Shown in pieces: positions 1 to 64,000 of a stretch of DNA of 64,000 nt. Source of the DNA: an uncultured virus (IMG/VR IMGVR_UViG_3300022200_004366) (Duplodnaviria > Heunggongvirae > Uroviricota > Caudoviricetes); IMG/VR virus record IMGVR_UViG_3300022200_004366; one strand, 5' to 3'. Made by a program: the position numbers and the translations under genes. Within the stretch, counting starts at the first letter, position 1. Each line of letters opens with the position of its first letter. The notes beneath the pieces were generated by a model, which was given only the letters and a program-made list of their open reading frames with translations, searched no databases and was not told the origin of the DNA.

Positions 1-155
1 GCTGTCCAGCCAAATGGCTCAAAGGTATGTTCAACATAATTCAGGACATTAAATCCTGCTTCATTTAACATACTAGAAAATTCGCTTTCGAGCTGGGAAT
101 CGGTTTTATTATCAATTGCTTCCCAACCTTGAGCGTTCCACATTTTCGCTTCCAT
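1..155 (-). CDS. speD: S-adenosylmethionine decarboxylase proenzyme (partial, runs off the window edge)
   Basis: Not in the ORF track. Manual translation from ATG at 155 gives MEAKMWNAQGWEAIDNKTDSQLESEFSSMLNEAGFNVLNYVEHTFEPFGWT. AGFNVL..H.FEP.G.T is the AdoMetDC motif preceding the ESH self-cleavage site, which would lie outside the window. AAGGA RBS upstream. Confidence 0.7.
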   Translation of the reverse strand, partial: MEAKMWNAQGWEAIDNKTDSQLESEFSSMLNEAGFNVLNYVEHTFEPFGWT

Positions 156-232
156 TGTTTTTACATCCTTTTCTCTAAGAATAAAAAAATCCACATCCCA
201 ACGCGAATCAGAATGTAGACAAAAAGTTAATC

Positions 233-240
233 TATTTATA
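233..240 (-). promoter_or_regulatory. T4 late-type promoter TATAAATA
   Basis: Exact TATAAATA on the minus strand upstream of the speD-like gene; the region is AT-rich. Confidence 0.4.
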
Positions 241-273
241 TAGAATATTAAAAAATGTTAAACTATGTATATT

Positions 274-302
274 ATTATAAGAAAAAAATTTGTAGTTATC
301 AA
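274..302 (-). promoter_or_regulatory. sigma70-type promoter
   Basis: TTGATA-17 nt-TATAAT on the minus strand, facing the speD-like gene. Confidence 0.55.
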
Positions 303-370
303 CCCTTTCTGGACAAATTAAAGTAAATAGCGTTGTTAATATTCTTTTAACCTAGGAGGAAACATTAAAA

Positions 371-601
371 ATGAATTATGATTTTGCCACCGTTTTTAAC
401 CGTGGTTGGGATACCGTCTTGGCAGAAGCCCAGCATAACAACGAATTTCACGCAGTTAGTCGTGATAAACTTCGTTGTATTATTAAAAACAATACTATTG
501 CTCGCTATCCAATTTGGGCAGACTGGAGTGGTATCAAACGAGATCTAAAAAAGAATTATGGTGACCAAGTCGCAGAAAAATTATTATATTCGATGATGTA
601 A
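371..601 (+). CDS. hypothetical protein
   Basis: 76-aa ORF with AGGAGG RBS and TAAATA at 324-329. Confidence 0.7.
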   Translation: MNYDFATVFNRGWDTVLAEAQHNNEFHAVSRDKLRCIIKNNTIARYPIWADWSGIKRDLKKNYGDQVAEKLLYSMM

Positions 602-613
602 CTAAATATTATC

Positions 614-722
614 GCAACGCCAGTTACTAACTGACGTCAAGATTCTCATTGACGCTTAGGGTGTCTTACCCTTTTACTGCTGTGGCACACGCAGAACGCC
701 ATCTTGTACGCGGATTCCTCCG
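614..722 (+). ncRNA. candidate structured non-coding RNA
   Basis: Five consecutive hairpins in a relatively GC-rich intergenic stretch just after TAAATA (603-608); family not recognised. Confidence 0.4.
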
Positions 723-729
723 TTAGCAC

Positions 730-757
730 TTGACAATTTAAAAAAACTCTATATAAT
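730..757 (+). promoter_or_regulatory. sigma70 consensus promoter for tctCBA
   Basis: TTGACA-16 nt-TATAAT. Confidence 0.75.
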
Positions 758-812
758 AGCTTGTTCGTTATTAGGTTTATAACGAATGTTAATTAACAAA
801 GGAAATTTTATA

Positions 813-1778
813 ATGAAAACATTAAGTAAGGTTATTGCTGCGACAGTATTATCTGTGTTCGCTGCGGTGTCTTTTGCTAAGGACACCGAAATTTGGGTTC
901 CGTACCCAGCTGGTGGTATTACTGGTAAAGGTGGCGTAGCTGCTCAGATGCTGATGCGAGAAAATACCAATGACGCCATCGACATGAACTATGTTCCAGG
1001 AGCAGGCGGTAAACTTGGTCTTAAGAAATGGTGGGCAGAACCTGCGTCAGACGACAAGATTAATCTTGTTGTTAGTAACGAAACTATTTTAATGAGCGCA
1101 TATCTCACTGGAGATCTTCCAGTTGATATGATCGAAACCGGAGTTAAGCCGGTATTTGTGATCGGATCAACTGGCTTGCTTGTTCACGCTTCTCCAAAAC
1201 TCGATGTTAAAACCTGGCAAGATTTTGACAGACTAGGCAAAGACAAGCTCAATGTTGGTAGTATGGGCAAGGGTTCATTTACACATTTAATGGTTCTAAC
1301 CCTTCAGAAGTATATCAAAACTCCATTAAACGTTGTTGTTTATAATAGTGCTCCAAAACTAATGAATGATGTCGCCGGTGGACACTTAGACATTGGGTTA
1401 GGATTTGATATTACGAGTCAGGGTTTTGCTAAGAAGGGATTAACTACAGCGGTATTGTCAACTCATGGGTTCGCAGGAATGCCAGACGTACCTAGCTTCG
1501 CTGAAGCATTTGGCCCTGATGAAAAGGTTCCTACCAAGACAACCTTTGCTATGTTTGCTCGTGCTGATGCTGACCCAGCAGACATTAAATATGTACGTGG
1601 TCTAATTACCAAAGGCTTCCGTAGTTGGGTTAACGAAAATGAATATCGTACAAATTTCTTTATCCCTGGATATATTTACAATCAAGCAGAAATTGACGCT
1701 TGGTGGGAGAATCATAAAAAGTTTTTCCGTGAAGCACAAAATGATCCTGCTTACGCTGCTCTAAAAGAAAAAGAGTAA
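813..1778 (+). CDS. tctC: tripartite tricarboxylate transporter substrate-binding protein (Bug/TctC family)
   Basis: Signal peptide MKTLSKVIAATVLSVFAAVSFA; VPYPAGG, PGAGG and GHLD motifs; next to tctA. Start moved from 786 to the ATG at 813 after the AAGGA RBS. Confidence 0.85.
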   Translation: MKTLSKVIAATVLSVFAAVSFAKDTEIWVPYPAGGITGKGGVAAQMLMRENTNDAIDMNYVPGAGGKLGLKKWWAEPASDDKINLVVSNETILMSAYLTGDLPVDMIETGVKPVFVIGSTGLLVHASPKLDVKTWQDFDRLGKDKLNVGSMGKGSFTHLMVLTLQKYIKTPLNVVVYNSAPKLMNDVAGGHLDIGLGFDITSQGFAKKGLTTAVLSTHGFAGMPDVPSFAEAFGPDEKVPTKTTFAMFARADADPADIKYVRGLITKGFRSWVNENEYRTNFFIPGYIYNQAEIDAWWENHKKFFREAQNDPAYAALKEKE

Positions 1779-1797
1779 GTAATCGTTGAGATTTGCG

Positions 1798-2007
1798 ATG
1801 AGCAAGAAGCTTCGCATTTCAGAGGTGCTCTCAGGCATTATTTTTATTGTGTCGGGGAGCACCTTTTTATATGCATCTTATAATTTAGGTATTGGGAACG
1901 TACATAAAATGGGTGGCGGGTTTTTTCCAGCAGCCGTTTCAATTCTATTAATAATAACCGGCAGTTTAATCTTAATTTCAGAACTATGGAAGCATTATCA
2001 AACATAG
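1798..2007 (+). CDS. tctB: TctB-like small membrane subunit (short, 2 TM)
   Basis: Two hydrophobic segments with MGGGFFP (TctB-type GPGxFP motif); lies between tctC and tctA. Confidence 0.65.
   Translation: MSKKLRISEVLSGIIFIVSGSTFLYASYNLGIGNVHKMGGGFFPAAVSILLIITGSLILISELWKHYQT
1823..1868 (+). terminator. long hairpin plus U-tract inside tctB (attenuator or mRNA stabiliser)
   Basis: AGGTGCTCTC (1823-1832) pairs with GGGAGCACCT (1855-1864); inner GGCAT/GTGTC stem; followed by TTTT. Confidence 0.45.
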
Positions 2008-3497
2008 CTTTTGGTCTTGACGTAGCATTATCTTGGACTAATCTTCTTTATTGCTTTATCGGGGTATTTCTAGGCACTTTAATTGGAGTACTTCCGGGCA
2101 TAGGTCCTACATCAACTATTTCAATTCTAATCCCAGTTGCTTATCAAATTGGCAATCCTATTGGATCCTTAATTATGTTAGCTGGGATATTCTATGGTGC
2201 TCAATATGGCGGATCAATTACCTCTATCTTATTAAAATTACCTGGTGAAGTAACTACGATTATTTCTGCTCTCGACGGATATCAACTAGCACAAAAAGGA
2301 CGTGCTGGCGCAGCATTAACTATTGCTGCAATCGGCAGTTTTATAGCAGGTACATTTGCTACTTTTGTAGTAGCGTTCGCTGCTCAACCATTGGCACTAA
2401 TAGGGTTCAAATTTGGACCTGCGGAATATACAAACCTAATGATTTTAGGTTTACTAATGTCGATTGTGCTAACTCAAGGATCATTTCTTAAAGGGTTTGG
2501 TATGATTCTGCTTGGGATACTGCTAGGCTTAATAGGGCTCGATGTTAATACTGGTTATGAACGGTTTAATTTAGGATATTTAGAGTTAGCTGATGGGATC
2601 CCTTTTCCAATTGCTGCAATCGGTATGTTTGGACTTTCTGAGGTTCTTTACAATCTATTTCACGATCACGAAAAACATTTAAGAAAAAAACATAAAAAAA
2701 TTACGTTAAAAGAATTAATTCCAAATAAAGAAGAGCTGAAACGCTCAATTAATCCTATATTTAGAGGAACATTCCTTGGATCTTTTTTAGGGTTAGTGCC
2801 TGGTCCAGGCACTACTATCAGTGGTGTAGCAAGCTATGTAACTGAAAAAAAATTATCAAACCAACCCGAGAAGTTTGGCACAGGAGAAATCGAAGGGTTA
2901 GCCGGGCCAGAATCTGCTAACAATGCCGCTGCTCAAACTTCATACATTCCTTTTCTTTCATTGGGATTAGCGTTTTCACCAGTTCCTGTTATGTTATTAG
3001 GAGCTCTGATAACATTTAATATTATTCCTGGGCCGATGTTAATGGAAACTAATAGCGATTTATTTTGGGGTGTTATTGCTTCAATGTGGATCGGTAATAT
3101 CATGTTGCTGATATTAAACATTCCTTTAATTAGTATCTGGGTTAAGTTATTAACTGTGCCATGGACTATATTATATCCCGCAATTTTTGTAATTACTACT
3201 GTTGGCGCATACTTTATAAGTTATAACACATGGCATATAGGAATATTATTTCTATTGGCAATATTTGGATATATTTGTAGAAGGTTAGATATTGAAGTTG
3301 TTCCGTTTATCATGGGATTTGTGTTAGGCAAATTTTTAGAAGAATATCTTAGACGTGCGCTTACTATGTCTAGTGGAAATTATGATATTTTTTACGCAAG
3401 CAGCATATCAAAAACCATATTATTAATAATCTTTATGGCATTAGTACTAAAAATTTATGCTATTTTTAGAAGAAAAGCGTTGACAACCGCGTACTAG
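1986..3497 (+). CDS. tctA: tripartite tricarboxylate transporter large permease TctA
   Basis: 503 aa, highly hydrophobic; GTLIGVLPGIG, YGAQYGGSITSILLKLPGE and ESANNA signatures. Confidence 0.95.
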   Translation: MEALSNIAFGLDVALSWTNLLYCFIGVFLGTLIGVLPGIGPTSTISILIPVAYQIGNPIGSLIMLAGIFYGAQYGGSITSILLKLPGEVTTIISALDGYQLAQKGRAGAALTIAAIGSFIAGTFATFVVAFAAQPLALIGFKFGPAEYTNLMILGLLMSIVLTQGSFLKGFGMILLGILLGLIGLDVNTGYERFNLGYLELADGIPFPIAAIGMFGLSEVLYNLFHDHEKHLRKKHKKITLKELIPNKEELKRSINPIFRGTFLGSFLGLVPGPGTTISGVASYVTEKKLSNQPEKFGTGEIEGLAGPESANNAAAQTSYIPFLSLGLAFSPVPVMLLGALITFNIIPGPMLMETNSDLFWGVIASMWIGNIMLLILNIPLISIWVKLLTVPWTILYPAIFVITTVGAYFISYNTWHIGILFLLAIFGYICRRLDIEVVPFIMGFVLGKFLEEYLRRALTMSSGNYDIFYASSISKTILLIIFMALVLKIYAIFRRKALTTAY

Positions 3498-3508
3498 ATC
3501 GCTATAAT
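3480..3508 (+). promoter_or_regulatory. sigma70 consensus promoter
   Basis: Perfect TTGACA-17 nt-TATAAT overlapping the end of tctA. Confidence 0.85.
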
Positions 3509-3582
3509 ACTAGGGTAAGTTAAGAAATACATAGCACTTTCCAGGCACTTACACTATCGAACACATCAACAAGGAGCACAAT

Positions 3583-4665
3583 ATGTCCGAAGGACGCACA
3601 CTAACTTCTAAAGAGGCCAAGACCTCTATTATGCATTGCTTCAACAAGAAGCGTCCGGTATTCCTGTGGGGTCCTCCAGGCATCGGTAAATCAGAACTCG
3701 TAGAAGAAATGACAAACGACCTCAACGGTTATATGATCGACCTACGGTTAAGCCAAATGGAACCAACTGACTTGCGCGGTATCCCATTCTATAACAAAGA
3801 AATCAACAAAATGGATTGGGCGGCGCCAATTGATCTTCCTACAGAAGAACTAGCCAGTCAATACCCTGTTATTGTACTATTCCTTGATGAGTGTAACTCG
3901 GGTGCTCCGAGTGTTATGGCAGCGGCTTACCAGCTTGTACTCAATCGTCGCATTGGCAACTATCGGTTGCCAGACAATGTAGTGATTGTTGCGGCTGGTA
4001 ACCGCGAAAGTGACAAGGGCGTAACTTATCGTATGCCTATGCCACTGAGCAATCGTTTTGTACACTTTGAAATGAAGGTAGATTACGAATCTTGGCTGGA
4101 TTGGGCAGTAGACAAGAAGATCCACAAGGATGTTGTTGGTTACATTTCATTTGCTAAACAAGACTTGTATGACTTTGACTCTAAGTCAAGTTCACGTGCG
4201 TTTGCTACTCCACGTTCTTGGACCTTTGTAAGCGAACTGCTCGAAGATGATCCAGACGAGAAGACCATGACCAATTTGGTATCTGGTGCTGTTGGCGAAG
4301 GACTTGCGCTCAAGTTCATGGCGCATCGCAAGGTAGCAGGCAAGTTGCCTAAGCCAGAAGATATTCTTGCTGGTAAAGTTAAAGAGCTTGAAACTAAAGA
4401 AGTTTCGGCAATGTACTCGCTGGTAACTTCTATGTGCTATGAGCTCAAAGACGCCGTAGAAAAAGGTGTAAATGAAAAAGATTTCCATACTATGGCCGAT
4501 AACTTCTTTGGCTTTATGATGGATAACTTTGAAGTAGAGTTGGTTGTAATGGGTGCTCGTGTAGCACTTACTACGTATGAACTGCCATTTAAGCCTACTA
4601 AACTTAAGAACTTTGATAAATTCCATGAAAAGTATGGAAAATACATTCTAAACGCTAATAACTAA
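3583..4665 (+). CDS. MoxR-like AAA+ ATPase
   Basis: Walker A GPPGIGKS, Walker B LFLDE, AAGN sensor, NRF arginine finger, TPRSW. Confidence 0.9.
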   Translation: MSEGRTLTSKEAKTSIMHCFNKKRPVFLWGPPGIGKSELVEEMTNDLNGYMIDLRLSQMEPTDLRGIPFYNKEINKMDWAAPIDLPTEELASQYPVIVLFLDECNSGAPSVMAAAYQLVLNRRIGNYRLPDNVVIVAAGNRESDKGVTYRMPMPLSNRFVHFEMKVDYESWLDWAVDKKIHKDVVGYISFAKQDLYDFDSKSSSRAFATPRSWTFVSELLEDDPDEKTMTNLVSGAVGEGLALKFMAHRKVAGKLPKPEDILAGKVKELETKEVSAMYSLVTSMCYELKDAVEKGVNEKDFHTMADNFFGFMMDNFEVELVVMGARVALTTYELPFKPTKLKNFDKFHEKYGKYILNANN

Positions 4666-4672
4666 TTGAAAC

Positions 4673-4692
4673 TTGGGGCATTTTTGCCCCAA
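4673..4692. terminator. stem-loop, likely intrinsic terminator
   Basis: TTGGGGCA-TTTT-TGCCCCAA directly after the ATPase stop, followed by T-rich sequence. Confidence 0.65.
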
Positions 4693-4699
4693 TTTCTTA

Positions 4700-4728
4700 T
4701 TGACTTTTAGGTATTCAGACCGTATAAT
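4700..4728 (+). promoter_or_regulatory. sigma70-type promoter
   Basis: TTGACT-17 nt-TATAAT. Confidence 0.75.
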
Positions 4729-4768
4729 ATACATATTAAATACAGCAATACAGTAATGGAGTTCAAAA

Positions 4769-6037
4769 ATGTCAGCTGAAGCTACTACGCAAAACAAGGA
4801 TAACGATAAATTCGCTAACCTAATAGGTCCTACTGATCCTGGAGTTGATCGTGCCAGCCGCGAAAAACTAATTGGTGCTCGTGTAGGCTTGCTGCTTAAT
4901 TCTCCTTTCTTCGGCAATATGGCAACTCGTCTACAGTTAACTAACGCAGATGATTGGTGCTCTACTGCTGCAACAGATGGTCGTAATTTTTATTACAACA
5001 GCCGGTTTGTTGAAATGCTTAAAGCCAAAGAACTAGAATTTCTCTTTGGGCACGAAGTTCTTCATTGCTGCTATGACCACTTTGGTCGTCGCGGCGATCG
5101 CAATCCGCAACTTTGGAACATTGCTGACGACTATGCTGTAAATTCTGATTTAATTAAATCTAAAGTAGGTGTTCGCATTACCACTGTTCCGTGTTTGTAT
5201 GATCCAAAGTTTGACGGTATGTGTTCTGAAGAAATTTACGATAAACTCTACGAGAACGCTGAAAAAATTGATATTAACAAACTAATAGAACAAATGATCG
5301 ACGAACACCTTGATGGTCAAGGTGACAAAGAAGGTGAAGGCAAGGATGGTAAAGGACGCCCTGAATTAAGCAAAGAAGAACGTGATTTGATTCGAGAAGA
5401 ACTCAAAGAAGCGATGCTGAGTGCTGCCGAACAGGCAGGTGCTGGCAATGTTCCTAGTGGTGTGAAACGCATTATTAAATCATTCACTGAGCCAAAGATG
5501 AACTGGCGTGAATTGCTGCGTCAGCATATTGAATCAACTATTAAAACTGACTTTTCTTGGATGCGGCCCGGCCGCAAAGCATGGCATATGGATTCAGTGA
5601 TGCCAGGTATGATTAACGGCGAGACCACTGATGTTGTAGTCGCAATTGATACTTCTGGATCAATTGCGGAATCGATGCTGCGTGACTTTTTAAGTGAAGT
5701 CAAAGGCATTATGGAAGAATTTGAGCAGTTCCGTTTACATTTGTTCACGTTTGATACTGATGTTTATAATCCGGTAACTTATAGTTCAGAAACACTAGAC
5801 AACGTAGAAGACTACAATATTCAAGGGTATGGCGGCACTGACTTTACTGCCATTTTTAATTATTTGAAAAAAGAAGCAATTGAACCACAACGTCTTGTTG
5901 TATTCACTGACGGATATCCATGGGGTTCGTGGGGCGATCCGGACTACTGTGACACGCTCTGGATTGTACATGGTACTCGAGAAGTAGAAGCACCATTTGG
6001 AATTACTGTTTATTATGATGACGCAACTCGACATTGA
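4769..6037 (+). CDS. metallopeptidase-like plus vWA domain protein (DUF2201-type), partner of the AAA+ ATPase
   Basis: TAATDG, HEVLH (HExxH), MIDAS DTSGS, GGTDF, FTDG. Confidence 0.88.
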   Translation: MSAEATTQNKDNDKFANLIGPTDPGVDRASREKLIGARVGLLLNSPFFGNMATRLQLTNADDWCSTAATDGRNFYYNSRFVEMLKAKELEFLFGHEVLHCCYDHFGRRGDRNPQLWNIADDYAVNSDLIKSKVGVRITTVPCLYDPKFDGMCSEEIYDKLYENAEKIDINKLIEQMIDEHLDGQGDKEGEGKDGKGRPELSKEERDLIREELKEAMLSAAEQAGAGNVPSGVKRIIKSFTEPKMNWRELLRQHIESTIKTDFSWMRPGRKAWHMDSVMPGMINGETTDVVVAIDTSGSIAESMLRDFLSEVKGIMEEFEQFRLHLFTFDTDVYNPVTYSSETLDNVEDYNIQGYGGTDFTAIFNYLKKEAIEPQRLVVFTDGYPWGSWGDPDYCDTLWIVHGTREVEAPFGITVYYDDATRH

Positions 6038-6305
6038 CCCAAGGGATTGGTTTGAAACTCGCAGGGTATCCTGGATGCCCGGTCATTTTGCTCGTGTTAG
6101 TATTGACAACGTAGATATTTTTATGCACGGCGAAGCAGAAGAATGGATACAGCAAAACACACTTGGACGATATGCTGTTGTTACTTGTGCTATACGCCAA
6201 GGAAATAAATTACTATCTAAAGTGTACGCAGGATTTGAAGATCCTGCCGAAGCAACATATTTTACACTAGGCTTCCTAAGTAAGCAAAAAAAATTCTGGT
6301 CATAA
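6015..6305 (+). CDS. hypothetical phage protein
   Basis: ORF in operon; C-terminal GFEDPAEATYFTL; start uncertain (5997, 6015 or 6018). Confidence 0.65.
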   Translation: MMTQLDIDPRDWFETRRVSWMPGHFARVSIDNVDIFMHGEAEEWIQQNTLGRYAVVTCAIRQGNKLLSKVYAGFEDPAEATYFTLGFLSKQKKFWS

Positions 6306-6347
6306 TATACGCCGTTAAATACACTACAAAATTAACAGGAGATATCA

Positions 6348-6572
6348 ATGAGCGAAGAGACTCAAACAGGATTAAGCATCAATGACTTAGCAGCGTTACG
6401 GCAGATTATTGCTGTTGCTGCGCAACGCGGCGCTTTTAAAGCCGAAGAAATGGAAGCTGTAGGACAACATTATAATCGTTTGAATGCATTTGTGCAGAGT
6501 GTTGCTCCAGAAACAGAAGCAGAAGCAGCAGCAGAAGAAACAACCGAGGAAGAGACCTCCTCAGAGGAATAA
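6348..6572 (+). CDS. hypothetical protein with acidic tail
   Basis: AGGAG RBS, TAAATA at 6316-6321, Glu-rich C-terminus. Confidence 0.75.
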   Translation: MSEETQTGLSINDLAALRQIIAVAAQRGAFKAEEMEAVGQHYNRLNAFVQSVAPETEAEAAAEETTEEETSSEE

Positions 6573-6575
6573 AAT

Positions 6576-7214
6576 ATGACAGGTTTGAAACATGTCGGCA
6601 GACACAATAATCAAAAGGTTGTAGTTGTATATCGTAAAGTTCCAGGCGAAGATCATATGGCGTTGGTAACTTATACTGATCAACTTCCAAGTCACTTTCA
6701 TGATAGCATTATGACTAGCCTTGAAAGTGCTGCAGGTCAATCCGCATCTGAACTAGCAGAAGTACTTTTTAGAAATCTGCTGCCCGACGGACGTAGTATT
6801 CTACAAGCAATGCACAAGGAAGGAATGATTAAAAAAGTTCCAACTAGCCAAGTTATTCTAACTCCTTCTGCTAAAAGTAGCGCCAGACTCGACGAAATTA
6901 ACAAGATTCTTGACGATATGGCCACCGGCGAAGACGCTGCTAAAAAGATGAAGGAGATCGACGACAACGCCGGACTTGTTAATCCTAGAGAAGTTAACAA
7001 TGAAACCGCTGACACCTTAAGCGATGCTGGTATTGCTCAAGATTTACTTTCTCAAAGTAATAAGATGCTTGCTGAAGCAGAGGGGCTATTAGCCGAAGGC
7101 GCTCGGTTACGCGAAGAAGCATATAATATGGATCCTACGCTACGGCCTAAGAAAACACGTTCAACTACAAAGAAAAAGGCGGTCGCTAAAAAGAATGTTG
7201 CTACTAAAGCGTAA
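6576..7214 (+). CDS. hypothetical phage protein with Lys-rich tail
   Basis: 212 aa, GAGG RBS, basic C-terminus. Confidence 0.75.
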   Translation: MTGLKHVGRHNNQKVVVVYRKVPGEDHMALVTYTDQLPSHFHDSIMTSLESAAGQSASELAEVLFRNLLPDGRSILQAMHKEGMIKKVPTSQVILTPSAKSSARLDEINKILDDMATGEDAAKKMKEIDDNAGLVNPREVNNETADTLSDAGIAQDLLSQSNKMLAEAEGLLAEGARLREEAYNMDPTLRPKKTRSTTKKKAVAKKNVATKA

Positions 7215-7246
7215 TAGTAGTCCTCACTAAATGAGAACAATAATAA

Positions 7247-7558
7247 ATGTACCTAAGCGAGGACTTCTTTGATAGATGGCAACACATTATTGATAACATC
7301 GATAAAACGAATGTACCTGTTGAATGCATTGAACGTCTTGTAATTAAATTATATGGCGATATTGGCCCTAAGCAAAAAACAGTAAATGTTAGAATGCTTA
7401 GAGAAAATGGATTAGATCCGGAAGAAATTGAAATAATTATTTCTAGAACACTAACAGAGTTACAAAATGATATTCGCAAGGTGGATTTCTTTTTAGACTT
7501 AGAAGCAGTTGCTGATATTATTCAACCAGAAACCGAACACTTTCTAAAAAATTTATGA
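7247..7558 (+). CDS. hypothetical protein
   Basis: 103-aa ORF with an ATGA overlap to DHFR. Confidence 0.7.
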   Translation: MYLSEDFFDRWQHIIDNIDKTNVPVECIERLVIKLYGDIGPKQKTVNVRMLRENGLDPEEIEIIISRTLTELQNDIRKVDFFLDLEAVADIIQPETEHFLKNL

Positions 7559-8016
7559 AGGCAATTTTCGCAGTTGACGATAAAGGTGGAGTAGGTAAGG
7601 ATGGGCACATGCCGTGGCCAAAGATTTCTACGGATCTAAAGCGATTCAAACAACTTACCGAAAACGGTATTGTTGTTATGGGTCGTGGCACTTGGGAATC
7701 TACAGACATGCCTACACCGTTACCTAAACGTCGTAATGTTGTTATTAGTTCAAGAGATGATCTTGAACTTCCTAATGATGTAATCCATATGTATGATACA
7801 TCGCTATTACACGCTACTCCAACTGCGTGGATTATCGGCGGTGCTGGTTTAATTAGCAGTGTATTTGATGATTTAGATTATATTTTCTTAACACGTGTTC
7901 CCGGCGACTACAATTGCGACACGCACATTGATTTAGATAAAATTAACAAAAACTTTAAAATTCTACACGAAGAAAAGTTTGACGATCACACATTTCAGGT
8001 ATTACACAGAAAATAA
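7555..8016 (+). CDS. folA: dihydrofolate reductase
   Basis: GVGKDGHMPW, DLKRFK, VVMGRGTWES, PLPKRRNVVIS, IIGG, CDT. Confidence 0.95.
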   Translation: MKAIFAVDDKGGVGKDGHMPWPKISTDLKRFKQLTENGIVVMGRGTWESTDMPTPLPKRRNVVISSRDDLELPNDVIHMYDTSLLHATPTAWIIGGAGLISSVFDDLDYIFLTRVPGDYNCDTHIDLDKINKNFKILHEEKFDDHTFQVLHRK

Positions 8017-8900
8017 TGAGAGAATACAACGACACTCTTAGAGAAGTTCTCGATCGCGGGCAAGACCGCACTGACCGCACTGGTGTTGGGACTCGCAGCA
8101 TATTTGGTCTTCAAACTCGTTATAATATCCGTGGGCATTTCCCTGCTGTCACTACTAAACGGTTAGCATGGAAGGCTGTTGTTTCTGAACTGCTATGGTT
8201 TATTGAAGGATCAGGCGACGAACGTAGACTGTCAGAGATTCTACACGGTACACGTGATCCAGAAAAGAAAACTATTTGGACTGCTAACGCAGAAGCAGAT
8301 TACTGGCAACCAAAAGCACAGTATCCAGGCGATCTTGGGCGGGTGTACGGTGTACAATGGCGTACCTGGCGTAAGTTTAATAATTACTCTAACGAAACAG
8401 ATTTAGAAGTTGGTCACTATCAAGAAGTAGATCAACTTCTAAACTTAATCGAAGGCATTAAACGTGATCCATTTGGTCGCAGACATATTTTAACTGCTTG
8501 GAATCCTGGCGAACTAGATCAAATGGCATTACCACCGTGTCATGTACTAAGTCAATTTTATGTAAGCGACGACGGGGAACTTAGTTGTCAGATGTATCAG
8601 CGTTCAGCAGATATGTTTTTGGGCGTTCCATTTAACATTGCTAGTTACAGTTTGCTTACATATATGATTGCTCAAGTGTGCGATTTAACACCCGGAACAT
8701 TTGTACACACAATCGGCGACGCCCACATCTATCTTAATCATTTAGACGCAGTTCATGAACAGTTAAAGCGTGAACCGCTGCCACCGCCTGTGCTGCGTCT
8801 AGATCCTACCATTGGTGACATTACAAAGTTCACCATGAATGATATCTTTTTAGAAAATTACGAATCACATCCACCTATCAAAGCCCCAATGGCAGTATGA
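8016..8900 (+). CDS. thyA: thymidylate synthase
   Basis: DRTGVGT, ELLWF, MALPPCH catalytic Cys, YQRSADMFLGVPFNIASY, GDAHIY. Confidence 0.97.
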   Translation: MREYNDTLREVLDRGQDRTDRTGVGTRSIFGLQTRYNIRGHFPAVTTKRLAWKAVVSELLWFIEGSGDERRLSEILHGTRDPEKKTIWTANAEADYWQPKAQYPGDLGRVYGVQWRTWRKFNNYSNETDLEVGHYQEVDQLLNLIEGIKRDPFGRRHILTAWNPGELDQMALPPCHVLSQFYVSDDGELSCQMYQRSADMFLGVPFNIASYSLLTYMIAQVCDLTPGTFVHTIGDAHIYLNHLDAVHEQLKREPLPPPVLRLDPTIGDITKFTMNDIFLENYESHPPIKAPMAV

Positions 8901-9136
8901 CACGCATTAAAATTTTAGAATTTAATGTTGGTGATGTAGAGAATCTCGATCTTGTTGCTGGTATGATTGTTGAAAGCAAACTTAAAGGCACAAAGCAAGG
9001 GCAATGGGCTCTTGACAATTCTAAAGATATACGTTATAGTATTTCACATCGAAACGAAGATTTCAACTATCTTATTCGCGTAGAAGCAGACGTGGAAGAT
9101 TCTGCTGCGACTTATTTTAACTTGCGTTGGGGATAA
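8897..9136 (+). CDS. hypothetical phage protein
   Basis: 79 aa, coupled to thyA, ends AATYFNLRWG. Confidence 0.7.
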   Translation: MTRIKILEFNVGDVENLDLVAGMIVESKLKGTKQGQWALDNSKDIRYSISHRNEDFNYLIRVEADVEDSAATYFNLRWG

Positions 9137-9137
9137 C

Positions 9138-10094
9138 ATGAGAGTAATGGTTGTAGGTGGTGCTGGGTTTATTGGGCACCATGTCGTAAAAGAATTACGA
9201 GACTTAGGTCACGAATGTATCGTCCTAGATAACTGGACTACCTATGGCATATTGGAGCCTAAAGCACATCAGAAATTACTTGACGAACGCATTGATTACA
9301 TGGGACACCCTACAATGTGTCCGTGGGATATTGCCAGTGCTAATCATATTAACTCTAGTTTTGAACGGCACAAACCAGACGTTGTTATTCATTTAGCAAG
9401 TTTTCCACGTGCTAAAATTGTAAACACCAATCCATTAATGGCTCGTCATACTATGATCGATGGGTTAGAAAATTTGTTAACTGCGTCTGTTAATACAGGC
9501 GTTAAACGTTTTGTGTACATTAGTTCATCAATGGTATATGGTGACTTTGAGGGCGGCGTTACTGAAGATACTCCTTGTAAGCCCGGAAGCATTTATGCTG
9601 CGTACAAACACGCAGGTGAACTATTAACTAAGCACTTCGCAGATAAGCACGATATGGATTACGCTATTGTACGTCCAAGTGCTGTGTATGGTCCTCGTGA
9701 TGTAGAGGATCGTGTAGTAAGCAAGTTCTTTATGAATGCTATTCAGGATAAACCACTTAATGTAAATGGTGTGAATGAGAAACTGGACTTCTCGTTTGTA
9801 GAAGATGTAGCGCACGGTATTGTACTTGCTGCTACACACCCACTTGCCATGAACGAAACATTTAATATTACACGCGGCGAAGAAGACACTATCCTACGTG
9901 CTGCTGAACTCGTTAAAGCAATTGTAGGCAAGGGTGAGATCAATGTACGCGAACGTGATATGAGTATGCCATCGCGTGGATACCTAAGTACAGATAAAGC
10001 ATATCGTTTAATTAATTACGAACCACGTACTAACATAGAACAAGGATTCCCGCTTTATTATGAGTGGATTCAAAATTCCCTTCTTCGGGCTTGA
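9138..10094 (+). CDS. NAD-dependent NDP-sugar epimerase/dehydratase (extended SDR)
   Basis: GGAGFIG, HLA, SSSMVYG, YAAYK (YxxxK), VYGP. Confidence 0.93.
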   Translation: MRVMVVGGAGFIGHHVVKELRDLGHECIVLDNWTTYGILEPKAHQKLLDERIDYMGHPTMCPWDIASANHINSSFERHKPDVVIHLASFPRAKIVNTNPLMARHTMIDGLENLLTASVNTGVKRFVYISSSMVYGDFEGGVTEDTPCKPGSIYAAYKHAGELLTKHFADKHDMDYAIVRPSAVYGPRDVEDRVVSKFFMNAIQDKPLNVNGVNEKLDFSFVEDVAHGIVLAATHPLAMNETFNITRGEEDTILRAAELVKAIVGKGEINVRERDMSMPSRGYLSTDKAYRLINYEPRTNIEQGFPLYYEWIQNSLLRA

Positions 10095-11121
10095 ACGTCA
10101 GCACGCTTATTTAAAAGACGAATTACTAGAAGCAACCGATCGTGTGCTTGCCAGTGGGCAATGGATGGCCGGTGAAAATACAGAACAGTTCGAACAGTGG
10201 TTAGCACATAAAACTCACTCGCAATACGCAATCACTACGCATTCAGGCACTATTGCGCTAGAAGCAATCGCAAAATATTACGAACGTTCTAATTACATTC
10301 CTGTTAAACGTGCGTTAATTCCTACATTAACATTTCCTGCTACTGCTAATGCGTTTATTAATTCTGGCTGGGATGTTGAGTTTTTAGATTGTAATCGTAA
10401 CGGACAAGTAGAATGGCACAAACACGTCGATGGTAGTACCGAAGGTATTGCTGTTGGAGTTGGCCTATACGGAGAAGAAATACGTGATGTTCCACATCTT
10501 CCTTTTATCGAAGACGGTGCGCAACATTGGTTAGCAGACGATTGTAGACATCAAGGTCTAGCAACTACTATTTCATTTGACCCTACTAAGAACCTACCAA
10601 GCACAGGCAACGGCGGTGCTATTGTAACTAATTCAGAAGTTATGTATGAATGGTTAAAAGGTTATTTTAATCACGGCAAACATCATGTTCCGTTTGCGGG
10701 TACTAACGCACGCATGAGTGAACTAGAAGCAGCACACTTATTAGTACGTAAAAATTATTTAGAAATGTGGCAAGGACGCAGACGTGCTATTGCTAGACAT
10801 TGGATATATCGTTTTTCTGATTCACCAGTGCGTGTAGTATTAAATCATATGGGAAATCACGCATTACAAAAATTTGTTATTGAAATTGATAACAGAGATT
10901 ATATTCGAGATCAGCTAGCAAATGATGGTATTGAAACTCGCATACATTATGAAAAACCTTTACACGAATTAAAGCAATACGAAAAATATAAAGGTCCAAA
11001 CATGATGAGCGTTGCCAGTAGTTTAACTAGACGTGTGCTAAGTTTGCCGTTCTACCCTGATTTATCTGGTGACGAAGTAGAATTTATAGCCGATCGGGTT
11101 CTACACCATGTACAGAAATAA
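10060..11121 (+). CDS. DegT/DnrJ/EryC1/StrS-family PLP sugar aminotransferase
   Basis: SGTIAL, TFPATANA, IEDGAQ, SFDPTKNL (PLP Lys), GNGGA, LSLPFYP. Confidence 0.93.
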   Translation: MSGFKIPFFGLERQHAYLKDELLEATDRVLASGQWMAGENTEQFEQWLAHKTHSQYAITTHSGTIALEAIAKYYERSNYIPVKRALIPTLTFPATANAFINSGWDVEFLDCNRNGQVEWHKHVDGSTEGIAVGVGLYGEEIRDVPHLPFIEDGAQHWLADDCRHQGLATTISFDPTKNLPSTGNGGAIVTNSEVMYEWLKGYFNHGKHHVPFAGTNARMSELEAAHLLVRKNYLEMWQGRRRAIARHWIYRFSDSPVRVVLNHMGNHALQKFVIEIDNRDYIRDQLANDGIETRIHYEKPLHELKQYEKYKGPNMMSVASSLTRRVLSLPFYPDLSGDEVEFIADRVLHHVQK

Positions 11122-13102
11122 AGTATTCTCGTAACCATCTCCATTCGTAAGTTAACTTCAACTGGTCAAAGTCTCCATTAACTGAATCATAATATCGAAC
11201 AGCATCGACAGCACCTGTTATACTCCATGACCCGTGCTCGCCATTGCCTACAGTTAACCACTTCTTAAGTCTATATTCTGTTTCAATTGAAGTTTCTGCT
11301 GCTTTAAGTTTAACGACTTCACGGAAAGCCGAACGCCACGCAGTCCACGCATCATCGGCATACTGTGCTGTGCCGCTTAATAACGGAACGACTTCGTGTT
11401 CGCTATCGAGTGTAAAATCCAACCCTGTGCCTACGTTGCTTAATGTTAACTGTTTATGATACGCAATCATAGCCATATGACCATATTCTAACCCGTTAAC
11501 AGGATTATGTGCGTGAAAGATATAATGCTTGTTTTGCTGTAGTCTGTCAGGTTGCCACGACCAATCAAAATCTGGGTTAACTTCTAGTTTAGCAAACACA
11601 GCGAAGAACCAAGGAGTTTCGCTTTGATTTGCTGCGGCTTGATATGCTTCTACACGTCCGTTAACACCGTCACTGCGAACTACTCTATTAGGTTTACCAC
11701 GCATTATTTCTTGTAGGTGGTTCCAGTGTTTTTCGGCAATTTCTTCTCCGTTAGAAATAAACACAACATCTAGCGGTTTATCTTTATTTAAAACACGATA
11801 TGTTGTGTTAATATACGGATAATCATACAATTCTTTTAAAACCGCCGTTTTTGCGTCTCTTGGCACTACTACGACACTATTTCCGTTAGATAATGGTACA
11901 ATAGTGCGTGTTTTTTCTCTCCATAGTGGGACTGTAGGTATTTTGTTAACTGTGCGATCAGCAAATAAAGTCAACGGCTCTAAAAATGTATGTTCCTTAA
12001 CAGCATCAACAATAGAGTTACCGTCTGTGTGTACTACAGGAATTGGCCAACGTGGTACTTCAATTCCGTCTACAAAATGTATAGTATCATACCATTCTAG
12101 TATTTCTGTTGTACCAACACGATCATTAAAACTTGGAGCGTTAATTAAAAATGTATCGCCAAATTTTTCAGCCTCTGACGCAAATACATGTAACATTGTT
12201 CCTTGCCATTCTTCTGGGTGCCAAGAAAAATCAAAATTTGAATAATCGCATACACTAGAACATACCCACACAAAGTTACTCTCTTCTCGACTTAGTATTC
12301 GTTGTAATGTTCCTTTGTATGAGTTAATAAAGCGAGCAACTTTCTTAACAACAAGTCCTTTACTTTCTAATTGTTGCTTAACAATTTCTGTTTCAGCATT
12401 GCCATGATCAATAAGGTACACTTCTCGGCTAACGGCAATATTTTTAACACGTTCTTGTGTAACATATTTGGTTGCTTTTGCGTTATTAACTTGATATAAA
12501 GGACCACCAGTCTTTTGCCATTGAGTGCCAAACTGATAATTATATGCTGGTTCTGTATCATCCGGATGCCAAGTGTAATCAAATCCATCTAACTCAACAT
12601 CAGGAATAATCCAATTATCATCAACAGAGGTTTTTTGTACACGAGGTTGATTTACATATTTTACTGTATCAGCAGTTAGAACCACGTAACGCGGTCCACC
12701 AGTCTTTTGCCATTGAGTTCCGAACTGATAAACGTACGGATCTTCTGTGCTATCTGGATGCCAAGAATAATCAAATTCTGTGTAAGAAGTATCATCCCAA
12801 TTAGAATAGTCTACTTTACGATACGCAATCATTCCAGCATGGTAGTTTGTGTCGGTCCATCCTGCTTTTGGATACAAGCAGGTACCTGAATCCTTTTGAT
12901 GTTGACTTGCGTAAACGTGTCGTTGATGACTCTCCCAGGGCTTAGGCTCCCAAAGAAAATCAAACTCAGAATAATCACATAAGTAGTGTATAATCCAAAA
13001 GTATCTTGTACGACACAATTGTTGTGCTTCATCGATATTTTTTACTTCACGTTCGTGAACAAACTGATTTGGTTTAGATCCAATATAAAATACATCAAAC
13101 AT
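11084..13102 (-). CDS. multi-module glycosyltransferase-like protein with internal repeats
   Basis: C-terminal domain (LDVVFISNGE...AWRSAFREVVK) is paralogous to the DxD-bearing protein at 32635-33546; repeated FD(F/Y/W)xWxP modules. Confidence 0.55.
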   Translation of the reverse strand: MFDVFYIGSKPNQFVHEREVKNIDEAQQLCRTRYFWIIHYLCDYSEFDFLWEPKPWESHQRHVYASQHQKDSGTCLYPKAGWTDTNYHAGMIAYRKVDYSNWDDTSYTEFDYSWHPDSTEDPYVYQFGTQWQKTGGPRYVVLTADTVKYVNQPRVQKTSVDDNWIIPDVELDGFDYTWHPDDTEPAYNYQFGTQWQKTGGPLYQVNNAKATKYVTQERVKNIAVSREVYLIDHGNAETEIVKQQLESKGLVVKKVARFINSYKGTLQRILSREESNFVWVCSSVCDYSNFDFSWHPEEWQGTMLHVFASEAEKFGDTFLINAPSFNDRVGTTEILEWYDTIHFVDGIEVPRWPIPVVHTDGNSIVDAVKEHTFLEPLTLFADRTVNKIPTVPLWREKTRTIVPLSNGNSVVVVPRDAKTAVLKELYDYPYINTTYRVLNKDKPLDVVFISNGEEIAEKHWNHLQEIMRGKPNRVVRSDGVNGRVEAYQAAANQSETPWFFAVFAKLEVNPDFDWSWQPDRLQQNKHYIFHAHNPVNGLEYGHMAMIAYHKQLTLSNVGTGLDFTLDSEHEVVPLLSGTAQYADDAWTAWRSAFREVVKLKAAETSIETEYRLKKWLTVGNGEHGSWSITGAVDAVRYYDSVNGDFDQLKLTYEWRWLREYFISVHGVEPDRL
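12460..12778 (-). repeat. intragenic tandem duplication, 192-nt (64-aa) period
   Basis: CCACCAGTCTTTTGCCATTGAGT at 12504 and 12696; protein repeat FDYxWHPDxTExxYxYQFGTQWQKTGGPxY...KYV. Confidence 0.85.
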
Positions 13103-13110
13103 TATAAATT

Positions 13111-14232
13111 ATGATTCGAATTGACGAGCTATATGATAACACATTTTGGCCCTGGATACAAGAGAATTTACCTGGGATTCGGATGTTTTATTGTGATCCA
13201 CCTGGACATACTAGTGTTGATTGTTTATTTAATCACGGCGAAGATTTCATCTTAGAAAGTGATTATGTATTTTTACATGATCAAGAACCGGTCGATATAG
13301 ATCTTTATAAACCGTTGTTCGACGACGTTATTAGACGCAACGACGATATTCAACCAGAACCAGGAAATTATAATAAAAAAGCACAAGGTGGAATTGTTGT
13401 ATCAGAAAAAGGCGAGTACATTAATCGCTTATGTAGCGAATACGGTTGGCGGAATTATTATTATTTTTGGCACGGCTGGGCAGCATTAGACTGGTATCGT
13501 GGTTATGATCGTACATTTTTAATTAAGCGTGCTGCTAATCGCAACCCAACTAGAACATTTATGTCTCCTAACCGTATCATCGGCGGCCTTCGCGACCATC
13601 GCGTGTTATTTTTATATGAAGTATTCAAGCGTAACTTACAGCATAATCATATTAGTGCTCCTCGTGCCTGTCCTGTAGAACACACAGACATTACACACAT
13701 TGCGTCTAAGTATCAAAATCGTATCCTTGATATTACTCGCGTACTATCCACAGAAGAATTACCAATTACATTTACTAATGAAGATACTCAAAAAATGTCA
13801 TCATGCTGGTTAGATAACTTTGATGCTGCTGCGGATAGTATGTTTTACGTGCCTACCGAAACTATATATTTTGGCAAGCGTTTACATATTACAGAAAAAA
13901 CTTTTAAAGCCATTGCGCTCGAAATGCCTTTTATACTTGTTGCTCCAGCACATAGCTTAGAGTATCTGCGTTCTTATGGATTTCAAACGTTTAGCGATAC
14001 CATTAACGAAAGCTATGATGATGAAGAAGATGACTTACTGCGTATTCAAAAAGTTGGTCAACTACTTGAAGATATAAACAACTTATCAGTTACCGAAAAA
14101 CAGCATATTTGGAAACATTGCTCCAGAGCAGCAACACATAACTATAATCATTTTTACAGTGGCAAATTTGAACAAGTATTATGGAAAGAACTATTATTAA
14201 TGTTGGAGCAAATTAAACGAGATTATGTATAA
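13111..14232 (+). CDS. putative glycosyltransferase-like protein (TEK-motif family)
   Basis: ET...HITEKTFKAIALEMPF...GFQTF...ESYD; TEK recalls the GT10 fucosyltransferase motif. Confidence 0.5.
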   Translation: MIRIDELYDNTFWPWIQENLPGIRMFYCDPPGHTSVDCLFNHGEDFILESDYVFLHDQEPVDIDLYKPLFDDVIRRNDDIQPEPGNYNKKAQGGIVVSEKGEYINRLCSEYGWRNYYYFWHGWAALDWYRGYDRTFLIKRAANRNPTRTFMSPNRIIGGLRDHRVLFLYEVFKRNLQHNHISAPRACPVEHTDITHIASKYQNRILDITRVLSTEELPITFTNEDTQKMSSCWLDNFDAAADSMFYVPTETIYFGKRLHITEKTFKAIALEMPFILVAPAHSLEYLRSYGFQTFSDTINESYDDEEDDLLRIQKVGQLLEDINNLSVTEKQHIWKHCSRAATHNYNHFYSGKFEQVLWKELLLMLEQIKRDYV

Positions 14233-15433
14233 ATTTTACGTTGACAAAATTGCTAAGAATGCGGTTGGTTTTTCAAAACCACATCCAAACTGCGCAATGG
14301 TTAGCGCAGAACCATATACTCCTGAATGGAGGCAATTTAGTACACGCTGGCCTTACTCAGAGCCAGTGATGTTGTTTGAATACATGGATCATTGGGATGT
14401 GCCATATGAGTTAGTTAAGTTGGAAGATACAGATAACAACACATTTTACCCAATTGCCCTTAGTTTTTTTAGTTTTGATGTTGATTGGTTCTCTTTAATA
14501 CCATTAGATGTTTTTGAGCGTATATGTAATCAAAAATTACGTATCTTGTTTTACTATAGCGAAGGTGATAATCCTAAACGGATTGACACTCGCATCAATG
14601 AACTGTGCGATGATTACTGCGTTCCTCGAGAACAAGTTTATTTTGCGAGTGCTAATAGTGCGTGCCGTGATATTCCGTATTTCTTTCATGTAGTGGATGA
14701 TGAATTATTATATAACTTTCGTAATAGAAAAATTGAACCAGTAAATTATCATTGTAAGCATAGAAGTAAAAAGTTTACCGCACTTGTTAGAATGCACAAG
14801 TATTGGCGTGCTAATACTATGGCACGAATATGGGAACATGGCAACAATCAGCAAGGATATTTTGGCTACGGAAATGAAATAACTGCGAACGAAAACGAAG
14901 ACGACAACCCCATTGAAGTTGATCGTTTTGTTGGATTGCGTGAATTAACACGTTTATTCTTAAAAGAATTACCGTTTGTTGCCGACGACCTAAGTGTAGT
15001 TCAACATAACAACCATACATTAAGTGTAGAAGAACATTTTCGCAACAGTTATTTAAACATTGTGTTGGAGTCGCACATGGATGTGGATCAAAGTTACGGT
15101 GCGTTTCTAACCGAAAAAACATTTAAACCAATTAAAAACGTACAACCATTTATTATATTTGGTGGGCCGTCTAGTTTACGTTTATTAAGAAGAATGGGTT
15201 ATAAAACATTCGAAGGCATGATTGATAACAGTTATGACGATATCACAGATACTACAAAACGTTGGGAAACTGCGATTAATTTAACATTAGATCTAATCAA
15301 CTTAAATAACAAACAGTTACGTGAAGTTTATACTGCTTGTAAGAACGATTTACTTTACAATCAAAAATTATTTTTGTCGAATAAAAAAGATAGAATTCTA
15401 ACACTTTTAAGAGATATACATGAATCCAATTAA
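14225..15433 (+). CDS. putative glycosyltransferase-like protein (TEK-motif family)
   Basis: NIVLES...FLTEKTFKPIKNVQPF...GYKTF...NSYD; paralogue of the preceding gene. Confidence 0.5.
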   Translation: MYKFYVDKIAKNAVGFSKPHPNCAMVSAEPYTPEWRQFSTRWPYSEPVMLFEYMDHWDVPYELVKLEDTDNNTFYPIALSFFSFDVDWFSLIPLDVFERICNQKLRILFYYSEGDNPKRIDTRINELCDDYCVPREQVYFASANSACRDIPYFFHVVDDELLYNFRNRKIEPVNYHCKHRSKKFTALVRMHKYWRANTMARIWEHGNNQQGYFGYGNEITANENEDDNPIEVDRFVGLRELTRLFLKELPFVADDLSVVQHNNHTLSVEEHFRNSYLNIVLESHMDVDQSYGAFLTEKTFKPIKNVQPFIIFGGPSSLRLLRRMGYKTFEGMIDNSYDDITDTTKRWETAINLTLDLINLNNKQLREVYTACKNDLLYNQKLFLSNKKDRILTLLRDIHESN

Positions 15434-16463
15434 TGCCTATACGTCTTGGGACCCGCTGGAAGAAGTTATTGTAGGTCGGTGTTATCCACCGGAATATTTT
15501 GATTTTATTCAAGACGACGCTGTTCGCAAGCAGCTACAACGTGTACTCAGAGAAACCGAAGAAGACTTAGACAATTTACAAAAAGTTTGTGAAACCTACG
15601 GTGCTACAGTACGTCGTCCAGAAATTAAAGTTACACAAGACCAATTTTATGAATGGCAAACAAAAAACGGCGGAGCTCCATTGCCTCCGCTGACTCCAAG
15701 AGACTGGCAAATTACACTAGGCGATAAGTTATTACGTGTACTAAAAATGAATGAACTTGATCATGTGTGTAACGAATATAAATCACAAGGCGGCAAAGTT
15801 ATTAATCCTCACGGTGATTATTATGATGAAAACTGTGTACTAAACGGCGGAAGTGCTAGTTGTATTGTACGTGTAGGGCGTGACGTATTCTTTGACAATT
15901 CAGAATTCTTAACAGAAGCACAATCAGGATGGATCAAGGAAAATGTACTCAATGATCAAGATTATCGTTTCCACGAAGCACGCACAGAAGGGCACGGAGA
16001 TGCTGTATTTGCTATCTTGAAACCTGGTGTTATTTTAAGCACGTATCACGCAGATGACTTAAATTTAGAAGCAGAATTTCCTGGGTGGGACTTCTTACGT
16101 TTAAACGATCCAAGCATTCAAGCAGCACAGATGATTGGCCGTGTTAAAGAAGAAAATAGATTAGACGAGTCTTGGTATTTACAGGGCGAACGACCAACTG
16201 ATCAATTCCGCGATTACGTTAATAATTATCTAACACATTGGTTAGGATACATTAACGAAACTGTGTTCGATGTTAACTGTTTAGTGTTGGATCCACAAAA
16301 TGTTATTTTTTCAGCAGAAAATAAAACTGTATTTGACTTTTGTGAAAAGCACGGTATTAACCCTATTGTATCACCGTTGCGCCATCAATATTTTTGGGAT
16401 GGAGGCATTAGTTGTTGTACTCAAGATATTAGGCGGCGCGGCGGATTAGAAACTTATCTATAA
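15420..16463 (+). CDS. amidinotransferase (glycine/inosamine-phosphate amidinotransferase-like)
   Basis: SWDPLEEVIVG N-terminus, PRD, GHGD (His), FDVN, GGISCCTQD (catalytic Cys). Confidence 0.85.
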   Translation: MNPINAYTSWDPLEEVIVGRCYPPEYFDFIQDDAVRKQLQRVLRETEEDLDNLQKVCETYGATVRRPEIKVTQDQFYEWQTKNGGAPLPPLTPRDWQITLGDKLLRVLKMNELDHVCNEYKSQGGKVINPHGDYYDENCVLNGGSASCIVRVGRDVFFDNSEFLTEAQSGWIKENVLNDQDYRFHEARTEGHGDAVFAILKPGVILSTYHADDLNLEAEFPGWDFLRLNDPSIQAAQMIGRVKEENRLDESWYLQGERPTDQFRDYVNNYLTHWLGYINETVFDVNCLVLDPQNVIFSAENKTVFDFCEKHGINPIVSPLRHQYFWDGGISCCTQDIRRRGGLETYL

Positions 16464-17518
16464 TGGCCGCTTATAAATTTTCTGATATACGCAAAGTACA
16501 TCTAGAAATTTCTAGTAAATGTAATGCTTCTTGCTCATTATGTCCAAGAACAGCATTTGGTTATCCGTATAATAACGGCTATACCGAACACAATATGACC
16601 GTAGACGAAGCACGAAAGATATTTCCAACATCTTTTATTAAACAGCTTGGCGAATTACTTATCAATGGTAACTTTGGCGATGCTGTTGCTAATCCTAATA
16701 CCGTACCTATTGTTCAATACTTTAGAGAAAACAATCCTGATTTAAATATTAGTATTAGCACCAACGGTGGTGCGCAAAATACAGATTTTTGGACTTCTTT
16801 AGCTAAGTTAGGAGTTGAAGTTTATTTTAGTATCGATGGGTTGGCTAATACAAATCACTTATACAGACAGAACACAGACTTTTCTCATATTATGCGCAAC
16901 GTTCGAGATTTTATTTCGGCAGGCGGTACCGCAACTTGGAAATGGGTAAAGTTTAAACACAACGAACACCAGATTGAAGAGGCTAAACATTTAGCCGTGG
17001 AGCTCGGGTTCAGAGATTTTATTACAGTCTGGGACGGGAGAGACACAGGCCCTGTGTTTAATAGACACGGCGAACAAATTTATTTCTTAGGTAATGAAAA
17101 AAATCATTGGCTGTCAACAACTACTACCATTGACGAAATTATTCAAAGTTATAATAACAAAATAGATTTTAGAAATGTTGAGTATAATATTGCTAATACA
17201 GTTGATTGCGAAGTTATGCGCGATCAATCAATATATGTTAGTTCTATTGGCGATATATATCCTTGCTGCTATCTAGGAAATCAGCCAAGAACATTTGGCA
17301 AAGGCACATTTATGGAAGTGGTTAACAATCAAATTTCTAACATAATGCTTGAAAATAATGCACTTGAATATGATCTAGAGCATTGTATTCGTTGGTTTAA
17401 AAACATTGTAGATAGTTGGAATATTTCAACTTGCGAAGAGGGAAGGTTATTACAATGTAATCAAACTTGCGGTGGCAAAAAACGCACCTGGGAAGTCAAT
17501 GGTGTTAATGCCAACTAA
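16463..17518 (+). CDS. radical SAM protein with C-terminal SPASM/twitch-like Cys
   Basis: CNASCSLC; GNFGD; STNG; FSIDG; GDIYPCC; C-terminal QCNQTC. Confidence 0.9.
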   Translation: MAAYKFSDIRKVHLEISSKCNASCSLCPRTAFGYPYNNGYTEHNMTVDEARKIFPTSFIKQLGELLINGNFGDAVANPNTVPIVQYFRENNPDLNISISTNGGAQNTDFWTSLAKLGVEVYFSIDGLANTNHLYRQNTDFSHIMRNVRDFISAGGTATWKWVKFKHNEHQIEEAKHLAVELGFRDFITVWDGRDTGPVFNRHGEQIYFLGNEKNHWLSTTTTIDEIIQSYNNKIDFRNVEYNIANTVDCEVMRDQSIYVSSIGDIYPCCYLGNQPRTFGKGTFMEVVNNQISNIMLENNALEYDLEHCIRWFKNIVDSWNISTCEEGRLLQCNQTCGGKKRTWEVNGVNAN

Positions 17519-18143
17519 ACCATTTATCAGTTAACGCTTCAAATTCCTGCGCATCTAATTGTTCTCTGTCGCCCTGAATAATTTCTGCTAACTGACTAGC
17601 TAAGATTAAATTGTTAAACTCGTTTAAGTGATTTGGTCTTGTATCATTGAACAAAGAGAATTCTTTAGCACCTAGTTCGTTTAAACTTAACGCACACAAA
17701 TTTTGTTCTATATTTTTACGTGCGTTTGATCCATAATTAACACTCCACGGAAAACTATGTAAATGAATTATATTCTCGTGCTGTGTTTCTAATTCTGCGA
17801 ACCATTGTTGTTGAGCCCATTCTAAAAACTCTGGATTTGAAATATACTTGTTATATAATTTAACACTCAGTTCTAGTTCATTAGTGGGTTCTTGCGAATG
17901 ATCAAATGTTACTAATGCCGAATCTTCTGTTGGGATACGTGTTGCGTTTGTGTGTACAATAACAATTGATTCAGAGTTTCCTGTATCTACGCTATCTAAA
18001 TAACGTTTTGCTTTCCACCAATGATGTCCAGGAAACCCTTGTGATACTAAATTTAAATTTAACTGGTCAGCAAGTATTCCTGGCCAACCTGTGTCACTAG
18101 CACAAAAACTATCGCCGGTTATGATTAAATCTTTCACGAACAA
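17505..18143 (-). CDS. SGNH/GDSL-like hydrolase or acyltransferase
   Basis: N-terminal ITGDSF and late DTRPNHL. Confidence 0.5.
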   Translation of the reverse strand: MFVKDLIITGDSFCASDTGWPGILADQLNLNLVSQGFPGHHWWKAKRYLDSVDTGNSESIVIVHTNATRIPTEDSALVTFDHSQEPTNELELSVKLYNKYISNPEFLEWAQQQWFAELETQHENIIHLHSFPWSVNYGSNARKNIEQNLCALSLNELGAKEFSLFNDTRPNHLNEFNNLILASQLAEIIQGDREQLDAQEFEALTDKWFSWH

Positions 18144-19627
18144 ACTTTAACATTATACTTACGTTCAAACCGATCGGCATCTCGTCGGTTGTTAACCATT
18201 GGTTCTCCTCTGATGTTTAAACTTGTGTTTAACAACATAGGGCAACCAGTGAGTGCGTACCAATGCTCTAATAGCTTACGAATACCTGTGTTATCATTGG
18301 GTACTGTTTGTACACGGCTTGTTCCATCAACATGTACAATAGCAGGGAATTCATTGGGTTTAGTACAACGTGCCACAACTTGCATATATGGACTTGTTTC
18401 AAATCCATGCGGCATGTCAAAATATTCATGCGCATGTTCTTCAAGTATTACAGGAGCAAACGGACGAAAACGTTGTCTGCGCTTAATATCGTTTACTCGA
18501 TCTTTAATATCCGGACCTCTTGGATCTGCTAGCAGAGAGCGTGTGCCTAACGCACGTGGTCCAAATTCAGCACGTCCACTTGCTACTCCTACAATCTTTG
18601 TAGACAACAACTCGTCTAATAATGCTTTAACAGGATACTCTCCAGGAATATTGTGTCCTAAGAAAGCATCTGTCCAGTTTAACTTTTTACCGTACGCAAG
18701 TGCTGCTGCGCCTAGTGAACTACCAGCATCACCTGGGTTAGGCATAACCCAAATGTTTTCAAAGAAATTACCTAAGTTGCGATTTGCTAAACAGTTAAGT
18801 GCTACCCCGCCCATATATACTAGATTCTTCGATTTACTAAGTTGACGAGCTTTACTCATGATATTGTAAATCATATGCTCCGTAATGTGCTGCGTACTAT
18901 TAGCAATGTCTTCTAAGTTAGCAGTTTCATCTAAGAACTCGCCTGTGCCAATGTGTAAGTTTTGTTTAAAGCGTGGCGGATTAAGTGTTTCCACAAATTG
19001 ATCCATAATGTCATCGCAGTAGTTAGGCTTTCCATAACCTACCATGCCCATTAAGATATATTCTTCGTCAAGTGGGCGCAAGCCGCAACGTTGTGTAAAT
19101 GCTGAATAGAATAACCCAATGGACTGTGGGTACTTCATGCTCCATAGTTTTTTATACTTTGCTTCGCCTTTTTTGTTATATTCAGCATGCCAAATTGAAA
19201 TAGTGTCTAGTTCGCCAATGGCATCAATAACAACTACTGTAGCATCACTATATGGACTTGTTTGAAACCCCGCTGCGGCATGTGACTTGTGGTGTGTGTA
19301 TTGCTTTAATTTTTTATTGTATAATAAGTTTTCGTGCCCAATGAATTGCCTTGACAATACGTCACGCAAACTAAAATCCCATTGTGTAATACGTTCGCCA
19401 GAACGGAATTGACGCAGTTTCTTTAGCCAATGATTTTCGTAGTATGCTATAGTATCAATGTCGCCATAACTGGCCGCTTCTTCTAGTATATCATAGCACA
19501 GATTTGGATCGTGTTTATGTTTACTATATCGTTCACTATGAGCAGCAAACAAAATTTCCCCTGCTGGATCGACTACGCTTACACCAGCATCGTGGAATCC
19601 TGCGCTGATACCTAGAATGTTACCCAT
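18134..19627 (-). CDS. carbamoyltransferase (NodU/CmcH/TobZ family)
   Basis: HDAG, SERY, HHKSHAA, GGVALNC, PGDAG, RAEFGPRALG, FRPFAP, HVDGTSRVQTV, LLNTSLN. Confidence 0.95.
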   Translation of the reverse strand: MGNILGISAGFHDAGVSVVDPAGEILFAAHSERYSKHKHDPNLCYDILEEAASYGDIDTIAYYENHWLKKLRQFRSGERITQWDFSLRDVLSRQFIGHENLLYNKKLKQYTHHKSHAAAGFQTSPYSDATVVVIDAIGELDTISIWHAEYNKKGEAKYKKLWSMKYPQSIGLFYSAFTQRCGLRPLDEEYILMGMVGYGKPNYCDDIMDQFVETLNPPRFKQNLHIGTGEFLDETANLEDIANSTQHITEHMIYNIMSKARQLSKSKNLVYMGGVALNCLANRNLGNFFENIWVMPNPGDAGSSLGAAALAYGKKLNWTDAFLGHNIPGEYPVKALLDELLSTKIVGVASGRAEFGPRALGTRSLLADPRGPDIKDRVNDIKRRQRFRPFAPVILEEHAHEYFDMPHGFETSPYMQVVARCTKPNEFPAIVHVDGTSRVQTVPNDNTGIRKLLEHWYALTGCPMLLNTSLNIRGEPMVNNRRDADRFERKYNVKVCS

Positions 19628-20372
19628 TTCTCACCTGGTTGTTATATATACAGGCTTGCTCTAATATCGTCATTGGAGCACCTGCTTCGCGTGACTGTTT
19701 AATCATAGCACGTGTATCCTTAGGGAAACAATGTCCGCCCCAACCACGTTCAGCAGTTACATATGAATGGTCTGGACCAATACGTTCATCTCTACATAAA
19801 CTATAGCGTACACTTTCAAAGTCCGCTCCTACGTTTTCACATAGGTCATAAAGTTGGTTAAAGAAACTTACTTTAGTTGCTAAAAAACTATTTTCAGCGT
19901 ATTTGACAAGGCTTGCTTCGATATCTGTTATAAAATGTGCTGCGATATACGGAAATGCTTGTGTCCATACATCGAGCCAAAAGTCCTGATCGCCGCCGCC
20001 AAAAATAACGTAGTCCTGCGTAGCAAAATCTCTATCTGCTGTTTTAGCGCGAAGAAACTCTGGGCTATATGTGATTTCGTGATCAGGAAATCGTTTCTTT
20101 ATGTCCATTACACCATTGATGTCCACTGCTGATTTAATAATCACTGGTATGGTGCTATCTATAGTTTCTAGTACTTCCACTACATGTGAATAATCGCAAC
20201 TGCCATCAGAAGATTCGGGTGTATTAACACAAATGATTACACCCTTAACATCGGCAATATCAGCAACTGTTTTATTGTTGATCTTAGGATCGACAATTTC
20301 AATGTCCATGTATTTTTGGAACTTGTTTGCTACTGCGTGGCCTACAAAGCCATAACCTGCTATAACTATCAT
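19620..20372 (-). CDS. UDP-glucose/GDP-mannose 6-dehydrogenase family, short form
   Basis: GYGFVG, CVNTP, IIKS, SPEFL, KYAENSFLATKVSF, GGHCFPKD; no C-terminal UDP-binding domain. Confidence 0.88.
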   Translation of the reverse strand: MIVIAGYGFVGHAVANKFQKYMDIEIVDPKINNKTVADIADVKGVIICVNTPESSDGSCDYSHVVEVLETIDSTIPVIIKSAVDINGVMDIKKRFPDHEITYSPEFLRAKTADRDFATQDYVIFGGGDQDFWLDVWTQAFPYIAAHFITDIEASLVKYAENSFLATKVSFFNQLYDLCENVGADFESVRYSLCRDERIGPDHSYVTAERGWGGHCFPKDTRAMIKQSREAGAPMTILEQACIYNNQVRNG

Positions 20373-20470
20373 TTGTAGATAAATGGGTCGCGCTTACGTA
20401 ATTCTTTTAGTTTCTTTCTATAACGGATTTCAAGTTTAATCTTGTTCCATAGTCGTTTAAAAATATTCAT
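20369..20470 (-). CDS. 33-aa basic peptide (below the ORF-track cut-off)
   Basis: MNIFKRLWNKIKLEIRYRKKLKELRKRDPFIYK; TAATG overlap upstream and ATGA overlap downstream. Confidence 0.7.
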   Translation of the reverse strand: MNIFKRLWNKIKLEIRYRKKLKELRKRDPFIYK

Positions 20471-21552
20471 TAATGTTTTCCTATTGCTTCTATTTGTCGC
20501 TGTACAAAATCTGGATCACTCCACCGATAATCAAATTCAGCATACGCATCCGATGTGCGTATACTATATACATCTAAATACTTATAGAGTGTATTCCATA
20601 TACTATTATAATCTGCGGTTCCAAAAGAACGTTCTAAGTCTACTTGACCGACTTGCGGGTGGCCAATGGTTAACGATTTGTCATTAGGATCAAATCCATT
20701 ATTGATTAACCAATCTCTGAAATCACCTAACTGTTTTTTCATAAACTCATATTGACTTGGGTCTTGCCCCCATTCAATATCAAAATCTCCTGCGGCCAAT
20801 GTTTGCGATCTTAGTGTAGTTGTAGTAAGTTCGTCTAGTCTAGAATCTCGACCTTCGTCGTTAAACACTTCCCAGTGATGTTTTCCAACCGCTTTGTTAA
20901 CTCCTACAAAAACGCCACCCATTGGTCTAGCAATAGTATCTATACCAAACAGTTCATAGTCATTTTCGTCTAATTTAAACTTTGGAGCATTAATCCAGCA
21001 CATAAGTTGACTTGGTCGCATCCATTCAGGAGCATCAAACTTTTTACCATAACTCAATGCCCATGATTCAAATTCATGACATAATAAATTAACTTGTCTA
21101 ATATACCATTTTTGTTCGTCGGTTGCTTGTAGCGAATAAACAGCAGGATTTTGTGTAGTACCTTGTAACTCTTCAAAGTATCGATGAAGATGATTAAAAT
21201 GATCATGATTTACTACAATTCGCTCTTTGCCATTTTGTGTAGGAACCGTAGTTAAAGAATTTTCTAGTGTAAAATGATCATCAATATGATAATCTAGGTC
21301 GCTACTGTTAATATACGCAATTACACGATTAATTTCATTGATTAACAATTCACCGCTGCGATCACCATCAGCAAACCCAAAAAATTGATAATTCTTTTCT
21401 AAGTGTAAATTGCGATTTAATAAATCATTTAATGCTGTTAACCATTTACGAGAAAGAGAGCTGTTATATACATCAATATATATTGTATATAATTCGTTAG
21501 ATGAGGACCTCAAATCCATTCTAATCTTATCTAATATTTTGCCACCATTCAT
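20470..21552 (-). CDS. hypothetical protein
   Basis: 360-aa ORF in a coupled operon; no recognised motif; start uncertain. Confidence 0.75.
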   Translation of the reverse strand: MNGGKILDKIRMDLRSSSNELYTIYIDVYNSSLSRKWLTALNDLLNRNLHLEKNYQFFGFADGDRSGELLINEINRVIAYINSSDLDYHIDDHFTLENSLTTVPTQNGKERIVVNHDHFNHLHRYFEELQGTTQNPAVYSLQATDEQKWYIRQVNLLCHEFESWALSYGKKFDAPEWMRPSQLMCWINAPKFKLDENDYELFGIDTIARPMGGVFVGVNKAVGKHHWEVFNDEGRDSRLDELTTTTLRSQTLAAGDFDIEWGQDPSQYEFMKKQLGDFRDWLINNGFDPNDKSLTIGHPQVGQVDLERSFGTADYNSIWNTLYKYLDVYSIRTSDAYAEFDYRWSDPDFVQRQIEAIGKH

Positions 21553-22849
21553 GTATAGCAGGATCCTGTTCTAATATTTCATCCATTGTAATAGATTGCG
21601 TTCTAATACTTTCTAATTTTAAAATTCTCTCTTTGCCTTGACGCATACCGTCCGTATATTCATCTGGCCACTGCTCCTTGAGCGTGGGCCTATTCAGTAA
21701 TTGTTCTAGAACATCAACTAACGGTTGTTGATGTTTATCAGCATGTGGTTTAATCCGTTCTAACACAGACGTAACATACGGATCTAGTATGTGTCTTGGC
21801 AAAGAGAGAGGACTCATTACAATGTCTGGACTAAACGCAAAAGTAACCTTAGCAAGTATCTGTGTATTTAATTCCTTGCTAAGTTGGAACATATTTTCTA
21901 TTTCAAATAATCCCGGAAGAGTAAGTGTAAAGTCTAATCGCATCTGACGATCATTTGTTTGTATTGCCTGAGCGTCTTTATAGTTTTGTAAAAACTGTTC
22001 CCATTTTAATCCTGTGCGTATATATTCACCAACAGCACCAGTACCGTCTATACTCGCACAAATTTGCCAGTCTCGCAAATGTGCTAAAATATCTGTATAT
22101 AGATTTAACCCTTTATAGTTAACCTGCGAAAGATTGGTATTGTATCTAGCATATACACGTGGTCCATCACCTAATTCAATAACACGACGCATATAATCCC
22201 AATGTTCTTCAAACATCAATGGTTCGCCGCCAACCCAATAAATTTCTTCTACACGATGCTCTTCAACTGCTGTTCTAAGTTCTTGATTAACTGCTACAGT
22301 TTGAAATCTTTGTATCTGTTTACGCACTTCTGGAAGCATCCAGTTGTTTTTTGGATTACTTTTATCCCACATATTATGTTTCTTTTCTTCTGCTTCCCAA
22401 GAACTAGAAAGCATATCACCGCACATACGACATTTAAAATTACATAAGTTTGAAAACCGATAATCCCAACTCACAGGTTTCATTGTTGTATAACCTGATT
22501 CGTCTGTGGTTTTCCATATTTGATCATATTTGTGCTTAAACAAATGTTTAAAATAACTGCGGTATACATCTGTATTAAGAAGTTTATGATTACACACTTG
22601 GCACTCTTCTGGTATATCGCCTGACATCATTTTAACACGCACATTACGCACGTGTTCTGAATTCCACCATTCATCTAATGTTAGTGGATCGTAATTTCCT
22701 GTTCCTGATTTGGTGTCAATATACTGTGTAAAATTTTGCGCAGGTTCTCTGCTAGCGCAACAAAGTCGACGTTCACTTTGCGGCGAAAGATATGTATGTG
22801 TCCACGGAGCCATACATAAGAATTCAGGTGTAACGTTAGGCTTTTCCAA
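21527..22849 (-). CDS. radical SAM protein with N-terminal twitch/SPASM-like domain
   Basis: CMAPW...CC...CQVC, then CNFKCRMC, GGEP, YNTN, ASIDG. Confidence 0.92.
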   Translation of the reverse strand: MEKPNVTPEFLCMAPWTHTYLSPQSERRLCCASREPAQNFTQYIDTKSGTGNYDPLTLDEWWNSEHVRNVRVKMMSGDIPEECQVCNHKLLNTDVYRSYFKHLFKHKYDQIWKTTDESGYTTMKPVSWDYRFSNLCNFKCRMCGDMLSSSWEAEEKKHNMWDKSNPKNNWMLPEVRKQIQRFQTVAVNQELRTAVEEHRVEEIYWVGGEPLMFEEHWDYMRRVIELGDGPRVYARYNTNLSQVNYKGLNLYTDILAHLRDWQICASIDGTGAVGEYIRTGLKWEQFLQNYKDAQAIQTNDRQMRLDFTLTLPGLFEIENMFQLSKELNTQILAKVTFAFSPDIVMSPLSLPRHILDPYVTSVLERIKPHADKHQQPLVDVLEQLLNRPTLKEQWPDEYTDGMRQGKERILKLESIRTQSITMDEILEQDPAIHEWWQNIR

Positions 22850-24428
22850 ATAAACACTCTGCTAATTCTGGCAAATAATCACGCATATTCTGTTCTCTAC
22901 GCTTGTCCATACGCAAGATATCGTCGCGTAAAACATTTGAATCAGTGTCTTTGCTATTCATAAAGAAAGCAATGTTTTTAAACTCTCGATAGTGTTTTGG
23001 GTTTACTTCTGCTCTCAATAATCTTTCTGTAGCACGTAATTTTGCTTCTTTAGGCAAACTGGTTACGCAATGCTGCGGGGCATCGTGTAACATATTCCAG
23101 TATACAAAATCAAATCCTTGTACATCAATCCAATTGGCAAGTTCTTCTAAGTACATTACATTAAACACATTAACAGTAGAGCAAACTTGTAGTGTTATAT
23201 TATCATTGCGTGCTCTGAGTTTTTTAAAACGCTCTAAATTTTTTTCTAATGTGTGCCAATCTGCTCCGTATCGTTGATATTCAAAACGATCTCGCAAATC
23301 ATCAATGCTAAATGCTATTTCAACATGTTTAAATGGCTTCCAAATATCTTCATTATTAGGATACAGGGTTGTATTTGTATTATAGTGTACCTCAATATCT
23401 TTAGCGTAGTTGTGGTCAATTAAATATTGCAAAAAATCAAAATGTTCTTGAATCATAAATGGTTCACCGCCGGTAAATTCAATGTATCGAATTCCCGACG
23501 ACATATTATGTAACTCGTCCCAGAAAGTTAGACTTTTTCGAGGCCAGTTTCCGCGGCGATTTACTTTATAAGGGAAACTATCTTTGCGATCCTCTAATGG
23601 GAGTTCTCTTAACTCTTCTCCAGCATAGGTACTAGAACTCCAAGAACCACAAATACGGCATGCAATGTTACAAATATTTCCTAATTTTAAATCTAAGAAC
23701 ATTAAATCTTTTGGGTCTGTTGTCCATTCTTTGTCAGTCACCAACATATTTGACAATCGTAAAATAGTATTCATTCGTTTACTAGTTCGATTTGACTTTT
23801 CTTCTTCCCAACATTTATTGCATTCAACAGGCTGAATTCCTTTAAGGAACGCCAAACGTAATTGATTCATGTACTCTGATTGGTGTGCTGTTTTTAAACT
23901 ATCATTGTTTAGATCAAACTTAATACCATAATCATTGACAATCTCACCGTTAAACATGCAACAGGGGCGAATCGTTCCAAATGGACTGGCTTCTACACTA
24001 ATCCAGGGCAAAACACAGAACTTGTTATGCGGGAGATTCATTTTATCTACTTTATTTTGATCTGTAATCAATTTATCTTTAACCATTGCTGGCAATTTAA
24101 TTAATTCTTTTCCATTGAAATACTGCGCCGGTTGTGGATCAAAACTAATATTTTTAGTAACCCAATTTATATCATCTAAAATATTATCATTGGTTGATAC
24201 TATTACAACAAAATCATTACCGATATCAATATCATTTAACGCAAGTTGAATTTCTATTAACTTTTGTCTAGATTGAGAAGCACTGATTACAAATACAATT
24301 CTTTCATTATGATCATACGTTTCTTTAAAAGAATTTTTACAAAAATCGTTGATTTCTGCTACTGTAGTGCTATCAAAAATTACTATTGTATTAAGAACTT
24401 TAACTAATTCTTCAAGATGTTTAATCAT
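22836..24428 (-). CDS. radical SAM protein with twitch-like domain and extra N-terminal domain
   Basis: CVLPW...PCC...CNKC, then CNIACRIC, GGEP, YNTN, FSID. Confidence 0.92.
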   Translation of the reverse strand: MIKHLEELVKVLNTIVIFDSTTVAEINDFCKNSFKETYDHNERIVFVISASQSRQKLIEIQLALNDIDIGNDFVVIVSTNDNILDDINWVTKNISFDPQPAQYFNGKELIKLPAMVKDKLITDQNKVDKMNLPHNKFCVLPWISVEASPFGTIRPCCMFNGEIVNDYGIKFDLNNDSLKTAHQSEYMNQLRLAFLKGIQPVECNKCWEEEKSNRTSKRMNTILRLSNMLVTDKEWTTDPKDLMFLDLKLGNICNIACRICGSWSSSTYAGEELRELPLEDRKDSFPYKVNRRGNWPRKSLTFWDELHNMSSGIRYIEFTGGEPFMIQEHFDFLQYLIDHNYAKDIEVHYNTNTTLYPNNEDIWKPFKHVEIAFSIDDLRDRFEYQRYGADWHTLEKNLERFKKLRARNDNITLQVCSTVNVFNVMYLEELANWIDVQGFDFVYWNMLHDAPQHCVTSLPKEAKLRATERLLRAEVNPKHYREFKNIAFFMNSKDTDSNVLRDDILRMDKRREQNMRDYLPELAECLFGKA

Positions 24429-25735
24429 ATTTGTAATGCTTTTAATTCGGGTATATAGTCTAACACATTTTCATTGCGAATGCTATCTAATTGTTGAGTT
24501 TTATCCCAAAACTTTTGTAGTAGTGTTGAGTTGTCATTGTTTAAAAAGTTAAGAGCAGAACGGTAACCAGTTGAAGCACGATTCAAATGATCCTGCGGTC
24601 CTAACCATTCTAAATGTCTATTATATCTTTCTCGTATCGCATCTTTGTATTCCGGAGTAGCAATATCAATTCTATAATGTGCTGGATCTTGTAAAATATT
24701 AATATTAAAATCCTGCGGGTTAATCCATCCTTTTAAACACCAATCTCTATGAAAGTCTGTAATATGTAATGCGTTAAAAATGCTTAATGTGGCACTAATG
24801 TAAAAATCAACATGTGGGCATTCGCGTCTTAGGTCTTGAATGTTTTGCTCAACGTCGGCCCAGCGAGTACCAGAGCGTATGTATTCCGCATAAGCACCCA
24901 TACCATCTAAACTTGCGCCCACACTTACATTTGGAAAATGCTTCCACATATCAAACGCACGCTTATCTTTTAGTTTAACTTGTGTAAAGTTTGTATTATA
25001 AATTAATCGAACATCAGTCCGTCCAATTTTAATAAGTTCTTCAAGTATAGCATAGTGTTCTTCCATTACAAGTGGTTCGCCACCGGCAAAGTAAATTTGT
25101 TCAACATAATTAGCATTAGACATTAATTGCCATAACGCATCTTTTTCATTCTTTCCGGCATAGGTCAATTGCGGGTTAGTTTTAGCATAGTCTGATCCTG
25201 CTAAAGCAATTTGATCTTTATACCATTGCGAACTAAAGATGTGTCCGCAACTACGACATTTTAGATTACAAAGGTTTGAAAATCGCACGTCCCAGTAAGT
25301 CTGCGTAAAGCCTAAATAACGTCCATTGGGTTCTGTGAATTCAATACGTTTGATGTGGTGTCCGTGATGTTTGTTTGCTGACTTACGTCCGGAAAAGAAT
25401 CCAGCATCTTCTTGTTCATAGCAACGTGTACAATAACTGTTTTTGCGGCCTTCAAGCATATCCAATCGTAATTCTCGCATACGCTCAGAATTTTGAAGTT
25501 CAAACATTGACTCTTCTTTTAATGTTCCAAGAGGGCCAGCAGCCATTTCCGCATGACAACATGGCCAGGTTTCACCAGTTGGGTATGTATGTAAATGAAT
25601 CCACGGATAGATACAAAACGTTTTTGAATCACGTAATAGTTCAGTTTCTTGATCTGTTAATTCTTCGGGTTTAACCTTTACTGGTTCCCAACTGTTGTAA
25701 TCATAACTCACTATACCATGCTCCAATATGTTCAA
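24425..25735 (-). CDS. radical SAM protein with N-terminal twitch-like domain
   Basis: CIYPW...PCC...CTRC, then CNLKCRSC, GGEP, ASLDG; true start possibly GTG at 25711. Confidence 0.92.
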   Translation of the reverse strand: MNILEHGIVSYDYNSWEPVKVKPEELTDQETELLRDSKTFCIYPWIHLHTYPTGETWPCCHAEMAAGPLGTLKEESMFELQNSERMRELRLDMLEGRKNSYCTRCYEQEDAGFFSGRKSANKHHGHHIKRIEFTEPNGRYLGFTQTYWDVRFSNLCNLKCRSCGHIFSSQWYKDQIALAGSDYAKTNPQLTYAGKNEKDALWQLMSNANYVEQIYFAGGEPLVMEEHYAILEELIKIGRTDVRLIYNTNFTQVKLKDKRAFDMWKHFPNVSVGASLDGMGAYAEYIRSGTRWADVEQNIQDLRRECPHVDFYISATLSIFNALHITDFHRDWCLKGWINPQDFNINILQDPAHYRIDIATPEYKDAIRERYNRHLEWLGPQDHLNRASTGYRSALNFLNNDNSTLLQKFWDKTQQLDSIRNENVLDYIPELKALQI

Positions 25736-27059
25736 ATGTATCTATTATGTTCTTTCCGCGGCGATTATCGTATTGCGCATAAAACTGTTTAAAATCATTA
25801 TGTAACTTTGGCATGTCAAACGTATCTGAATGCGGAGTCTTAACGACATCTAAATAATCAATTAATCTTTGTATTTGATTAATTTCGTGTTCGTGTAACA
25901 ATAGATTTTGCCAGGCATTGTTTTCTAGCCAGACATCTAGTTCATCCGCAAACATCATACGTAATTCATCGGGCAACACTAACGGTGACTGGAAACTTGG
26001 AAAACGCAGTATGTTTAATGTAAACGAAGGATAATTGCGTCCGTATTTACGCTTTAATTTTAGCATCCACTCTAAAAAGTCTACTAGGCTTTCCAAGCAT
26101 AGTGCGTTAATCGTACACATAACATGAAAGCCATTGACTTTGCCTTCAGACAGCACACGCTCTACATTTGCTTGCCATTGTTCCCAATTTAGCCCATCGC
26201 GGATATATTCTGCGTGTGCTCCAACACTTTCGTTGCTGGTATACAACTGGAAATTTTCAATGTTATGACTTGCTTCAATTAAGCGATCTAACTTATCGGT
26301 GTCGATTCCAAGATTACTGTTTAAAGCAAACGTTACTGAACTTTTATTTTCCACAAACCAATCAATTAATCGCATAGTATGCGGGCTCATCATTGGTTCT
26401 CCACCTGTTAGGCGTAACTCTTGTAACGTTTTGTGTAAGTCTGATTCCCACCATTTAAAGAATGCTTCTACATAAGGGTTAGTTTCATTTGGTTTATATA
26501 ACTGTGCTGAATCGTGCGTATGCGTGAAGTGATTACGGCCGTCGGATATTAACCCAACATAAGGACCATGTTTCTTTAAATCGGTTACCCATTGAGTACT
26601 AAACGCAGGATTACAATAACTACAGGCAAACTGACAAGTTCTATCAAACGCAATTTCTAATGTTCTTAAGTCAACGTCTGCTGTAGGATCAGATGCCATT
26701 GCTGTAATAATGTCCCACTCATTATAGATTATAGTTTTGTAAACACGGTCACTAATGTTGTCGCGTCCAATGTCTTCGATCTTCCAGCAATATTCGCAAC
26801 CTAGTGGACGTTCTCCTTTTAACATCTGGGCACGATCTTGTTTCTTTTGTGGACTATTATGTAATGCTTTTGGATTAAGTGTTACATCCGCAACATTTAC
26901 TAAATGCGCCGGAGGATGATGACAACTTGTAGTCATTCCAGATCCTAACCATATGGTAGCGTTATACCACTTTGCTGCGCAAAAACTTGGGCTAAATTCA
27001 TCGATCCATTGTTTAATCTCTAAGTCTGTATTACGTCCAGGCTTACGTAGTGTATTCAT
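25701..27059 (-). CDS. radical SAM protein with N-terminal twitch-like domain
   Basis: SFCAAKW...SCHHP...CEYCW, then CQFACSYC, TGGEP. Confidence 0.92.
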   Translation of the reverse strand: MNTLRKPGRNTDLEIKQWIDEFSPSFCAAKWYNATIWLGSGMTTSCHHPPAHLVNVADVTLNPKALHNSPQKKQDRAQMLKGERPLGCEYCWKIEDIGRDNISDRVYKTIIYNEWDIITAMASDPTADVDLRTLEIAFDRTCQFACSYCNPAFSTQWVTDLKKHGPYVGLISDGRNHFTHTHDSAQLYKPNETNPYVEAFFKWWESDLHKTLQELRLTGGEPMMSPHTMRLIDWFVENKSSVTFALNSNLGIDTDKLDRLIEASHNIENFQLYTSNESVGAHAEYIRDGLNWEQWQANVERVLSEGKVNGFHVMCTINALCLESLVDFLEWMLKLKRKYGRNYPSFTLNILRFPSFQSPLVLPDELRMMFADELDVWLENNAWQNLLLHEHEINQIQRLIDYLDVVKTPHSDTFDMPKLHNDFKQFYAQYDNRRGKNIIDTFEHIGAWYSEL

Positions 27060-27077
27060 ATTGTTTACTTAATTTGT

Positions 27078-28496
27078 TTATTGCTGTTGTGCAAAATATT
27101 TGCACTCGTTCCACCAAGAACTCATTTCCGGAAATGTTTCTATAAAATTATACCCATGCCGCTTATCATATTCGTTAAAGAAACGATAAAAATCTGCTTT
27201 GTTTTGCTCCTTGTTCTCAGCCGGTTGGCGCATCCAGGCAATGTCTCTATCCATACGATTTATTTCGTAGTCTTTAAATCCTTTAAAGCGTGTTTCAGGT
27301 GTTTCGCAATGTTCTATCATCCATGTCAATAAATCTTCAAGTTTATCAGCATACATGTCTGGGAGTAATCGTAACGACTGCCATTTAGGAGTATGTAAGA
27401 CTGGGGTATCAAACCATACACGTTGATATGTATTTGAATACACTTGTCTTAGTCCGTGTATAGCCGGAATAAGTTTATCTAGACTTGTAACAGATAAATT
27501 ATTCATTGTAACAATAAATGTTAAACTACTTCTATATGGTACTTCATTTAAAAATTGGTTAACTCGATCCCATAATAAATTAAAATCTAGTCCGGCTCGC
27601 ATATATTCTGCTTGTTTGCCAAATCCATCTAGCGATACATATTGCATAAAGTGTTCTATATTTTCACCTTCGTTGCAAATACGTTTTACATAGTCAATGT
27701 ACTTGTCCCAGAGTTTTTGCTCTACCGACAGGTTAGATGTTACGTTTAGATGTAAGTCTGGTTTTGGATTCTCTAATACATAATCAAACACACGATATGT
27801 ATTTTTATCCATTAGTGGTTCTCCGCCTGTCATACGGAAGTGTTTTAAATCTGGGTATAAACCAGGCCACCATTTCCAGAATGCTTCCACATACGGATTG
27901 TATTCCGAGTGCGGAATAGGACGACGTTCTCCTTGAAAATGTACCGGGTCGTTATGCGGTGTACTTGTTGGATATGCACCGTATTCTTTTGCCTGGCGCA
28001 TCCACGAACTGCTAAATTGAGGTGAACAATAACTACACTCTAAATTACAAGCAGAGTTAAAGTTCACCTCAACATATGCAGGGTTAGTGTCTGCCATTGA
28101 ATCGTCCACAACCTCATCAAACTTTTCAATAGCCCACGGTTCTCCCGAACGATAGTGTCTGTCACTAAGTTTGCCGTTGTCTTCCATTGCCCAGCAATAA
28201 AAGCACTCCTCAGGACGTTCGCCTGCAATCATCTTTTCACGCTGTAGTTTTTTATAATCAGTGTTATGCAACTTACTGGGATTTCCGTCGAGTTCCTCTA
28301 CAGGAATTTTATGCAGCGGAGGATGATAACATGAATTATTCATGCCATTGGTTAAATGCAAACTTACCTGCTTCCACTTAGCCAAGCAGAAACTTGGACT
28401 TACAGTATCTAATTTTTGTTGTGCTCTTTCTGCATCACTTAAGAACTTTGATTTAAAGTCCTTGTCTACTTCGTCACCTTTGTTTTGTTCAACCAT
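27078..28496 (-). CDS. radical SAM protein with N-terminal twitch-like domain
   Basis: SFCLAKW...SCYHP...CFYCW, then CNLECSYC, TGGEP, VSLDG. Confidence 0.92.
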   Translation of the reverse strand: MVEQNKGDEVDKDFKSKFLSDAERAQQKLDTVSPSFCLAKWKQVSLHLTNGMNNSCYHPPLHKIPVEELDGNPSKLHNTDYKKLQREKMIAGERPEECFYCWAMEDNGKLSDRHYRSGEPWAIEKFDEVVDDSMADTNPAYVEVNFNSACNLECSYCSPQFSSSWMRQAKEYGAYPTSTPHNDPVHFQGERRPIPHSEYNPYVEAFWKWWPGLYPDLKHFRMTGGEPLMDKNTYRVFDYVLENPKPDLHLNVTSNLSVEQKLWDKYIDYVKRICNEGENIEHFMQYVSLDGFGKQAEYMRAGLDFNLLWDRVNQFLNEVPYRSSLTFIVTMNNLSVTSLDKLIPAIHGLRQVYSNTYQRVWFDTPVLHTPKWQSLRLLPDMYADKLEDLLTWMIEHCETPETRFKGFKDYEINRMDRDIAWMRQPAENKEQNKADFYRFFNEYDKRHGYNFIETFPEMSSWWNECKYFAQQQ

Positions 28497-29170
28497 TGAT
28501 TAAAATCTTCGCTTATAAATTCAGCAAACTCGCGTGTTGCTTTTAATGTTGGGTGCTCGTGACAGAAATATCCATTATCTTCCCAGTAGCACCATTCTTT
28601 TATTTGCTCGTCCCACAAAAAAGTTAATTGTTGACTTGGAACTACATTATTACTAAACATTCTCCAGCCAACATCGCTTGCTCCCCATCCAAATTTAAAT
28701 CTATTATCCGGTAATTGATTTGCTATAAATTCTTGCCAACTTTTATGTATTACTGTCCAGTTAGAAGGTAACTTAATTTGTGTTGTAAAATCACTGAGCC
28801 CTCCAATAAATGCAATTGGGTTTTTAATGGTGTTAGATATTTCTCTTAAAATTAAATCAATACATTCTTGTCTGAGGTCAATATAGTTCTCAAGTTTTAA
28901 CCAGTCAAACTCATCAACATTATACACTCTACCCCAATCTCTTCCTGGTTCCGTAAATATCCAAAGTAATGGCATATTCTCATTAACTTTAGAGTTCACT
29001 AACTTATCTAAAACATCTAGGTTTCCATACCCAGGTGTAATGCAAGTATCGTAATTACCAATTAACATATCAGCTATACAAATATCCTGATCTGTTTTTT
29101 CTTTGTTGTAATTGTCGTTGTCAAATGCTTTTTCTGCCCAACTATCGCCACATAAGATATAATCTGTCAT
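28466..29170 (-). CDS. SGNH-like protein
   Basis: N-terminal LCGDSW, GYGN, TEP, late HEHP. Confidence 0.45.
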   Translation of the reverse strand: MTDYILCGDSWAEKAFDNDNYNKEKTDQDICIADMLIGNYDTCITPGYGNLDVLDKLVNSKVNENMPLLWIFTEPGRDWGRVYNVDEFDWLKLENYIDLRQECIDLILREISNTIKNPIAFIGGLSDFTTQIKLPSNWTVIHKSWQEFIANQLPDNRFKFGWGASDVGWRMFSNNVVPSQQLTFLWDEQIKEWCYWEDNGYFCHEHPTLKATREFAEFISEDFNQWLNKTKVTK

Positions 29171-30027
29171 TGTATTTTTAAGTCTTTCTTTTCTTGTGAA
29201 AATATTTGTTCACCGCAATATTGCTCAGGGCAAAATTTACATTGCGGTATTGGATTTTTTATATTATCAATAAAACTTTTTTTTGTGATGTTGTCGTCGA
29301 CGACGCTGAGGTATTCGACACTATTCATTAATTTTCGATCTTCAGCACTCAACTCTAGAGGGTATTGATTGTCGTATTCTTTAAATAATGCGCTTGGCCC
29401 ACATTTGTATAATAAACCTTTATCAAAATGATGACATTCTCTACTGTGACATATGCTATGTGCTTTTTCTGGATCACTATTGTGCAGTGTTTCGATTCCT
29501 TTGTCACGAATAATGGCACCTTGGTGGAACCACCAATTGTATAATACTTCTATTCTTACTTTATTTGCATCTGTTATATAAAGTTTCTGTCGATAAGGAG
29601 TGTTATCAAACTCGTATGTGAAATCACCTTCGAGAAAATCATTTATGTATTGATTAATCTTAGGTTTGTGTTCTTTATTGTGTACACTAATACTTAATAA
29701 TATTTTTTTATTATTTCTTAGGTGACTATATAATTTTTTATGAAACGGAAGTCTAAATCCATTGGTAGCAATTTTTACATACGAAGTAGGCCAGAGATTA
29801 GTGAGTCCTTCGAGCCAATCATAAAATGTAGAATTTAGAAGAGGCTCTCCTCCCATTAACGCAAATAAATTAAATTCTATATGTTTACTCCATTCCGAAT
29901 ATACATCTTTGTAGTCATCCCACTTTTGAAATCCAGAAAATTTTGTATCGTTAAATCTATTACATCCTTTGCAAGAAAGGTTGCAAACATTTGTAATATA
30001 AAACTCCACATAGTTTAATCTAACCAT
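29167..30027 (-). CDS. radical SAM protein (short type)
   Basis: CNLSCKGC, MGGEPLL, ATNG, LYKC, CKFCP. Confidence 0.92.
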   Translation of the reverse strand: MVRLNYVEFYITNVCNLSCKGCNRFNDTKFSGFQKWDDYKDVYSEWSKHIEFNLFALMGGEPLLNSTFYDWLEGLTNLWPTSYVKIATNGFRLPFHKKLYSHLRNNKKILLSISVHNKEHKPKINQYINDFLEGDFTYEFDNTPYRQKLYITDANKVRIEVLYNWWFHQGAIIRDKGIETLHNSDPEKAHSICHSRECHHFDKGLLYKCGPSALFKEYDNQYPLELSAEDRKLMNSVEYLSVVDDNITKKSFIDNIKNPIPQCKFCPEQYCGEQIFSQEKKDLKIQ

Positions 30028-30994
30028 TTAACTTTTTCTCTATGTCTTTAGAATCTATAGACTTTAACATTTCGTAATTGTGATCTAAAATTTCTTGCAT
30101 ATTATAATACATCCATTTAATTTCTTCAAGTGGTTGATTGGCTATATGTTTTAATGTATCTTTAATTCCCTTGATATTATAATACGACGGATCTTCTTGA
30201 TAGCCTTCGTCCCAGAACTCGTGAAACGTTTTAAATCCTAATTTATGCAAATTAGTTATTATATGCTGTGCACCATGTATAATAAATGGTGTTTTGGTTG
30301 CTACTGCTCGCCAGAATTTTTCAGTAACAAAAAAATTCGTACCTTGATACCAAGTCTCGCAAATAATATCAATTGCAAATTCTGAATACCAATTACAAGG
30401 AACTAACACGTTCTCTGGATGCATTATTGGATAACTTTGTATTTTTTCTTTAAGCAACGGTGCGTTTGATAATAAATGCAATGCTTCGTTACACTCAACA
30501 GAATTTGCACCATATTCGTGAATAAGTTTATCAAATTCTAGATGTGTTTTATGGTAGTCACTTGTATGATCGTAATGAAACGTTTGAAATGTTTTGTCTT
30601 TATAGTTTTTATATAAATGACTTGCTAGTATTAATCTAGGAAGTGTTGTTCTACTAACCAGGTTACCAAAATGATATTTAATATTTTTTGTTTTTGGAAT
30701 TTGCTCAGCAATTTTCTGAAATAACGGTAATTCAAACATTGCTGCAGGATCAAACGTAACGTTGACTTGATTGTATGTTTCAAGAGGATTGCCGGTAATA
30801 ATTGTGATCTTAGATAAATCAACACCTTGTCTAGCAATAAAATTGAAAAATTTGGGCAGTTCTGTTTCTTCAATTGCTGGTGATTCGCTGTTAAGATGAA
30901 CAGTAACAGCGTCATTATTTTGCAATTCAAACAGTAACTCAGCTGCCTTTTCCATTGGGTTCCATATTCTATTATCATTAATAATTAATTTCAT
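30020..30994 (-). CDS. putative glycosyltransferase-like protein (TEK-motif family)
   Basis: DIICET...FVTEKFWRAVATKTPF...LGFKTF...DEGY. Confidence 0.5.
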   Translation of the reverse strand: MKLIINDNRIWNPMEKAAELLFELQNNDAVTVHLNSESPAIEETELPKFFNFIARQGVDLSKITIITGNPLETYNQVNVTFDPAAMFELPLFQKIAEQIPKTKNIKYHFGNLVSRTTLPRLILASHLYKNYKDKTFQTFHYDHTSDYHKTHLEFDKLIHEYGANSVECNEALHLLSNAPLLKEKIQSYPIMHPENVLVPCNWYSEFAIDIICETWYQGTNFFVTEKFWRAVATKTPFIIHGAQHIITNLHKLGFKTFHEFWDEGYQEDPSYYNIKGIKDTLKHIANQPLEEIKWMYYNMQEILDHNYEMLKSIDSKDIEKKLNG

Positions 30995-31821
30995 TTAATT
31001 GTCACTGTTGATAAATGGTCAATGATTCCTGTTTGATTATCTGGACACTGACCGCAAATAGTGGCAGGCTGCCCAAAATTAGCGATGAACATATCTAGTT
31101 CTATATCGCTACAACCAGGAACAATACCGTCATGTAAATAATCTTGCCATTCTGCTAATGGTCGATTAAAGCGTTCTAATATTTCTCGCAATAATCCAGC
31201 AGTTGAACACTTGTAAATACGTCCTCTATATAACAACGGGCAGGTTTGTTGGCAGCAGTTGCCAAACGCTAACTCAGGAACAGAATGATGTGGTTGCATA
31301 GTTTCATATGTTCCGCGAAATGTTTTTACAAAACGTTCTGGTCTGTTAACTTGAAACCGTATATTGTTTTTGCCCTTCCATCTCCATATTCCGTATTCTT
31401 CAACTCGTTCAAAAGAATGAGTTGCTAATGTTTTTCCTATAAACTCATCTGAATCAGGTGTGTGTGCTGTGATCTTAAATACTACATTACCGACTTCAAT
31501 CATTTCATCTAGGATGTCAGGATATTTGCGTAGTAATAAGCCATTGGTAGTAAAGCGTATTTGGCTATTAGGCATTAGTTCTCTAATACCATAAACCCAA
31601 CGTCGCCATTGCGGGTTAATAAGAGGTTCTCCGCCCATAATACCAAAGTCAGGAATGTCTATACGTTCCAACCAACTTTTGATTTGTTGTTTTCCTTCGT
31701 CCCAACTTACATACCCTTTGTGTTCTAAATCACTGTAGTTTGTACAACCGGCACAACTTAGATTACACACCTGTGTAATCATAGTTTCTAAAAATGGTAA
31801 TATAGGTTTAGATGTCATCAC
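30991..31821 (-). CDS. radical SAM protein (short type)
   Basis: CNLSCAGC, MGGEPL, TTNG, IYKC, CGQCP. Confidence 0.92.
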   Translation of the reverse strand: MMTSKPILPFLETMITQVCNLSCAGCTNYSDLEHKGYVSWDEGKQQIKSWLERIDIPDFGIMGGEPLINPQWRRWVYGIRELMPNSQIRFTTNGLLLRKYPDILDEMIEVGNVVFKITAHTPDSDEFIGKTLATHSFERVEEYGIWRWKGKNNIRFQVNRPERFVKTFRGTYETMQPHHSVPELAFGNCCQQTCPLLYRGRIYKCSTAGLLREILERFNRPLAEWQDYLHDGIVPGCSDIELDMFIANFGQPATICGQCPDNQTGIIDHLSTVTIK

Positions 31822-32623
31822 AAAGTTTAAACCAGTCGCTGTCTTCTATAGTGCGGCATTCTTTAAAAGCATAACTGTGTTCCCAATTGTACGTTTCGTT
31901 AGTTGGCCAATGTAGACTTAACCAACGATCTAATAATATCAGGGCCTGGTCCTTGGGGATAGTAAGTCCAAAATACGAATCCAGGTATTCAAGCATTTTA
32001 GGCCAGAATTCTGGAGTTATGACCCATTCCATTGGCATAATAGTTAATTCACTGCGTCGGAGTAATCGTCTACGTAATCGAACCATGTCATAAAAATTCA
32101 TTAAATTTACCTTAACCCAGGCCTTTTCGCCATGTTTATTTTTAAATTTTTCTATATCGTCTACATCCATAAATGTGAAATTAAACATGCGTTCAGCTCC
32201 GTATTTCATTGTATAGGCTCTAACTTGCCAACTGAGACCAAACATTGTATCTGGTGCAACGCTTAGAATTTTAGCATATGGTGCCTTGCTTAGATCTTCT
32301 GCTGTTTTCATATCCATGATATCAAGCATAAAATTTTTAGTCTCTAAAATTGATTCTAATTGTGCATTCAACGGTACCAAACCTCCAATACGTGGATCAC
32401 CAAGATCCATATCAATACCATAATCGGTATATTGTTTCAATTTGTATTCGCAGGCAAACCAATTATTGTATTTCACTGGATAAAGATGGTCCATGAGATA
32501 TTGAAGTCTTTTATCTGTGTGCGCAGGGAAAAAAGTTGATTCATCGAGATGGCACACGTTCTTAACAATGTTTTTAGCGGCGCCAATATCTGCCTGTATT
32601 GCAAATAGTTTGTTTGCTATCAT
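31808..32623 (-). CDS. hypothetical protein
   Basis: 271-aa ORF with AAGGA RBS; no confident motif. Confidence 0.7.
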   Translation of the reverse strand: MIANKLFAIQADIGAAKNIVKNVCHLDESTFFPAHTDKRLQYLMDHLYPVKYNNWFACEYKLKQYTDYGIDMDLGDPRIGGLVPLNAQLESILETKNFMLDIMDMKTAEDLSKAPYAKILSVAPDTMFGLSWQVRAYTMKYGAERMFNFTFMDVDDIEKFKNKHGEKAWVKVNLMNFYDMVRLRRRLLRRSELTIMPMEWVITPEFWPKMLEYLDSYFGLTIPKDQALILLDRWLSLHWPTNETYNWEHSYAFKECRTIEDSDWFKLCDDI

Positions 32624-32634
32624 TTCTTTTATCC

Positions 32635-33546
32635 TTAAATAACGTCTATTTCACGTACAGTAGCACCCATATTATGCCAATTACTACGATAATGATGTTT
32701 AAAGAATTTGCTTGATTTTGCGTCTAGCAAAGTCATTGGTAAATCTAACCGTCCAGTTAAACGCTCACCATATAATTCAATCATTTCACGTGGATCTTTG
32801 TCTTGCGTTGTAGACCATAGTTCTGCTAAGTTATCAAACCATTGTACTTCTCGATAATCCCAGTCATCGAGCATAGTCATTGATGTGCCTTGTCGAGCGC
32901 CAGCGATCGCCCACGCTCCATTTTCAACATCAAGACCGACATTGTGCCAGATGGTTAAATGGTCCATGTTACGCTTATGTACCGCTTCTTTAAATTCTAA
33001 TTCGGTTGGCTTACGTCCACGGTCCAAACACATTTTAACACCTTCGCGGAAACCTGCTCGCCAAGCCTGAAATGGACTACCGTTCGGATACGTAGTTGAA
33101 TAACAATCATGCATTGGCCAATATAGAGGATCAAAACAAAATTCTACACAAGTATCATCTGAACCGTCAGATGCTTCGTGAGTTTTCATGTTTTGAATAA
33201 ACTCACGTGTCCAACAACTTAGTCCGCCGTTGCCGTACATGAGCCCATTGATATGATTAACCGCTCTCCAGCGAAATACAGCCTTTTCGTATTCTGGAGT
33301 TTTCATTTCTAATTGTAGATTAAAAAACTCTGGGTTTGGTAGGTTATCGCCGTCGATTAGAACAAAACGTTCTGTTGTGCTTGCTTCTGCTGCTGCTTTA
33401 TGTGCTGCGTCAGACCCTTTAACTCCGTCGACACGAACGGCCCAAGGTATCATATTTTTAATTTTAACCCAAAACTCTTCTTTTTGGGGTTCGTCGTAAC
33501 TTAGATACACAACATCTAAGTCAGCAATATCAACAATATCACTCAT
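32635..33546 (-). CDS. GT-A-fold glycosyltransferase-like protein
   Basis: LDVVYLSYDEP, AHKAAA, FVLIDGDN (DxD), YGNGG, AWRAGFREGVK. Confidence 0.65.
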   Translation of the reverse strand: MSDIVDIADLDVVYLSYDEPQKEEFWVKIKNMIPWAVRVDGVKGSDAAHKAAAEASTTERFVLIDGDNLPNPEFFNLQLEMKTPEYEKAVFRWRAVNHINGLMYGNGGLSCWTREFIQNMKTHEASDGSDDTCVEFCFDPLYWPMHDCYSTTYPNGSPFQAWRAGFREGVKMCLDRGRKPTELEFKEAVHKRNMDHLTIWHNVGLDVENGAWAIAGARQGTSMTMLDDWDYREVQWFDNLAELWSTTQDKDPREMIELYGERLTGRLDLPMTLLDAKSSKFFKHHYRSNWHNMGATVREIDVI

Positions 33547-33844
33547 ATCGTTTTAATTTCCATTTTTGGTCGGGAAGAATAATTGAAACGTCTATGCCCT
33601 GATTTACAGGAACAAGCTTCTGGTAGATGTACTGTGTTGGCCGGATTAATCTTCCGTCTACTATACGAACATCATAACGTCCAACATTGTAAGTTTCTTT
33701 ATCTACTATAATGTAATTACCTGGCTGATTATCCGTTGAATAGAAAAGCGGTTCACCTAAATCGTTATAGTATAAACGATATTCTAGCTCAACAGGATCT
33801 ACAGCAGGTTGAATTTGATCAAGTGCTTGCCAAAAGTTTGTCAT
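33539..33844 (-). CDS. hypothetical protein
   Basis: ORF-track 33539-33931; ATG at 33844 (MTNFWQ) avoids a long overlap. Confidence 0.6.
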   Translation of the reverse strand: MTNFWQALDQIQPAVDPVELEYRLYYNDLGEPLFYSTDNQPGNYIIVDKETYNVGRYDVRIVDGRLIRPTQYIYQKLVPVNQGIDVSIILPDQKWKLKRYE

Positions 33845-34628
33845 ATAATGGTTCCAATTCTTGCGCAAAATCTTTTTGGTGATAATGTACAGGATATCGT
33901 TGGCTCGCAGTATTAATTCTAAACTCACCATCGACTAACTCCCATACTAACTGTTTACGCCAATCTTCTGCCGAGATATTATTAATTTTAGACTTCATAT
34001 GTATTAAACTTGGGTATGAGGTATTTGGTAATGTAACATTTTCTACACCTATAATACTTGCTGCCATTGCGTATACTAAATCAGTGTTAGCAATTTCGTC
34101 CGATCCACCACGTAAACTTTGTTTATACACATCCCAATTTTCAAATATGTGCCTTACTTTGAAGAAAAAATCTTTTGCTGTGCGACTAACACGCCAGTAT
34201 GTAATAGCATTATAAATGTCCGGTAAATGATTTAAATCAAATATTTTACGGTAATGTCTTGATGTAGCTGTATGTTGTAAAAAATTTTTACTACCTTGTG
34301 TAAGAACCACATCTCGGTGTTCAAACATAGTCCACCAATGGTCAATAGGAGCAGTTACAATCATATCTGCTTCTAACTTAACAGTTTCTCTAAAAGGGCT
34401 AGCAGCAAATACTTGCCAATCATCTGCCCAGCCACCTACTGTAGGATATGGAAATTGTTTTATATAATCAAAAACAGGATCAGAATATTCTGTGTCAGTT
34501 AGCAAACATATCTTTGCCAACGGATGCCAATAACGTAAACTTTTTGCTAGCACACGTGCGCAGGCAATATAATCCGTATCATCGGTGTTAGAAGCCACAA
34601 TTAAATATCCGCGTTCTGCTTCAACCAT
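33819..34628 (-). CDS. GT-A (GT8-like) glycosyltransferase-like protein
   Basis: GYLIVA..DYIACA..LAKSL, SPFRETVKLEADM (EAD at the DxD position), HY. Confidence 0.6.
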   Translation of the reverse strand: MVEAERGYLIVASNTDDTDYIACARVLAKSLRYWHPLAKICLLTDTEYSDPVFDYIKQFPYPTVGGWADDWQVFAASPFRETVKLEADMIVTAPIDHWWTMFEHRDVVLTQGSKNFLQHTATSRHYRKIFDLNHLPDIYNAITYWRVSRTAKDFFFKVRHIFENWDVYKQSLRGGSDEIANTDLVYAMAASIIGVENVTLPNTSYPSLIHMKSKINNISAEDWRKQLVWELVDGEFRINTASQRYPVHYHQKDFAQELEPLYDKLLAST

Positions 34629-35358
34629 AAAGTGCCTCTAAATGTTTTTTACCCATGGCATGAAAATCCATATTGCTTAACTGTATCCAGCTCTTATCGT
34701 AATCAACACGATATACATTGTCTGTGCGTGTTAGCGTATGTTCTGGTACAACACTTTGTAATGTCCATGGAATATTAAAATGGTCTGCGTTAAAGTGGCC
34801 GTCGGCAATACTTAATGCGATGCTTAATGCGTAATCGTTGCGATACGGGCGTTTTTTAAAGCTATACAAATTAGCATAATGCTCGTAATTTTCTTCTACC
34901 ATACGCATACTGTCAAATATAGCACGTGCTGTATTGGATTTTGTAAAGTATACAACAGTTGCCCACCACATTGGAAAACGGTATTCGCCAAATGTGTTTA
35001 ATTGCTTGCTCCACCCTGTGCTAGTAACGCTGTTTGCGTTACGATGTGCTAAGAAATCTTGATTGCTGTTGAACAGGCGTAATAGCTGTTCGCTGTTTAC
35101 AACATAGTCAGCATCTAACAATATAGTTTGATCGTACGGGGACAACTCGTACGCACGGCTGCGTCCTGAATTTAACCAGGTTACACTTTTGTTATAATCA
35201 GCAAACCAACGTGTACTGTTTGTAACTGTTGTTTGATCGGTAATAATTGTGGTATCTAAGCCTAAATATTGCTTGATGTTATCACGCGAATGCTCTGCGA
35301 GTTTAACGTAATCAATATCACCGTTATTATGCGCAAATATCAAGCAACCTTGGGTCAT
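34621..35358 (-). CDS. GT-A (GT8-like) glycosyltransferase-like protein
   Basis: GCLIFA..DYVKLA, SPYDQTILLDADY (DxD), RNDYA, HAMGK. Confidence 0.65.
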   Translation of the reverse strand: MTQGCLIFAHNNGDIDYVKLAEHSRDNIKQYLGLDTTIITDQTTVTNSTRWFADYNKSVTWLNSGRSRAYELSPYDQTILLDADYVVNSEQLLRLFNSNQDFLAHRNANSVTSTGWSKQLNTFGEYRFPMWWATVVYFTKSNTARAIFDSMRMVEENYEHYANLYSFKKRPYRNDYALSIALSIADGHFNADHFNIPWTLQSVVPEHTLTRTDNVYRVDYDKSWIQLSNMDFHAMGKKHLEALYG

Positions 35359-35516
35359 TTAATCTCCAGGGCTTTGCCAATTGTATCATCAAGATCCTTC
35401 ATTGTTGTTTGATGATCTTGTTGTATTTCTAATACACGACGTTTTGGATTTAAGTTAAACTTAGTTGTAAACCAAATATTAACTCGATCCGCAATGTCTA
35501 CTAGCATTCTAAACAT
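35355..35516 (-). CDS. 53-aa hypothetical protein (below the ORF-track cut-off)
   Basis: MFRMLVDIADRVNIWFTTKFNLNPKRRVLEIQQDHQTTMKDLDDTIGKALEIK; fills the gap and has an ATGA overlap with the next gene. Confidence 0.55.
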   Translation of the reverse strand: MFRMLVDIADRVNIWFTTKFNLNPKRRVLEIQQDHQTTMKDLDDTIGKALEIK

Positions 35517-35524
35517 TTTACGTT

Positions 35525-35914
35525 TCAAAACAATTCTCTCTCTGTTAGCACTTGAAATTCTAGATTATTTTGAGCGCAGTATTCTCTCGCAGCAGCCCAC
35601 TTTGCCTTGTTAACATGCCACTTCATTTGATATCTCGGTTTAATTTCAATTAATTTCTGTCTAGGTTTACCATGCTTATCAATATAATCAACAAAAAAGT
35701 CAGGATAATAATTACGCATACGATGCTCTTTGGGATGCATGTATGGAATGTGAAAACTTTCTGAGTCCCAAAACTGTATTGCGGTTGATCGATCACAATA
35801 CAACATAAATCTACGTTCCCATAGACTACGATAGATAGGATCTTTTTTACCTAAAAACTTTGATTTGTTTGTAGGAATAAATTTACCTTTTACGGCTGAG
35901 TTCTTGAAATTCAT
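35525..35914 (-). CDS. head-completion nuclease, T4 gp4-like (TnsA-type PD-(D/E)xK)
   Basis: GKFIPTNKSKF, YRSLWERRFMLYCD, YYPDF, LIEIKP, NKAKWAAA, LTERELF. Confidence 0.88.
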   Translation of the reverse strand: MNFKNSAVKGKFIPTNKSKFLGKKDPIYRSLWERRFMLYCDRSTAIQFWDSESFHIPYMHPKEHRMRNYYPDFFVDYIDKHGKPRQKLIEIKPRYQMKWHVNKAKWAAAREYCAQNNLEFQVLTERELF

Positions 35915-36188
35915 TTAGCCATCCATTCATTTGTTCTTGCCAACGCTGTTGCGCTAATAGTTCAAGTTCTAGAGTATTGATTTGTACTGGGTTTCCGTAT
36001 TCATCAATTAATACAGAGTTTTCATCGGGGCATACTGCAATAGTCATTAATAATTCCGGACCAGCACGCCACATACCACCGTTGTAAGCAAACAACATCT
36101 TTGCTTCATATTTTTCGAGCAGAAGTTGTTTGGCCTGATTGTGATCAAATCGTGCTCTTGATTGTTTGATAATGTTTTCAGTATCCAT
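35883..36188 (-). CDS. hypothetical phage protein
   Basis: ORF overlapping the gp4-like start; ATG at 36188 preferred. Confidence 0.7.
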   Translation of the reverse strand: MDTENIIKQSRARFDHNQAKQLLLEKYEAKMLFAYNGGMWRAGPELLMTIAVCPDENSVLIDEYGNPVQINTLELELLAQQRWQEQMNGWLNEFQELSRKR

Positions 36189-36218
36189 GTGCGTATTATA
36201 CACGATTATATATCAAAG

Positions 36219-36242
36219 AAAAAGCCCCTTGCGGGGCTTTTT
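36219..36242. terminator. bidirectional intrinsic terminator
   Basis: AAAAAGCCCC-TTGC-GGGGCTTTTT downstream of the fibre-like gene. Confidence 0.88.
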
Positions 36243-36267
36243 GGTGTAATAAACATAAGTTTATTAG

Positions 36268-37263
36268 CTAGCTAACTGTCCATGTAGTACTGTTCATAGT
36301 TGGAGTACCCCAGGCAGCAGTTGTTAAATATGTGCTTGATGGAGGACGAACTACCATGGTATTAGTTAATGTGCCGTCGACAACGTCAAGTGCGTCGCCT
36401 GATCCTGAACCATCTGGAGCAACGGTGTCAGCAGCAGCATCGGTTAATGTAATAACATAAGTTAGTACAGTACTCGCAGCACTTAATGCGCATGTAATTG
36501 TAACATAGTTAGCAGTATATGGCGCTGTATCAGCATACTGACGGAAAATTGTAGTTGCTGCGCCGCCTGGTGTTAAATCATAATAACCAGTTGTGGTAGT
36601 TAGGATGTTTACTGTGCCAGAACCACCTACTTTAGTTGTGCCGGTGTACGAAGTACCAGCAATTGACTGTGTTGCTGTACCACCAGTGGTAACAATTGTA
36701 CCACATTGCGATAACAAATCCGCCCATTCTAGCGATTTAGCGTCACCAGATGTGCCAGATAAACTTAATCCAATACGAATCATACCGCCAGCATTAAAGA
36801 AATAACGAGCAGCATTTGCGCTAGCAAACGTTACAGTACGTGTAGTTGTAGCACTAGCATCCCACGTACTTGTAGTTGTTACTGTACCATTTGTAGTAAT
36901 GTCTGTTCCATTAGCAGCAGCATTACCTCTATTTGTAGTAATTGTACTGATATTTGTGCTTAACGCTGTGTATGCGCTAATTGTGTCACCAACAGTTGGA
37001 TTGGTAATTGCGGTAAGTGAGCTGCCTTGATGACTAGCAATAGTTGAGCAACGATTTAGTAAGTTTACCCATTGTGTTGCTGTAATTGTAGTGCCAGCAC
37101 TAACTGTTGAAAGAGTTGATGATTCACCATACCCTTTATCACTAGTGCCCGAGCCCCACAATGTGTTCACATTCGCTACGCTATGATCTACACCACTAGC
37201 GCCGCCTTGTACGAAAATATTATAGTGATCATCTAGAATTAGATCACCGCTTGTATATGCCAT
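36268..37263 (-). CDS. Thr/Ser-rich virion structural (fibre-like) protein
   Basis: Starts MAYT; very T/S/A/G-rich; ARYFFNAGG; lies in the tail module. Confidence 0.6.
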   Translation of the reverse strand: MAYTSGDLILDDHYNIFVQGGASGVDHSVANVNTLWGSGTSDKGYGESSTLSTVSAGTTITATQWVNLLNRCSTIASHQGSSLTAITNPTVGDTISAYTALSTNISTITTNRGNAAANGTDITTNGTVTTTSTWDASATTTRTVTFASANAARYFFNAGGMIRIGLSLSGTSGDAKSLEWADLLSQCGTIVTTGGTATQSIAGTSYTGTTKVGGSGTVNILTTTTGYYDLTPGGAATTIFRQYADTAPYTANYVTITCALSAASTVLTYVITLTDAAADTVAPDGSGSGDALDVVDGTLTNTMVVRPPSSTYLTTAAWGTPTMNSTTWTVS

Positions 37264-37342
37264 TTTCTGAGTCCCTTTGTATTAGTTGACCTATCAACAC
37301 CATACCGTTTGGTTATGGTTGGGATTGATGGTAGTCTTTATT

Positions 37343-38698
37343 TTAAAAATTAATTTTAACGACTGCTTCTACTGTGCCTTCGCCGGTTGTCTCTTTTGTA
37401 TTTAGCGCACGTCCAATTATATTGTGTGCGGTTGCTTCGCCGTCTTGTGCTGCTCTAGCAAAGCCATTACCTGCGCTAACTAGGCGATCGCCTTTGTTTA
37501 CAGTTCCAATAACTTTAACTGGCACACGTCCGTTCATAGCGACCGGTGGGTGTGTAGCATCTGATCCTGCTGTTGCGTTCATTAGATACGCAGCACGGTC
37601 TGAGATAACACCAAAGACGTTTTCACTTAATTCGTCAATGGCTTTAGTAATTTCAGCGATACCACCTAATTCAACTACAGTACCTGCTTCATATGCAGCA
37701 TCGGCTTCAAAGCGTTCTGCCAAGTCAGCGTATTGTGCTGTAGATGCTGTACCGCTAAAGGTATTAGCGTAAATTGTTCCAAATTTAGATCCACTAGCAC
37801 CAATATTAGTTGTTCCAGCAACACCCGGAAGTACATCTTTAGTGGCGCCATCAAGATTTAAAACTGTAGTTACGCCTGAAACAGAGTTATTAATTTTAAG
37901 ATTAATATCGCCGTTTGAAGTGGTATTAGAAATATTTACGTCGTTTGTAGCCACGCTAATAGTACAATCACTATCAGCACCAACTGCTAACCCTGAGTCG
38001 TTTAATACACCAAGCGTTCCAACTGTGGTGTCGTTGCCAGTAGCACTTAAGAAACCAGTGCTATCAATACCGTCAAGTAATTGAGCGTCAGTTGATGTAC
38101 CCTGGAATAGTGCGTTAGAAACTGTTGAGCTCAATTGGATACCTGGTTTAATTGTAGCAAATCCTGTAATTCCAGCTGCTGGAGTAAATGTAGCATCTTT
38201 GCTTACAATACCAACAATAGTATCTTCAACATATAATTTAACTACAACATGGCTAACAGCACCACTATCAGTAACTGTATCAACGATAGCGCCTGATGTG
38301 CCAGTACCTGTTGTAAACGCTGGTCCAATTAGAACCCAGCTAGTTCCGTTGTATACTTTCAACTGACTGTTTGTTGAATCAAACCATAAATCGCCTGACA
38401 CAGCGCCAGTTGGAGTAGAGCTACTTGATGTAGCAGCGCCTAAGTTCTTCCATTGAGAACCACTATAAACTTTCAATAGTGTGTTAGCCGTGTCAAACCA
38501 TAACTGGCCAGCAAGTGGAGCTGATGGCGCAGTAGAATTGGCATGATTTTCAAGTAACTTGATAAAATTTTCGCCTAAAAACTCGCCATAACCAGCATAG
38601 TTTTTACCGATAATAGTTAAGCTACTTGACGTGTTAATTGTACCGTCTGAAACTGTTGCAAATACACTACCGTTTGTTTTATTAATCGTATAAGCCAT
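37343..38698 (-). CDS. tail-fibre-like protein with C-terminal chaperone/peptidase-G2-like domain
   Basis: Two GxLWFD..LKVY.G..W repeats; C-terminal AQYADLAERF...GVIS...GRVPVKVIG..KGDRLVS. Confidence 0.7.
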   Translation of the reverse strand: MAYTINKTNGSVFATVSDGTINTSSSLTIIGKNYAGYGEFLGENFIKLLENHANSTAPSAPLAGQLWFDTANTLLKVYSGSQWKNLGAATSSSSTPTGAVSGDLWFDSTNSQLKVYNGTSWVLIGPAFTTGTGTSGAIVDTVTDSGAVSHVVVKLYVEDTIVGIVSKDATFTPAAGITGFATIKPGIQLSSTVSNALFQGTSTDAQLLDGIDSTGFLSATGNDTTVGTLGVLNDSGLAVGADSDCTISVATNDVNISNTTSNGDINLKINNSVSGVTTVLNLDGATKDVLPGVAGTTNIGASGSKFGTIYANTFSGTASTAQYADLAERFEADAAYEAGTVVELGGIAEITKAIDELSENVFGVISDRAAYLMNATAGSDATHPPVAMNGRVPVKVIGTVNKGDRLVSAGNGFARAAQDGEATAHNIIGRALNTKETTGEGTVEAVVKINF

Positions 38699-38735
38699 TG
38701 TTGACTAACTCCAAAATCTGTTTAATATATAACGT

Positions 38736-38743
38736 TATTTATA
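38736..38743 (-). promoter_or_regulatory. T4 late-type promoter TATAAATA
   Basis: Exact match upstream of the GGAG RBS of the fibre gene. Confidence 0.7.
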
Positions 38744-38763
38744 CTAAAATTATCTACGCATAT

Positions 38764-39423
38764 TTATGTTGTGCTTAAATTAGTTAAAGTTTGAATTCGT
38801 ATTGTATAATCAATCTGAATCTGTCTGTTCAAACTCTTCTGTACCGGATGGAACACAACATGTGTAATTAGTTTTAAATTACTAGAACTACCGTTCCAGG
38901 CCTTAAGGCCTAATTCATCAAATACATAATCGCCATCGAGGTTAGTACTATTATCAAACGCTTGTTGTCCAGCAGGTTCACCATAATCCAAAAGACAACT
39001 AACAAGGATATCTGTATAAACACGTCCTGATGTATGTAATACTGTTAAATTATTGCGACTAATGTCTGTATTTGTTGATGAGTTATCGTCGACTACCTTT
39101 CTATGTGTTAAATTATATAAATCGGCATTTTGTCCGGTGGTATTTGGTGGCAAGTAAGTAATTACTCCTGTAGGATCAACACTTGTTCCACCATTACCAA
39201 AACTCATTTCATAAATGTAACCTAAATTTTTATTAGCAAGACTTTGCGCTAGAGCTTCACTCATATTCTCATAGTGAATAGCATTTCTTTTGTCAATAAA
39301 CACTTCTTTAGTGTTAGGATCAAAAATCTTAATATGCCCTTGAATATGGACGGATCCGCTTTCAGTTGGCTTGCGTTCATTATTGTTCATAGTATTCTTT
39401 TTTTCAGTCTTGCTGTTATTCAT
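38764..39423 (-). CDS. virion structural protein (tail/baseplate-associated)
   Basis: GHIKI..NAIH, FGNGG, FDELGL, THVVFHPVQKSLNR..IDYTIRI pattern; position in the tail module. Confidence 0.6.
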   Translation of the reverse strand: MNNSKTEKKNTMNNNERKPTESGSVHIQGHIKIFDPNTKEVFIDKRNAIHYENMSEALAQSLANKNLGYIYEMSFGNGGTSVDPTGVITYLPPNTTGQNADLYNLTHRKVVDDNSSTNTDISRNNLTVLHTSGRVYTDILVSCLLDYGEPAGQQAFDNSTNLDGDYVFDELGLKAWNGSSSNLKLITHVVFHPVQKSLNRQIQIDYTIRIQTLTNLSTT

Positions 39424-39424
39424 T

Positions 39425-39436
39425 GTATTATTTATG
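39425..39436 (-). promoter_or_regulatory. late-type promoter CATAAATAATAC
   Basis: Identical 12-mer also at 56117-56128; both are intergenic and upstream of structural genes. Confidence 0.65.
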
Positions 39437-39441
39437 ATCCG

Positions 39442-42400
39442 TTAATCGCCTCGTAGGAATCGTGCAGCATAGGTGTTTTGCTTTTGTAACGCATTACCGT
39501 CGGCGGCAGTTCCTACCCCTGGTGCGTACCAAATGCGGTCATATTCGGTATCTAGTAGATTACCTCGACTCATGTCGTTAACCTGGGTATTCACTTGGTG
39601 TTCTCTGACACTGGTGCCAGCAGTACCTCTTCGAAGTCCACTGATAGAGTTGTTTTCTAAATTACGTTCTCTATAAGTAATACGTTCTCCGTTAACATTC
39701 ACAATGCCAAAGATACCAGCATCAAGATTTGGCTCACCTAGTTTACTTACATCATTAACATAGATTGTATCACTCCATGGTTTAAGTTGTTCTGTTAAGT
39801 ATGTAGTAGATGCTGGGATCATTCTATATACCGCTGCGTTGCCTCTCATGTCATTGAATATTTTGAATGCTAGTTCATCCGGTACCAGACTTTCAGTAAA
39901 TGAAGTGATTACAACCTTACTGTTGGCGCCAACTGAATCTTCTGTAATGGTAATATACGTACCATCGCTACTTAGACTAAAGTTTTCACCAGGAAGCAGT
40001 CTACGGCCATCTAGTGTAACCCACAGTCTATCAGCATTTACAACAGTTCTATAAAGCTCAAATTCGTTTACACTTGAATCAATACCCGTTGCGTAATCCC
40101 ACGGTTCTGCGTCAAAAAGTTCAGTATCAAACAGCTCTGATATTGGAGTGTTTATAACCTTAGGTCCGACATACGATACTGTTAACGGATCTTGTTTTCT
40201 TACATCTCTCCACGAAGTTACTGCTACAACATCTCCATTGCTTAATATAACACTAGAACTAGTAATTGTTAATTCGCTATTAACTCTATTAATTTTATAA
40301 TCAGCTGCCGAATTAATATAAATGTCAACATATCTGTTAGCACCTGGTGGGTTTAAGAATGTAACAAATCTCTCTGAACTTTCATCAGCAGAACTTAACC
40401 AATAATCCGACTCAGGAGTTTGTAATACATCACCAACAAATACTTCAATATCAGTGTAATCTAATAATGATTGATCAGTACCTGTGCGCTCACCATCAGG
40501 CAAATAAAAATCAATGGTTGTAGCATCGCCGGTTCTTCTAACCCCATCTGGCCCACGTAAGCGTTTACCATTAAGTTCAACAATTACATTTTCGAGAGCT
40601 GCTCCAGCAATATTTCCTTCGAGCATAAATGTACTCAATGCGTTAGTCGCTGTGAACACTTCAATTTGCGGGAAGCTGTATGAGTATTCGTCTAATGTCG
40701 AATCTGGACTATAGAAGTTTGGATCTCCAAATAGTGTAACACTAACAAAATCATTTGACGTATATGTTGTTCCGAACCTAAATTCTGTAACTCCTGATTC
40801 TACAGCAGAATATGTATAATCGGTAACTATGCTGCCGTTAACAACAATTAAGGTATTGTCTATATCGTCAAAATTAACATTAAATTTAACAGAATTTCCT
40901 ACCTTAGCACCATTTAACGCATCTCTATATATCTGGAAGGCCCCGCCAACTTCGTATACATAAATTTTAACACTATCACCGGAATTTACACCTGAGTTAA
41001 TATCAATTGTTCTATTTCCCCAGTTAATTGTAAAATCTCTATTTCTATACAATCTTGTGCCTGTACTACCATTGAATACCGCAATTTCAACCGGACTTTC
41101 AACAACTCCATCAAAACTAAAACCTAATCTGCCGTCGGCTACATAAGCAACGCTACTTACTTGGAAGCCATGCCCGTCATTATTATAATCATGCCCAGGT
41201 TGGGTATACACAGTCATATCTAATGTATCAAAAATTGCTCCTGGCACCAGTTCCTCTGGAGCGTGGGAATTATAAACATCGATGAAATCAGCACCGTCGG
41301 CAATAACAGATTCTACATTTGTGTTTGGAGGCGCACCGTCATAAGCAGCAGCTGGCAATGTTCCAAAATAGCTATCGGTAAAGTTAGAAACATACTCAGC
41401 ATCTAATATTTCTGGACTGTATGTTGGCAATCCTTCTGGGCCAAAATCAATATTATCCCACGGGTTTACATCAAAGTTACCAACATCAAACCCAGTGTTT
41501 TGATCAAATAATGGACCTTTAACTTGTACTCCAGGATAATCAATACCATCAATTAACAATGCTATATCTAACCCTGGATTGTTTACGTCTGCTACATATA
41601 ATCCTGAGGTACGGTCTATCCCGCTAAGTGTGTCGGCTGCTACTAACTCATATAATGCTGGATCAAATTCGGATTCGCTTGCTGTACTACCGTCAGCATT
41701 AATAGCACGGTACACCTTATTATTATAACGTACCAATTGATTTTCGTTATATACTGTATTCGCTTCCCAATCTAAAACTTGCGATTCATATTCATACCGA
41801 TCGTATCTTAGAACAGTCTTAATACTTCTGACTAATTCGTTTGACATGTACGCTGTAGCAGTTGCTCCTGTGCCATTTCCTCCAACAAGAGTTACTGTAG
41901 GAGTTTCTCTATATCCAATTCCGTCAACCGTTATTTGTATATCAATAACTTGTCCAACGGAGTTGATTAATGCGATTGCTTCGGCTGCCTGGTCGGCAGT
42001 ACCGCTAATTACTACACGTGGCGCAACGGTGTAATTTGAACCACTATCTGTAACTACAATACTGTCTACATTAAGTTTATGGTTATTATACCATGTTGAC
42101 CACGGACGTACTGCCCATACTGCGTCAGTATCCTGTCTGTTACTAACGTCGGTTTCTAACAACGCGATGCCGTCGTCTAATATCGGGCTTACAAATTTTT
42201 CATATGTTGAATCAAATGCTGCTGGACAATCGTAATCGTATACATTACCAGATATTGTGTCTAGACCTTCATACGATAACAAAAACTCTTTAACTTTAGT
42301 ATGATATGGTTTAGATTCGTTGATATAATCTTCGACGAATGTTTGATTATCTTTTCTATAAACGTTATACTGTATAAGCTCGCGGACTCGATGTTTAACA

Positions 42401-45400
42401 TCAATTAGTGATGTTTTATACAACCAATCAACTGCCCCGTGCTCTGCTAGAATGTAGTTAAACACACTGATTAATAATTGATTACGATGGTCTAGAAAAT
42501 CGCCTACAAATATTTCTTCGTTAATTGCTCGAATAATCTGTCTTGTTTCGATAACAGGCTGTTGATCAAAATATTGAGCGTCAAATACTTCCGAATCGAA
42601 TCCGTAACGTCCTGCTGAATAATTCCACAGTTCTTGTTTAAATTCAATTGTTCCGTCTTCGAGGCCTACACGGGTCCATTCTATATTATTACTCGAATAA
42701 ACATAAAGTTCCCATTTACCATTACTGTTTAACCTAACCTTAGCTAATGTACCATCACTAACTGATAACGACAATAATTCACTATAAGTATCGACTGTTA
42801 ATGATGGTTTTGATAAGTTGGTATACCCTGCTTCATACCAATCAATGTAGTTCCAATAGTTTGGTGTATTATAATTTTGTACTCTTATTAGTTGTAATGT
42901 TTTGTTGTTTTGTACTTCGTAAATTGTCCAGCGACCGTTGTTGTCGCTATCTACTCTAACAAGATACTTGTAACCAACATCTACTGTCAATAAATCTTGA
43001 TAATTTAATTCTTCGAGATCATCAACTCTGGCGTCCCATGCGCCACTTGCTGCCACTGGTTCTTCTTCTTTACTGGCTAAAATATTAAACGTTCTTAATT
43101 CAGCCAATGGGTGGTCAGTTATTAAGCTGTTTGCTTTGTTTATATAAGATTTTAACGCAGCATAGCGATCACGGAATAGGCTCTTTCTTGGGCGGAAATC
43201 AATCCCATAACGGTCAGTTGGACTCAGTGTTACATCTGGTACTAGATTGCCAACTGTGTCCGCTCCACAGAAACTATCTTGTAATTTTCTATACAATCCT
43301 TCAGGTAAGAAGTCTCTAGAATAATTTTCTCTGATTAAATCATATTCAACAAAAATCTTATTGTCTGAGTATGATTGGTTATATTCTACGTGAAGAATGC
43401 TTTCATTATTATCGACAATATAATCAGCAGTATTGTATAAAGCGATTACATTTTTTCTAATAAGCGCAGCATACGGAATTCCTGATTGTTGTGGATATTC
43501 AATATACGAAGCAATCGTGCTTGGACTTAAAGTTTTTCCTGCGGTTTTATTTACAGTTGTATTATTTTTAACCCAGAAATAATACTTAGTAATTACAGTA
43601 TTTGTTCGATCTACACCCGAAAGTGTTGAATAATTAGTTGTACTTCTAACGGTACCCGGTCCAGAATACTGTGATGGCGGTACTAAACTCTCAACCCACT
43701 CGTATACTTCAATGATGCTATCTGTAGCAAAAGTACCCCAATTTTTAGCACTATATACGATATCGGACTGATTATAATTTATATAACGAGTGTTTGTAGT
43801 ATCCCACCATAACTTACCAACATGAGCTGAGCTCCAAGTGATGTCTTTATTAACAGTTTGGTTATTATATCTAGCTGGGTCATTGGCTCCAGTGTAGTCT
43901 AAGTTTTGTTGTACTACTCCTAATAGTTTATTGTTAATCGGATCAATGAAATCTAAATAAGTGGTTAATTGCGAGTCTGCTGAATTATAAAGATATATAG
44001 AGCCGATTAAATCCGTGTCAACAGAATCAGGCTGTTGTTGAATTATTTTCCAGGCCTGCTCACGTGTTGGGTTTTCGTAAATAACAATCTCGCCAACATT
44101 TTTGGTGTTTGCGTCAGCGCCTGGGCTAGTAATAATTAATAAGTTATCTGTAAAGTTTACACATTTTCCAAACTTGTCAAGTGGGTCAACTGTTGAATTA
44201 ATTATTTGCTGTCCAAACACAAATTTGCCTGGAACAGCATAACTTGAACTTGGTAATAAATCAAAAGTATATACAGCCCCTGCTTCAACAACGCGATCAA
44301 TTAGTTTAGTAGCATCGCTATCAAATTCCGTTTCGTCATTGTCAAATGTTGTTGGTAGATACGACGTTGCTTGCTCAGACCCAACAACTAGATTAGTTGC
44401 CGAATAATCAACATGAACGCTACTACCAAATCTACTATACTCTTCTGGTCGTGGACTTCTAATCACTTGTACATTTACAAATGGTTCCAACCCTAAATCA
44501 TTGAACGCTGTTCCAATACCTGGCATAACAGTCATTTTACTTAAAGATGGAGCTTCCTGAGCATTAATTACACTAATTACTAGTTTATTATTAGCTGTTG
44601 TTGCGTGTACGTTCGGAATAATAGAGTTATTAATATCATCTACAACTTGGGATAATGTAGTATTTGTAAAAACTACATCAACATTATTAATACGAATACT
44701 ATGTCCAACTGTTACAGTTGGGTTTTCGACGGTGCCTGTTATCAACCCAAACACTCGTGCGCCATTTAAGTAACGAGTTACGCTACCTGCTTCTGGTAAT
44801 ATGTGATGATCGCGAGGAGCACTTACATATAATGAACAATCTGTTCTACAAACACTAAGTTGAGATCCAAAGTACGCACCCTGGTTATTATTTAATAGTG
44901 TTAATGTTTGTACTAGATTGTAATTGTTAATATCAATATCAATTTTGTCGCCAACATTTAAATTAACTTCACTGGCAATTTCAACTGAATTTGTTACAGT
45001 ATTAATAGAATAACTATATCCAATATTATTGATGTTAATCAGTTGTTTTGTTCCATTTATGTAAACGGAATTTTTATTTGATAAATTTCGCAATGCGGAA
45101 TAATTTCTTGTTAATGAATCTTCAACTATGCGGCGTTCTACAACCCTTTCGTATATGAATGTTTTACCTGCGTTGTTTAAACCGTCAAATGATGCTTCTG
45201 GCGCAGCAATAATAACTTGTTGTCCATCGCTGGTAGTTGCTACTTTCTCGCCAAATCTATTAGACCCTAACAACGGACTTGATATTGTGTTTTTGAACAT
45301 CCAATGATCAGTTGCTCTGAATGATACAGTATCACCATTTGCTGGAGCAGTGACAAATGTTACATATTGAGTTGCGGTATCAAATGTGTAATCATAATAT

Positions 45401-48400
45401 GGACGTTGTAGTACACCGCCAACATACACACTAAACATTTCAATTGTTTGCGCTGTGTATAATGTCGATGGGTGTGTATAAACTGTTGTTGATCCATCGC
45501 CAGTGGTTTCTACTGCGCTCTTTCTTGTTACTTCAACAATTGATCCAACGTCAAGCGAACCAAAGATTTGTAAATTAGTGCCGGTTAACGCATATTCCGA
45601 CGATGCTTGTATTACGTCGTCAACTGTAACAGTAATTTGTGTAGCGTTATTAACTTCTATCAATCCGTCAATATTGTAAATATCAATGCCACCGGTGCTA
45701 GTAAAAGTAGCTGTTTGATCTTGATATGTTATTCTTTCATATGCAAAAACTTTTTCTGCTGCTGGTGCGCCAACATAAATCCAATTTTCATTTTCGCTAA
45801 CAACAACGTCAGATCCAAATTGATCTGCTCCTGAAATACTGATTCCATTTGGGGTAGTTAGGTATTGCCAGGATTGGAATAAATTCTGTGCTGGATTTCT
45901 ATAAATTACTACAGCAAGACCTTGATTGCTAATGCTTTCATTTGCTCCAACCACTGCCCAATTAGTGGACATTGACGCAGAATTACCAAACCCAGCTGCT
46001 TTATTTGCCCCTTGCGTGATTAATGCCGAGAATACATATGTATTTTTATCTTTGTTGTAGCAGTAAATCGCGCCATCTGCCGATCCTGAGGCATAATCTG
46101 GAGCCCCTACTATAAGTCCAGAATCATTAAACCCTTGCGCCAAACTAGCACCAAAATTATAGTTTCCAGTTGCGCCTGGAGCGTACTGACGGGTAACTAA
46201 ATCAAAAGGTGTTGTTTTTTCGTATACTTCCCATTTTCCGTCAATATTACCATTGACCCATACACGATCGCCAGCAAGAATATTATTATTATATTCTGTA
46301 TCAGCAATATCGCTAGGTTGAGAAACCTTAGCTGTTAATAATTTAAATACAATCCCCGAGCCTGTAAGTTCAGACACATCTCCATCAAGTGATCCCGAAA
46401 CTGTAATTGTTTTAACATCAAGAACATCGATTACTCTATGAGTGCCATTTATTTCTGAATTAAAATATTTGGCAATAATCAAATCATTTTTTACTAAGTT
46501 AGTAGTAGCGTCAAATTCTAATGTTAATGTGTTGTTAAGGTTGTCAATCACACTAATCAAGGTCGGATCAATAACACTACAACGATAAACATTCCAATTA
46601 TATTTGTTTTCCTTAGCTACCCATACATAGGCTCCGTCACGAATTAAATTTAAATTATTGTTTATTTCTGTTAAATCATTAAGATCATATAGGCTAATGT
46701 CAATGTCGTCTTTGTTAACAAACCCAGCAGTCGGTAGTGTTGCGTCAGTAACTACTTTATTTAAAGTTGGGAAAATATTAATAGTAGAATTTTTAACACT
46801 TTGTTTGTAAATACTATTAATGTCTACAAATTGATCAGCATCAGATTCAGTTCCAAACGCATTAATTTCAATCACCGTTGGATTTGAACTTGTTGAATCC
46901 TTATCCAGCGCAACCTCAATGAATCGTTTGTTATCGCTAGCGCCATATGTAGCACGCCTAACTGCCCAATTTTCATAAATGTCGTATTCTGATGTTTCTT
47001 TATCAAATTCAACGCCTTTAAATAGATTTGCGTTCAGTACAGTGCCTTTGCCTTCGATTAGATCGCTATACACACTAACCTGACTTATATCGTCGAGGTT
47101 TAGACTTTCTAAATATCCTCTTGGTCTAAATCCAATAATACCTAATGCTAACAAGTCAACATCTGTCTCAAGATTAGCAACACTACTATTGTAGAACTTC
47201 GTAATTTGATCTGCTTTAGAGTTGATGTTTGGTAGTAAGCCTTTATTAACTAGCTGATAATCAATTTTAGTCCATTGGTCAAAATCAAATTGTTCTTCTG
47301 GTTGTATCTTTTTGGCTGCGGTCCAGTATGAATTTTTATACCTAACCATATCGCCTTTGTTATAAGCGTTATTTTGATTCCACTGCGGAACGTTATCTTG
47401 GTTTAAGATAAATCCTTGCGCATCAAGCTGTCCGTTCCATTCAAATGTTGTAAAGCCGTTTATTTTAATACGCTGTTGTCTTAGACCGGTAACTGGTTGA
47501 TACATCAAGTCATTGAAGATACTAACATTATCTACTACCAGTAAATGTTCGTAACTGGTATTTCTTAATCGTAGATAACTTAACGACTTGTCTGCCAGTA
47601 TTGTGATTTTAAAGTTGTTGTCTAGACGTGTAATAGCGTAATCTTTCTTCTGGAGAACCTGACGATTCTGATCTAACATTTGATCATTTACATCTAAGTC
47701 GTTGATATTATCAACCACACTAAATTCTCTATTGTATTGAAGTACATTAGCAGCAGCATTAAGATTAATTAGACTTCCAACTGTCCAATTCTGGTTGGCC
47801 CAGTAAACAAATTCTTGTGCCATACGGCCCCAATCAAGCACGTAATTGTTCTCTGTATCTTCAAACACAAACCCTGCGGTTTCTAAGAACTTACCATAAC
47901 TTATTAAGAAATCAACAACACTATTAATGTTCTTAAATGTATACCCGTATGGTACCCTTACAACTCGATTAGTAAAACTGTTAGGAATACGAATAGTTGT
48001 GCTGCCCACAGTGGCTGTGGTGTAATCACCATTTGTTGTACTTTGTAATATGCGAAAGTATGCTTGAGTGCTGCTATTTCCATAAACAGCAAATCCGTCA
48101 ACTGTTCGTTGAACCATTACGCTTGAATATTGTACGTCCCCAAATGGTTGATTTTTATATAATAATAAGCTATAACTTTCATCTGGAATCAATAGGCTTG
48201 TATTTGAGCTGTTTGGTGAACTTTTATCAGTGAATATTTTTAAGTAGTTCTTATCTGTAAATCCAGCCATACGATAACATAGTTTTACATCAACTGAGTT
48301 AATGCTATCAATCAATGATTGGCCAGACAGTATGCCTTTGCTTCTATTATATTCAATTATCCAATTAATATAACTATTTTTTGGTGTAGTGTCTGAATAA

Positions 48401-51400
48401 ATTTCCGTATTTCTAAAATCTAATCTATAGCGGTTGTCGTAAACATATTCATTAACTAATGTATTATAGCGGTACCGATCCAGGTCTATGTTTAGAGCGA
48501 AGAATTCAGCAGGTTTAGTCAAAGCAAATAATTTTTGTACAACAAACGGCCAGACACTTGAACGACGCCAAGCTGATTCCACTGGTCCAACATCACCAAC
48601 TACCCAACTTTTTACAAAGTCTGTTTCATTGTAACTAGAAACTAAGAACTCAAAGGGATTGCGTAACTTGCCTGAGCTGGTTACTGGAATAATATTGCTT
48701 AAACCTGGTCGAGCATATCGAGCATCATATGTTTCGTCATTTCGATTATAGCCGGCTTCCAGGTCGTCCCAGAGAATTTCGTTGCCAGATGTATATGGAG
48801 CTGGTCCGTAACGATCTTCCCACCAAGATGGTTTAATAGCAAATCCTAACATTTCCCATGGATGCGTATGAGGGCGGTCGGTATCATAATAATATTTGTA
48901 AATACCTCTCCAGTGTCCTTTTAAAGGAGTGCTGTCTAACGCACTACCTGTAGTACTATAATTCCATGTAAACGAGTTATTCGCTCTGTATTCTTGTGTT
49001 TTATAATCAATTTTATTCCATCCACACCAATCAAGCATTTCAGCTGACAGTAACTCAGTTATTTCTACATCCGTGTAATCGGTAGCACGGAATTTACCTG
49101 GAATAACATCAGCTAATTTCAACGGAATACTGTCATTTGACAAACTTTTTAGATTATTGTAAATTCTGCGTTCAAATTCAAGCAATACATAATCTCTAAC
49201 ATCATTGAACCCAATGGTAATACTACCGTCATGCCCTTGTATTACTGTTTGAGGGGTAACATACGTATCATCGACATATATCTTTGGTTCAAAACGAGCG
49301 TATGATCCAATTTTAGTTGGTGTAGGTGGAACAAAATTACCATATGTTGACGAGTATTCTCTGACTCTAATTGTATCGCCAACAGAAGGAGTAAACAGTA
49401 AGGTGAATCTTGGGCCGTCTGTTGCTACTGTATAATCAAGATCCTTAGTAAGAATTTCGTTATTATAATAAATTAATAATGCTGAACTATTAGATTTAGT
49501 AAAATCATATACATTAATGGTATTAAATGTATCTGTACTTATTGGATTAATTGTGTATACAGTTTCTTGATAATCGCCACCAAATGGCACCATGTCACTC
49601 CAATAGAAGGCTGTGTCTTTGGTTTTGCCGTGGTTAATACTAGCAAGAGCAGCATCAAGAATATCGTAATATTCCATGCCATAAGTGTCGTTATTTGCAA
49701 TCCAGTCAATTATTTGATGCTTAAACTTTTCATATTGTTTTGCACTGTATTCCAACGACGCAAAAAAGTCATATTTCTTTTTACGCAAGAAATGTGCCAT
49801 CGGCGCAACTGGAGCACTATGTTGTACAATAACATCACCATATTTCGCTACCGGTCCGAGTTCTTTTAAATTGTTTATTCCGTTAACTTCGCCAGTGAAC
49901 TCGGTGACATTTTCAATCAATCTGTTATAGTGATTTCTAATAGTTCCTAACGTAAATGTGTTTGTATTTTCATTAAAAATATTGCTTTCTAGGTTGCTTG
50001 GTATTTCATAATACCCAACACCGCTGGCGGTATCACTAATAACCTTGATTTGTACTGTACTTCCTGTTGCTATTGTAGAATCAAAAGAAATTGTTGTTTT
50101 GCCATTGGTAACCGCTGCGGTATAATGAGATGGTAATACAAATTTATTATTAGCATATACTTTGATTGCTGGTATAAGCAGGTCAATCTTAGGTGCTATA
50201 TCAATTACCAATGGGTCACCATTGTAAGTTAACGTAAATACTTGTCTTGACCAGTTGCGATCAGCACTGGCTGTCCAGCCAGTTTCTAACGTATAATTGG
50301 TTCTAGTAGAATATTGTCTTATAAACCCGGCGCTTACATTTTTGGTAACGCTGCTTCCGTCACTGACATAAATGAAATCATCAACATATAGGTTATTTTC
50401 AAAAACAATGTCACCTAAGTTATCAATATTAAGATATGTTAAAGGAAACTCTAAGACGTAATCATTAATGCCAGTTCCTCTTTTATATGAGAAAAGTTTA
50501 GTGCCAGCAAATGTGGTACTCGGATAAACAGAAATGTCACTATAACTATAACCATCTGAATCGAATACATCAAATAATGGTTCTTGATTAAGGCTAGTTT
50601 TTTGTTGCGCTTCGGCCCACGCAGAACCGGTATATCTATATACTTTTCCTTGTAGCGTAGCACCGTTAATACAAACTACCGTTTGATCTTCAAGCACAGC
50701 AGCGTCCGCTGCTGGAATTAAATTTATAATTTGTCCGTATTCAGTACTAGCATCATCTGGATCAACAATTTGTACTTCGTAAATCCGATTTCTAACTGTT
50801 AGATCATTATCAGCAGCAAAAATAATTCTAGATCCATTGATCAGTTCGTACCCATCAACATTGTATCTGGTACTGCCATGTACATTTGACAAAGCATCTG
50901 TTTGTGCTAGATCAATGATATCAATAGGACCTTTGCTTTCAGTTCCGTAATTATATAAACGTAGTCCTGAATCAAATTCGATAATTGGTCGTTTTGCTCT
51001 ATTATTGTTATCTAACTCTGCTACTGTGTTATTGTATTCAGCGGTAGCGTTTAAAACATCAATATGGAACCACCGGTTACTCCTATTCCAAGCATTGTGA
51101 TCAGTAGCAGAACGCTTAATTGTAATGTAATCTAACCCAGTTGGACTATTTAAATTAGCATCATACCCACTGGTGTCAAATGGGCTTAAATCATATTGCT
51201 CAGTATCTGTCCGAATGTAATCTTCAGGAGTTACTAAATCAGGAATATAAACTAATTCAATCGCTGCCCCTACCCCTTCAACGATATATTCTTGATCTTT
51301 ATATGTGGTTGGGACAGTATCGCTAGCAAATCTAATTCTTAAGCCGTTGATAAATGTTACGCCATTGGGACTTGTATAATTTTGTTTACCTACAATATCT

Positions 51401-52686
51401 TCATCAACATTAATTGCTGGAGTGGTTTCTGAATCAATTAGTCGGATGATACCAAACTTTGCAGGATCATTGCCATCTTGATAATATAGTGTATCTTCTA
51501 TTGCTGTTAATGCTGGTACTTCTTCAAAGAAACCTGAAGCATTCTTAAAGAATTTCTTGTTAGCGTTTTCTGTACCGTATCCAACTTTAAACACATCGTT
51601 AATTTCAATATCGCCAATATTAATTAATTCAATGTAAGCATCGTCATCTGTGCTACCGTCTGGGCGATAATATGTGATTCTAAACTTAGCATATCGTTGT
51701 GCTTTTGTATCTAAATAAGTTGTAGGATCAAACGACTGGTCATCATAACTGGATTGCGAATCGTCAAACTTTCCTTCGCGTTGCCAACCTAATTCGGCGC
51801 TGTCGCCTTCTTGTGTACTAACAAATACTAGCGTTCTATTTTCTAAATCTTTGATTCCATCAATGCCGCCAAATTGACTAATATGTTTTCCGTTAATATT
51901 GTCAAAACGTTCTGTAGTTACAAAGTCAATAATACCAATATCGTTTAATCCGTAATAAAAACTTTGTGCAGTGTTTGTTGGCACGTTAAATGTTATAGTA
52001 CCAACATCATCACCATTGTTAACAACACCAAGTACATTTCTACTGCTTAGATTTGGTGAGTAATCAATTGTACCTGATACTCCTGGCTGTGTTTGGATCC
52101 AGAAAGGATTTCCTAGTTGGTTAACATTAAACGTATAACTTCCACCTCTTACTAATGTAATACTTGGATTATCGCCAGCTACTCCACTTAGTTCGTAATA
52201 ATCACCACTACGATCTACATTAAAAGAATCAACGGTAGCAACTGTGCCTGATTGTACATCAACTGCTGTTGGTGATGCCGGCACCCAATAATACTGGCTG
52301 TAGTTAATAAACTTATCAAAATCAATATGCGGATCCCAACTATATGTTTCGCTGGCAAATAAGCGATCAGCACGAGTTACATTAGCACCTTCGACAGCTA
52401 ATCCGTCGACCATACCTACGTATGTAATAGCATCTTCTGTTTTATTATCGCTGTTATTGAATACAACGCCTGGCTCAAATTGATAATTTGCTCTCGATAG
52501 TGTTGGTTCTATTAGATAACCGTCGGTATAATTGGTACCTGGCCCAAATCTACGGCCAATATATCCTTCGGTACGTTTTAGTTTTGGTGCTTGTATTAAT
52601 TGATCAAGTGTCGCGCTGAAAAATTCACGGTTAATGTCAGTTTTAAAAATTTCTGGTAAAAAATCTATTGAACGAATACGTGCCAT
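39442..52686 (-). CDS. giant 4414-aa virion/baseplate-associated protein
   Basis: Uninterrupted ORF directly downstream of the gp6-like gene; FG-GAP-like blades, CBM-like motifs, beta-rich modules. Confidence 0.75.
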   Translation of the reverse strand: MARIRSIDFLPEIFKTDINREFFSATLDQLIQAPKLKRTEGYIGRRFGPGTNYTDGYLIEPTLSRANYQFEPGVVFNNSDNKTEDAITYVGMVDGLAVEGANVTRADRLFASETYSWDPHIDFDKFINYSQYYWVPASPTAVDVQSGTVATVDSFNVDRSGDYYELSGVAGDNPSITLVRGGSYTFNVNQLGNPFWIQTQPGVSGTIDYSPNLSSRNVLGVVNNGDDVGTITFNVPTNTAQSFYYGLNDIGIIDFVTTERFDNINGKHISQFGGIDGIKDLENRTLVFVSTQEGDSAELGWQREGKFDDSQSSYDDQSFDPTTYLDTKAQRYAKFRITYYRPDGSTDDDAYIELINIGDIEINDVFKVGYGTENANKKFFKNASGFFEEVPALTAIEDTLYYQDGNDPAKFGIIRLIDSETTPAINVDEDIVGKQNYTSPNGVTFINGLRIRFASDTVPTTYKDQEYIVEGVGAAIELVYIPDLVTPEDYIRTDTEQYDLSPFDTSGYDANLNSPTGLDYITIKRSATDHNAWNRSNRWFHIDVLNATAEYNNTVAELDNNNRAKRPIIEFDSGLRLYNYGTESKGPIDIIDLAQTDALSNVHGSTRYNVDGYELINGSRIIFAADNDLTVRNRIYEVQIVDPDDASTEYGQIINLIPAADAAVLEDQTVVCINGATLQGKVYRYTGSAWAEAQQKTSLNQEPLFDVFDSDGYSYSDISVYPSTTFAGTKLFSYKRGTGINDYVLEFPLTYLNIDNLGDIVFENNLYVDDFIYVSDGSSVTKNVSAGFIRQYSTRTNYTLETGWTASADRNWSRQVFTLTYNGDPLVIDIAPKIDLLIPAIKVYANNKFVLPSHYTAAVTNGKTTISFDSTIATGSTVQIKVISDTASGVGYYEIPSNLESNIFNENTNTFTLGTIRNHYNRLIENVTEFTGEVNGINNLKELGPVAKYGDVIVQHSAPVAPMAHFLRKKKYDFFASLEYSAKQYEKFKHQIIDWIANNDTYGMEYYDILDAALASINHGKTKDTAFYWSDMVPFGGDYQETVYTINPISTDTFNTINVYDFTKSNSSALLIYYNNEILTKDLDYTVATDGPRFTLLFTPSVGDTIRVREYSSTYGNFVPPTPTKIGSYARFEPKIYVDDTYVTPQTVIQGHDGSITIGFNDVRDYVLLEFERRIYNNLKSLSNDSIPLKLADVIPGKFRATDYTDVEITELLSAEMLDWCGWNKIDYKTQEYRANNSFTWNYSTTGSALDSTPLKGHWRGIYKYYYDTDRPHTHPWEMLGFAIKPSWWEDRYGPAPYTSGNEILWDDLEAGYNRNDETYDARYARPGLSNIIPVTSSGKLRNPFEFLVSSYNETDFVKSWVVGDVGPVESAWRRSSVWPFVVQKLFALTKPAEFFALNIDLDRYRYNTLVNEYVYDNRYRLDFRNTEIYSDTTPKNSYINWIIEYNRSKGILSGQSLIDSINSVDVKLCYRMAGFTDKNYLKIFTDKSSPNSSNTSLLIPDESYSLLLYKNQPFGDVQYSSVMVQRTVDGFAVYGNSSTQAYFRILQSTTNGDYTTATVGSTTIRIPNSFTNRVVRVPYGYTFKNINSVVDFLISYGKFLETAGFVFEDTENNYVLDWGRMAQEFVYWANQNWTVGSLINLNAAANVLQYNREFSVVDNINDLDVNDQMLDQNRQVLQKKDYAITRLDNNFKITILADKSLSYLRLRNTSYEHLLVVDNVSIFNDLMYQPVTGLRQQRIKINGFTTFEWNGQLDAQGFILNQDNVPQWNQNNAYNKGDMVRYKNSYWTAAKKIQPEEQFDFDQWTKIDYQLVNKGLLPNINSKADQITKFYNSSVANLETDVDLLALGIIGFRPRGYLESLNLDDISQVSVYSDLIEGKGTVLNANLFKGVEFDKETSEYDIYENWAVRRATYGASDNKRFIEVALDKDSTSSNPTVIEINAFGTESDADQFVDINSIYKQSVKNSTINIFPTLNKVVTDATLPTAGFVNKDDIDISLYDLNDLTEINNNLNLIRDGAYVWVAKENKYNWNVYRCSVIDPTLISVIDNLNNTLTLEFDATTNLVKNDLIIAKYFNSEINGTHRVIDVLDVKTITVSGSLDGDVSELTGSGIVFKLLTAKVSQPSDIADTEYNNNILAGDRVWVNGNIDGKWEVYEKTTPFDLVTRQYAPGATGNYNFGASLAQGFNDSGLIVGAPDYASGSADGAIYCYNKDKNTYVFSALITQGANKAAGFGNSASMSTNWAVVGANESISNQGLAVVIYRNPAQNLFQSWQYLTTPNGISISGADQFGSDVVVSENENWIYVGAPAAEKVFAYERITYQDQTATFTSTGGIDIYNIDGLIEVNNATQITVTVDDVIQASSEYALTGTNLQIFGSLDVGSIVEVTRKSAVETTGDGSTTVYTHPSTLYTAQTIEMFSVYVGGVLQRPYYDYTFDTATQYVTFVTAPANGDTVSFRATDHWMFKNTISSPLLGSNRFGEKVATTSDGQQVIIAAPEASFDGLNNAGKTFIYERVVERRIVEDSLTRNYSALRNLSNKNSVYINGTKQLININNIGYSYSINTVTNSVEIASEVNLNVGDKIDIDINNYNLVQTLTLLNNNQGAYFGSQLSVCRTDCSLYVSAPRDHHILPEAGSVTRYLNGARVFGLITGTVENPTVTVGHSIRINNVDVVFTNTTLSQVVDDINNSIIPNVHATTANNKLVISVINAQEAPSLSKMTVMPGIGTAFNDLGLEPFVNVQVIRSPRPEEYSRFGSSVHVDYSATNLVVGSEQATSYLPTTFDNDETEFDSDATKLIDRVVEAGAVYTFDLLPSSSYAVPGKFVFGQQIINSTVDPLDKFGKCVNFTDNLLIITSPGADANTKNVGEIVIYENPTREQAWKIIQQQPDSVDTDLIGSIYLYNSADSQLTTYLDFIDPINNKLLGVVQQNLDYTGANDPARYNNQTVNKDITWSSAHVGKLWWDTTNTRYINYNQSDIVYSAKNWGTFATDSIIEVYEWVESLVPPSQYSGPGTVRSTTNYSTLSGVDRTNTVITKYYFWVKNNTTVNKTAGKTLSPSTIASYIEYPQQSGIPYAALIRKNVIALYNTADYIVDNNESILHVEYNQSYSDNKIFVEYDLIRENYSRDFLPEGLYRKLQDSFCGADTVGNLVPDVTLSPTDRYGIDFRPRKSLFRDRYAALKSYINKANSLITDHPLAELRTFNILASKEEEPVAASGAWDARVDDLEELNYQDLLTVDVGYKYLVRVDSDNNGRWTIYEVQNNKTLQLIRVQNYNTPNYWNYIDWYEAGYTNLSKPSLTVDTYSELLSLSVSDGTLAKVRLNSNGKWELYVYSSNNIEWTRVGLEDGTIEFKQELWNYSAGRYGFDSEVFDAQYFDQQPVIETRQIIRAINEEIFVGDFLDHRNQLLISVFNYILAEHGAVDWLYKTSLIDVKHRVRELIQYNVYRKDNQTFVEDYINESKPYHTKVKEFLLSYEGLDTISGNVYDYDCPAAFDSTYEKFVSPILDDGIALLETDVSNRQDTDAVWAVRPWSTWYNNHKLNVDSIVVTDSGSNYTVAPRVVISGTADQAAEAIALINSVGQVIDIQITVDGIGYRETPTVTLVGGNGTGATATAYMSNELVRSIKTVLRYDRYEYESQVLDWEANTVYNENQLVRYNNKVYRAINADGSTASESEFDPALYELVAADTLSGIDRTSGLYVADVNNPGLDIALLIDGIDYPGVQVKGPLFDQNTGFDVGNFDVNPWDNIDFGPEGLPTYSPEILDAEYVSNFTDSYFGTLPAAAYDGAPPNTNVESVIADGADFIDVYNSHAPEELVPGAIFDTLDMTVYTQPGHDYNNDGHGFQVSSVAYVADGRLGFSFDGVVESPVEIAVFNGSTGTRLYRNRDFTINWGNRTIDINSGVNSGDSVKIYVYEVGGAFQIYRDALNGAKVGNSVKFNVNFDDIDNTLIVVNGSIVTDYTYSAVESGVTEFRFGTTYTSNDFVSVTLFGDPNFYSPDSTLDEYSYSFPQIEVFTATNALSTFMLEGNIAGAALENVIVELNGKRLRGPDGVRRTGDATTIDFYLPDGERTGTDQSLLDYTDIEVFVGDVLQTPESDYWLSSADESSERFVTFLNPPGANRYVDIYINSAADYKINRVNSELTITSSSVILSNGDVVAVTSWRDVRKQDPLTVSYVGPKVINTPISELFDTELFDAEPWDYATGIDSSVNEFELYRTVVNADRLWVTLDGRRLLPGENFSLSSDGTYITITEDSVGANSKVVITSFTESLVPDELAFKIFNDMRGNAAVYRMIPASTTYLTEQLKPWSDTIYVNDVSKLGEPNLDAGIFGIVNVNGERITYRERNLENNSISGLRRGTAGTSVREHQVNTQVNDMSRGNLLDTEYDRIWYAPGVGTAADGNALQKQNTYAARFLRGD

Positions 52687-52692
52687 TTATTG

Positions 52693-55600
52693 TTATACCC
52701 CGTTAGAAAGTCTTAGTTGGCTTGCGGTTAGCGAGTCGATTACTTGTACATCGTTAACTGTTGCGGCACTAACGAAAATTTCGTTAGGTGCTGATTTAAT
52801 TTCATATAAGTCACCAAAGTTCTTTGATGTATCCTTTGGAAGGATCACAACAGATCCTAAGATACTACCAAGTTGTTCATGAATGTAAGCTGATAGCTCT
52901 GAGAAGTAGAAAGTATCACCAAAATCCCAATTATCAATGTCAAAATAATTATTAATAGCTTCAATTACACGACTTTTAATCTCGCTGGTACTTACTACAC
53001 TATTTTGTAACTTAACTACTTTAATATAAGCTCTTAATGAGCTGTCGGCTTTGTCGCCAAACAATGGCTTAAACTTAACACTATTAAAAATAATATTATC
53101 GCTGATCATTTTATAATCATTGAGTGTTTCATATAGCTCAGATAATTCATCAGTTGTAGGTTGATCCGGTTCTGTGATGCTACCAGTGGTATCTTGAACA
53201 TAGCGTCTGTATGACTCATAATACGTTGAAGTCGCAACAAACAGATCAACAATATTTGTTGACCCTGGGTTGATACGGCGTGTTTCAGGACTGTTATGTT
53301 TATATTGGAACTGTAGACCACCACGACCAGTATGTGTTCTATAGTCAGTAACAGCACTTACTGTTCTAACATTACTTGCGCTAACTGATAATACATAAAA
53401 AGCGTCTTCTGTTGAAGCATAAAACACCTGTCCATCTGGATACTCGTCTTTGACAAGATTAATATCGCTTAGTGAACCATAATTTGAATTAATAACTCCT
53501 ACCGCTAACGGAAGATATCTTTCAAGATTATCAAAATCAACGGTTCTTTGAAAGAAAACCAACTTTGATGTAGGATTCGTAGTTGGATTAACTATAGCAT
53601 TAAAAAAGTCTGGATCGTCAGGAACATTATCATTATCTGAATCTGCCCAACTAACTTCTACATTAAAATCATTTACAAATCCATCGGTTTCAACAGTTTG
53701 TCCTATAATATCAAGCGCAACATCTCCAATTAACGGAGAATTACTATCGGCTTGACTATTTGTTTTTAATACTTTGACAAAATCGTTAACTGTGCGGCCT
53801 GTTTTTGGATCGTAAATTGCTCTATTGCCATCATAAAAGAATCGAGTTTCTTGTACGCTTGAAAAATAATAAGATAACCCTCTAACAGTTACAGTATATA
53901 CTGATCCATCGTTGACAAATTTAACCAGCCAACTAGCATCTAAATTAGTGTTTGAAGTATCTCCGGCATAAGCGAACGAAAAATCACTGTCGGCATCTAA
54001 ATTGTTTGAACTAATAATATGCCATGTTCCGTTTTCGTTATCGAATCTTAATCCAAATGATCTATATAGCTCAATTTGTTCAAGCATACTTTGTTCTAAA
54101 GTAACAGGTAAATCAGAATTTAAAATCGGAATAACCTGATTAGCTATTGCTCCTGTTGGAACGTAATTATTAATAGTAACAGGACCGATACCGTTGACGT
54201 CGTTTCCTGCGCCAGCATTCGTTCCGTCATTGAGCAAACCTTGAATACTAGCCCAGATATAACTTCTTTCTTCTGGACCAGTTGGTGTTCCTGTTTGTAA
54301 TCTGTTATCTTTATCAAAATACTGTCCTGCTGGAGCAGTAAATTTAACCAAACACCCAGATACTAAATGTTGTCTGGCATCGCCTAACCCGGCACCAATG
54401 GAAACAGTTGCTCCAATATCGTTTTTAAAGTACCCGGTAGTTTCGTTAACTAGTGTTGTACTGCGTTCCCAATACATTCCTAGGCTTAATAAGCTGTAAC
54501 GTGTAAATTTATTGTAGTAAAAATGTAATATGCTTCTGTCAGCTAACAAAGGTTCTAATTGATTTCTAATGGCGCTTTCGATATCATTACTATCAACAAA
54601 AGTAAAATTAAAATTTCTTTCTTTTATTTCTTCATATAAAATACCATCACTGGCAAACGAATTAACACTTGAATATTTTCCAGTTGGATCTACTAGATCA
54701 ATATATCTACTGGTTCCAATATTGGTGCGATTAACTGCTTTACTTTTAATGATACTGGTAAATTGGCTGTATGGGAAATTATTATAATCTTCGCCATTGA
54801 CCATTCTATTCTGTGTGTAAAAGCGAGCTGGTGCGCGGCGTTTGATGTCTGCTAGCGTTTCTCTAGCACGACTGTTGCTTACATTTTCTTGCAATCCTAA
54901 TGTGAATATAAGATTTTCAATGCGGCCTTTGCGACTTACATAAGAGACAGTAACGTCGACACTTTGAATTTCGTTTGGGTTAATTATATATTCCAGACCA
55001 TTTGAGCTGCGAACATACACACGGAATGTGCCCACTGGAATTTCAGAAAACACTCCGTCACCAAAATTTAATGTAATTTGATCTAATGATCTGCTGGATA
55101 CACTAAACAACTTTCTGTTTGCCCCAACCTCTTGAACTCGGCTACTTCCGTAGATATTACTAACTTCTGTCCATACTTCTTCGATATCGCCAGTTGTAGA
55201 ATTGACTTTGTATAACCAAATATCGGTACTATTAATTCCGTCGATATTAATATCAACAGTTCTATTAGAAATCTTTTCGTTTAGATTAAAGTCTCTTGAT
55301 TGTAACGCACCTTGTTTAAAACTAAAAAAGTAGCCGGTGTTAGTACTTCCAAACCCTAACCCATCATCTCTATATAATAGATTCAAGTCACCATTGATCT
55401 TTGGTGCTGGCTCGTATACATAAGTCTTATTAACACTGGTTGCGCTTATTACTTCAAACGACATTGGAATTCCATCAACAGTCGCGTTAAATGGAATGGC
55501 TGGAACAACCCCAGATGCTAAATTAATGGTATATTCACTGGTATTGATATCTAGAATGGATGCTTTGTTTCCAGGATTTCCTACGGTCTGACTATTAACC

Positions 55601-56091
55601 AGCGCAGCATTAATGATAGCTTTAAATTGTTCTTGCCAGTCTGGATTAGTACGATCGTTCCATTTGATAGTTACATTTGAAAGATTATTTCTATTGTAAT
55701 CAAGAACTCCTTCGGTTGTTCTAACAGCAGTTACTTTTAAATAACCTTTAGCAGTTTGGTTACGTTTTGGTGTGTATCCAATTAATTTTGATAGATTAAC
55801 TACGGAATCACGACGTTCTGCTGTATCTAAAAAGTTTTCGCGGCTATTTAAGTCTACACGAAATGACAATGACTGGCCCATAAAAGCCATTAGGTCAAGC
55901 AATGCTACAAATTCACTAGATTCAACAAAGTCGTTAAAACTTTCTGGATAATATTGGCGCAGATAATCTACGAATGTTTTACGTAATGTTTCAAAGTTGT
56001 AACTTTGAAAGTCTGCTTCTCTATAAGTTTGATAGATTCGTTTCCAATCTTCAATACCAAAAATAGTAGTCTGACGTGAAGTTGTAGCCAT
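52693..56091 (-). CDS. baseplate wedge protein, T4 gp6-like (extended)
   Basis: FETLRKT..YL, FNDFVESS, ENFLDTAERRDSV..L..LIGYTP, ETLADIK..AP..YTQNRMVNGEDY. Confidence 0.85.
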   Translation of the reverse strand: MATTSRQTTIFGIEDWKRIYQTYREADFQSYNFETLRKTFVDYLRQYYPESFNDFVESSEFVALLDLMAFMGQSLSFRVDLNSRENFLDTAERRDSVVNLSKLIGYTPKRNQTAKGYLKVTAVRTTEGVLDYNRNNLSNVTIKWNDRTNPDWQEQFKAIINAALVNSQTVGNPGNKASILDINTSEYTINLASGVVPAIPFNATVDGIPMSFEVISATSVNKTYVYEPAPKINGDLNLLYRDDGLGFGSTNTGYFFSFKQGALQSRDFNLNEKISNRTVDINIDGINSTDIWLYKVNSTTGDIEEVWTEVSNIYGSSRVQEVGANRKLFSVSSRSLDQITLNFGDGVFSEIPVGTFRVYVRSSNGLEYIINPNEIQSVDVTVSYVSRKGRIENLIFTLGLQENVSNSRARETLADIKRRAPARFYTQNRMVNGEDYNNFPYSQFTSIIKSKAVNRTNIGTSRYIDLVDPTGKYSSVNSFASDGILYEEIKERNFNFTFVDSNDIESAIRNQLEPLLADRSILHFYYNKFTRYSLLSLGMYWERSTTLVNETTGYFKNDIGATVSIGAGLGDARQHLVSGCLVKFTAPAGQYFDKDNRLQTGTPTGPEERSYIWASIQGLLNDGTNAGAGNDVNGIGPVTINNYVPTGAIANQVIPILNSDLPVTLEQSMLEQIELYRSFGLRFDNENGTWHIISSNNLDADSDFSFAYAGDTSNTNLDASWLVKFVNDGSVYTVTVRGLSYYFSSVQETRFFYDGNRAIYDPKTGRTVNDFVKVLKTNSQADSNSPLIGDVALDIIGQTVETDGFVNDFNVEVSWADSDNDNVPDDPDFFNAIVNPTTNPTSKLVFFQRTVDFDNLERYLPLAVGVINSNYGSLSDINLVKDEYPDGQVFYASTEDAFYVLSVSASNVRTVSAVTDYRTHTGRGGLQFQYKHNSPETRRINPGSTNIVDLFVATSTYYESYRRYVQDTTGSITEPDQPTTDELSELYETLNDYKMISDNIIFNSVKFKPLFGDKADSSLRAYIKVVKLQNSVVSTSEIKSRVIEAINNYFDIDNWDFGDTFYFSELSAYIHEQLGSILGSVVILPKDTSKNFGDLYEIKSAPNEIFVSAATVNDVQVIDSLTASQLRLSNGV

Positions 56092-56116
56092 GTTATAATA
56101 CTCTTACTTTATAATC

Positions 56117-56128
56117 GTATTATTTATG
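56117..56128 (-). promoter_or_regulatory. late-type promoter CATAAATAATAC
   Basis: Intergenic, upstream of the gp6-like gene; identical to 39425-39436. Confidence 0.65.
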
Positions 56129-56148
56129 GAAGTTATAAACGGCGTAGT

Positions 56149-56523
56149 TTATACAATATTTACTGTGTTGGTTTCTTCGTTAAATTCTACCCAGACCGTT
56201 TCAGGATTTCTATTTGGATTAATAGTTACATTTAATTCTAGTACGACTGTGTGTTCATCAGTTGTTACTACCACATCATTTAACGTAAGACGTAAATCAT
56301 ATCGTGTAACACGTTCTAGCTCTTTAGTTATTTTTCTAATTAAATCTGGAGTTCTGGCTTCAAAGATAAAGTTCCAAATACGGGTACCTACATCAGGCTT
56401 ACCTGGTAGTTCTCCTTCTCTAATAGACAACAGATTAAGAAGATTACGTTTAACTAACTCGTTGTCAGTTACTGTAAACTTTTTATATCTGTCGATTGTA
56501 CTAAATCCTTTAAAGCGTGCCAT
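56149..56523 (-). CDS. baseplate wedge subunit, gp25-like
   Basis: D.ELVKRNLLNLLSIREGE....P.VGT.IW..IFE, YDLR; next to the gp6-like gene. Confidence 0.85.
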   Translation of the reverse strand: MARFKGFSTIDRYKKFTVTDNELVKRNLLNLLSIREGELPGKPDVGTRIWNFIFEARTPDLIRKITKELERVTRYDLRLTLNDVVVTTDEHTVVLELNVTINPNRNPETVWVEFNEETNTVNIV

Positions 56524-56528
56524 AATTT

Positions 56529-57740
56529 TTATACCAATGTTAGACCATTACTATTATTTACTGTTTTACAGGTCCAAGTTCCGCCGGCGTCTTCGCATTC
56601 TGCTTTTGTTGGTCCAATAAGTGTTGGATCAGAACACGAACATACTTCAATTGAACCTGTTGTTCCAGAAAAAGAATCTTTTAAATTACTTAATGACGGT
56701 AGTTGGAAATTAGTAGCACTTACAATACCTGTATAGTTAGGAGCTGCTACTTTACTGTTTCCAATTAAACTGTTCACTACAGTATCAATGCCGTCTCTTT
56801 TAACGGTTTGTGTTACCGCTGGTGGTGTTACTGTTGTTGGCCCACCACCACCGCCAAATAATCCACCTAATCCGCCAAGGAGGCCACCAAGCGCACCACC
56901 GAGAGCCCCTAACGCACCTCCTAGCACACTGCTTAATGCATCTGAAACACCACCGATTAAATTACCAGCAACATCACTAACAGCACTAATACCACCAATG
57001 CTTCCTGCTATTTCACTTAAACTACCACTTAATGTTCCAGACACGTTTCCTAATAGATCACCAGTTCCAGATGTAAACATACTTGTTAGTTTAGTATCAA
57101 CAAAATCCACAGAAAAGCCGGCGCCACGTGCGACTGTATCTAAACTTAGAGAATTTACTGCGCTTAATCCCTCGCCTAATACATTTCCAGCGGCTGACCC
57201 TCCAGGAACAGTTCCTAACCAATCAGCAGTGGTACCAACTCCAAAATCAGAAGCTACGCTTGTAATACTCGCAACTACGTTTGGCGATTCAAATCCTGAA
57301 ATAATGTTTGATGATTTAAGATCAGCTAAGCTATTTCCCATTATTTCTGTGGACATTGTTGTTTGGACCGCGCTATTGCCGAGAACATCGTTAACAGAAT
57401 TAATAGCATCTTTTCCGGTCCAAACACTAGAACTGTTTAGTACATTAGAAATTTGTCCTGGGTCATCCAAAAATCTATCTACTGTTCCAGCCTTTAAAAA
57501 GCCAGCATTTTCAAGTGCGCTAGGAGTTAAATTATATTTTCCAACTCCACCAGTAAGTAAATTATTTGGAGCGTTAATTCTACTAGTCATTTCGTCGATT
57601 GAAAGACTGTTAGAACTAGCTACTGTTTTGGCTTTTTGCGCAAGTACTGTACCAAGCTGGTCGGTGCTCATTGAACCAACAGTCGATGTTACTCGATCTT
57701 GTATCGCTAAATCGTTGACATTAACTCCTAAGATAGCCAT
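56529..57740 (-). CDS. Gly/Ser-rich baseplate-associated protein
   Basis: TAATG-coupled to the gp5-like gene; GVGKYNLTPSALENAGFLKAG segment, Gly-rich tract, Cys-rich C-terminus. Confidence 0.6.
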   Translation of the reverse strand: MAILGVNVNDLAIQDRVTSTVGSMSTDQLGTVLAQKAKTVASSNSLSIDEMTSRINAPNNLLTGGVGKYNLTPSALENAGFLKAGTVDRFLDDPGQISNVLNSSSVWTGKDAINSVNDVLGNSAVQTTMSTEIMGNSLADLKSSNIISGFESPNVVASITSVASDFGVGTTADWLGTVPGGSAAGNVLGEGLSAVNSLSLDTVARGAGFSVDFVDTKLTSMFTSGTGDLLGNVSGTLSGSLSEIAGSIGGISAVSDVAGNLIGGVSDALSSVLGGALGALGGALGGLLGGLGGLFGGGGGPTTVTPPAVTQTVKRDGIDTVVNSLIGNSKVAAPNYTGIVSATNFQLPSLSNLKDSFSGTTGSIEVCSCSDPTLIGPTKAECEDAGGTWTCKTVNNSNGLTLV

Positions 57741-59248
57741 TACTCTTTTTTCACTCCTATGTTAGAAATTGAATTAAGTTTGTTGGTCACTGATTCGCTC
57801 GCTTCTGCAGTTCCACCAGTTTCATATTCTACTTGTACAATAACACCTTTATTATGATGTATGTAAGGCTCGTGAGTTGGAGCTCTCGAAACAATACTTT
57901 CAAGTTCGCCTTCGGTGCTTTCCCACCCAGCATCACCGTGCTTGGTATCTGGCAATTTCGTTCGTGTTCCATATACAGGAGGGCTATTAGGAATGCTTGG
58001 ACCAGTGTTTAATAACACAAATGATCCATTGACTAGAGTTGGTCCTGTTGAATCCAAACTTGTTGACACAGTACCCGACAAAGCTAACGTGCCATCAGCT
58101 TTAACACTGATTCCTTTTGTGCTATACATGTTAATACTTTTTTCACCGATTAAACTTAACACTTCTTCGCCTTCAACAAATGTTGCTTTTTTACCGTGTA
58201 AACTAGCCGCAACACCGCCGTATAAATTTAGATTCTGATCGGCGTGAATATTTACATCGCCTTGCGAACGTAGGTTAATAGAATTAGCAGCATACATATC
58301 AATTGTGCCTTCTTTTCCTAATTCAACCCAAGACTGCCCATTGGCATGTATAATATGAATACAATTTCCATCATCGCTCAGAAGGATTTGATGGCCTTTG
58401 CCTGTTCTGATTCTAATTAAATTATCATTGCCGGTTAAATCTCCGTCATCTAAAATCAACGAATGTCCACCACGTCTTCCAATAACTTTGAAATCGTCTT
58501 TGGTAACATCTGTGTTTAAACTTTGTTTAATGTTATATTCGGTGGCACCACTTTCATAAATTGGTCTGCCTGGTGTATTGACTCCAAATGTAGCACTTGG
58601 CGATTCTCTGTATGCCGACGAGCCAATTGGCCCACGCTGAGGATCTTTAATTAGTCCTTGTTGGTACATAACTGCCGCAACATAACTGTGTACCGGGCGT
58701 GGCTGGTCAAAACTACGATCATTTTCTCTAATAGATGTATCTTGATTGTTAATTTCTGCGACCGGTAATCTAGACGCACCAGAGTAGCGTTTAGATTCTT
58801 CGTCGTTGTTAAATTCAAACTTAGAGCTGGCTCCAATACCTGGAACCATATGCATTAAGTCTGGGTCAGGAATACTGCCAACATAATATCCTTGGTTAGC
58901 ATCACCTGCTACAAAAAAGCAAAGAACTTTAGTACCAATATCTGGAATTGTAAACCACATGCCATAACTGTGTGGATTTCCAACATATTGTCCTGTACCT
59001 TCACTATTGCCCGAAGGCATTGTACTACCAAAGAAAGGACTTAGATAACGAACCGTGCGCCAGGTGCTGGAATCACTTTTATCATTGGACCCAAATTCTG
59101 GAATGTATACCTGAACACGTCCAATACGTGCCGGGTCATGATTTCCCATTACTTCGCCAACAAAAGGTCCTGACTCAGCCGGATACCCACCACGGTCAAG
59201 TTTGTAGTTTCCAGGACGTCCTCTATTTCTTGCTAAATTTTCAGCCAT
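57740..59248 (-). CDS. baseplate hub/spike protein, gp5/VgrG-like
   Basis: OB-fold DPARIGRVQVYIP...GMWF..PDIGTKVLCFF; GH..ILDD and GHQILLSD; beta-helix-like repeats; APTHEPY. Confidence 0.8.
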   Translation of the reverse strand: MAENLARNRGRPGNYKLDRGGYPAESGPFVGEVMGNHDPARIGRVQVYIPEFGSNDKSDSSTWRTVRYLSPFFGSTMPSGNSEGTGQYVGNPHSYGMWFTIPDIGTKVLCFFVAGDANQGYYVGSIPDPDLMHMVPGIGASSKFEFNNDEESKRYSGASRLPVAEINNQDTSIRENDRSFDQPRPVHSYVAAVMYQQGLIKDPQRGPIGSSAYRESPSATFGVNTPGRPIYESGATEYNIKQSLNTDVTKDDFKVIGRRGGHSLILDDGDLTGNDNLIRIRTGKGHQILLSDDGNCIHIIHANGQSWVELGKEGTIDMYAANSINLRSQGDVNIHADQNLNLYGGVAASLHGKKATFVEGEEVLSLIGEKSINMYSTKGISVKADGTLALSGTVSTSLDSTGPTLVNGSFVLLNTGPSIPNSPPVYGTRTKLPDTKHGDAGWESTEGELESIVSRAPTHEPYIHHNKGVIVQVEYETGGTAEASESVTNKLNSISNIGVKKE

Positions 59249-59258
59249 TTCTTACCTC

Positions 59259-62200
59259 TTACAACGGTTTGAATTTTGCCCATTTTCCTGTATCATTATC
59301 GTAATATTCTGTTTCTTCGTATTGTTTTAAGTCCGGGCGCCATGTGTATCTAACACGTGTTCCATAAAGAGCAACATAATCTTCATAAGGTTCGTATATA
59401 CCTTGATCAATTGCTTTTATTTGTTTATCTAGCGCATTTTTACTACTGGCTCCAATTTCTTGTCCTTTATATGTAAAGTATTGCTGCCCTTCTTCGTCAG
59501 TATCAGTTAAAGTAACACCTTCTGGTAAACTTGACGTTGGTATTGTTTCAGGCTCTGTCCATCCTGTACCTGTATTAATCTTAGGCGGTAGTTGGAAATC
59601 AGTATTGGCTCGTTCAATTGGAATGTCAGCTTCAGTTGGCGGTATTGTTTGTGTTCCTTGAGAAGGTGTATACTCGGTATCATTGCTAGTTTTGGGTTGT
59701 GTACTAACATTAGCAACTTCTGGACTAGGATCTTGTGCGATTGGTTGATCTGCTAGGAATCGAACATCGTCTTCACCAACATAATATTCAGCGGCGGCGG
59801 TTTCATCGCCATCAAAAAAGTCAGCTAACTCGTCATCAATTTGTTGTACTCCAAGTTCTTCCGGGGTGTATGCCTTTCTAGGTGCGTTAATATCGCTTTC
59901 TGTAATTCTTCCACCACCGAGACCAGCTGATATATCTGATATTGTACTTTGACTTCCAGTGACATTAGCTGCTTCAATTTGTGATTTTCTTCTTGGGTTA
60001 TAGAATACACCTTCGCGACCGTCAAGTGTTCCTTTGTAAGCAGCTTCTGTATCGTAGTATTGTAACAAAGTTCCTTTAAGAACTTGTTTAAACTCTCCAC
60101 GTGACAATATAGTCTTGATTTCATTAGCTCTATAATTTAAACTTACAGTACCACTTCCATAATTTTCTATACTGGTTGTATCTTTTTGATCAATATCCAT
60201 TAGTCCGTTTTGCGCATAGTCTGATGGCGTTTTATATCTAACGTTAAACACAACTTCGCTAGAATCATAGTTAATCGAGCCGTCTTTCATAAACGGCGAA
60301 ACACCTACATCTCTGACAGAGACACTTGGACTATAAAATACTTCGCTTTGTGCCATCCAGTCTGGGTCACCTAAAATAGTTAACTCAATTTGCGCAGTAT
60401 CGGCTGGACTGTATAATAAATCAGCAGCATACGCTACAGGTTCATTGCTTCGACTACCACTGGAACCAACGGCACTTTGATTTGAGCGTGGCATATAAAA
60501 TTTATTGGCTACGTGTATTGTATTAGTTACTGGCAAATCTATTCCAACATTTGGCTCGGGCCCAAATTGCTGAAAATACAAATAATTAAAATCTTGCTTA
60601 AAGTCTAACACTTCAGTGTTTTTTCCTGTAAACCAGTAGTCATATTCTTTATGCGCACCTAAGAAAAGTGATGGCGGGAAATAACGACTCTGAACGTCGT
60701 TGACTCTGTATGTACTGATTAGATAGCGAATTTCATATGCGTAATTGTTAGTTTTATTATCGTAGTTTGTAGGTTTAACTTCAGATCTAATCTTATACCA
60801 AACAAATGCTTCGTTTTCACCAGTGGTAGATGATATTTGATTTTTCTTTTCGGGATTAATCTTTGCCTTTCCGGTTACTTCGTCAATTATAACATTCTGC
60901 TGTGAACTTAAATAGGTACTATTTTTTAATACAGTTTCAATAGCTTGTATAATACTAGTACCTGCCGGTATAGAATAGGATTTATTATCTTTGTCCACTA
61001 CATTTTTGTTTCCGTCAAGTTGAGTTGATGGATTAGATGTGGCTGTTGGCATGGCCGTTTTTTCTTTGGTTACACTACCTGGCTTCCGGGTCAATGCGTC
61101 ACTAATGCCTGATCCTGGCTCAAATTCAATTTTATATACACAGGGATAATCAATTATGCCTGAGTTTTGTAGTTTTATTTGTTCTTTGTTTAATGCTGCT
61201 GTTAATCCAGTGAACACAGTATTAGTAGCGGTCGTAGAAGCTGTTGCTTCGCCAGCGAGAACTTCTTTTACGGTACCGCCAGTGATTTCCATATTAAACG
61301 GAATACGCGAATGTGTGTCATTAAGTGGCCAAAAACTCTGGGGGCATACTGCTTCGCAATTATATTGAATTACATCATTTACGACGCTAAATGAAATCCC
61401 AGTAAACTTAAATGGTATGAATTTTTCTGTAACAGATTTTGTATCGCTTGTAGTTTCTTGTTTTCCAATGGTATTACCGTCAAGAATGTTTCCGTATTCA
61501 TCATACCCATAAAATCTAACAACCATTAAAAACATAGCCGCAGCGTAATTAATGTTACTAGCAGAAGCTCCTTCACTGAGCATGTAGTCTTTGATTGATG
61601 CGTGTAATCTGTTTAAAAAACTTAATCCGTTTGGTTCAATAATTTTAAATTTTAAATCAAAAATGTTGTGTGCGGCTTGAGCACTAGTACCAGAAACAAT
61701 GCCATTAAATTCAATATCGTCGATATAAAAATCTAAATTAAAGTGTGGGCTTCTACGGGCGCCATAATTTCCGGTGTTTTGTTGCGAATTTCCACTGGAT
61801 GAATTTGCTCCAGCACTTTGTATCAAAAGAGTCATTCCGTTAACGCTCTTAACACCAGTGCTGACCATTTCAGCATAACGTGCGGCAGTCATTGCGTATA
61901 CGCTAACAGAATATGTCATAGTCGCAAACTTTTTAAAAGCATTTTCTCTTGGAATAATTTTTTCATAAAAAATTGACCCGGTGGCACTTCGTGCGCTAGT
62001 AGCCGGTGACGGCTGTGCTTCACTACCGAGAGGATCTTCTTTATTTTTTTGCGCCACTGGTCCAATCGGATCGAGCCCTGGTCCAGTTCCAAATCTGCCG
62101 CCTACACCATCGAACCCACTTGTTGTGCCATCTTCTCCAGGTTCACCACGATATTGGCTGCTGTCTTGAACTGTTGGTTGCGTTTCTGCCGTTGATAACT

Positions 62201-63128
62201 TTGGATTTCCAATAACTTCAGCTTCTGGGACAGGATTAGTAGGTGTAGCATTTTCATCATACGCCTGTTGAGATTCGATTACTTCAGCACCGGCACTGTT
62301 TTGTGGTACCACTGGTTCGGCGAATTGATTGTTTAAAGCAGGTGTAACAAACGTAGTTGTTTGTGTATTACCAGCAGCAAATGGAGCCGCTGTTATCGCC
62401 GAGCCCGGCTCCATTAAAATTTCTGTATTTGGAGGTAAAACAACAATGCCGCCGTCGGTAGCGATATAATCGCCATTTGCTGCCTGTTGTACACCTGTGC
62501 CAAGCTGAGCTGATGTTGATGGTCCAGGGGTGATGTATAAATCGCCATTTTCAGCTAATCTAACCTGACTGCCAGTTCCGACATTAATGCCTCCAGAAGT
62601 TGGGTTAAATTCTGTAGCCCGTGTTGGTGCCATTACCGGTGGAGTTTCTACACCAGGTATCGCAATAGACACAGCCGATGGTCCTGTAGTCACTGATTTG
62701 TACGACTGTCCAGGTATTGGAGTTACTATTGTGACCGGAGCATTGACCGCAGCATCTTGCGCTAAATCTAACTGATTAATGTTTGCCGATGTAGCATAGC
62801 TAGCCTGCGGCGCAATCAATGGATTGTTTAGACCGGTCTGAGCTGGGGGTAATACTCCATACGAAGAATTTGCTGGTGTACTAATCGAAGTCTGTGTTGG
62901 AGTTTTGAAATATTTTGCTCCTTCACTTTGTTTCCAGGCGAAGTAACCGTCTTTGCCTGTTGCCGGAATAGGACTTAGACCTGGATCACCAATAAAAATT
63001 GATGGTACATCTCCGGCTTCACCAGACACTGGGTTCACGCGAATAGCACTTACAATTTGATCGCCATTCCTAAGTATGCTAGTCCAAACGTCACCGTTTT
63101 TATCAACGTAATAATTTGAATCAGCCAC
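59259..63128 (-). CDS. large tail/baseplate hub-associated protein
   Basis: 1289 aa between the gp53-like and gp5-like genes; core with FYIDD, IIEPNG, YWFTGKNTEVLDF, LTILGDPDW; low-complexity ends. Confidence 0.65.
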   Translation of the reverse strand: MADSNYYVDKNGDVWTSILRNGDQIVSAIRVNPVSGEAGDVPSIFIGDPGLSPIPATGKDGYFAWKQSEGAKYFKTPTQTSISTPANSSYGVLPPAQTGLNNPLIAPQASYATSANINQLDLAQDAAVNAPVTIVTPIPGQSYKSVTTGPSAVSIAIPGVETPPVMAPTRATEFNPTSGGINVGTGSQVRLAENGDLYITPGPSTSAQLGTGVQQAANGDYIATDGGIVVLPPNTEILMEPGSAITAAPFAAGNTQTTTFVTPALNNQFAEPVVPQNSAGAEVIESQQAYDENATPTNPVPEAEVIGNPKLSTAETQPTVQDSSQYRGEPGEDGTTSGFDGVGGRFGTGPGLDPIGPVAQKNKEDPLGSEAQPSPATSARSATGSIFYEKIIPRENAFKKFATMTYSVSVYAMTAARYAEMVSTGVKSVNGMTLLIQSAGANSSSGNSQQNTGNYGARRSPHFNLDFYIDDIEFNGIVSGTSAQAAHNIFDLKFKIIEPNGLSFLNRLHASIKDYMLSEGASASNINYAAAMFLMVVRFYGYDEYGNILDGNTIGKQETTSDTKSVTEKFIPFKFTGISFSVVNDVIQYNCEAVCPQSFWPLNDTHSRIPFNMEITGGTVKEVLAGEATASTTATNTVFTGLTAALNKEQIKLQNSGIIDYPCVYKIEFEPGSGISDALTRKPGSVTKEKTAMPTATSNPSTQLDGNKNVVDKDNKSYSIPAGTSIIQAIETVLKNSTYLSSQQNVIIDEVTGKAKINPEKKNQISSTTGENEAFVWYKIRSEVKPTNYDNKTNNYAYEIRYLISTYRVNDVQSRYFPPSLFLGAHKEYDYWFTGKNTEVLDFKQDFNYLYFQQFGPEPNVGIDLPVTNTIHVANKFYMPRSNQSAVGSSGSRSNEPVAYAADLLYSPADTAQIELTILGDPDWMAQSEVFYSPSVSVRDVGVSPFMKDGSINYDSSEVVFNVRYKTPSDYAQNGLMDIDQKDTTSIENYGSGTVSLNYRANEIKTILSRGEFKQVLKGTLLQYYDTEAAYKGTLDGREGVFYNPRRKSQIEAANVTGSQSTISDISAGLGGGRITESDINAPRKAYTPEELGVQQIDDELADFFDGDETAAAEYYVGEDDVRFLADQPIAQDPSPEVANVSTQPKTSNDTEYTPSQGTQTIPPTEADIPIERANTDFQLPPKINTGTGWTEPETIPTSSLPEGVTLTDTDEEGQQYFTYKGQEIGASSKNALDKQIKAIDQGIYEPYEDYVALYGTRVRYTWRPDLKQYEETEYYDNDTGKWAKFKPL

Positions 63129-63129
63129 G

Positions 63130-63435
63130 TTAGAATCCTAGTGCTTCTCTTAGGGTAGTTAACTGCGGCAAAAATATCTTTTTACCTACTACAAAATCGC
63201 CCAATGGGTCAACTAGCGTGTTAGGATTTCTTTGAGCAAATACCCACCAGAGATCAGAACTCCCATATAGGTCATATGCTAACAAATCTGGACGAAGATT
63301 ATAAATTTGATTAATTGTAAACAGTTTATCGTCAGGATTTTTAGGTATTGGACGGTTACTCATTAAATCTAAATAAAATTCAGTAGTTCCTGTTTTATAA
63401 TATGGGCTTGTTGGTTTATATGTTGTATCAGCCAT
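63130..63435 (-). CDS. baseplate wedge protein, gp53/LysM-like
   Basis: YNLRPDLLAYDLYGSSDLWWVFAQRN. Confidence 0.8.
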   Translation of the reverse strand: MADTTYKPTSPYYKTGTTEFYLDLMSNRPIPKNPDDKLFTINQIYNLRPDLLAYDLYGSSDLWWVFAQRNPNTLVDPLGDFVVGKKIFLPQLTTLREALGF

Positions 63436-64000
63436 TACCAGAATCCTTTCTTAATAAGGTTACCAGTCGCATAATCTTTGAGACTGAACTTATTGCTTAC
63501 TGCGTCTCGAGTTTGAACAGGAAGCAATACTAATTGTATGTTAATTGTAGTTGGTACATAAGTTGCTCCACCTGAAATTTTTACTGCTCCTTGATAGGTA
63601 GGATCAACAAAGTTATCAATAGTGTTTGGAGCCCCAGATTCAAGTGCGCTTGACAATAATCTTGAAAATGTACTACTCCAAGACGAGTTTGCTGCTGCCG
63701 ATCTACGTCCTTGAAACAGGCCAACATTTGAAACAGCCGTTTCATACGCTCGAACATAATCAACAGTATCTGGTATTGTATAGTTGAAATTACTTAATAC
63801 ACATGGATGTTCAGCAAATTGAAAGTCACCAAGTCCACTCATATATAACAATGGCGGAGGTGTTCCTCGCTCATTGTCTTGTCCATAAAACATTTTAGTT
63901 GCCGATCTAAAAAAGTGAATCACTGCTAATAGATAATTAGCTTCATTTGTATCCTGGGCAGTAAATGTTCCGTTGACAATTATATCTCCTACCTGACTAC
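63435..64000 (-). CDS. tail-tube initiator/baseplate protein-like (partial; 5' end outside the window)
   Basis: Frame stays open past 63923 to the edge (SQVGDIIVNGTFTAQDTNEANYLLAVIHFFRSATKMFYG...PPPL); TAATG-coupled to the gp53-like gene. Confidence 0.6.
   Translation of the reverse strand, partial: SQVGDIIVNGTFTAQDTNEANYLLAVIHFFRSATKMFYGQDNERGTPPPLLYMSGLGDFQFAEHPCVLSNFNYTIPDTVDYVRAYETAVSNVGLFQGRRSAAANSSWSSTFSRLLSSALESGAPNTIDNFVDPTYQGAVKISGGATYVPTTINIQLVLLPVQTRDAVSNKFSLKDYATGNLIKKGFW

Follow-up and report, generated by a model that had tools for sequence, protein, structure and literature searches.

A radical SAM- and glycosyltransferase-like gene island of a T4-like jumbo phage, probably for an unusual sugar coat on the virus particle

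Characterised SPASM/twitch radical SAM enzymes are mostly peptide modifiers, and one twitch enzyme, BtrN, acts on an aminocyclitol. Enzymes of the StrB1/AGAT type amidinate amines, while NodU/TobZ/CmcH enzymes O-carbamoylate sugars and related alcohols. The virus PBCV-1 encodes A64R, a glycosyltransferase that serves the glycosylation of its capsid. Published examples of radical SAM gene arrays in large phages date back to 2010 (PMC2853527). Here we describe an island in which such families occur together. It occupies positions 9138-35358 of the window, i.e. the 64,000-nt stretch of DNA that was analysed, from an uncultured freshwater T4-like jumbo phage (Caudoviricetes), and comprises 25 ORFs, the positions of which agree with an earlier note on this DNA. 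We infer that the island encodes a soluble cytoplasmic system that builds and tailors a glycan, and its product is probably an unusual sugar coat on the virus particle. The best reading, which we hold tentatively and at slightly less than an even chance, is that virion fibre proteins are glycosylated in the cytoplasm, with radical, amidino and carbamoyl tailoring.

To place the island in context, 80 related loci were fetched from IMG/VR; 42 of them have full flanks, and there are near-duplicates among these 42. A CxxxCxxC motif is present in exactly 8 of the 39 ORFs examined, as the earlier note had it, and all eight match Pfam Radical_SAM at E<=0.001 (six exceed the gathering score). Five consecutive genes on the minus strand belong to NCBIfam NF033640 (N-terminal twitch), with 299.7-394.4 bits against a cut-off of 170: paralogue 1 (27078-28496, 330.8 bits), paralogue 2 (25701-27059, 313.8 bits), paralogue 3 (24425-25735, 394.4 bits), paralogue 4 (22836-24428, 329.8 bits) and paralogue 5 (21527-22849, 299.7 bits). 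These core genes have orthologues in the same order in 42/42 full-flank loci. According to the alignment, paralogue 4 carries a 135-aa N-terminal extension. In the protein collection, over 7000 clusters match paralogue 3 at E<=1e-5, and none of the 120 listed bears a functional name. The remaining three radical SAM genes are accessory. The plus-strand gene 16463-17518 (Pfam 31.9 bits; 1/42 loci) encodes a C-terminal SPASM-like enzyme; its best NCBIfam match, W_rSAM_matur, falls far under the cut-off of that family, and it shares 25.8% identity with a CP220 radical SAM protein (E 3e-10). Two short minus-strand genes without a twitch domain, 29167-30027 (33.4 bits; CNLSCKGC at residue 15) and 30991-31821 (56.9 bits), were found in two and four of the 42 loci, respectively.

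About seven GT-like genes had been proposed, and the one GT-like protein that was modelled is predicted to have a GT fold. This core protein (32635-33546, minus strand; 41/42 loci) gave an AF2 model (pLDDT 80) that directly supports a GT-A fold, followed by a helical C-terminal domain. Foldseek placed A64R first (2p6w, E 9.1e-5, prob 1.0) and GT2 enzymes next, and VIA gave Z 9.0 (rmsd 4.1, 143 aligned). Residues D65, G66 and D67 are invariant in the family (26 sequences). A likeness of the same fold to cytidylyltransferases, among them IspD (VIA Z 8.3-8.8), counts against the best reading. The other six proteins lack a Pfam match even at E<=10, and their assignment as GT-like is suggested by paralogy or weak leads. 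A putative paralogue of the 32635 family is the 672-aa protein encoded at 11084-13102 (minus strand; 11/42 loci), in which residues 442-634 align with that family (hhalign prob 97.4, E 1.3e-11). This C-terminal GT-A-like domain has no DxD, as AKL takes the position of DGD, and aromatic repeats in the protein were spotted by eye. The minus-strand core genes 33819-34628 (E-x-D at the DxD position; phrog_1903) and 34621-35358 (LDADY; D82 and D84 invariant in the family), each present in 37/42 loci, are mutual paralogues (hhalign prob 98.3, E 1.3e-14) and appear nucleotide-diphospho-sugar-transferase-like. The nearest named Atlas clusters of 34621-35358 are nucleotide-diphospho-sugar transferases (GT8/Nucleotid_trans 0.96, 171-172 shared features); for both proteins the possible GT8/Nucleotid_trans likeness is an Atlas lead only. 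The last three putative GT-like proteins have a C-terminal motif in common (TEK...GF/Y-K/Q-TF). They are encoded at 13111-14232 (plus strand; 20/42 loci), 14225-15433 (plus strand; 24/42 loci) and, in a variable slot, 30020-30994 (minus strand; 19/42 loci). BLASTP relates 14225-15433 to the first, which has no Pfam or PDB match, at E 2e-14, and to the last at E 2e-7 across the TEK motif region. For 14225-15433, GT10 clusters in the Atlas at 0.78-0.79 are a sub-threshold lead to a possibly GT10-like protein, and its fold is found fused to an SDR sugar epimerase in a viral cluster (TM 0.69).

Most of the sugar-tailoring enzymes named in the earlier note were confirmed. The amidinotransferase (AGAT/StrB1 superfamily; 15420-16463, plus strand; 31/42 loci) was missed by single-sequence Pfam and NCBIfam searches. 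A profile of 17 orthologues, however, matched AGAT (2jdx, E 1.8e-20) and StrB1 (1bwd, 8.8e-16) in the PDB, as well as HsvA and SxtG, and the invariant Cys332 and His192 align with the catalytic Cys and His of AGAT. The core NodU/CmcH-type carbamoyltransferase (18134-19627, minus strand; 40/42 loci) scored 175 bits with Carbam_trans_C and 141 bits with Carbam_trans_N, and matches phrog_1601 at E 2.4e-100. The proposed UDP-sugar dehydrogenase turned out to be a truncated UDP-glucose/GDP-mannose dehydrogenase-like protein of 250 aa (19620-20372, minus strand; 1/42 loci). It retains part of the NAD domain (partial N domain match), the central domain (97 bits) and the GGHCFPKD motif, but lacks the C-terminal UDP-binding domain. 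The plus-strand genes for an NDP-sugar epimerase/dehydratase (SDR; 9138-10094; Pfam Epimerase 157 bits; GxxGxxG and YxxxK present) and a DegT/PseC/DesI-type PLP sugar aminotransferase (10060-11121; DegT_DnrJ_EryC1 170 bits, under every NCBIfam equivalog cut-off) form a rare accessory amino-sugar cassette (6/42 and 2/42 loci, respectively). A sigma70-like promoter at 9012-9040 (11/12 matches) precedes the SDR gene of the plus-strand part.

Further minus-strand genes complete the island. The core gene 20470-21552 (42/42 loci) encodes a conserved phage-specific protein, for which AF2 (pLDDT 87) predicts a cyclophilin-like barrel with a helical insert. Foldseek found no PDB match for this model; VIA returned many cyclophilins at a borderline Z of 7-8.4 (about 140 residues aligned), and the BFVD matches at E<=6e-6 were 10 phage proteins, all of them uncharacterised. 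Two genes that had been called SGNH-like, 17505-18143 (212 aa; 3/42 loci) and the accessory 28466-29170 (234 aa; 1/80 loci), show an N-terminal GDS motif by eye and match no family even at E<=10, so that this assignment was not sustained. A 271-aa protein (31808-32623) has no counterpart in any of the 80 loci (0/80) and matches no family in Pfam, NCBIfam and PHROG searches, nor at E<=10. Likewise, the small conserved core protein 33539-33931 (37/42 loci) matches no Pfam family, nor at E<=10.

Since the order is conserved in 42/42 full-flank loci, the clustering of the island is more than chance. The earlier note had named two findings that would speak against its idea, a scattering of the genes in relatives and GT-like proteins devoid of GT folds; the idea withstood both checks, the second for the one protein modelled. 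The median identity of the core enzymes is 53-70% vs 46% for the neighbouring structural gene 36268. The minus-strand part does continue directly from virion genes, as had been noted. A small conserved protein (35883-36203; 28/42 loci; 25% identity to RsoM2USA_354) heads the minus-strand block. The adjacent gp4-like head-completion gene (35525-35914, TnsA-like fold; phrog_218, E 1.7e-36), a minus-strand flank outside the pathway, has a gp4-like counterpart at this position in 1/80 loci. Upstream lie, on the same strand, a Ser/Thr-rich, charge-poor protein (36268-37263) and a tail-fibre-like protein (37343-38698; phrog_19602 tail fiber) with an intramolecular-chaperone-like C-terminal region (weak Peptidase_G2). 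Ser and Thr account for a fraction of 0.32 of the former (orthologue median 0.30; range 23-33% over the protein and 16/16 orthologues examined), and this composition makes it a candidate glycan acceptor. A strong terminator of 10 pairs lies behind its gene at 36242-36219. TATAAATA is located 38 bases upstream of the tail-fibre-like gene. The candidate late motif CATAAATAATAC has exactly two occurrences, both upstream of structural genes; its absence from the island counts against the best reading, as does the sigma70-like promoter of the plus-strand part.

According to the proposed mechanism, the GT-A-type transferases 32635-33546, 33819-34628 and 34621-35358, possibly with the 13111/14225/30020 family, would use NDP-sugars from the host or the cassette to glycosylate an acceptor that is synthesised in the cytoplasm. 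The likeliest acceptors would be products of the genes immediately upstream (36268-38698), namely the Ser/Thr-rich protein and the fibre proteins. Each of the five N-terminal-twitch radical SAM enzymes might have a radical reaction of its own to perform on the sugar residues; candidates are oxidation, deoxygenation, epimerisation or C-C/C-methyl chemistry. The amidinotransferase would convert an amino into a guanidino group, the NodU-type enzyme would O-carbamoylate a hydroxyl, and SDR/DegT and other rare genes may be swappable cassettes that vary the sugar. Enzyme family membership, the absence of membrane segments and the fixed order beside fibre genes across many phages are directly supported. 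Every chemical step is a proposal: a sugar as the radical SAM substrate seems plausible, and a virion protein as the acceptor is suggested by position only. The pathway was earlier called self-contained, which it is not, because no sugar-activating (sugar-1-phosphate) nucleotidyltransferase was found in the island; the low frequency of SDR/DegT points the same way.

We also weighed the possibility that virion proteins themselves, and not sugars, are the radical SAM substrates. Exposed fibres would be hardened, e.g. by cross-links or L-to-D epimerisation, and these proteins would be glycosylated by the GT-A enzymes as well. The fixed position behind fibre genes would fit, as would the peptide maturases prevailing among SPASM/twitch enzymes. 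In addition, of the 11 NF033640 genes in the complete relative G002, six are found away from any sugar context. They neighbour genes of large protein machines, namely a Rad50/SMC-like gene with SegE, a RecA-like gene, the large terminase and an AAA gene of clamp-loader-like type, and no homologue of the island's GT-like genes is close by; therefore, the NF033640 substrate need not be a sugar. Eight radical SAM genes within the structural cluster of Aeromonas phage 332-Vera, described in the part of the source available (PMC12390700), agree with this. However, neither Pfam nor NCBIfam detected an RRE/PqqD-like leader-binding domain, the weak secondary NCBIfam matches of the radical SAM genes (MoaA, viperin, QueE) are small-molecule enzymes and cover the core barrel only, bacterial family members sit among GT2 genes, and amidino- and carbamoyltransferases suit sugar chemistry better. 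We thus regard direct protein modification as unlikely. The same low probability is assigned to a free aminoglycoside- or pseudo-oligosaccharide-like small molecule with guanidino and carbamoyl groups, acting on host or competitors and unattached to the virion. All island enzymes are soluble, the StrB1-like, NodU/TobZ-like, DegT and SDR set parallels aminocyclitol/aminoglycoside tailoring, and BtrN is a precedent for a twitch enzyme there. In the part of their paper available, the authors of S-SCSM2R named a related trio 'antibiotic synthesis genes' (PMC12801897), yet the S-SCSM2R amidinotransferase adjoins GT and Kdo genes. Moreover, Pfam and NCBIfam revealed no cyclitol synthase, exporter or self-resistance gene, the linkage to fibre genes holds across phages, RsoM2USA included, and a lytic phage would gain little from an antibiotic.

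DNA hypermodification, in which sugars or amino groups would be attached to bases and tailored to escape restriction, is suggested by ThyA and DHFR genes just upstream of the island, by the solo G002 copies beside replication and packaging genes, and by the radical SAM and PLP enzymes of known thymidine hypermodification pathways. This alternative is weakened because the ThyA is a canonical thymidylate synthase (346.9 vs an equivalog cut-off of 327; paired with DHFR) and the two core-bearing complete relatives, G002 and G003, have no ThyA-family or TGT/DpdA-family gene (0/2 each; controls positive in 10 and 14 of 14). Known DNA-hypermodification signatures are absent from the island, including the dCTPase, nucleotide kinase and GT-B DNA glycosyltransferase genes tabulated in the available part of a DNA-glycosylation paper (PMC13326640), a part in which 'radical SAM', 'carbamoyl' and 'amidinotransferase' do not appear. 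We consider this explanation very unlikely. Least probable is that the infecting phage uses the island to alter LPS or capsule polysaccharide on the host surface, so as to exclude superinfection or aid release. O-antigen and capsule loci often contain these enzyme families, and the bacterial homologues among GT2 genes are in line with this reading, but the core is fixed beside virion genes. This alternative, too, is weakened, since none of the 25 proteins has a membrane segment (no hydrophobic 19-mer >1.6; the positive control TctA, from the same window, gave 87) and the 25 ORFs include no flippase, polymerase or polyprenyl-phosphate transferase.

For the best reading, i.e. tailored glycans on virion fibre proteins, two comparisons are instructive. 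On Bdellovibrionales contigs 398 kb, 493 kb and 3.04 Mb long, the 32635-like domain adjoins or is fused to Pfam GT2 glycosyltransferases, and NF033640 members of 299 and 434 bits occur among the GT2 genes; the locus is accompanied by DnaB, FtsK and ribosomal genes, which mark the contigs as chromosomal. This association of GT-A and N-twitch radical SAM genes is directly supported, and the recurrence of the core in such a context supports its sugar-handling role. The bacterial homologues have no virion linkage, which counts against a virion-protein acceptor. Of the virion-protein glycan proposed earlier, the sugar part gained support and the target is suggested by gene position. The cultured Ralstonia phage RsoM2USA, on the other hand, carries a reduced version of the island directly behind ORF356, ORF359 and ORF361, which, according to the part of the report available, were detected in virions by mass spectrometry (PMC8504454). 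The order is the same as in the island: a fibre N-terminus, 35883-like, 34621-like and 33819-like genes, one unmatched gene and a 32635-like gene (40%), after which an N-twitch radical SAM gene (37%) and a second 32635-like gene follow. Paralogues 1 and 2 share 37.5% and 51.7% identity with RsoM2USA_349 and RsoM2USA_202, respectively. Within the literature searched, the island joins the known radical SAM arrays of large phages with a composition that matches no characterised pathway, as the earlier note had stated.

The island at 9138..35358 is a real, strongly conserved and functionally uncharacterised feature, and at its centre lies an array of radical SAM genes. ORF calls on the window reproduced the gene positions of the earlier note, and the eight CxxxCxxC radical SAM genes counted there were recovered as eight ORFs that carry the motif and match PF04055 at E<=0.001. 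Six of them also pass the PF04055 cut-off of 29.5 bits. The two below it, 21527 (29.1 bits) and 27078 (20.0 bits; genes are named by their start coordinates), both pass NF033640, the family of radical SAM proteins with an N-terminal twitch (N-twitch). Against an NF033640 cut-off of 170 bits, five consecutive minus-strand genes spanning 21527-28496 score 299.7, 329.8, 394.4, 313.8 and 330.8 bits; the other three radical SAM genes stay under it at 23-39 bits. The five N-twitch paralogues are just 20-30% identical to one another. C41, C60, C102 and C105, which lie N-terminal to C156/C160/C163, are nevertheless invariant, as is GGEP, and a SPASM-like twitch motif precedes the barrel in all five. 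NCBIfam assigns no function to NF033640. Homologues of 24425 fill more than 7000 clusters of the protein collection, the best 120 of which include no functional name, and a PDB sequence search with this protein detected no solved structure.

A search of IMG/VR with one radical SAM protein gave 166 matching stretches, of which 80 loci were kept, 42 with full 10-kb flanks. Synteny in relatives had been named as a check on the island. The five radical SAM orthologues stand in the same order in all 42 full-flank loci, which are not all independent because some are near-duplicates, and each orthologue shares about 53-67% of its residues with the corresponding window protein. The array is followed by 20470 (42/42) and the carbamoyltransferase gene (40/42), and is preceded by the GT-A gene (41/42) as well as a small gene and two GT-A-like genes (37/42 each). 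Further ahead, where counts are limited by flank length, come 35883 (28/42), 36268 (27/42) and 37343 (14/42). On the opposite strand the amidinotransferase gene recurs in 31, 14225 in 24 and 13111 in 20 of the 42 loci. Few loci have the SDR (6), the DegT protein (2) or the short radical SAMs (2 and 4); the SPASM-type radical SAM and the truncated dehydrogenase occur in 1 locus each, and 31808 occurs in none of the 80 loci. From these counts, the island therefore consists of a fixed core (about 11084-28496 plus 32635-35358) with swappable cassettes at 9138-11121, 16463-18143, 19620-20372 and 28466-32623. The core ranks with the best-conserved gene sets of its phage clade.

Judged from its genes, the window is part of the genome of a T4-like jumbo myovirus. 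PHROGs matches on the minus strand from 35525 on comprise baseplate hub and wedge, a gp4-like head-closure protein and fibre-like proteins, and the wedge protein (52693-56091) shares 33% identity, across its full length, with that of Agrobacterium phage Atu_ph07 and of other 350-490-kb phages. A megablast search with the island found no match in cultured phages, and the nearest record, a 20.8-kb fragment, is identical but covers the structural region and not the island. Public runs containing the window stretch are freshwater DNA metagenomes from 4 studies; no RNA run is on record among them. The gp4-like head-completion gene (35525-35914, with a TnsA-like N domain) overlaps 35883-36203, the small gene heading the minus-strand block, by 32 bases. 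A gp4-like gene holds this position in only 1 of the 80 related loci, and its placement may reflect a local rearrangement. Beside the fibre genes, 39442-52686 is a single ORF of 4414 aa with CBM_5_12 and FG-GAP matches; in the cultured Ralstonia phage RsoM2USA the equivalent place is occupied by ORF361, a giant virion protein of >288 kDa. Upstream of the island lie tripartite tricarboxylate transporter genes (786-3497; TctC-like, 37 bits, and TctA, 472 bits) and, at 3583-6037, genes for a MoxR-type AAA ATPase and a DUF2201 metallopeptidase/VWA protein.

Among about seven glycosyltransferase (GT)-like genes proposed previously, 32635-33546 stands as a GT-A-fold protein by its structure model, and the others come down to paralogy or weak leads. 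In the model (pLDDT 80), a Rossmann-like fold with a DxD after beta4 predicts GT-A-fold membership, and DGD 65-67 is invariant in the family alignment. The best Foldseek match is A64R of the chlorovirus PBCV-1 (PDB 2p6w, E 9.1e-5, prob 1.0); BcsA, TarP and RmlT follow, the whole range being E 9e-5 to 1e-3, and the structure comparison VIA gives Z 8-9 over residues 4-156. Since nucleotidyltransferases of the same fold score as high in VIA as GTs do, either enzymatic class fits. Searched against PDB sequences, the 32635 profile returned chance rows only, at E 0.078 and above. The C-terminus of 11084-13102 is a paralogue of 32635 without the DxD. The mutual paralogues 33819 and 34621 have a lead to nucleotide-diphospho-sugar transferases in Atlas, the protein-cluster feature comparison (0.96; clusters with PF01501 or PF03407 in 20-51% of members); LDAD is invariant in 34621 and reads LEAD in 33819, and the 34621 profile matched nothing in the PDB. 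For 13111, 14225 and 30020, which share a C-terminal motif, the Atlas lead to GT10 (0.78-0.79) falls under the 0.9 bar, and a profile of the 14225 family was likewise without a PDB match. When nine unassigned island proteins were compared with Pfam at E<=10, no SGNH, GT8 or GT10 match appeared.

The SDR, DegT and carbamoyltransferase assignments of the earlier note are backed by clear Pfam matches, which in the carbamoyltransferase (18134) cover both domains (Carbam_trans_N 141 and Carbam_trans_C 175.3 bits; cut-offs 24 and 27), while its NodU equivalog score of 143 lies under the cut-off of 1000. The proposed amidinotransferase (15420-16463) was missed by single-sequence Pfam and NCBIfam searches. 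A profile of 17 orthologues recovered it, matching human AGAT, StrB1, HsvA and SxtG in the PDB (2jdx, 1jdx, 1bwd, 5wpi, 6u1r; E 1.8e-20 to 6.4e-15). Its Cys and His align with the catalytic residues and lie in a C-terminal GGxxC and an H-x-D that are invariant in the family, so that on profile evidence 15420-16463 is assigned to the amidinotransferases of the AGAT/StrB1 fold. The UDP-sugar dehydrogenase claimed for 19620-20372 holds in part: the central domain and a partial N domain are present, but this 250-aa protein, whose gene ends at the start of the carbamoyltransferase gene, lacks the C-terminal UDP-binding domain, scores 142 bits against 189.8 for TIGR03026 and thus does not have all three domains of a UDP-glucose/GDP-mannose dehydrogenase. 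The two SGNH calls (17505-18143 and 28466-29170) go back to an N-terminal GDS tripeptide seen by eye, with no Pfam match at E<=10; the two proteins have no mutual similarity.

The conserved protein 20470-21552 (360 aa) gives a confident model (pLDDT 87), for which Foldseek found no PDB match at E<=0.001; its profile found none among PDB sequences. VIA suggests a borderline cyclophilin-like barrel (Z up to 8.4), and because this Z lies in the range that the tool rates as common we give the protein no function name. Its relatives are uncharacterised phage proteins only, one of them from Atu_ph07, and no longer fused forms were found, which is weak evidence.

As promoter and terminator scans (sigma70-like sites and terminators) remained at background level, no expression class or timing is readable from the sequence. 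For the T4 late promoter consensus TATAAATA, 10.4 sites are expected and 2 were found. The 12-mer CATAAATAATAC is at chance level when up to 2 mismatches are allowed (18 sites, 18.0 expected); its exact form is confined to two minus-strand sites, 39425-39436 and 56117-56128, each immediately ahead of a structural gene, 38764-39423 in one case and the baseplate wedge gene in the other, and with n=2 only it counts as a candidate late-promoter motif. Between the starts of 11084-13102 (minus) and 13111-14232 (plus), which diverge, there are only 8 bases, and their promoters must therefore sit within coding sequence; several weak sigma70-like sites occur on the plus strand at 12203-12621.

It is likely that the core handles sugars at all. 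Independent support for a glycosyltransferase setting of the GT-A/N-twitch pair comes from cellular genomes. The GT-A (32635) profile, run against 185,579 species genomes, gave 34 loci. Homologues of the fibre genes of the window occur in many of the 34, which are probably stretches of phage DNA that were binned with cellular MAGs; with the island core also present they look like jumbo-phage contigs, and they are not evidence of host. Such contigs (L092-L095, L098-L100, L102, L105-L107, L111, L112 and L122) are filed under Haliscomenobacter, Polynucleobacter, Legionellales, Rickettsiales, Neomarinimicrobiota, Bifidobacterium, a Pacearchaeota archaeon, a Bdellovibrionales bin and others. Three Bdellovibrionales contigs (398 kb, 493 kb and 3.04 Mb) have a 32635-like domain, at 35-43% identity, between housekeeping genes; it adjoins or is fused with Pfam GT2 glycosyltransferases, and is adjoined by NF033640 members of 299 and 434 bits. 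These clusters are cellular and uncharacterised, with one or two radical SAMs in place of five, and the three loci scanned showed neither a carbamoyl- nor an amidino-transferase. In one Bdellovibrionia chromosome (L104:7535-9843), MoxR AAA_3 and DUF58 genes stand directly beside the GT-A/N-twitch pair, and the occurrence of MoxR-type genes near both this pair and the phage island may be a coincidence. None of 14 control cellular genomes has an NF033640 gene over the cut-off.

If a sugar is made, its acceptor could be a surface polysaccharide, DNA or protein. Assembly on a lipid carrier is weighed against by the lack of membrane-like segments in all 25 island proteins, when TctA in the same window has many, and Pfam and NCBIfam reveal no flippase, polymerase or polyprenyl-phosphate transferase in the island. 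The earlier note had considered DNA hypermodification as the alternative, for which a thymidylate synthase-family gene adjacent to the island might be called upon. This ThyA, however, passes the thymidylate synthase equivalog cut-offs and sits with DHFR, and neither of the two complete relatives with the core has a ThyA-family (PF00303) or TGT-family (PF01702) gene; the gene content thus fits neither a ThyA-like hydroxymethylase nor a DpdA-based route. Glycosylated DNA is the subject of a 2026 paper whose gene table comprises a ThyA-like enzyme, a dCTPase, a kinase and GT-B enzymes, and in which 'radical SAM', 'carbamoyl' and 'amidinotransferase' are nowhere mentioned (PMC13326640). Because membrane/export genes and known DNA routes are both absent, a cytoplasmic acceptor remains. 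That virion proteins fill this role is a tentative assignment, to which we give slightly less than an even chance. By position, the best candidates would be the Ser/Thr-rich, charge-poor protein 36268-37263 and the upstream fibre proteins. The S+T fraction of the former is 0.32, with a median of 0.30 in 16/16 orthologues, and a 10-pair terminator follows its gene.

The N-twitch enzymes themselves are not confined to sugar contexts, as is evident from the complete relative G002. Six of its 11 NF033640 genes are solo copies between replication, recombination and packaging genes (L086-L090), with neighbours such as a Rad50/SMC-like protein and a SegE (GIY-YIG) endonuclease, a RecA-like protein, the large terminase (TerL) and a clamp-loader-like AAA protein; no homologue of an island GT was found near them. 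The substrate of NF033640 may therefore be a protein or, for the solo copies of G002, nucleic-acid-linked. One solo gene lies 1.3 kb upstream of a TctA gene (L090:6515-7954, 333 bits). Returning to virion proteins as acceptor, one proposal is that the five N-twitch enzymes, each conserved in its own right, form an undescribed stepwise radical pathway. In concert with the amidino- and carbamoyl-transferases, this pathway would equip the fibres of a very widespread clade of aquatic jumbo phages with a sugar, or sugar-amino acid, that is cationic and heavily rearranged. We consider this proposal possible but rather unlikely as it stands.

Virus-encoded glycosylation is established for chloroviruses, and virion glycosylation is found in giant viruses and some mycobacteriophages. 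To our knowledge, T4-like jumbo phages have no established case, and radical SAM chemistry has not been part of any. If true, the proposal would describe, for any virus, the first tailoring of protein glycans that depends on radical SAM enzymes, and provide a function for a family of thousands of members that is found in predatory bacteria, too. It could explain protection or targeting of exposed phage fibres in fresh and sea water, and would open a way into the same genes of Bdellovibrio-like predators. Since NF033640 has no known reaction, the product, once found, would assign chemistry to a large orphan family.

Radical SAM arrays in large phages are already in print, without a function; in the literature covered, which left bioRxiv supplements and most subscription journals outside its scope, no paper assigns a product or function to this gene composition. 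The fixed array of five NF033640 paralogues is a property of the window's phage clade. The two complete relatives, which have terminal repeats, contain 11 and 7 NF033640 genes, and Vibrio phage K566 has 2 over and 3 near the cut-off. On a 7955-base marine viral contig from single-cell amplification (Marine virus AG-345-D19; MH319727.1, MH319724.1), genes for an amidinotransferase and the carbamoyltransferase (49% identity) lie side by side with the beginning of an N-twitch radical SAM gene. A cultured parallel is RsoM2USA, in which ORF347-355 run in the order fibre, 35883-like, 34621-like, 33819-like, small gene and 32635-like gene, followed by a 27078-like radical SAM and a second 32635-like gene. 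This block lies directly behind ORF356, ORF359 and ORF361, which were detected in virions by mass spectrometry, and 'radical SAM' does not occur in that paper (PMC8504454). A second locus, ORF199-202, combines a 25701-like radical SAM (52%), two unknown genes and a carbamoyltransferase (46%). Unlike the window's five-gene array, RsoM2USA has only 2 NF033640 genes, over two loci, and tblastn found neither an amidinotransferase nor a 20470 homologue in it; all these genes are annotated as hypothetical. The T4-like Campylobacter phages CP220 and CPt10 have a module of five radical SAM CDSs plus a glycine-amidinotransferase, and 11-12 radical SAMs per genome (PMC2853527). CP220 shares with the window phage the radical SAM block and an amidinotransferase, and one of its radical SAMs is 25.8% identical to 16463-17518. 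As a carrier of NF033640 it was rejected (best score 30.9 bits, 0/7 matches over the cut-off), tblastn did not find the GT-A core, and by these comparisons the parallel holds at the superfamily level only. For Aeromonas phage 332-Vera, placed by its authors in a nucleus-forming family, eight radical SAM genes are reported inside the large structural cluster and are described as highly unusual (PMC12390700). In tblastn searches with the window's radical SAM genes, no match to this phage turned up in the phage collection, which may or may not include its record. Cyanophage S-SCSM2R has a DegT-like gene, a radical SAM and amidinotransferases, which its authors interpret as antibiotic genes; one amidinotransferase was detected in the virion preparation (PMC12801897).

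Aminoglycoside/aminocyclitol tailoring (StrB1, TobZ/NodU/CmcH, BtrN, DegT-type enzymes) has several superfamilies in common with the island, namely amidinotransferase, carbamoyltransferase, DegT, SDR and twitch radical SAM. In BtrN, the twitch domain is C-terminal, whereas it is N-terminal in the window enzymes. Unlike those systems, the island contains no cyclitol synthase or resistance gene and is set in a phage structural region. A further comparison is with PBCV-1, a eukaryotic virus, unlike the window phage; we know of no radical SAM, amidino or carbamoyl enzymes in a role of this kind in its capsid glycosylation. Between 32635 and A64R the likeness is at fold level only, with 8-13% identity and a VIA Z of 7.9 for 2p6w. 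As in the proposed system, the GT-A enzyme A64R is soluble and encoded by a virus, and it acts in the cytoplasm, where it glycosylates a virion protein.
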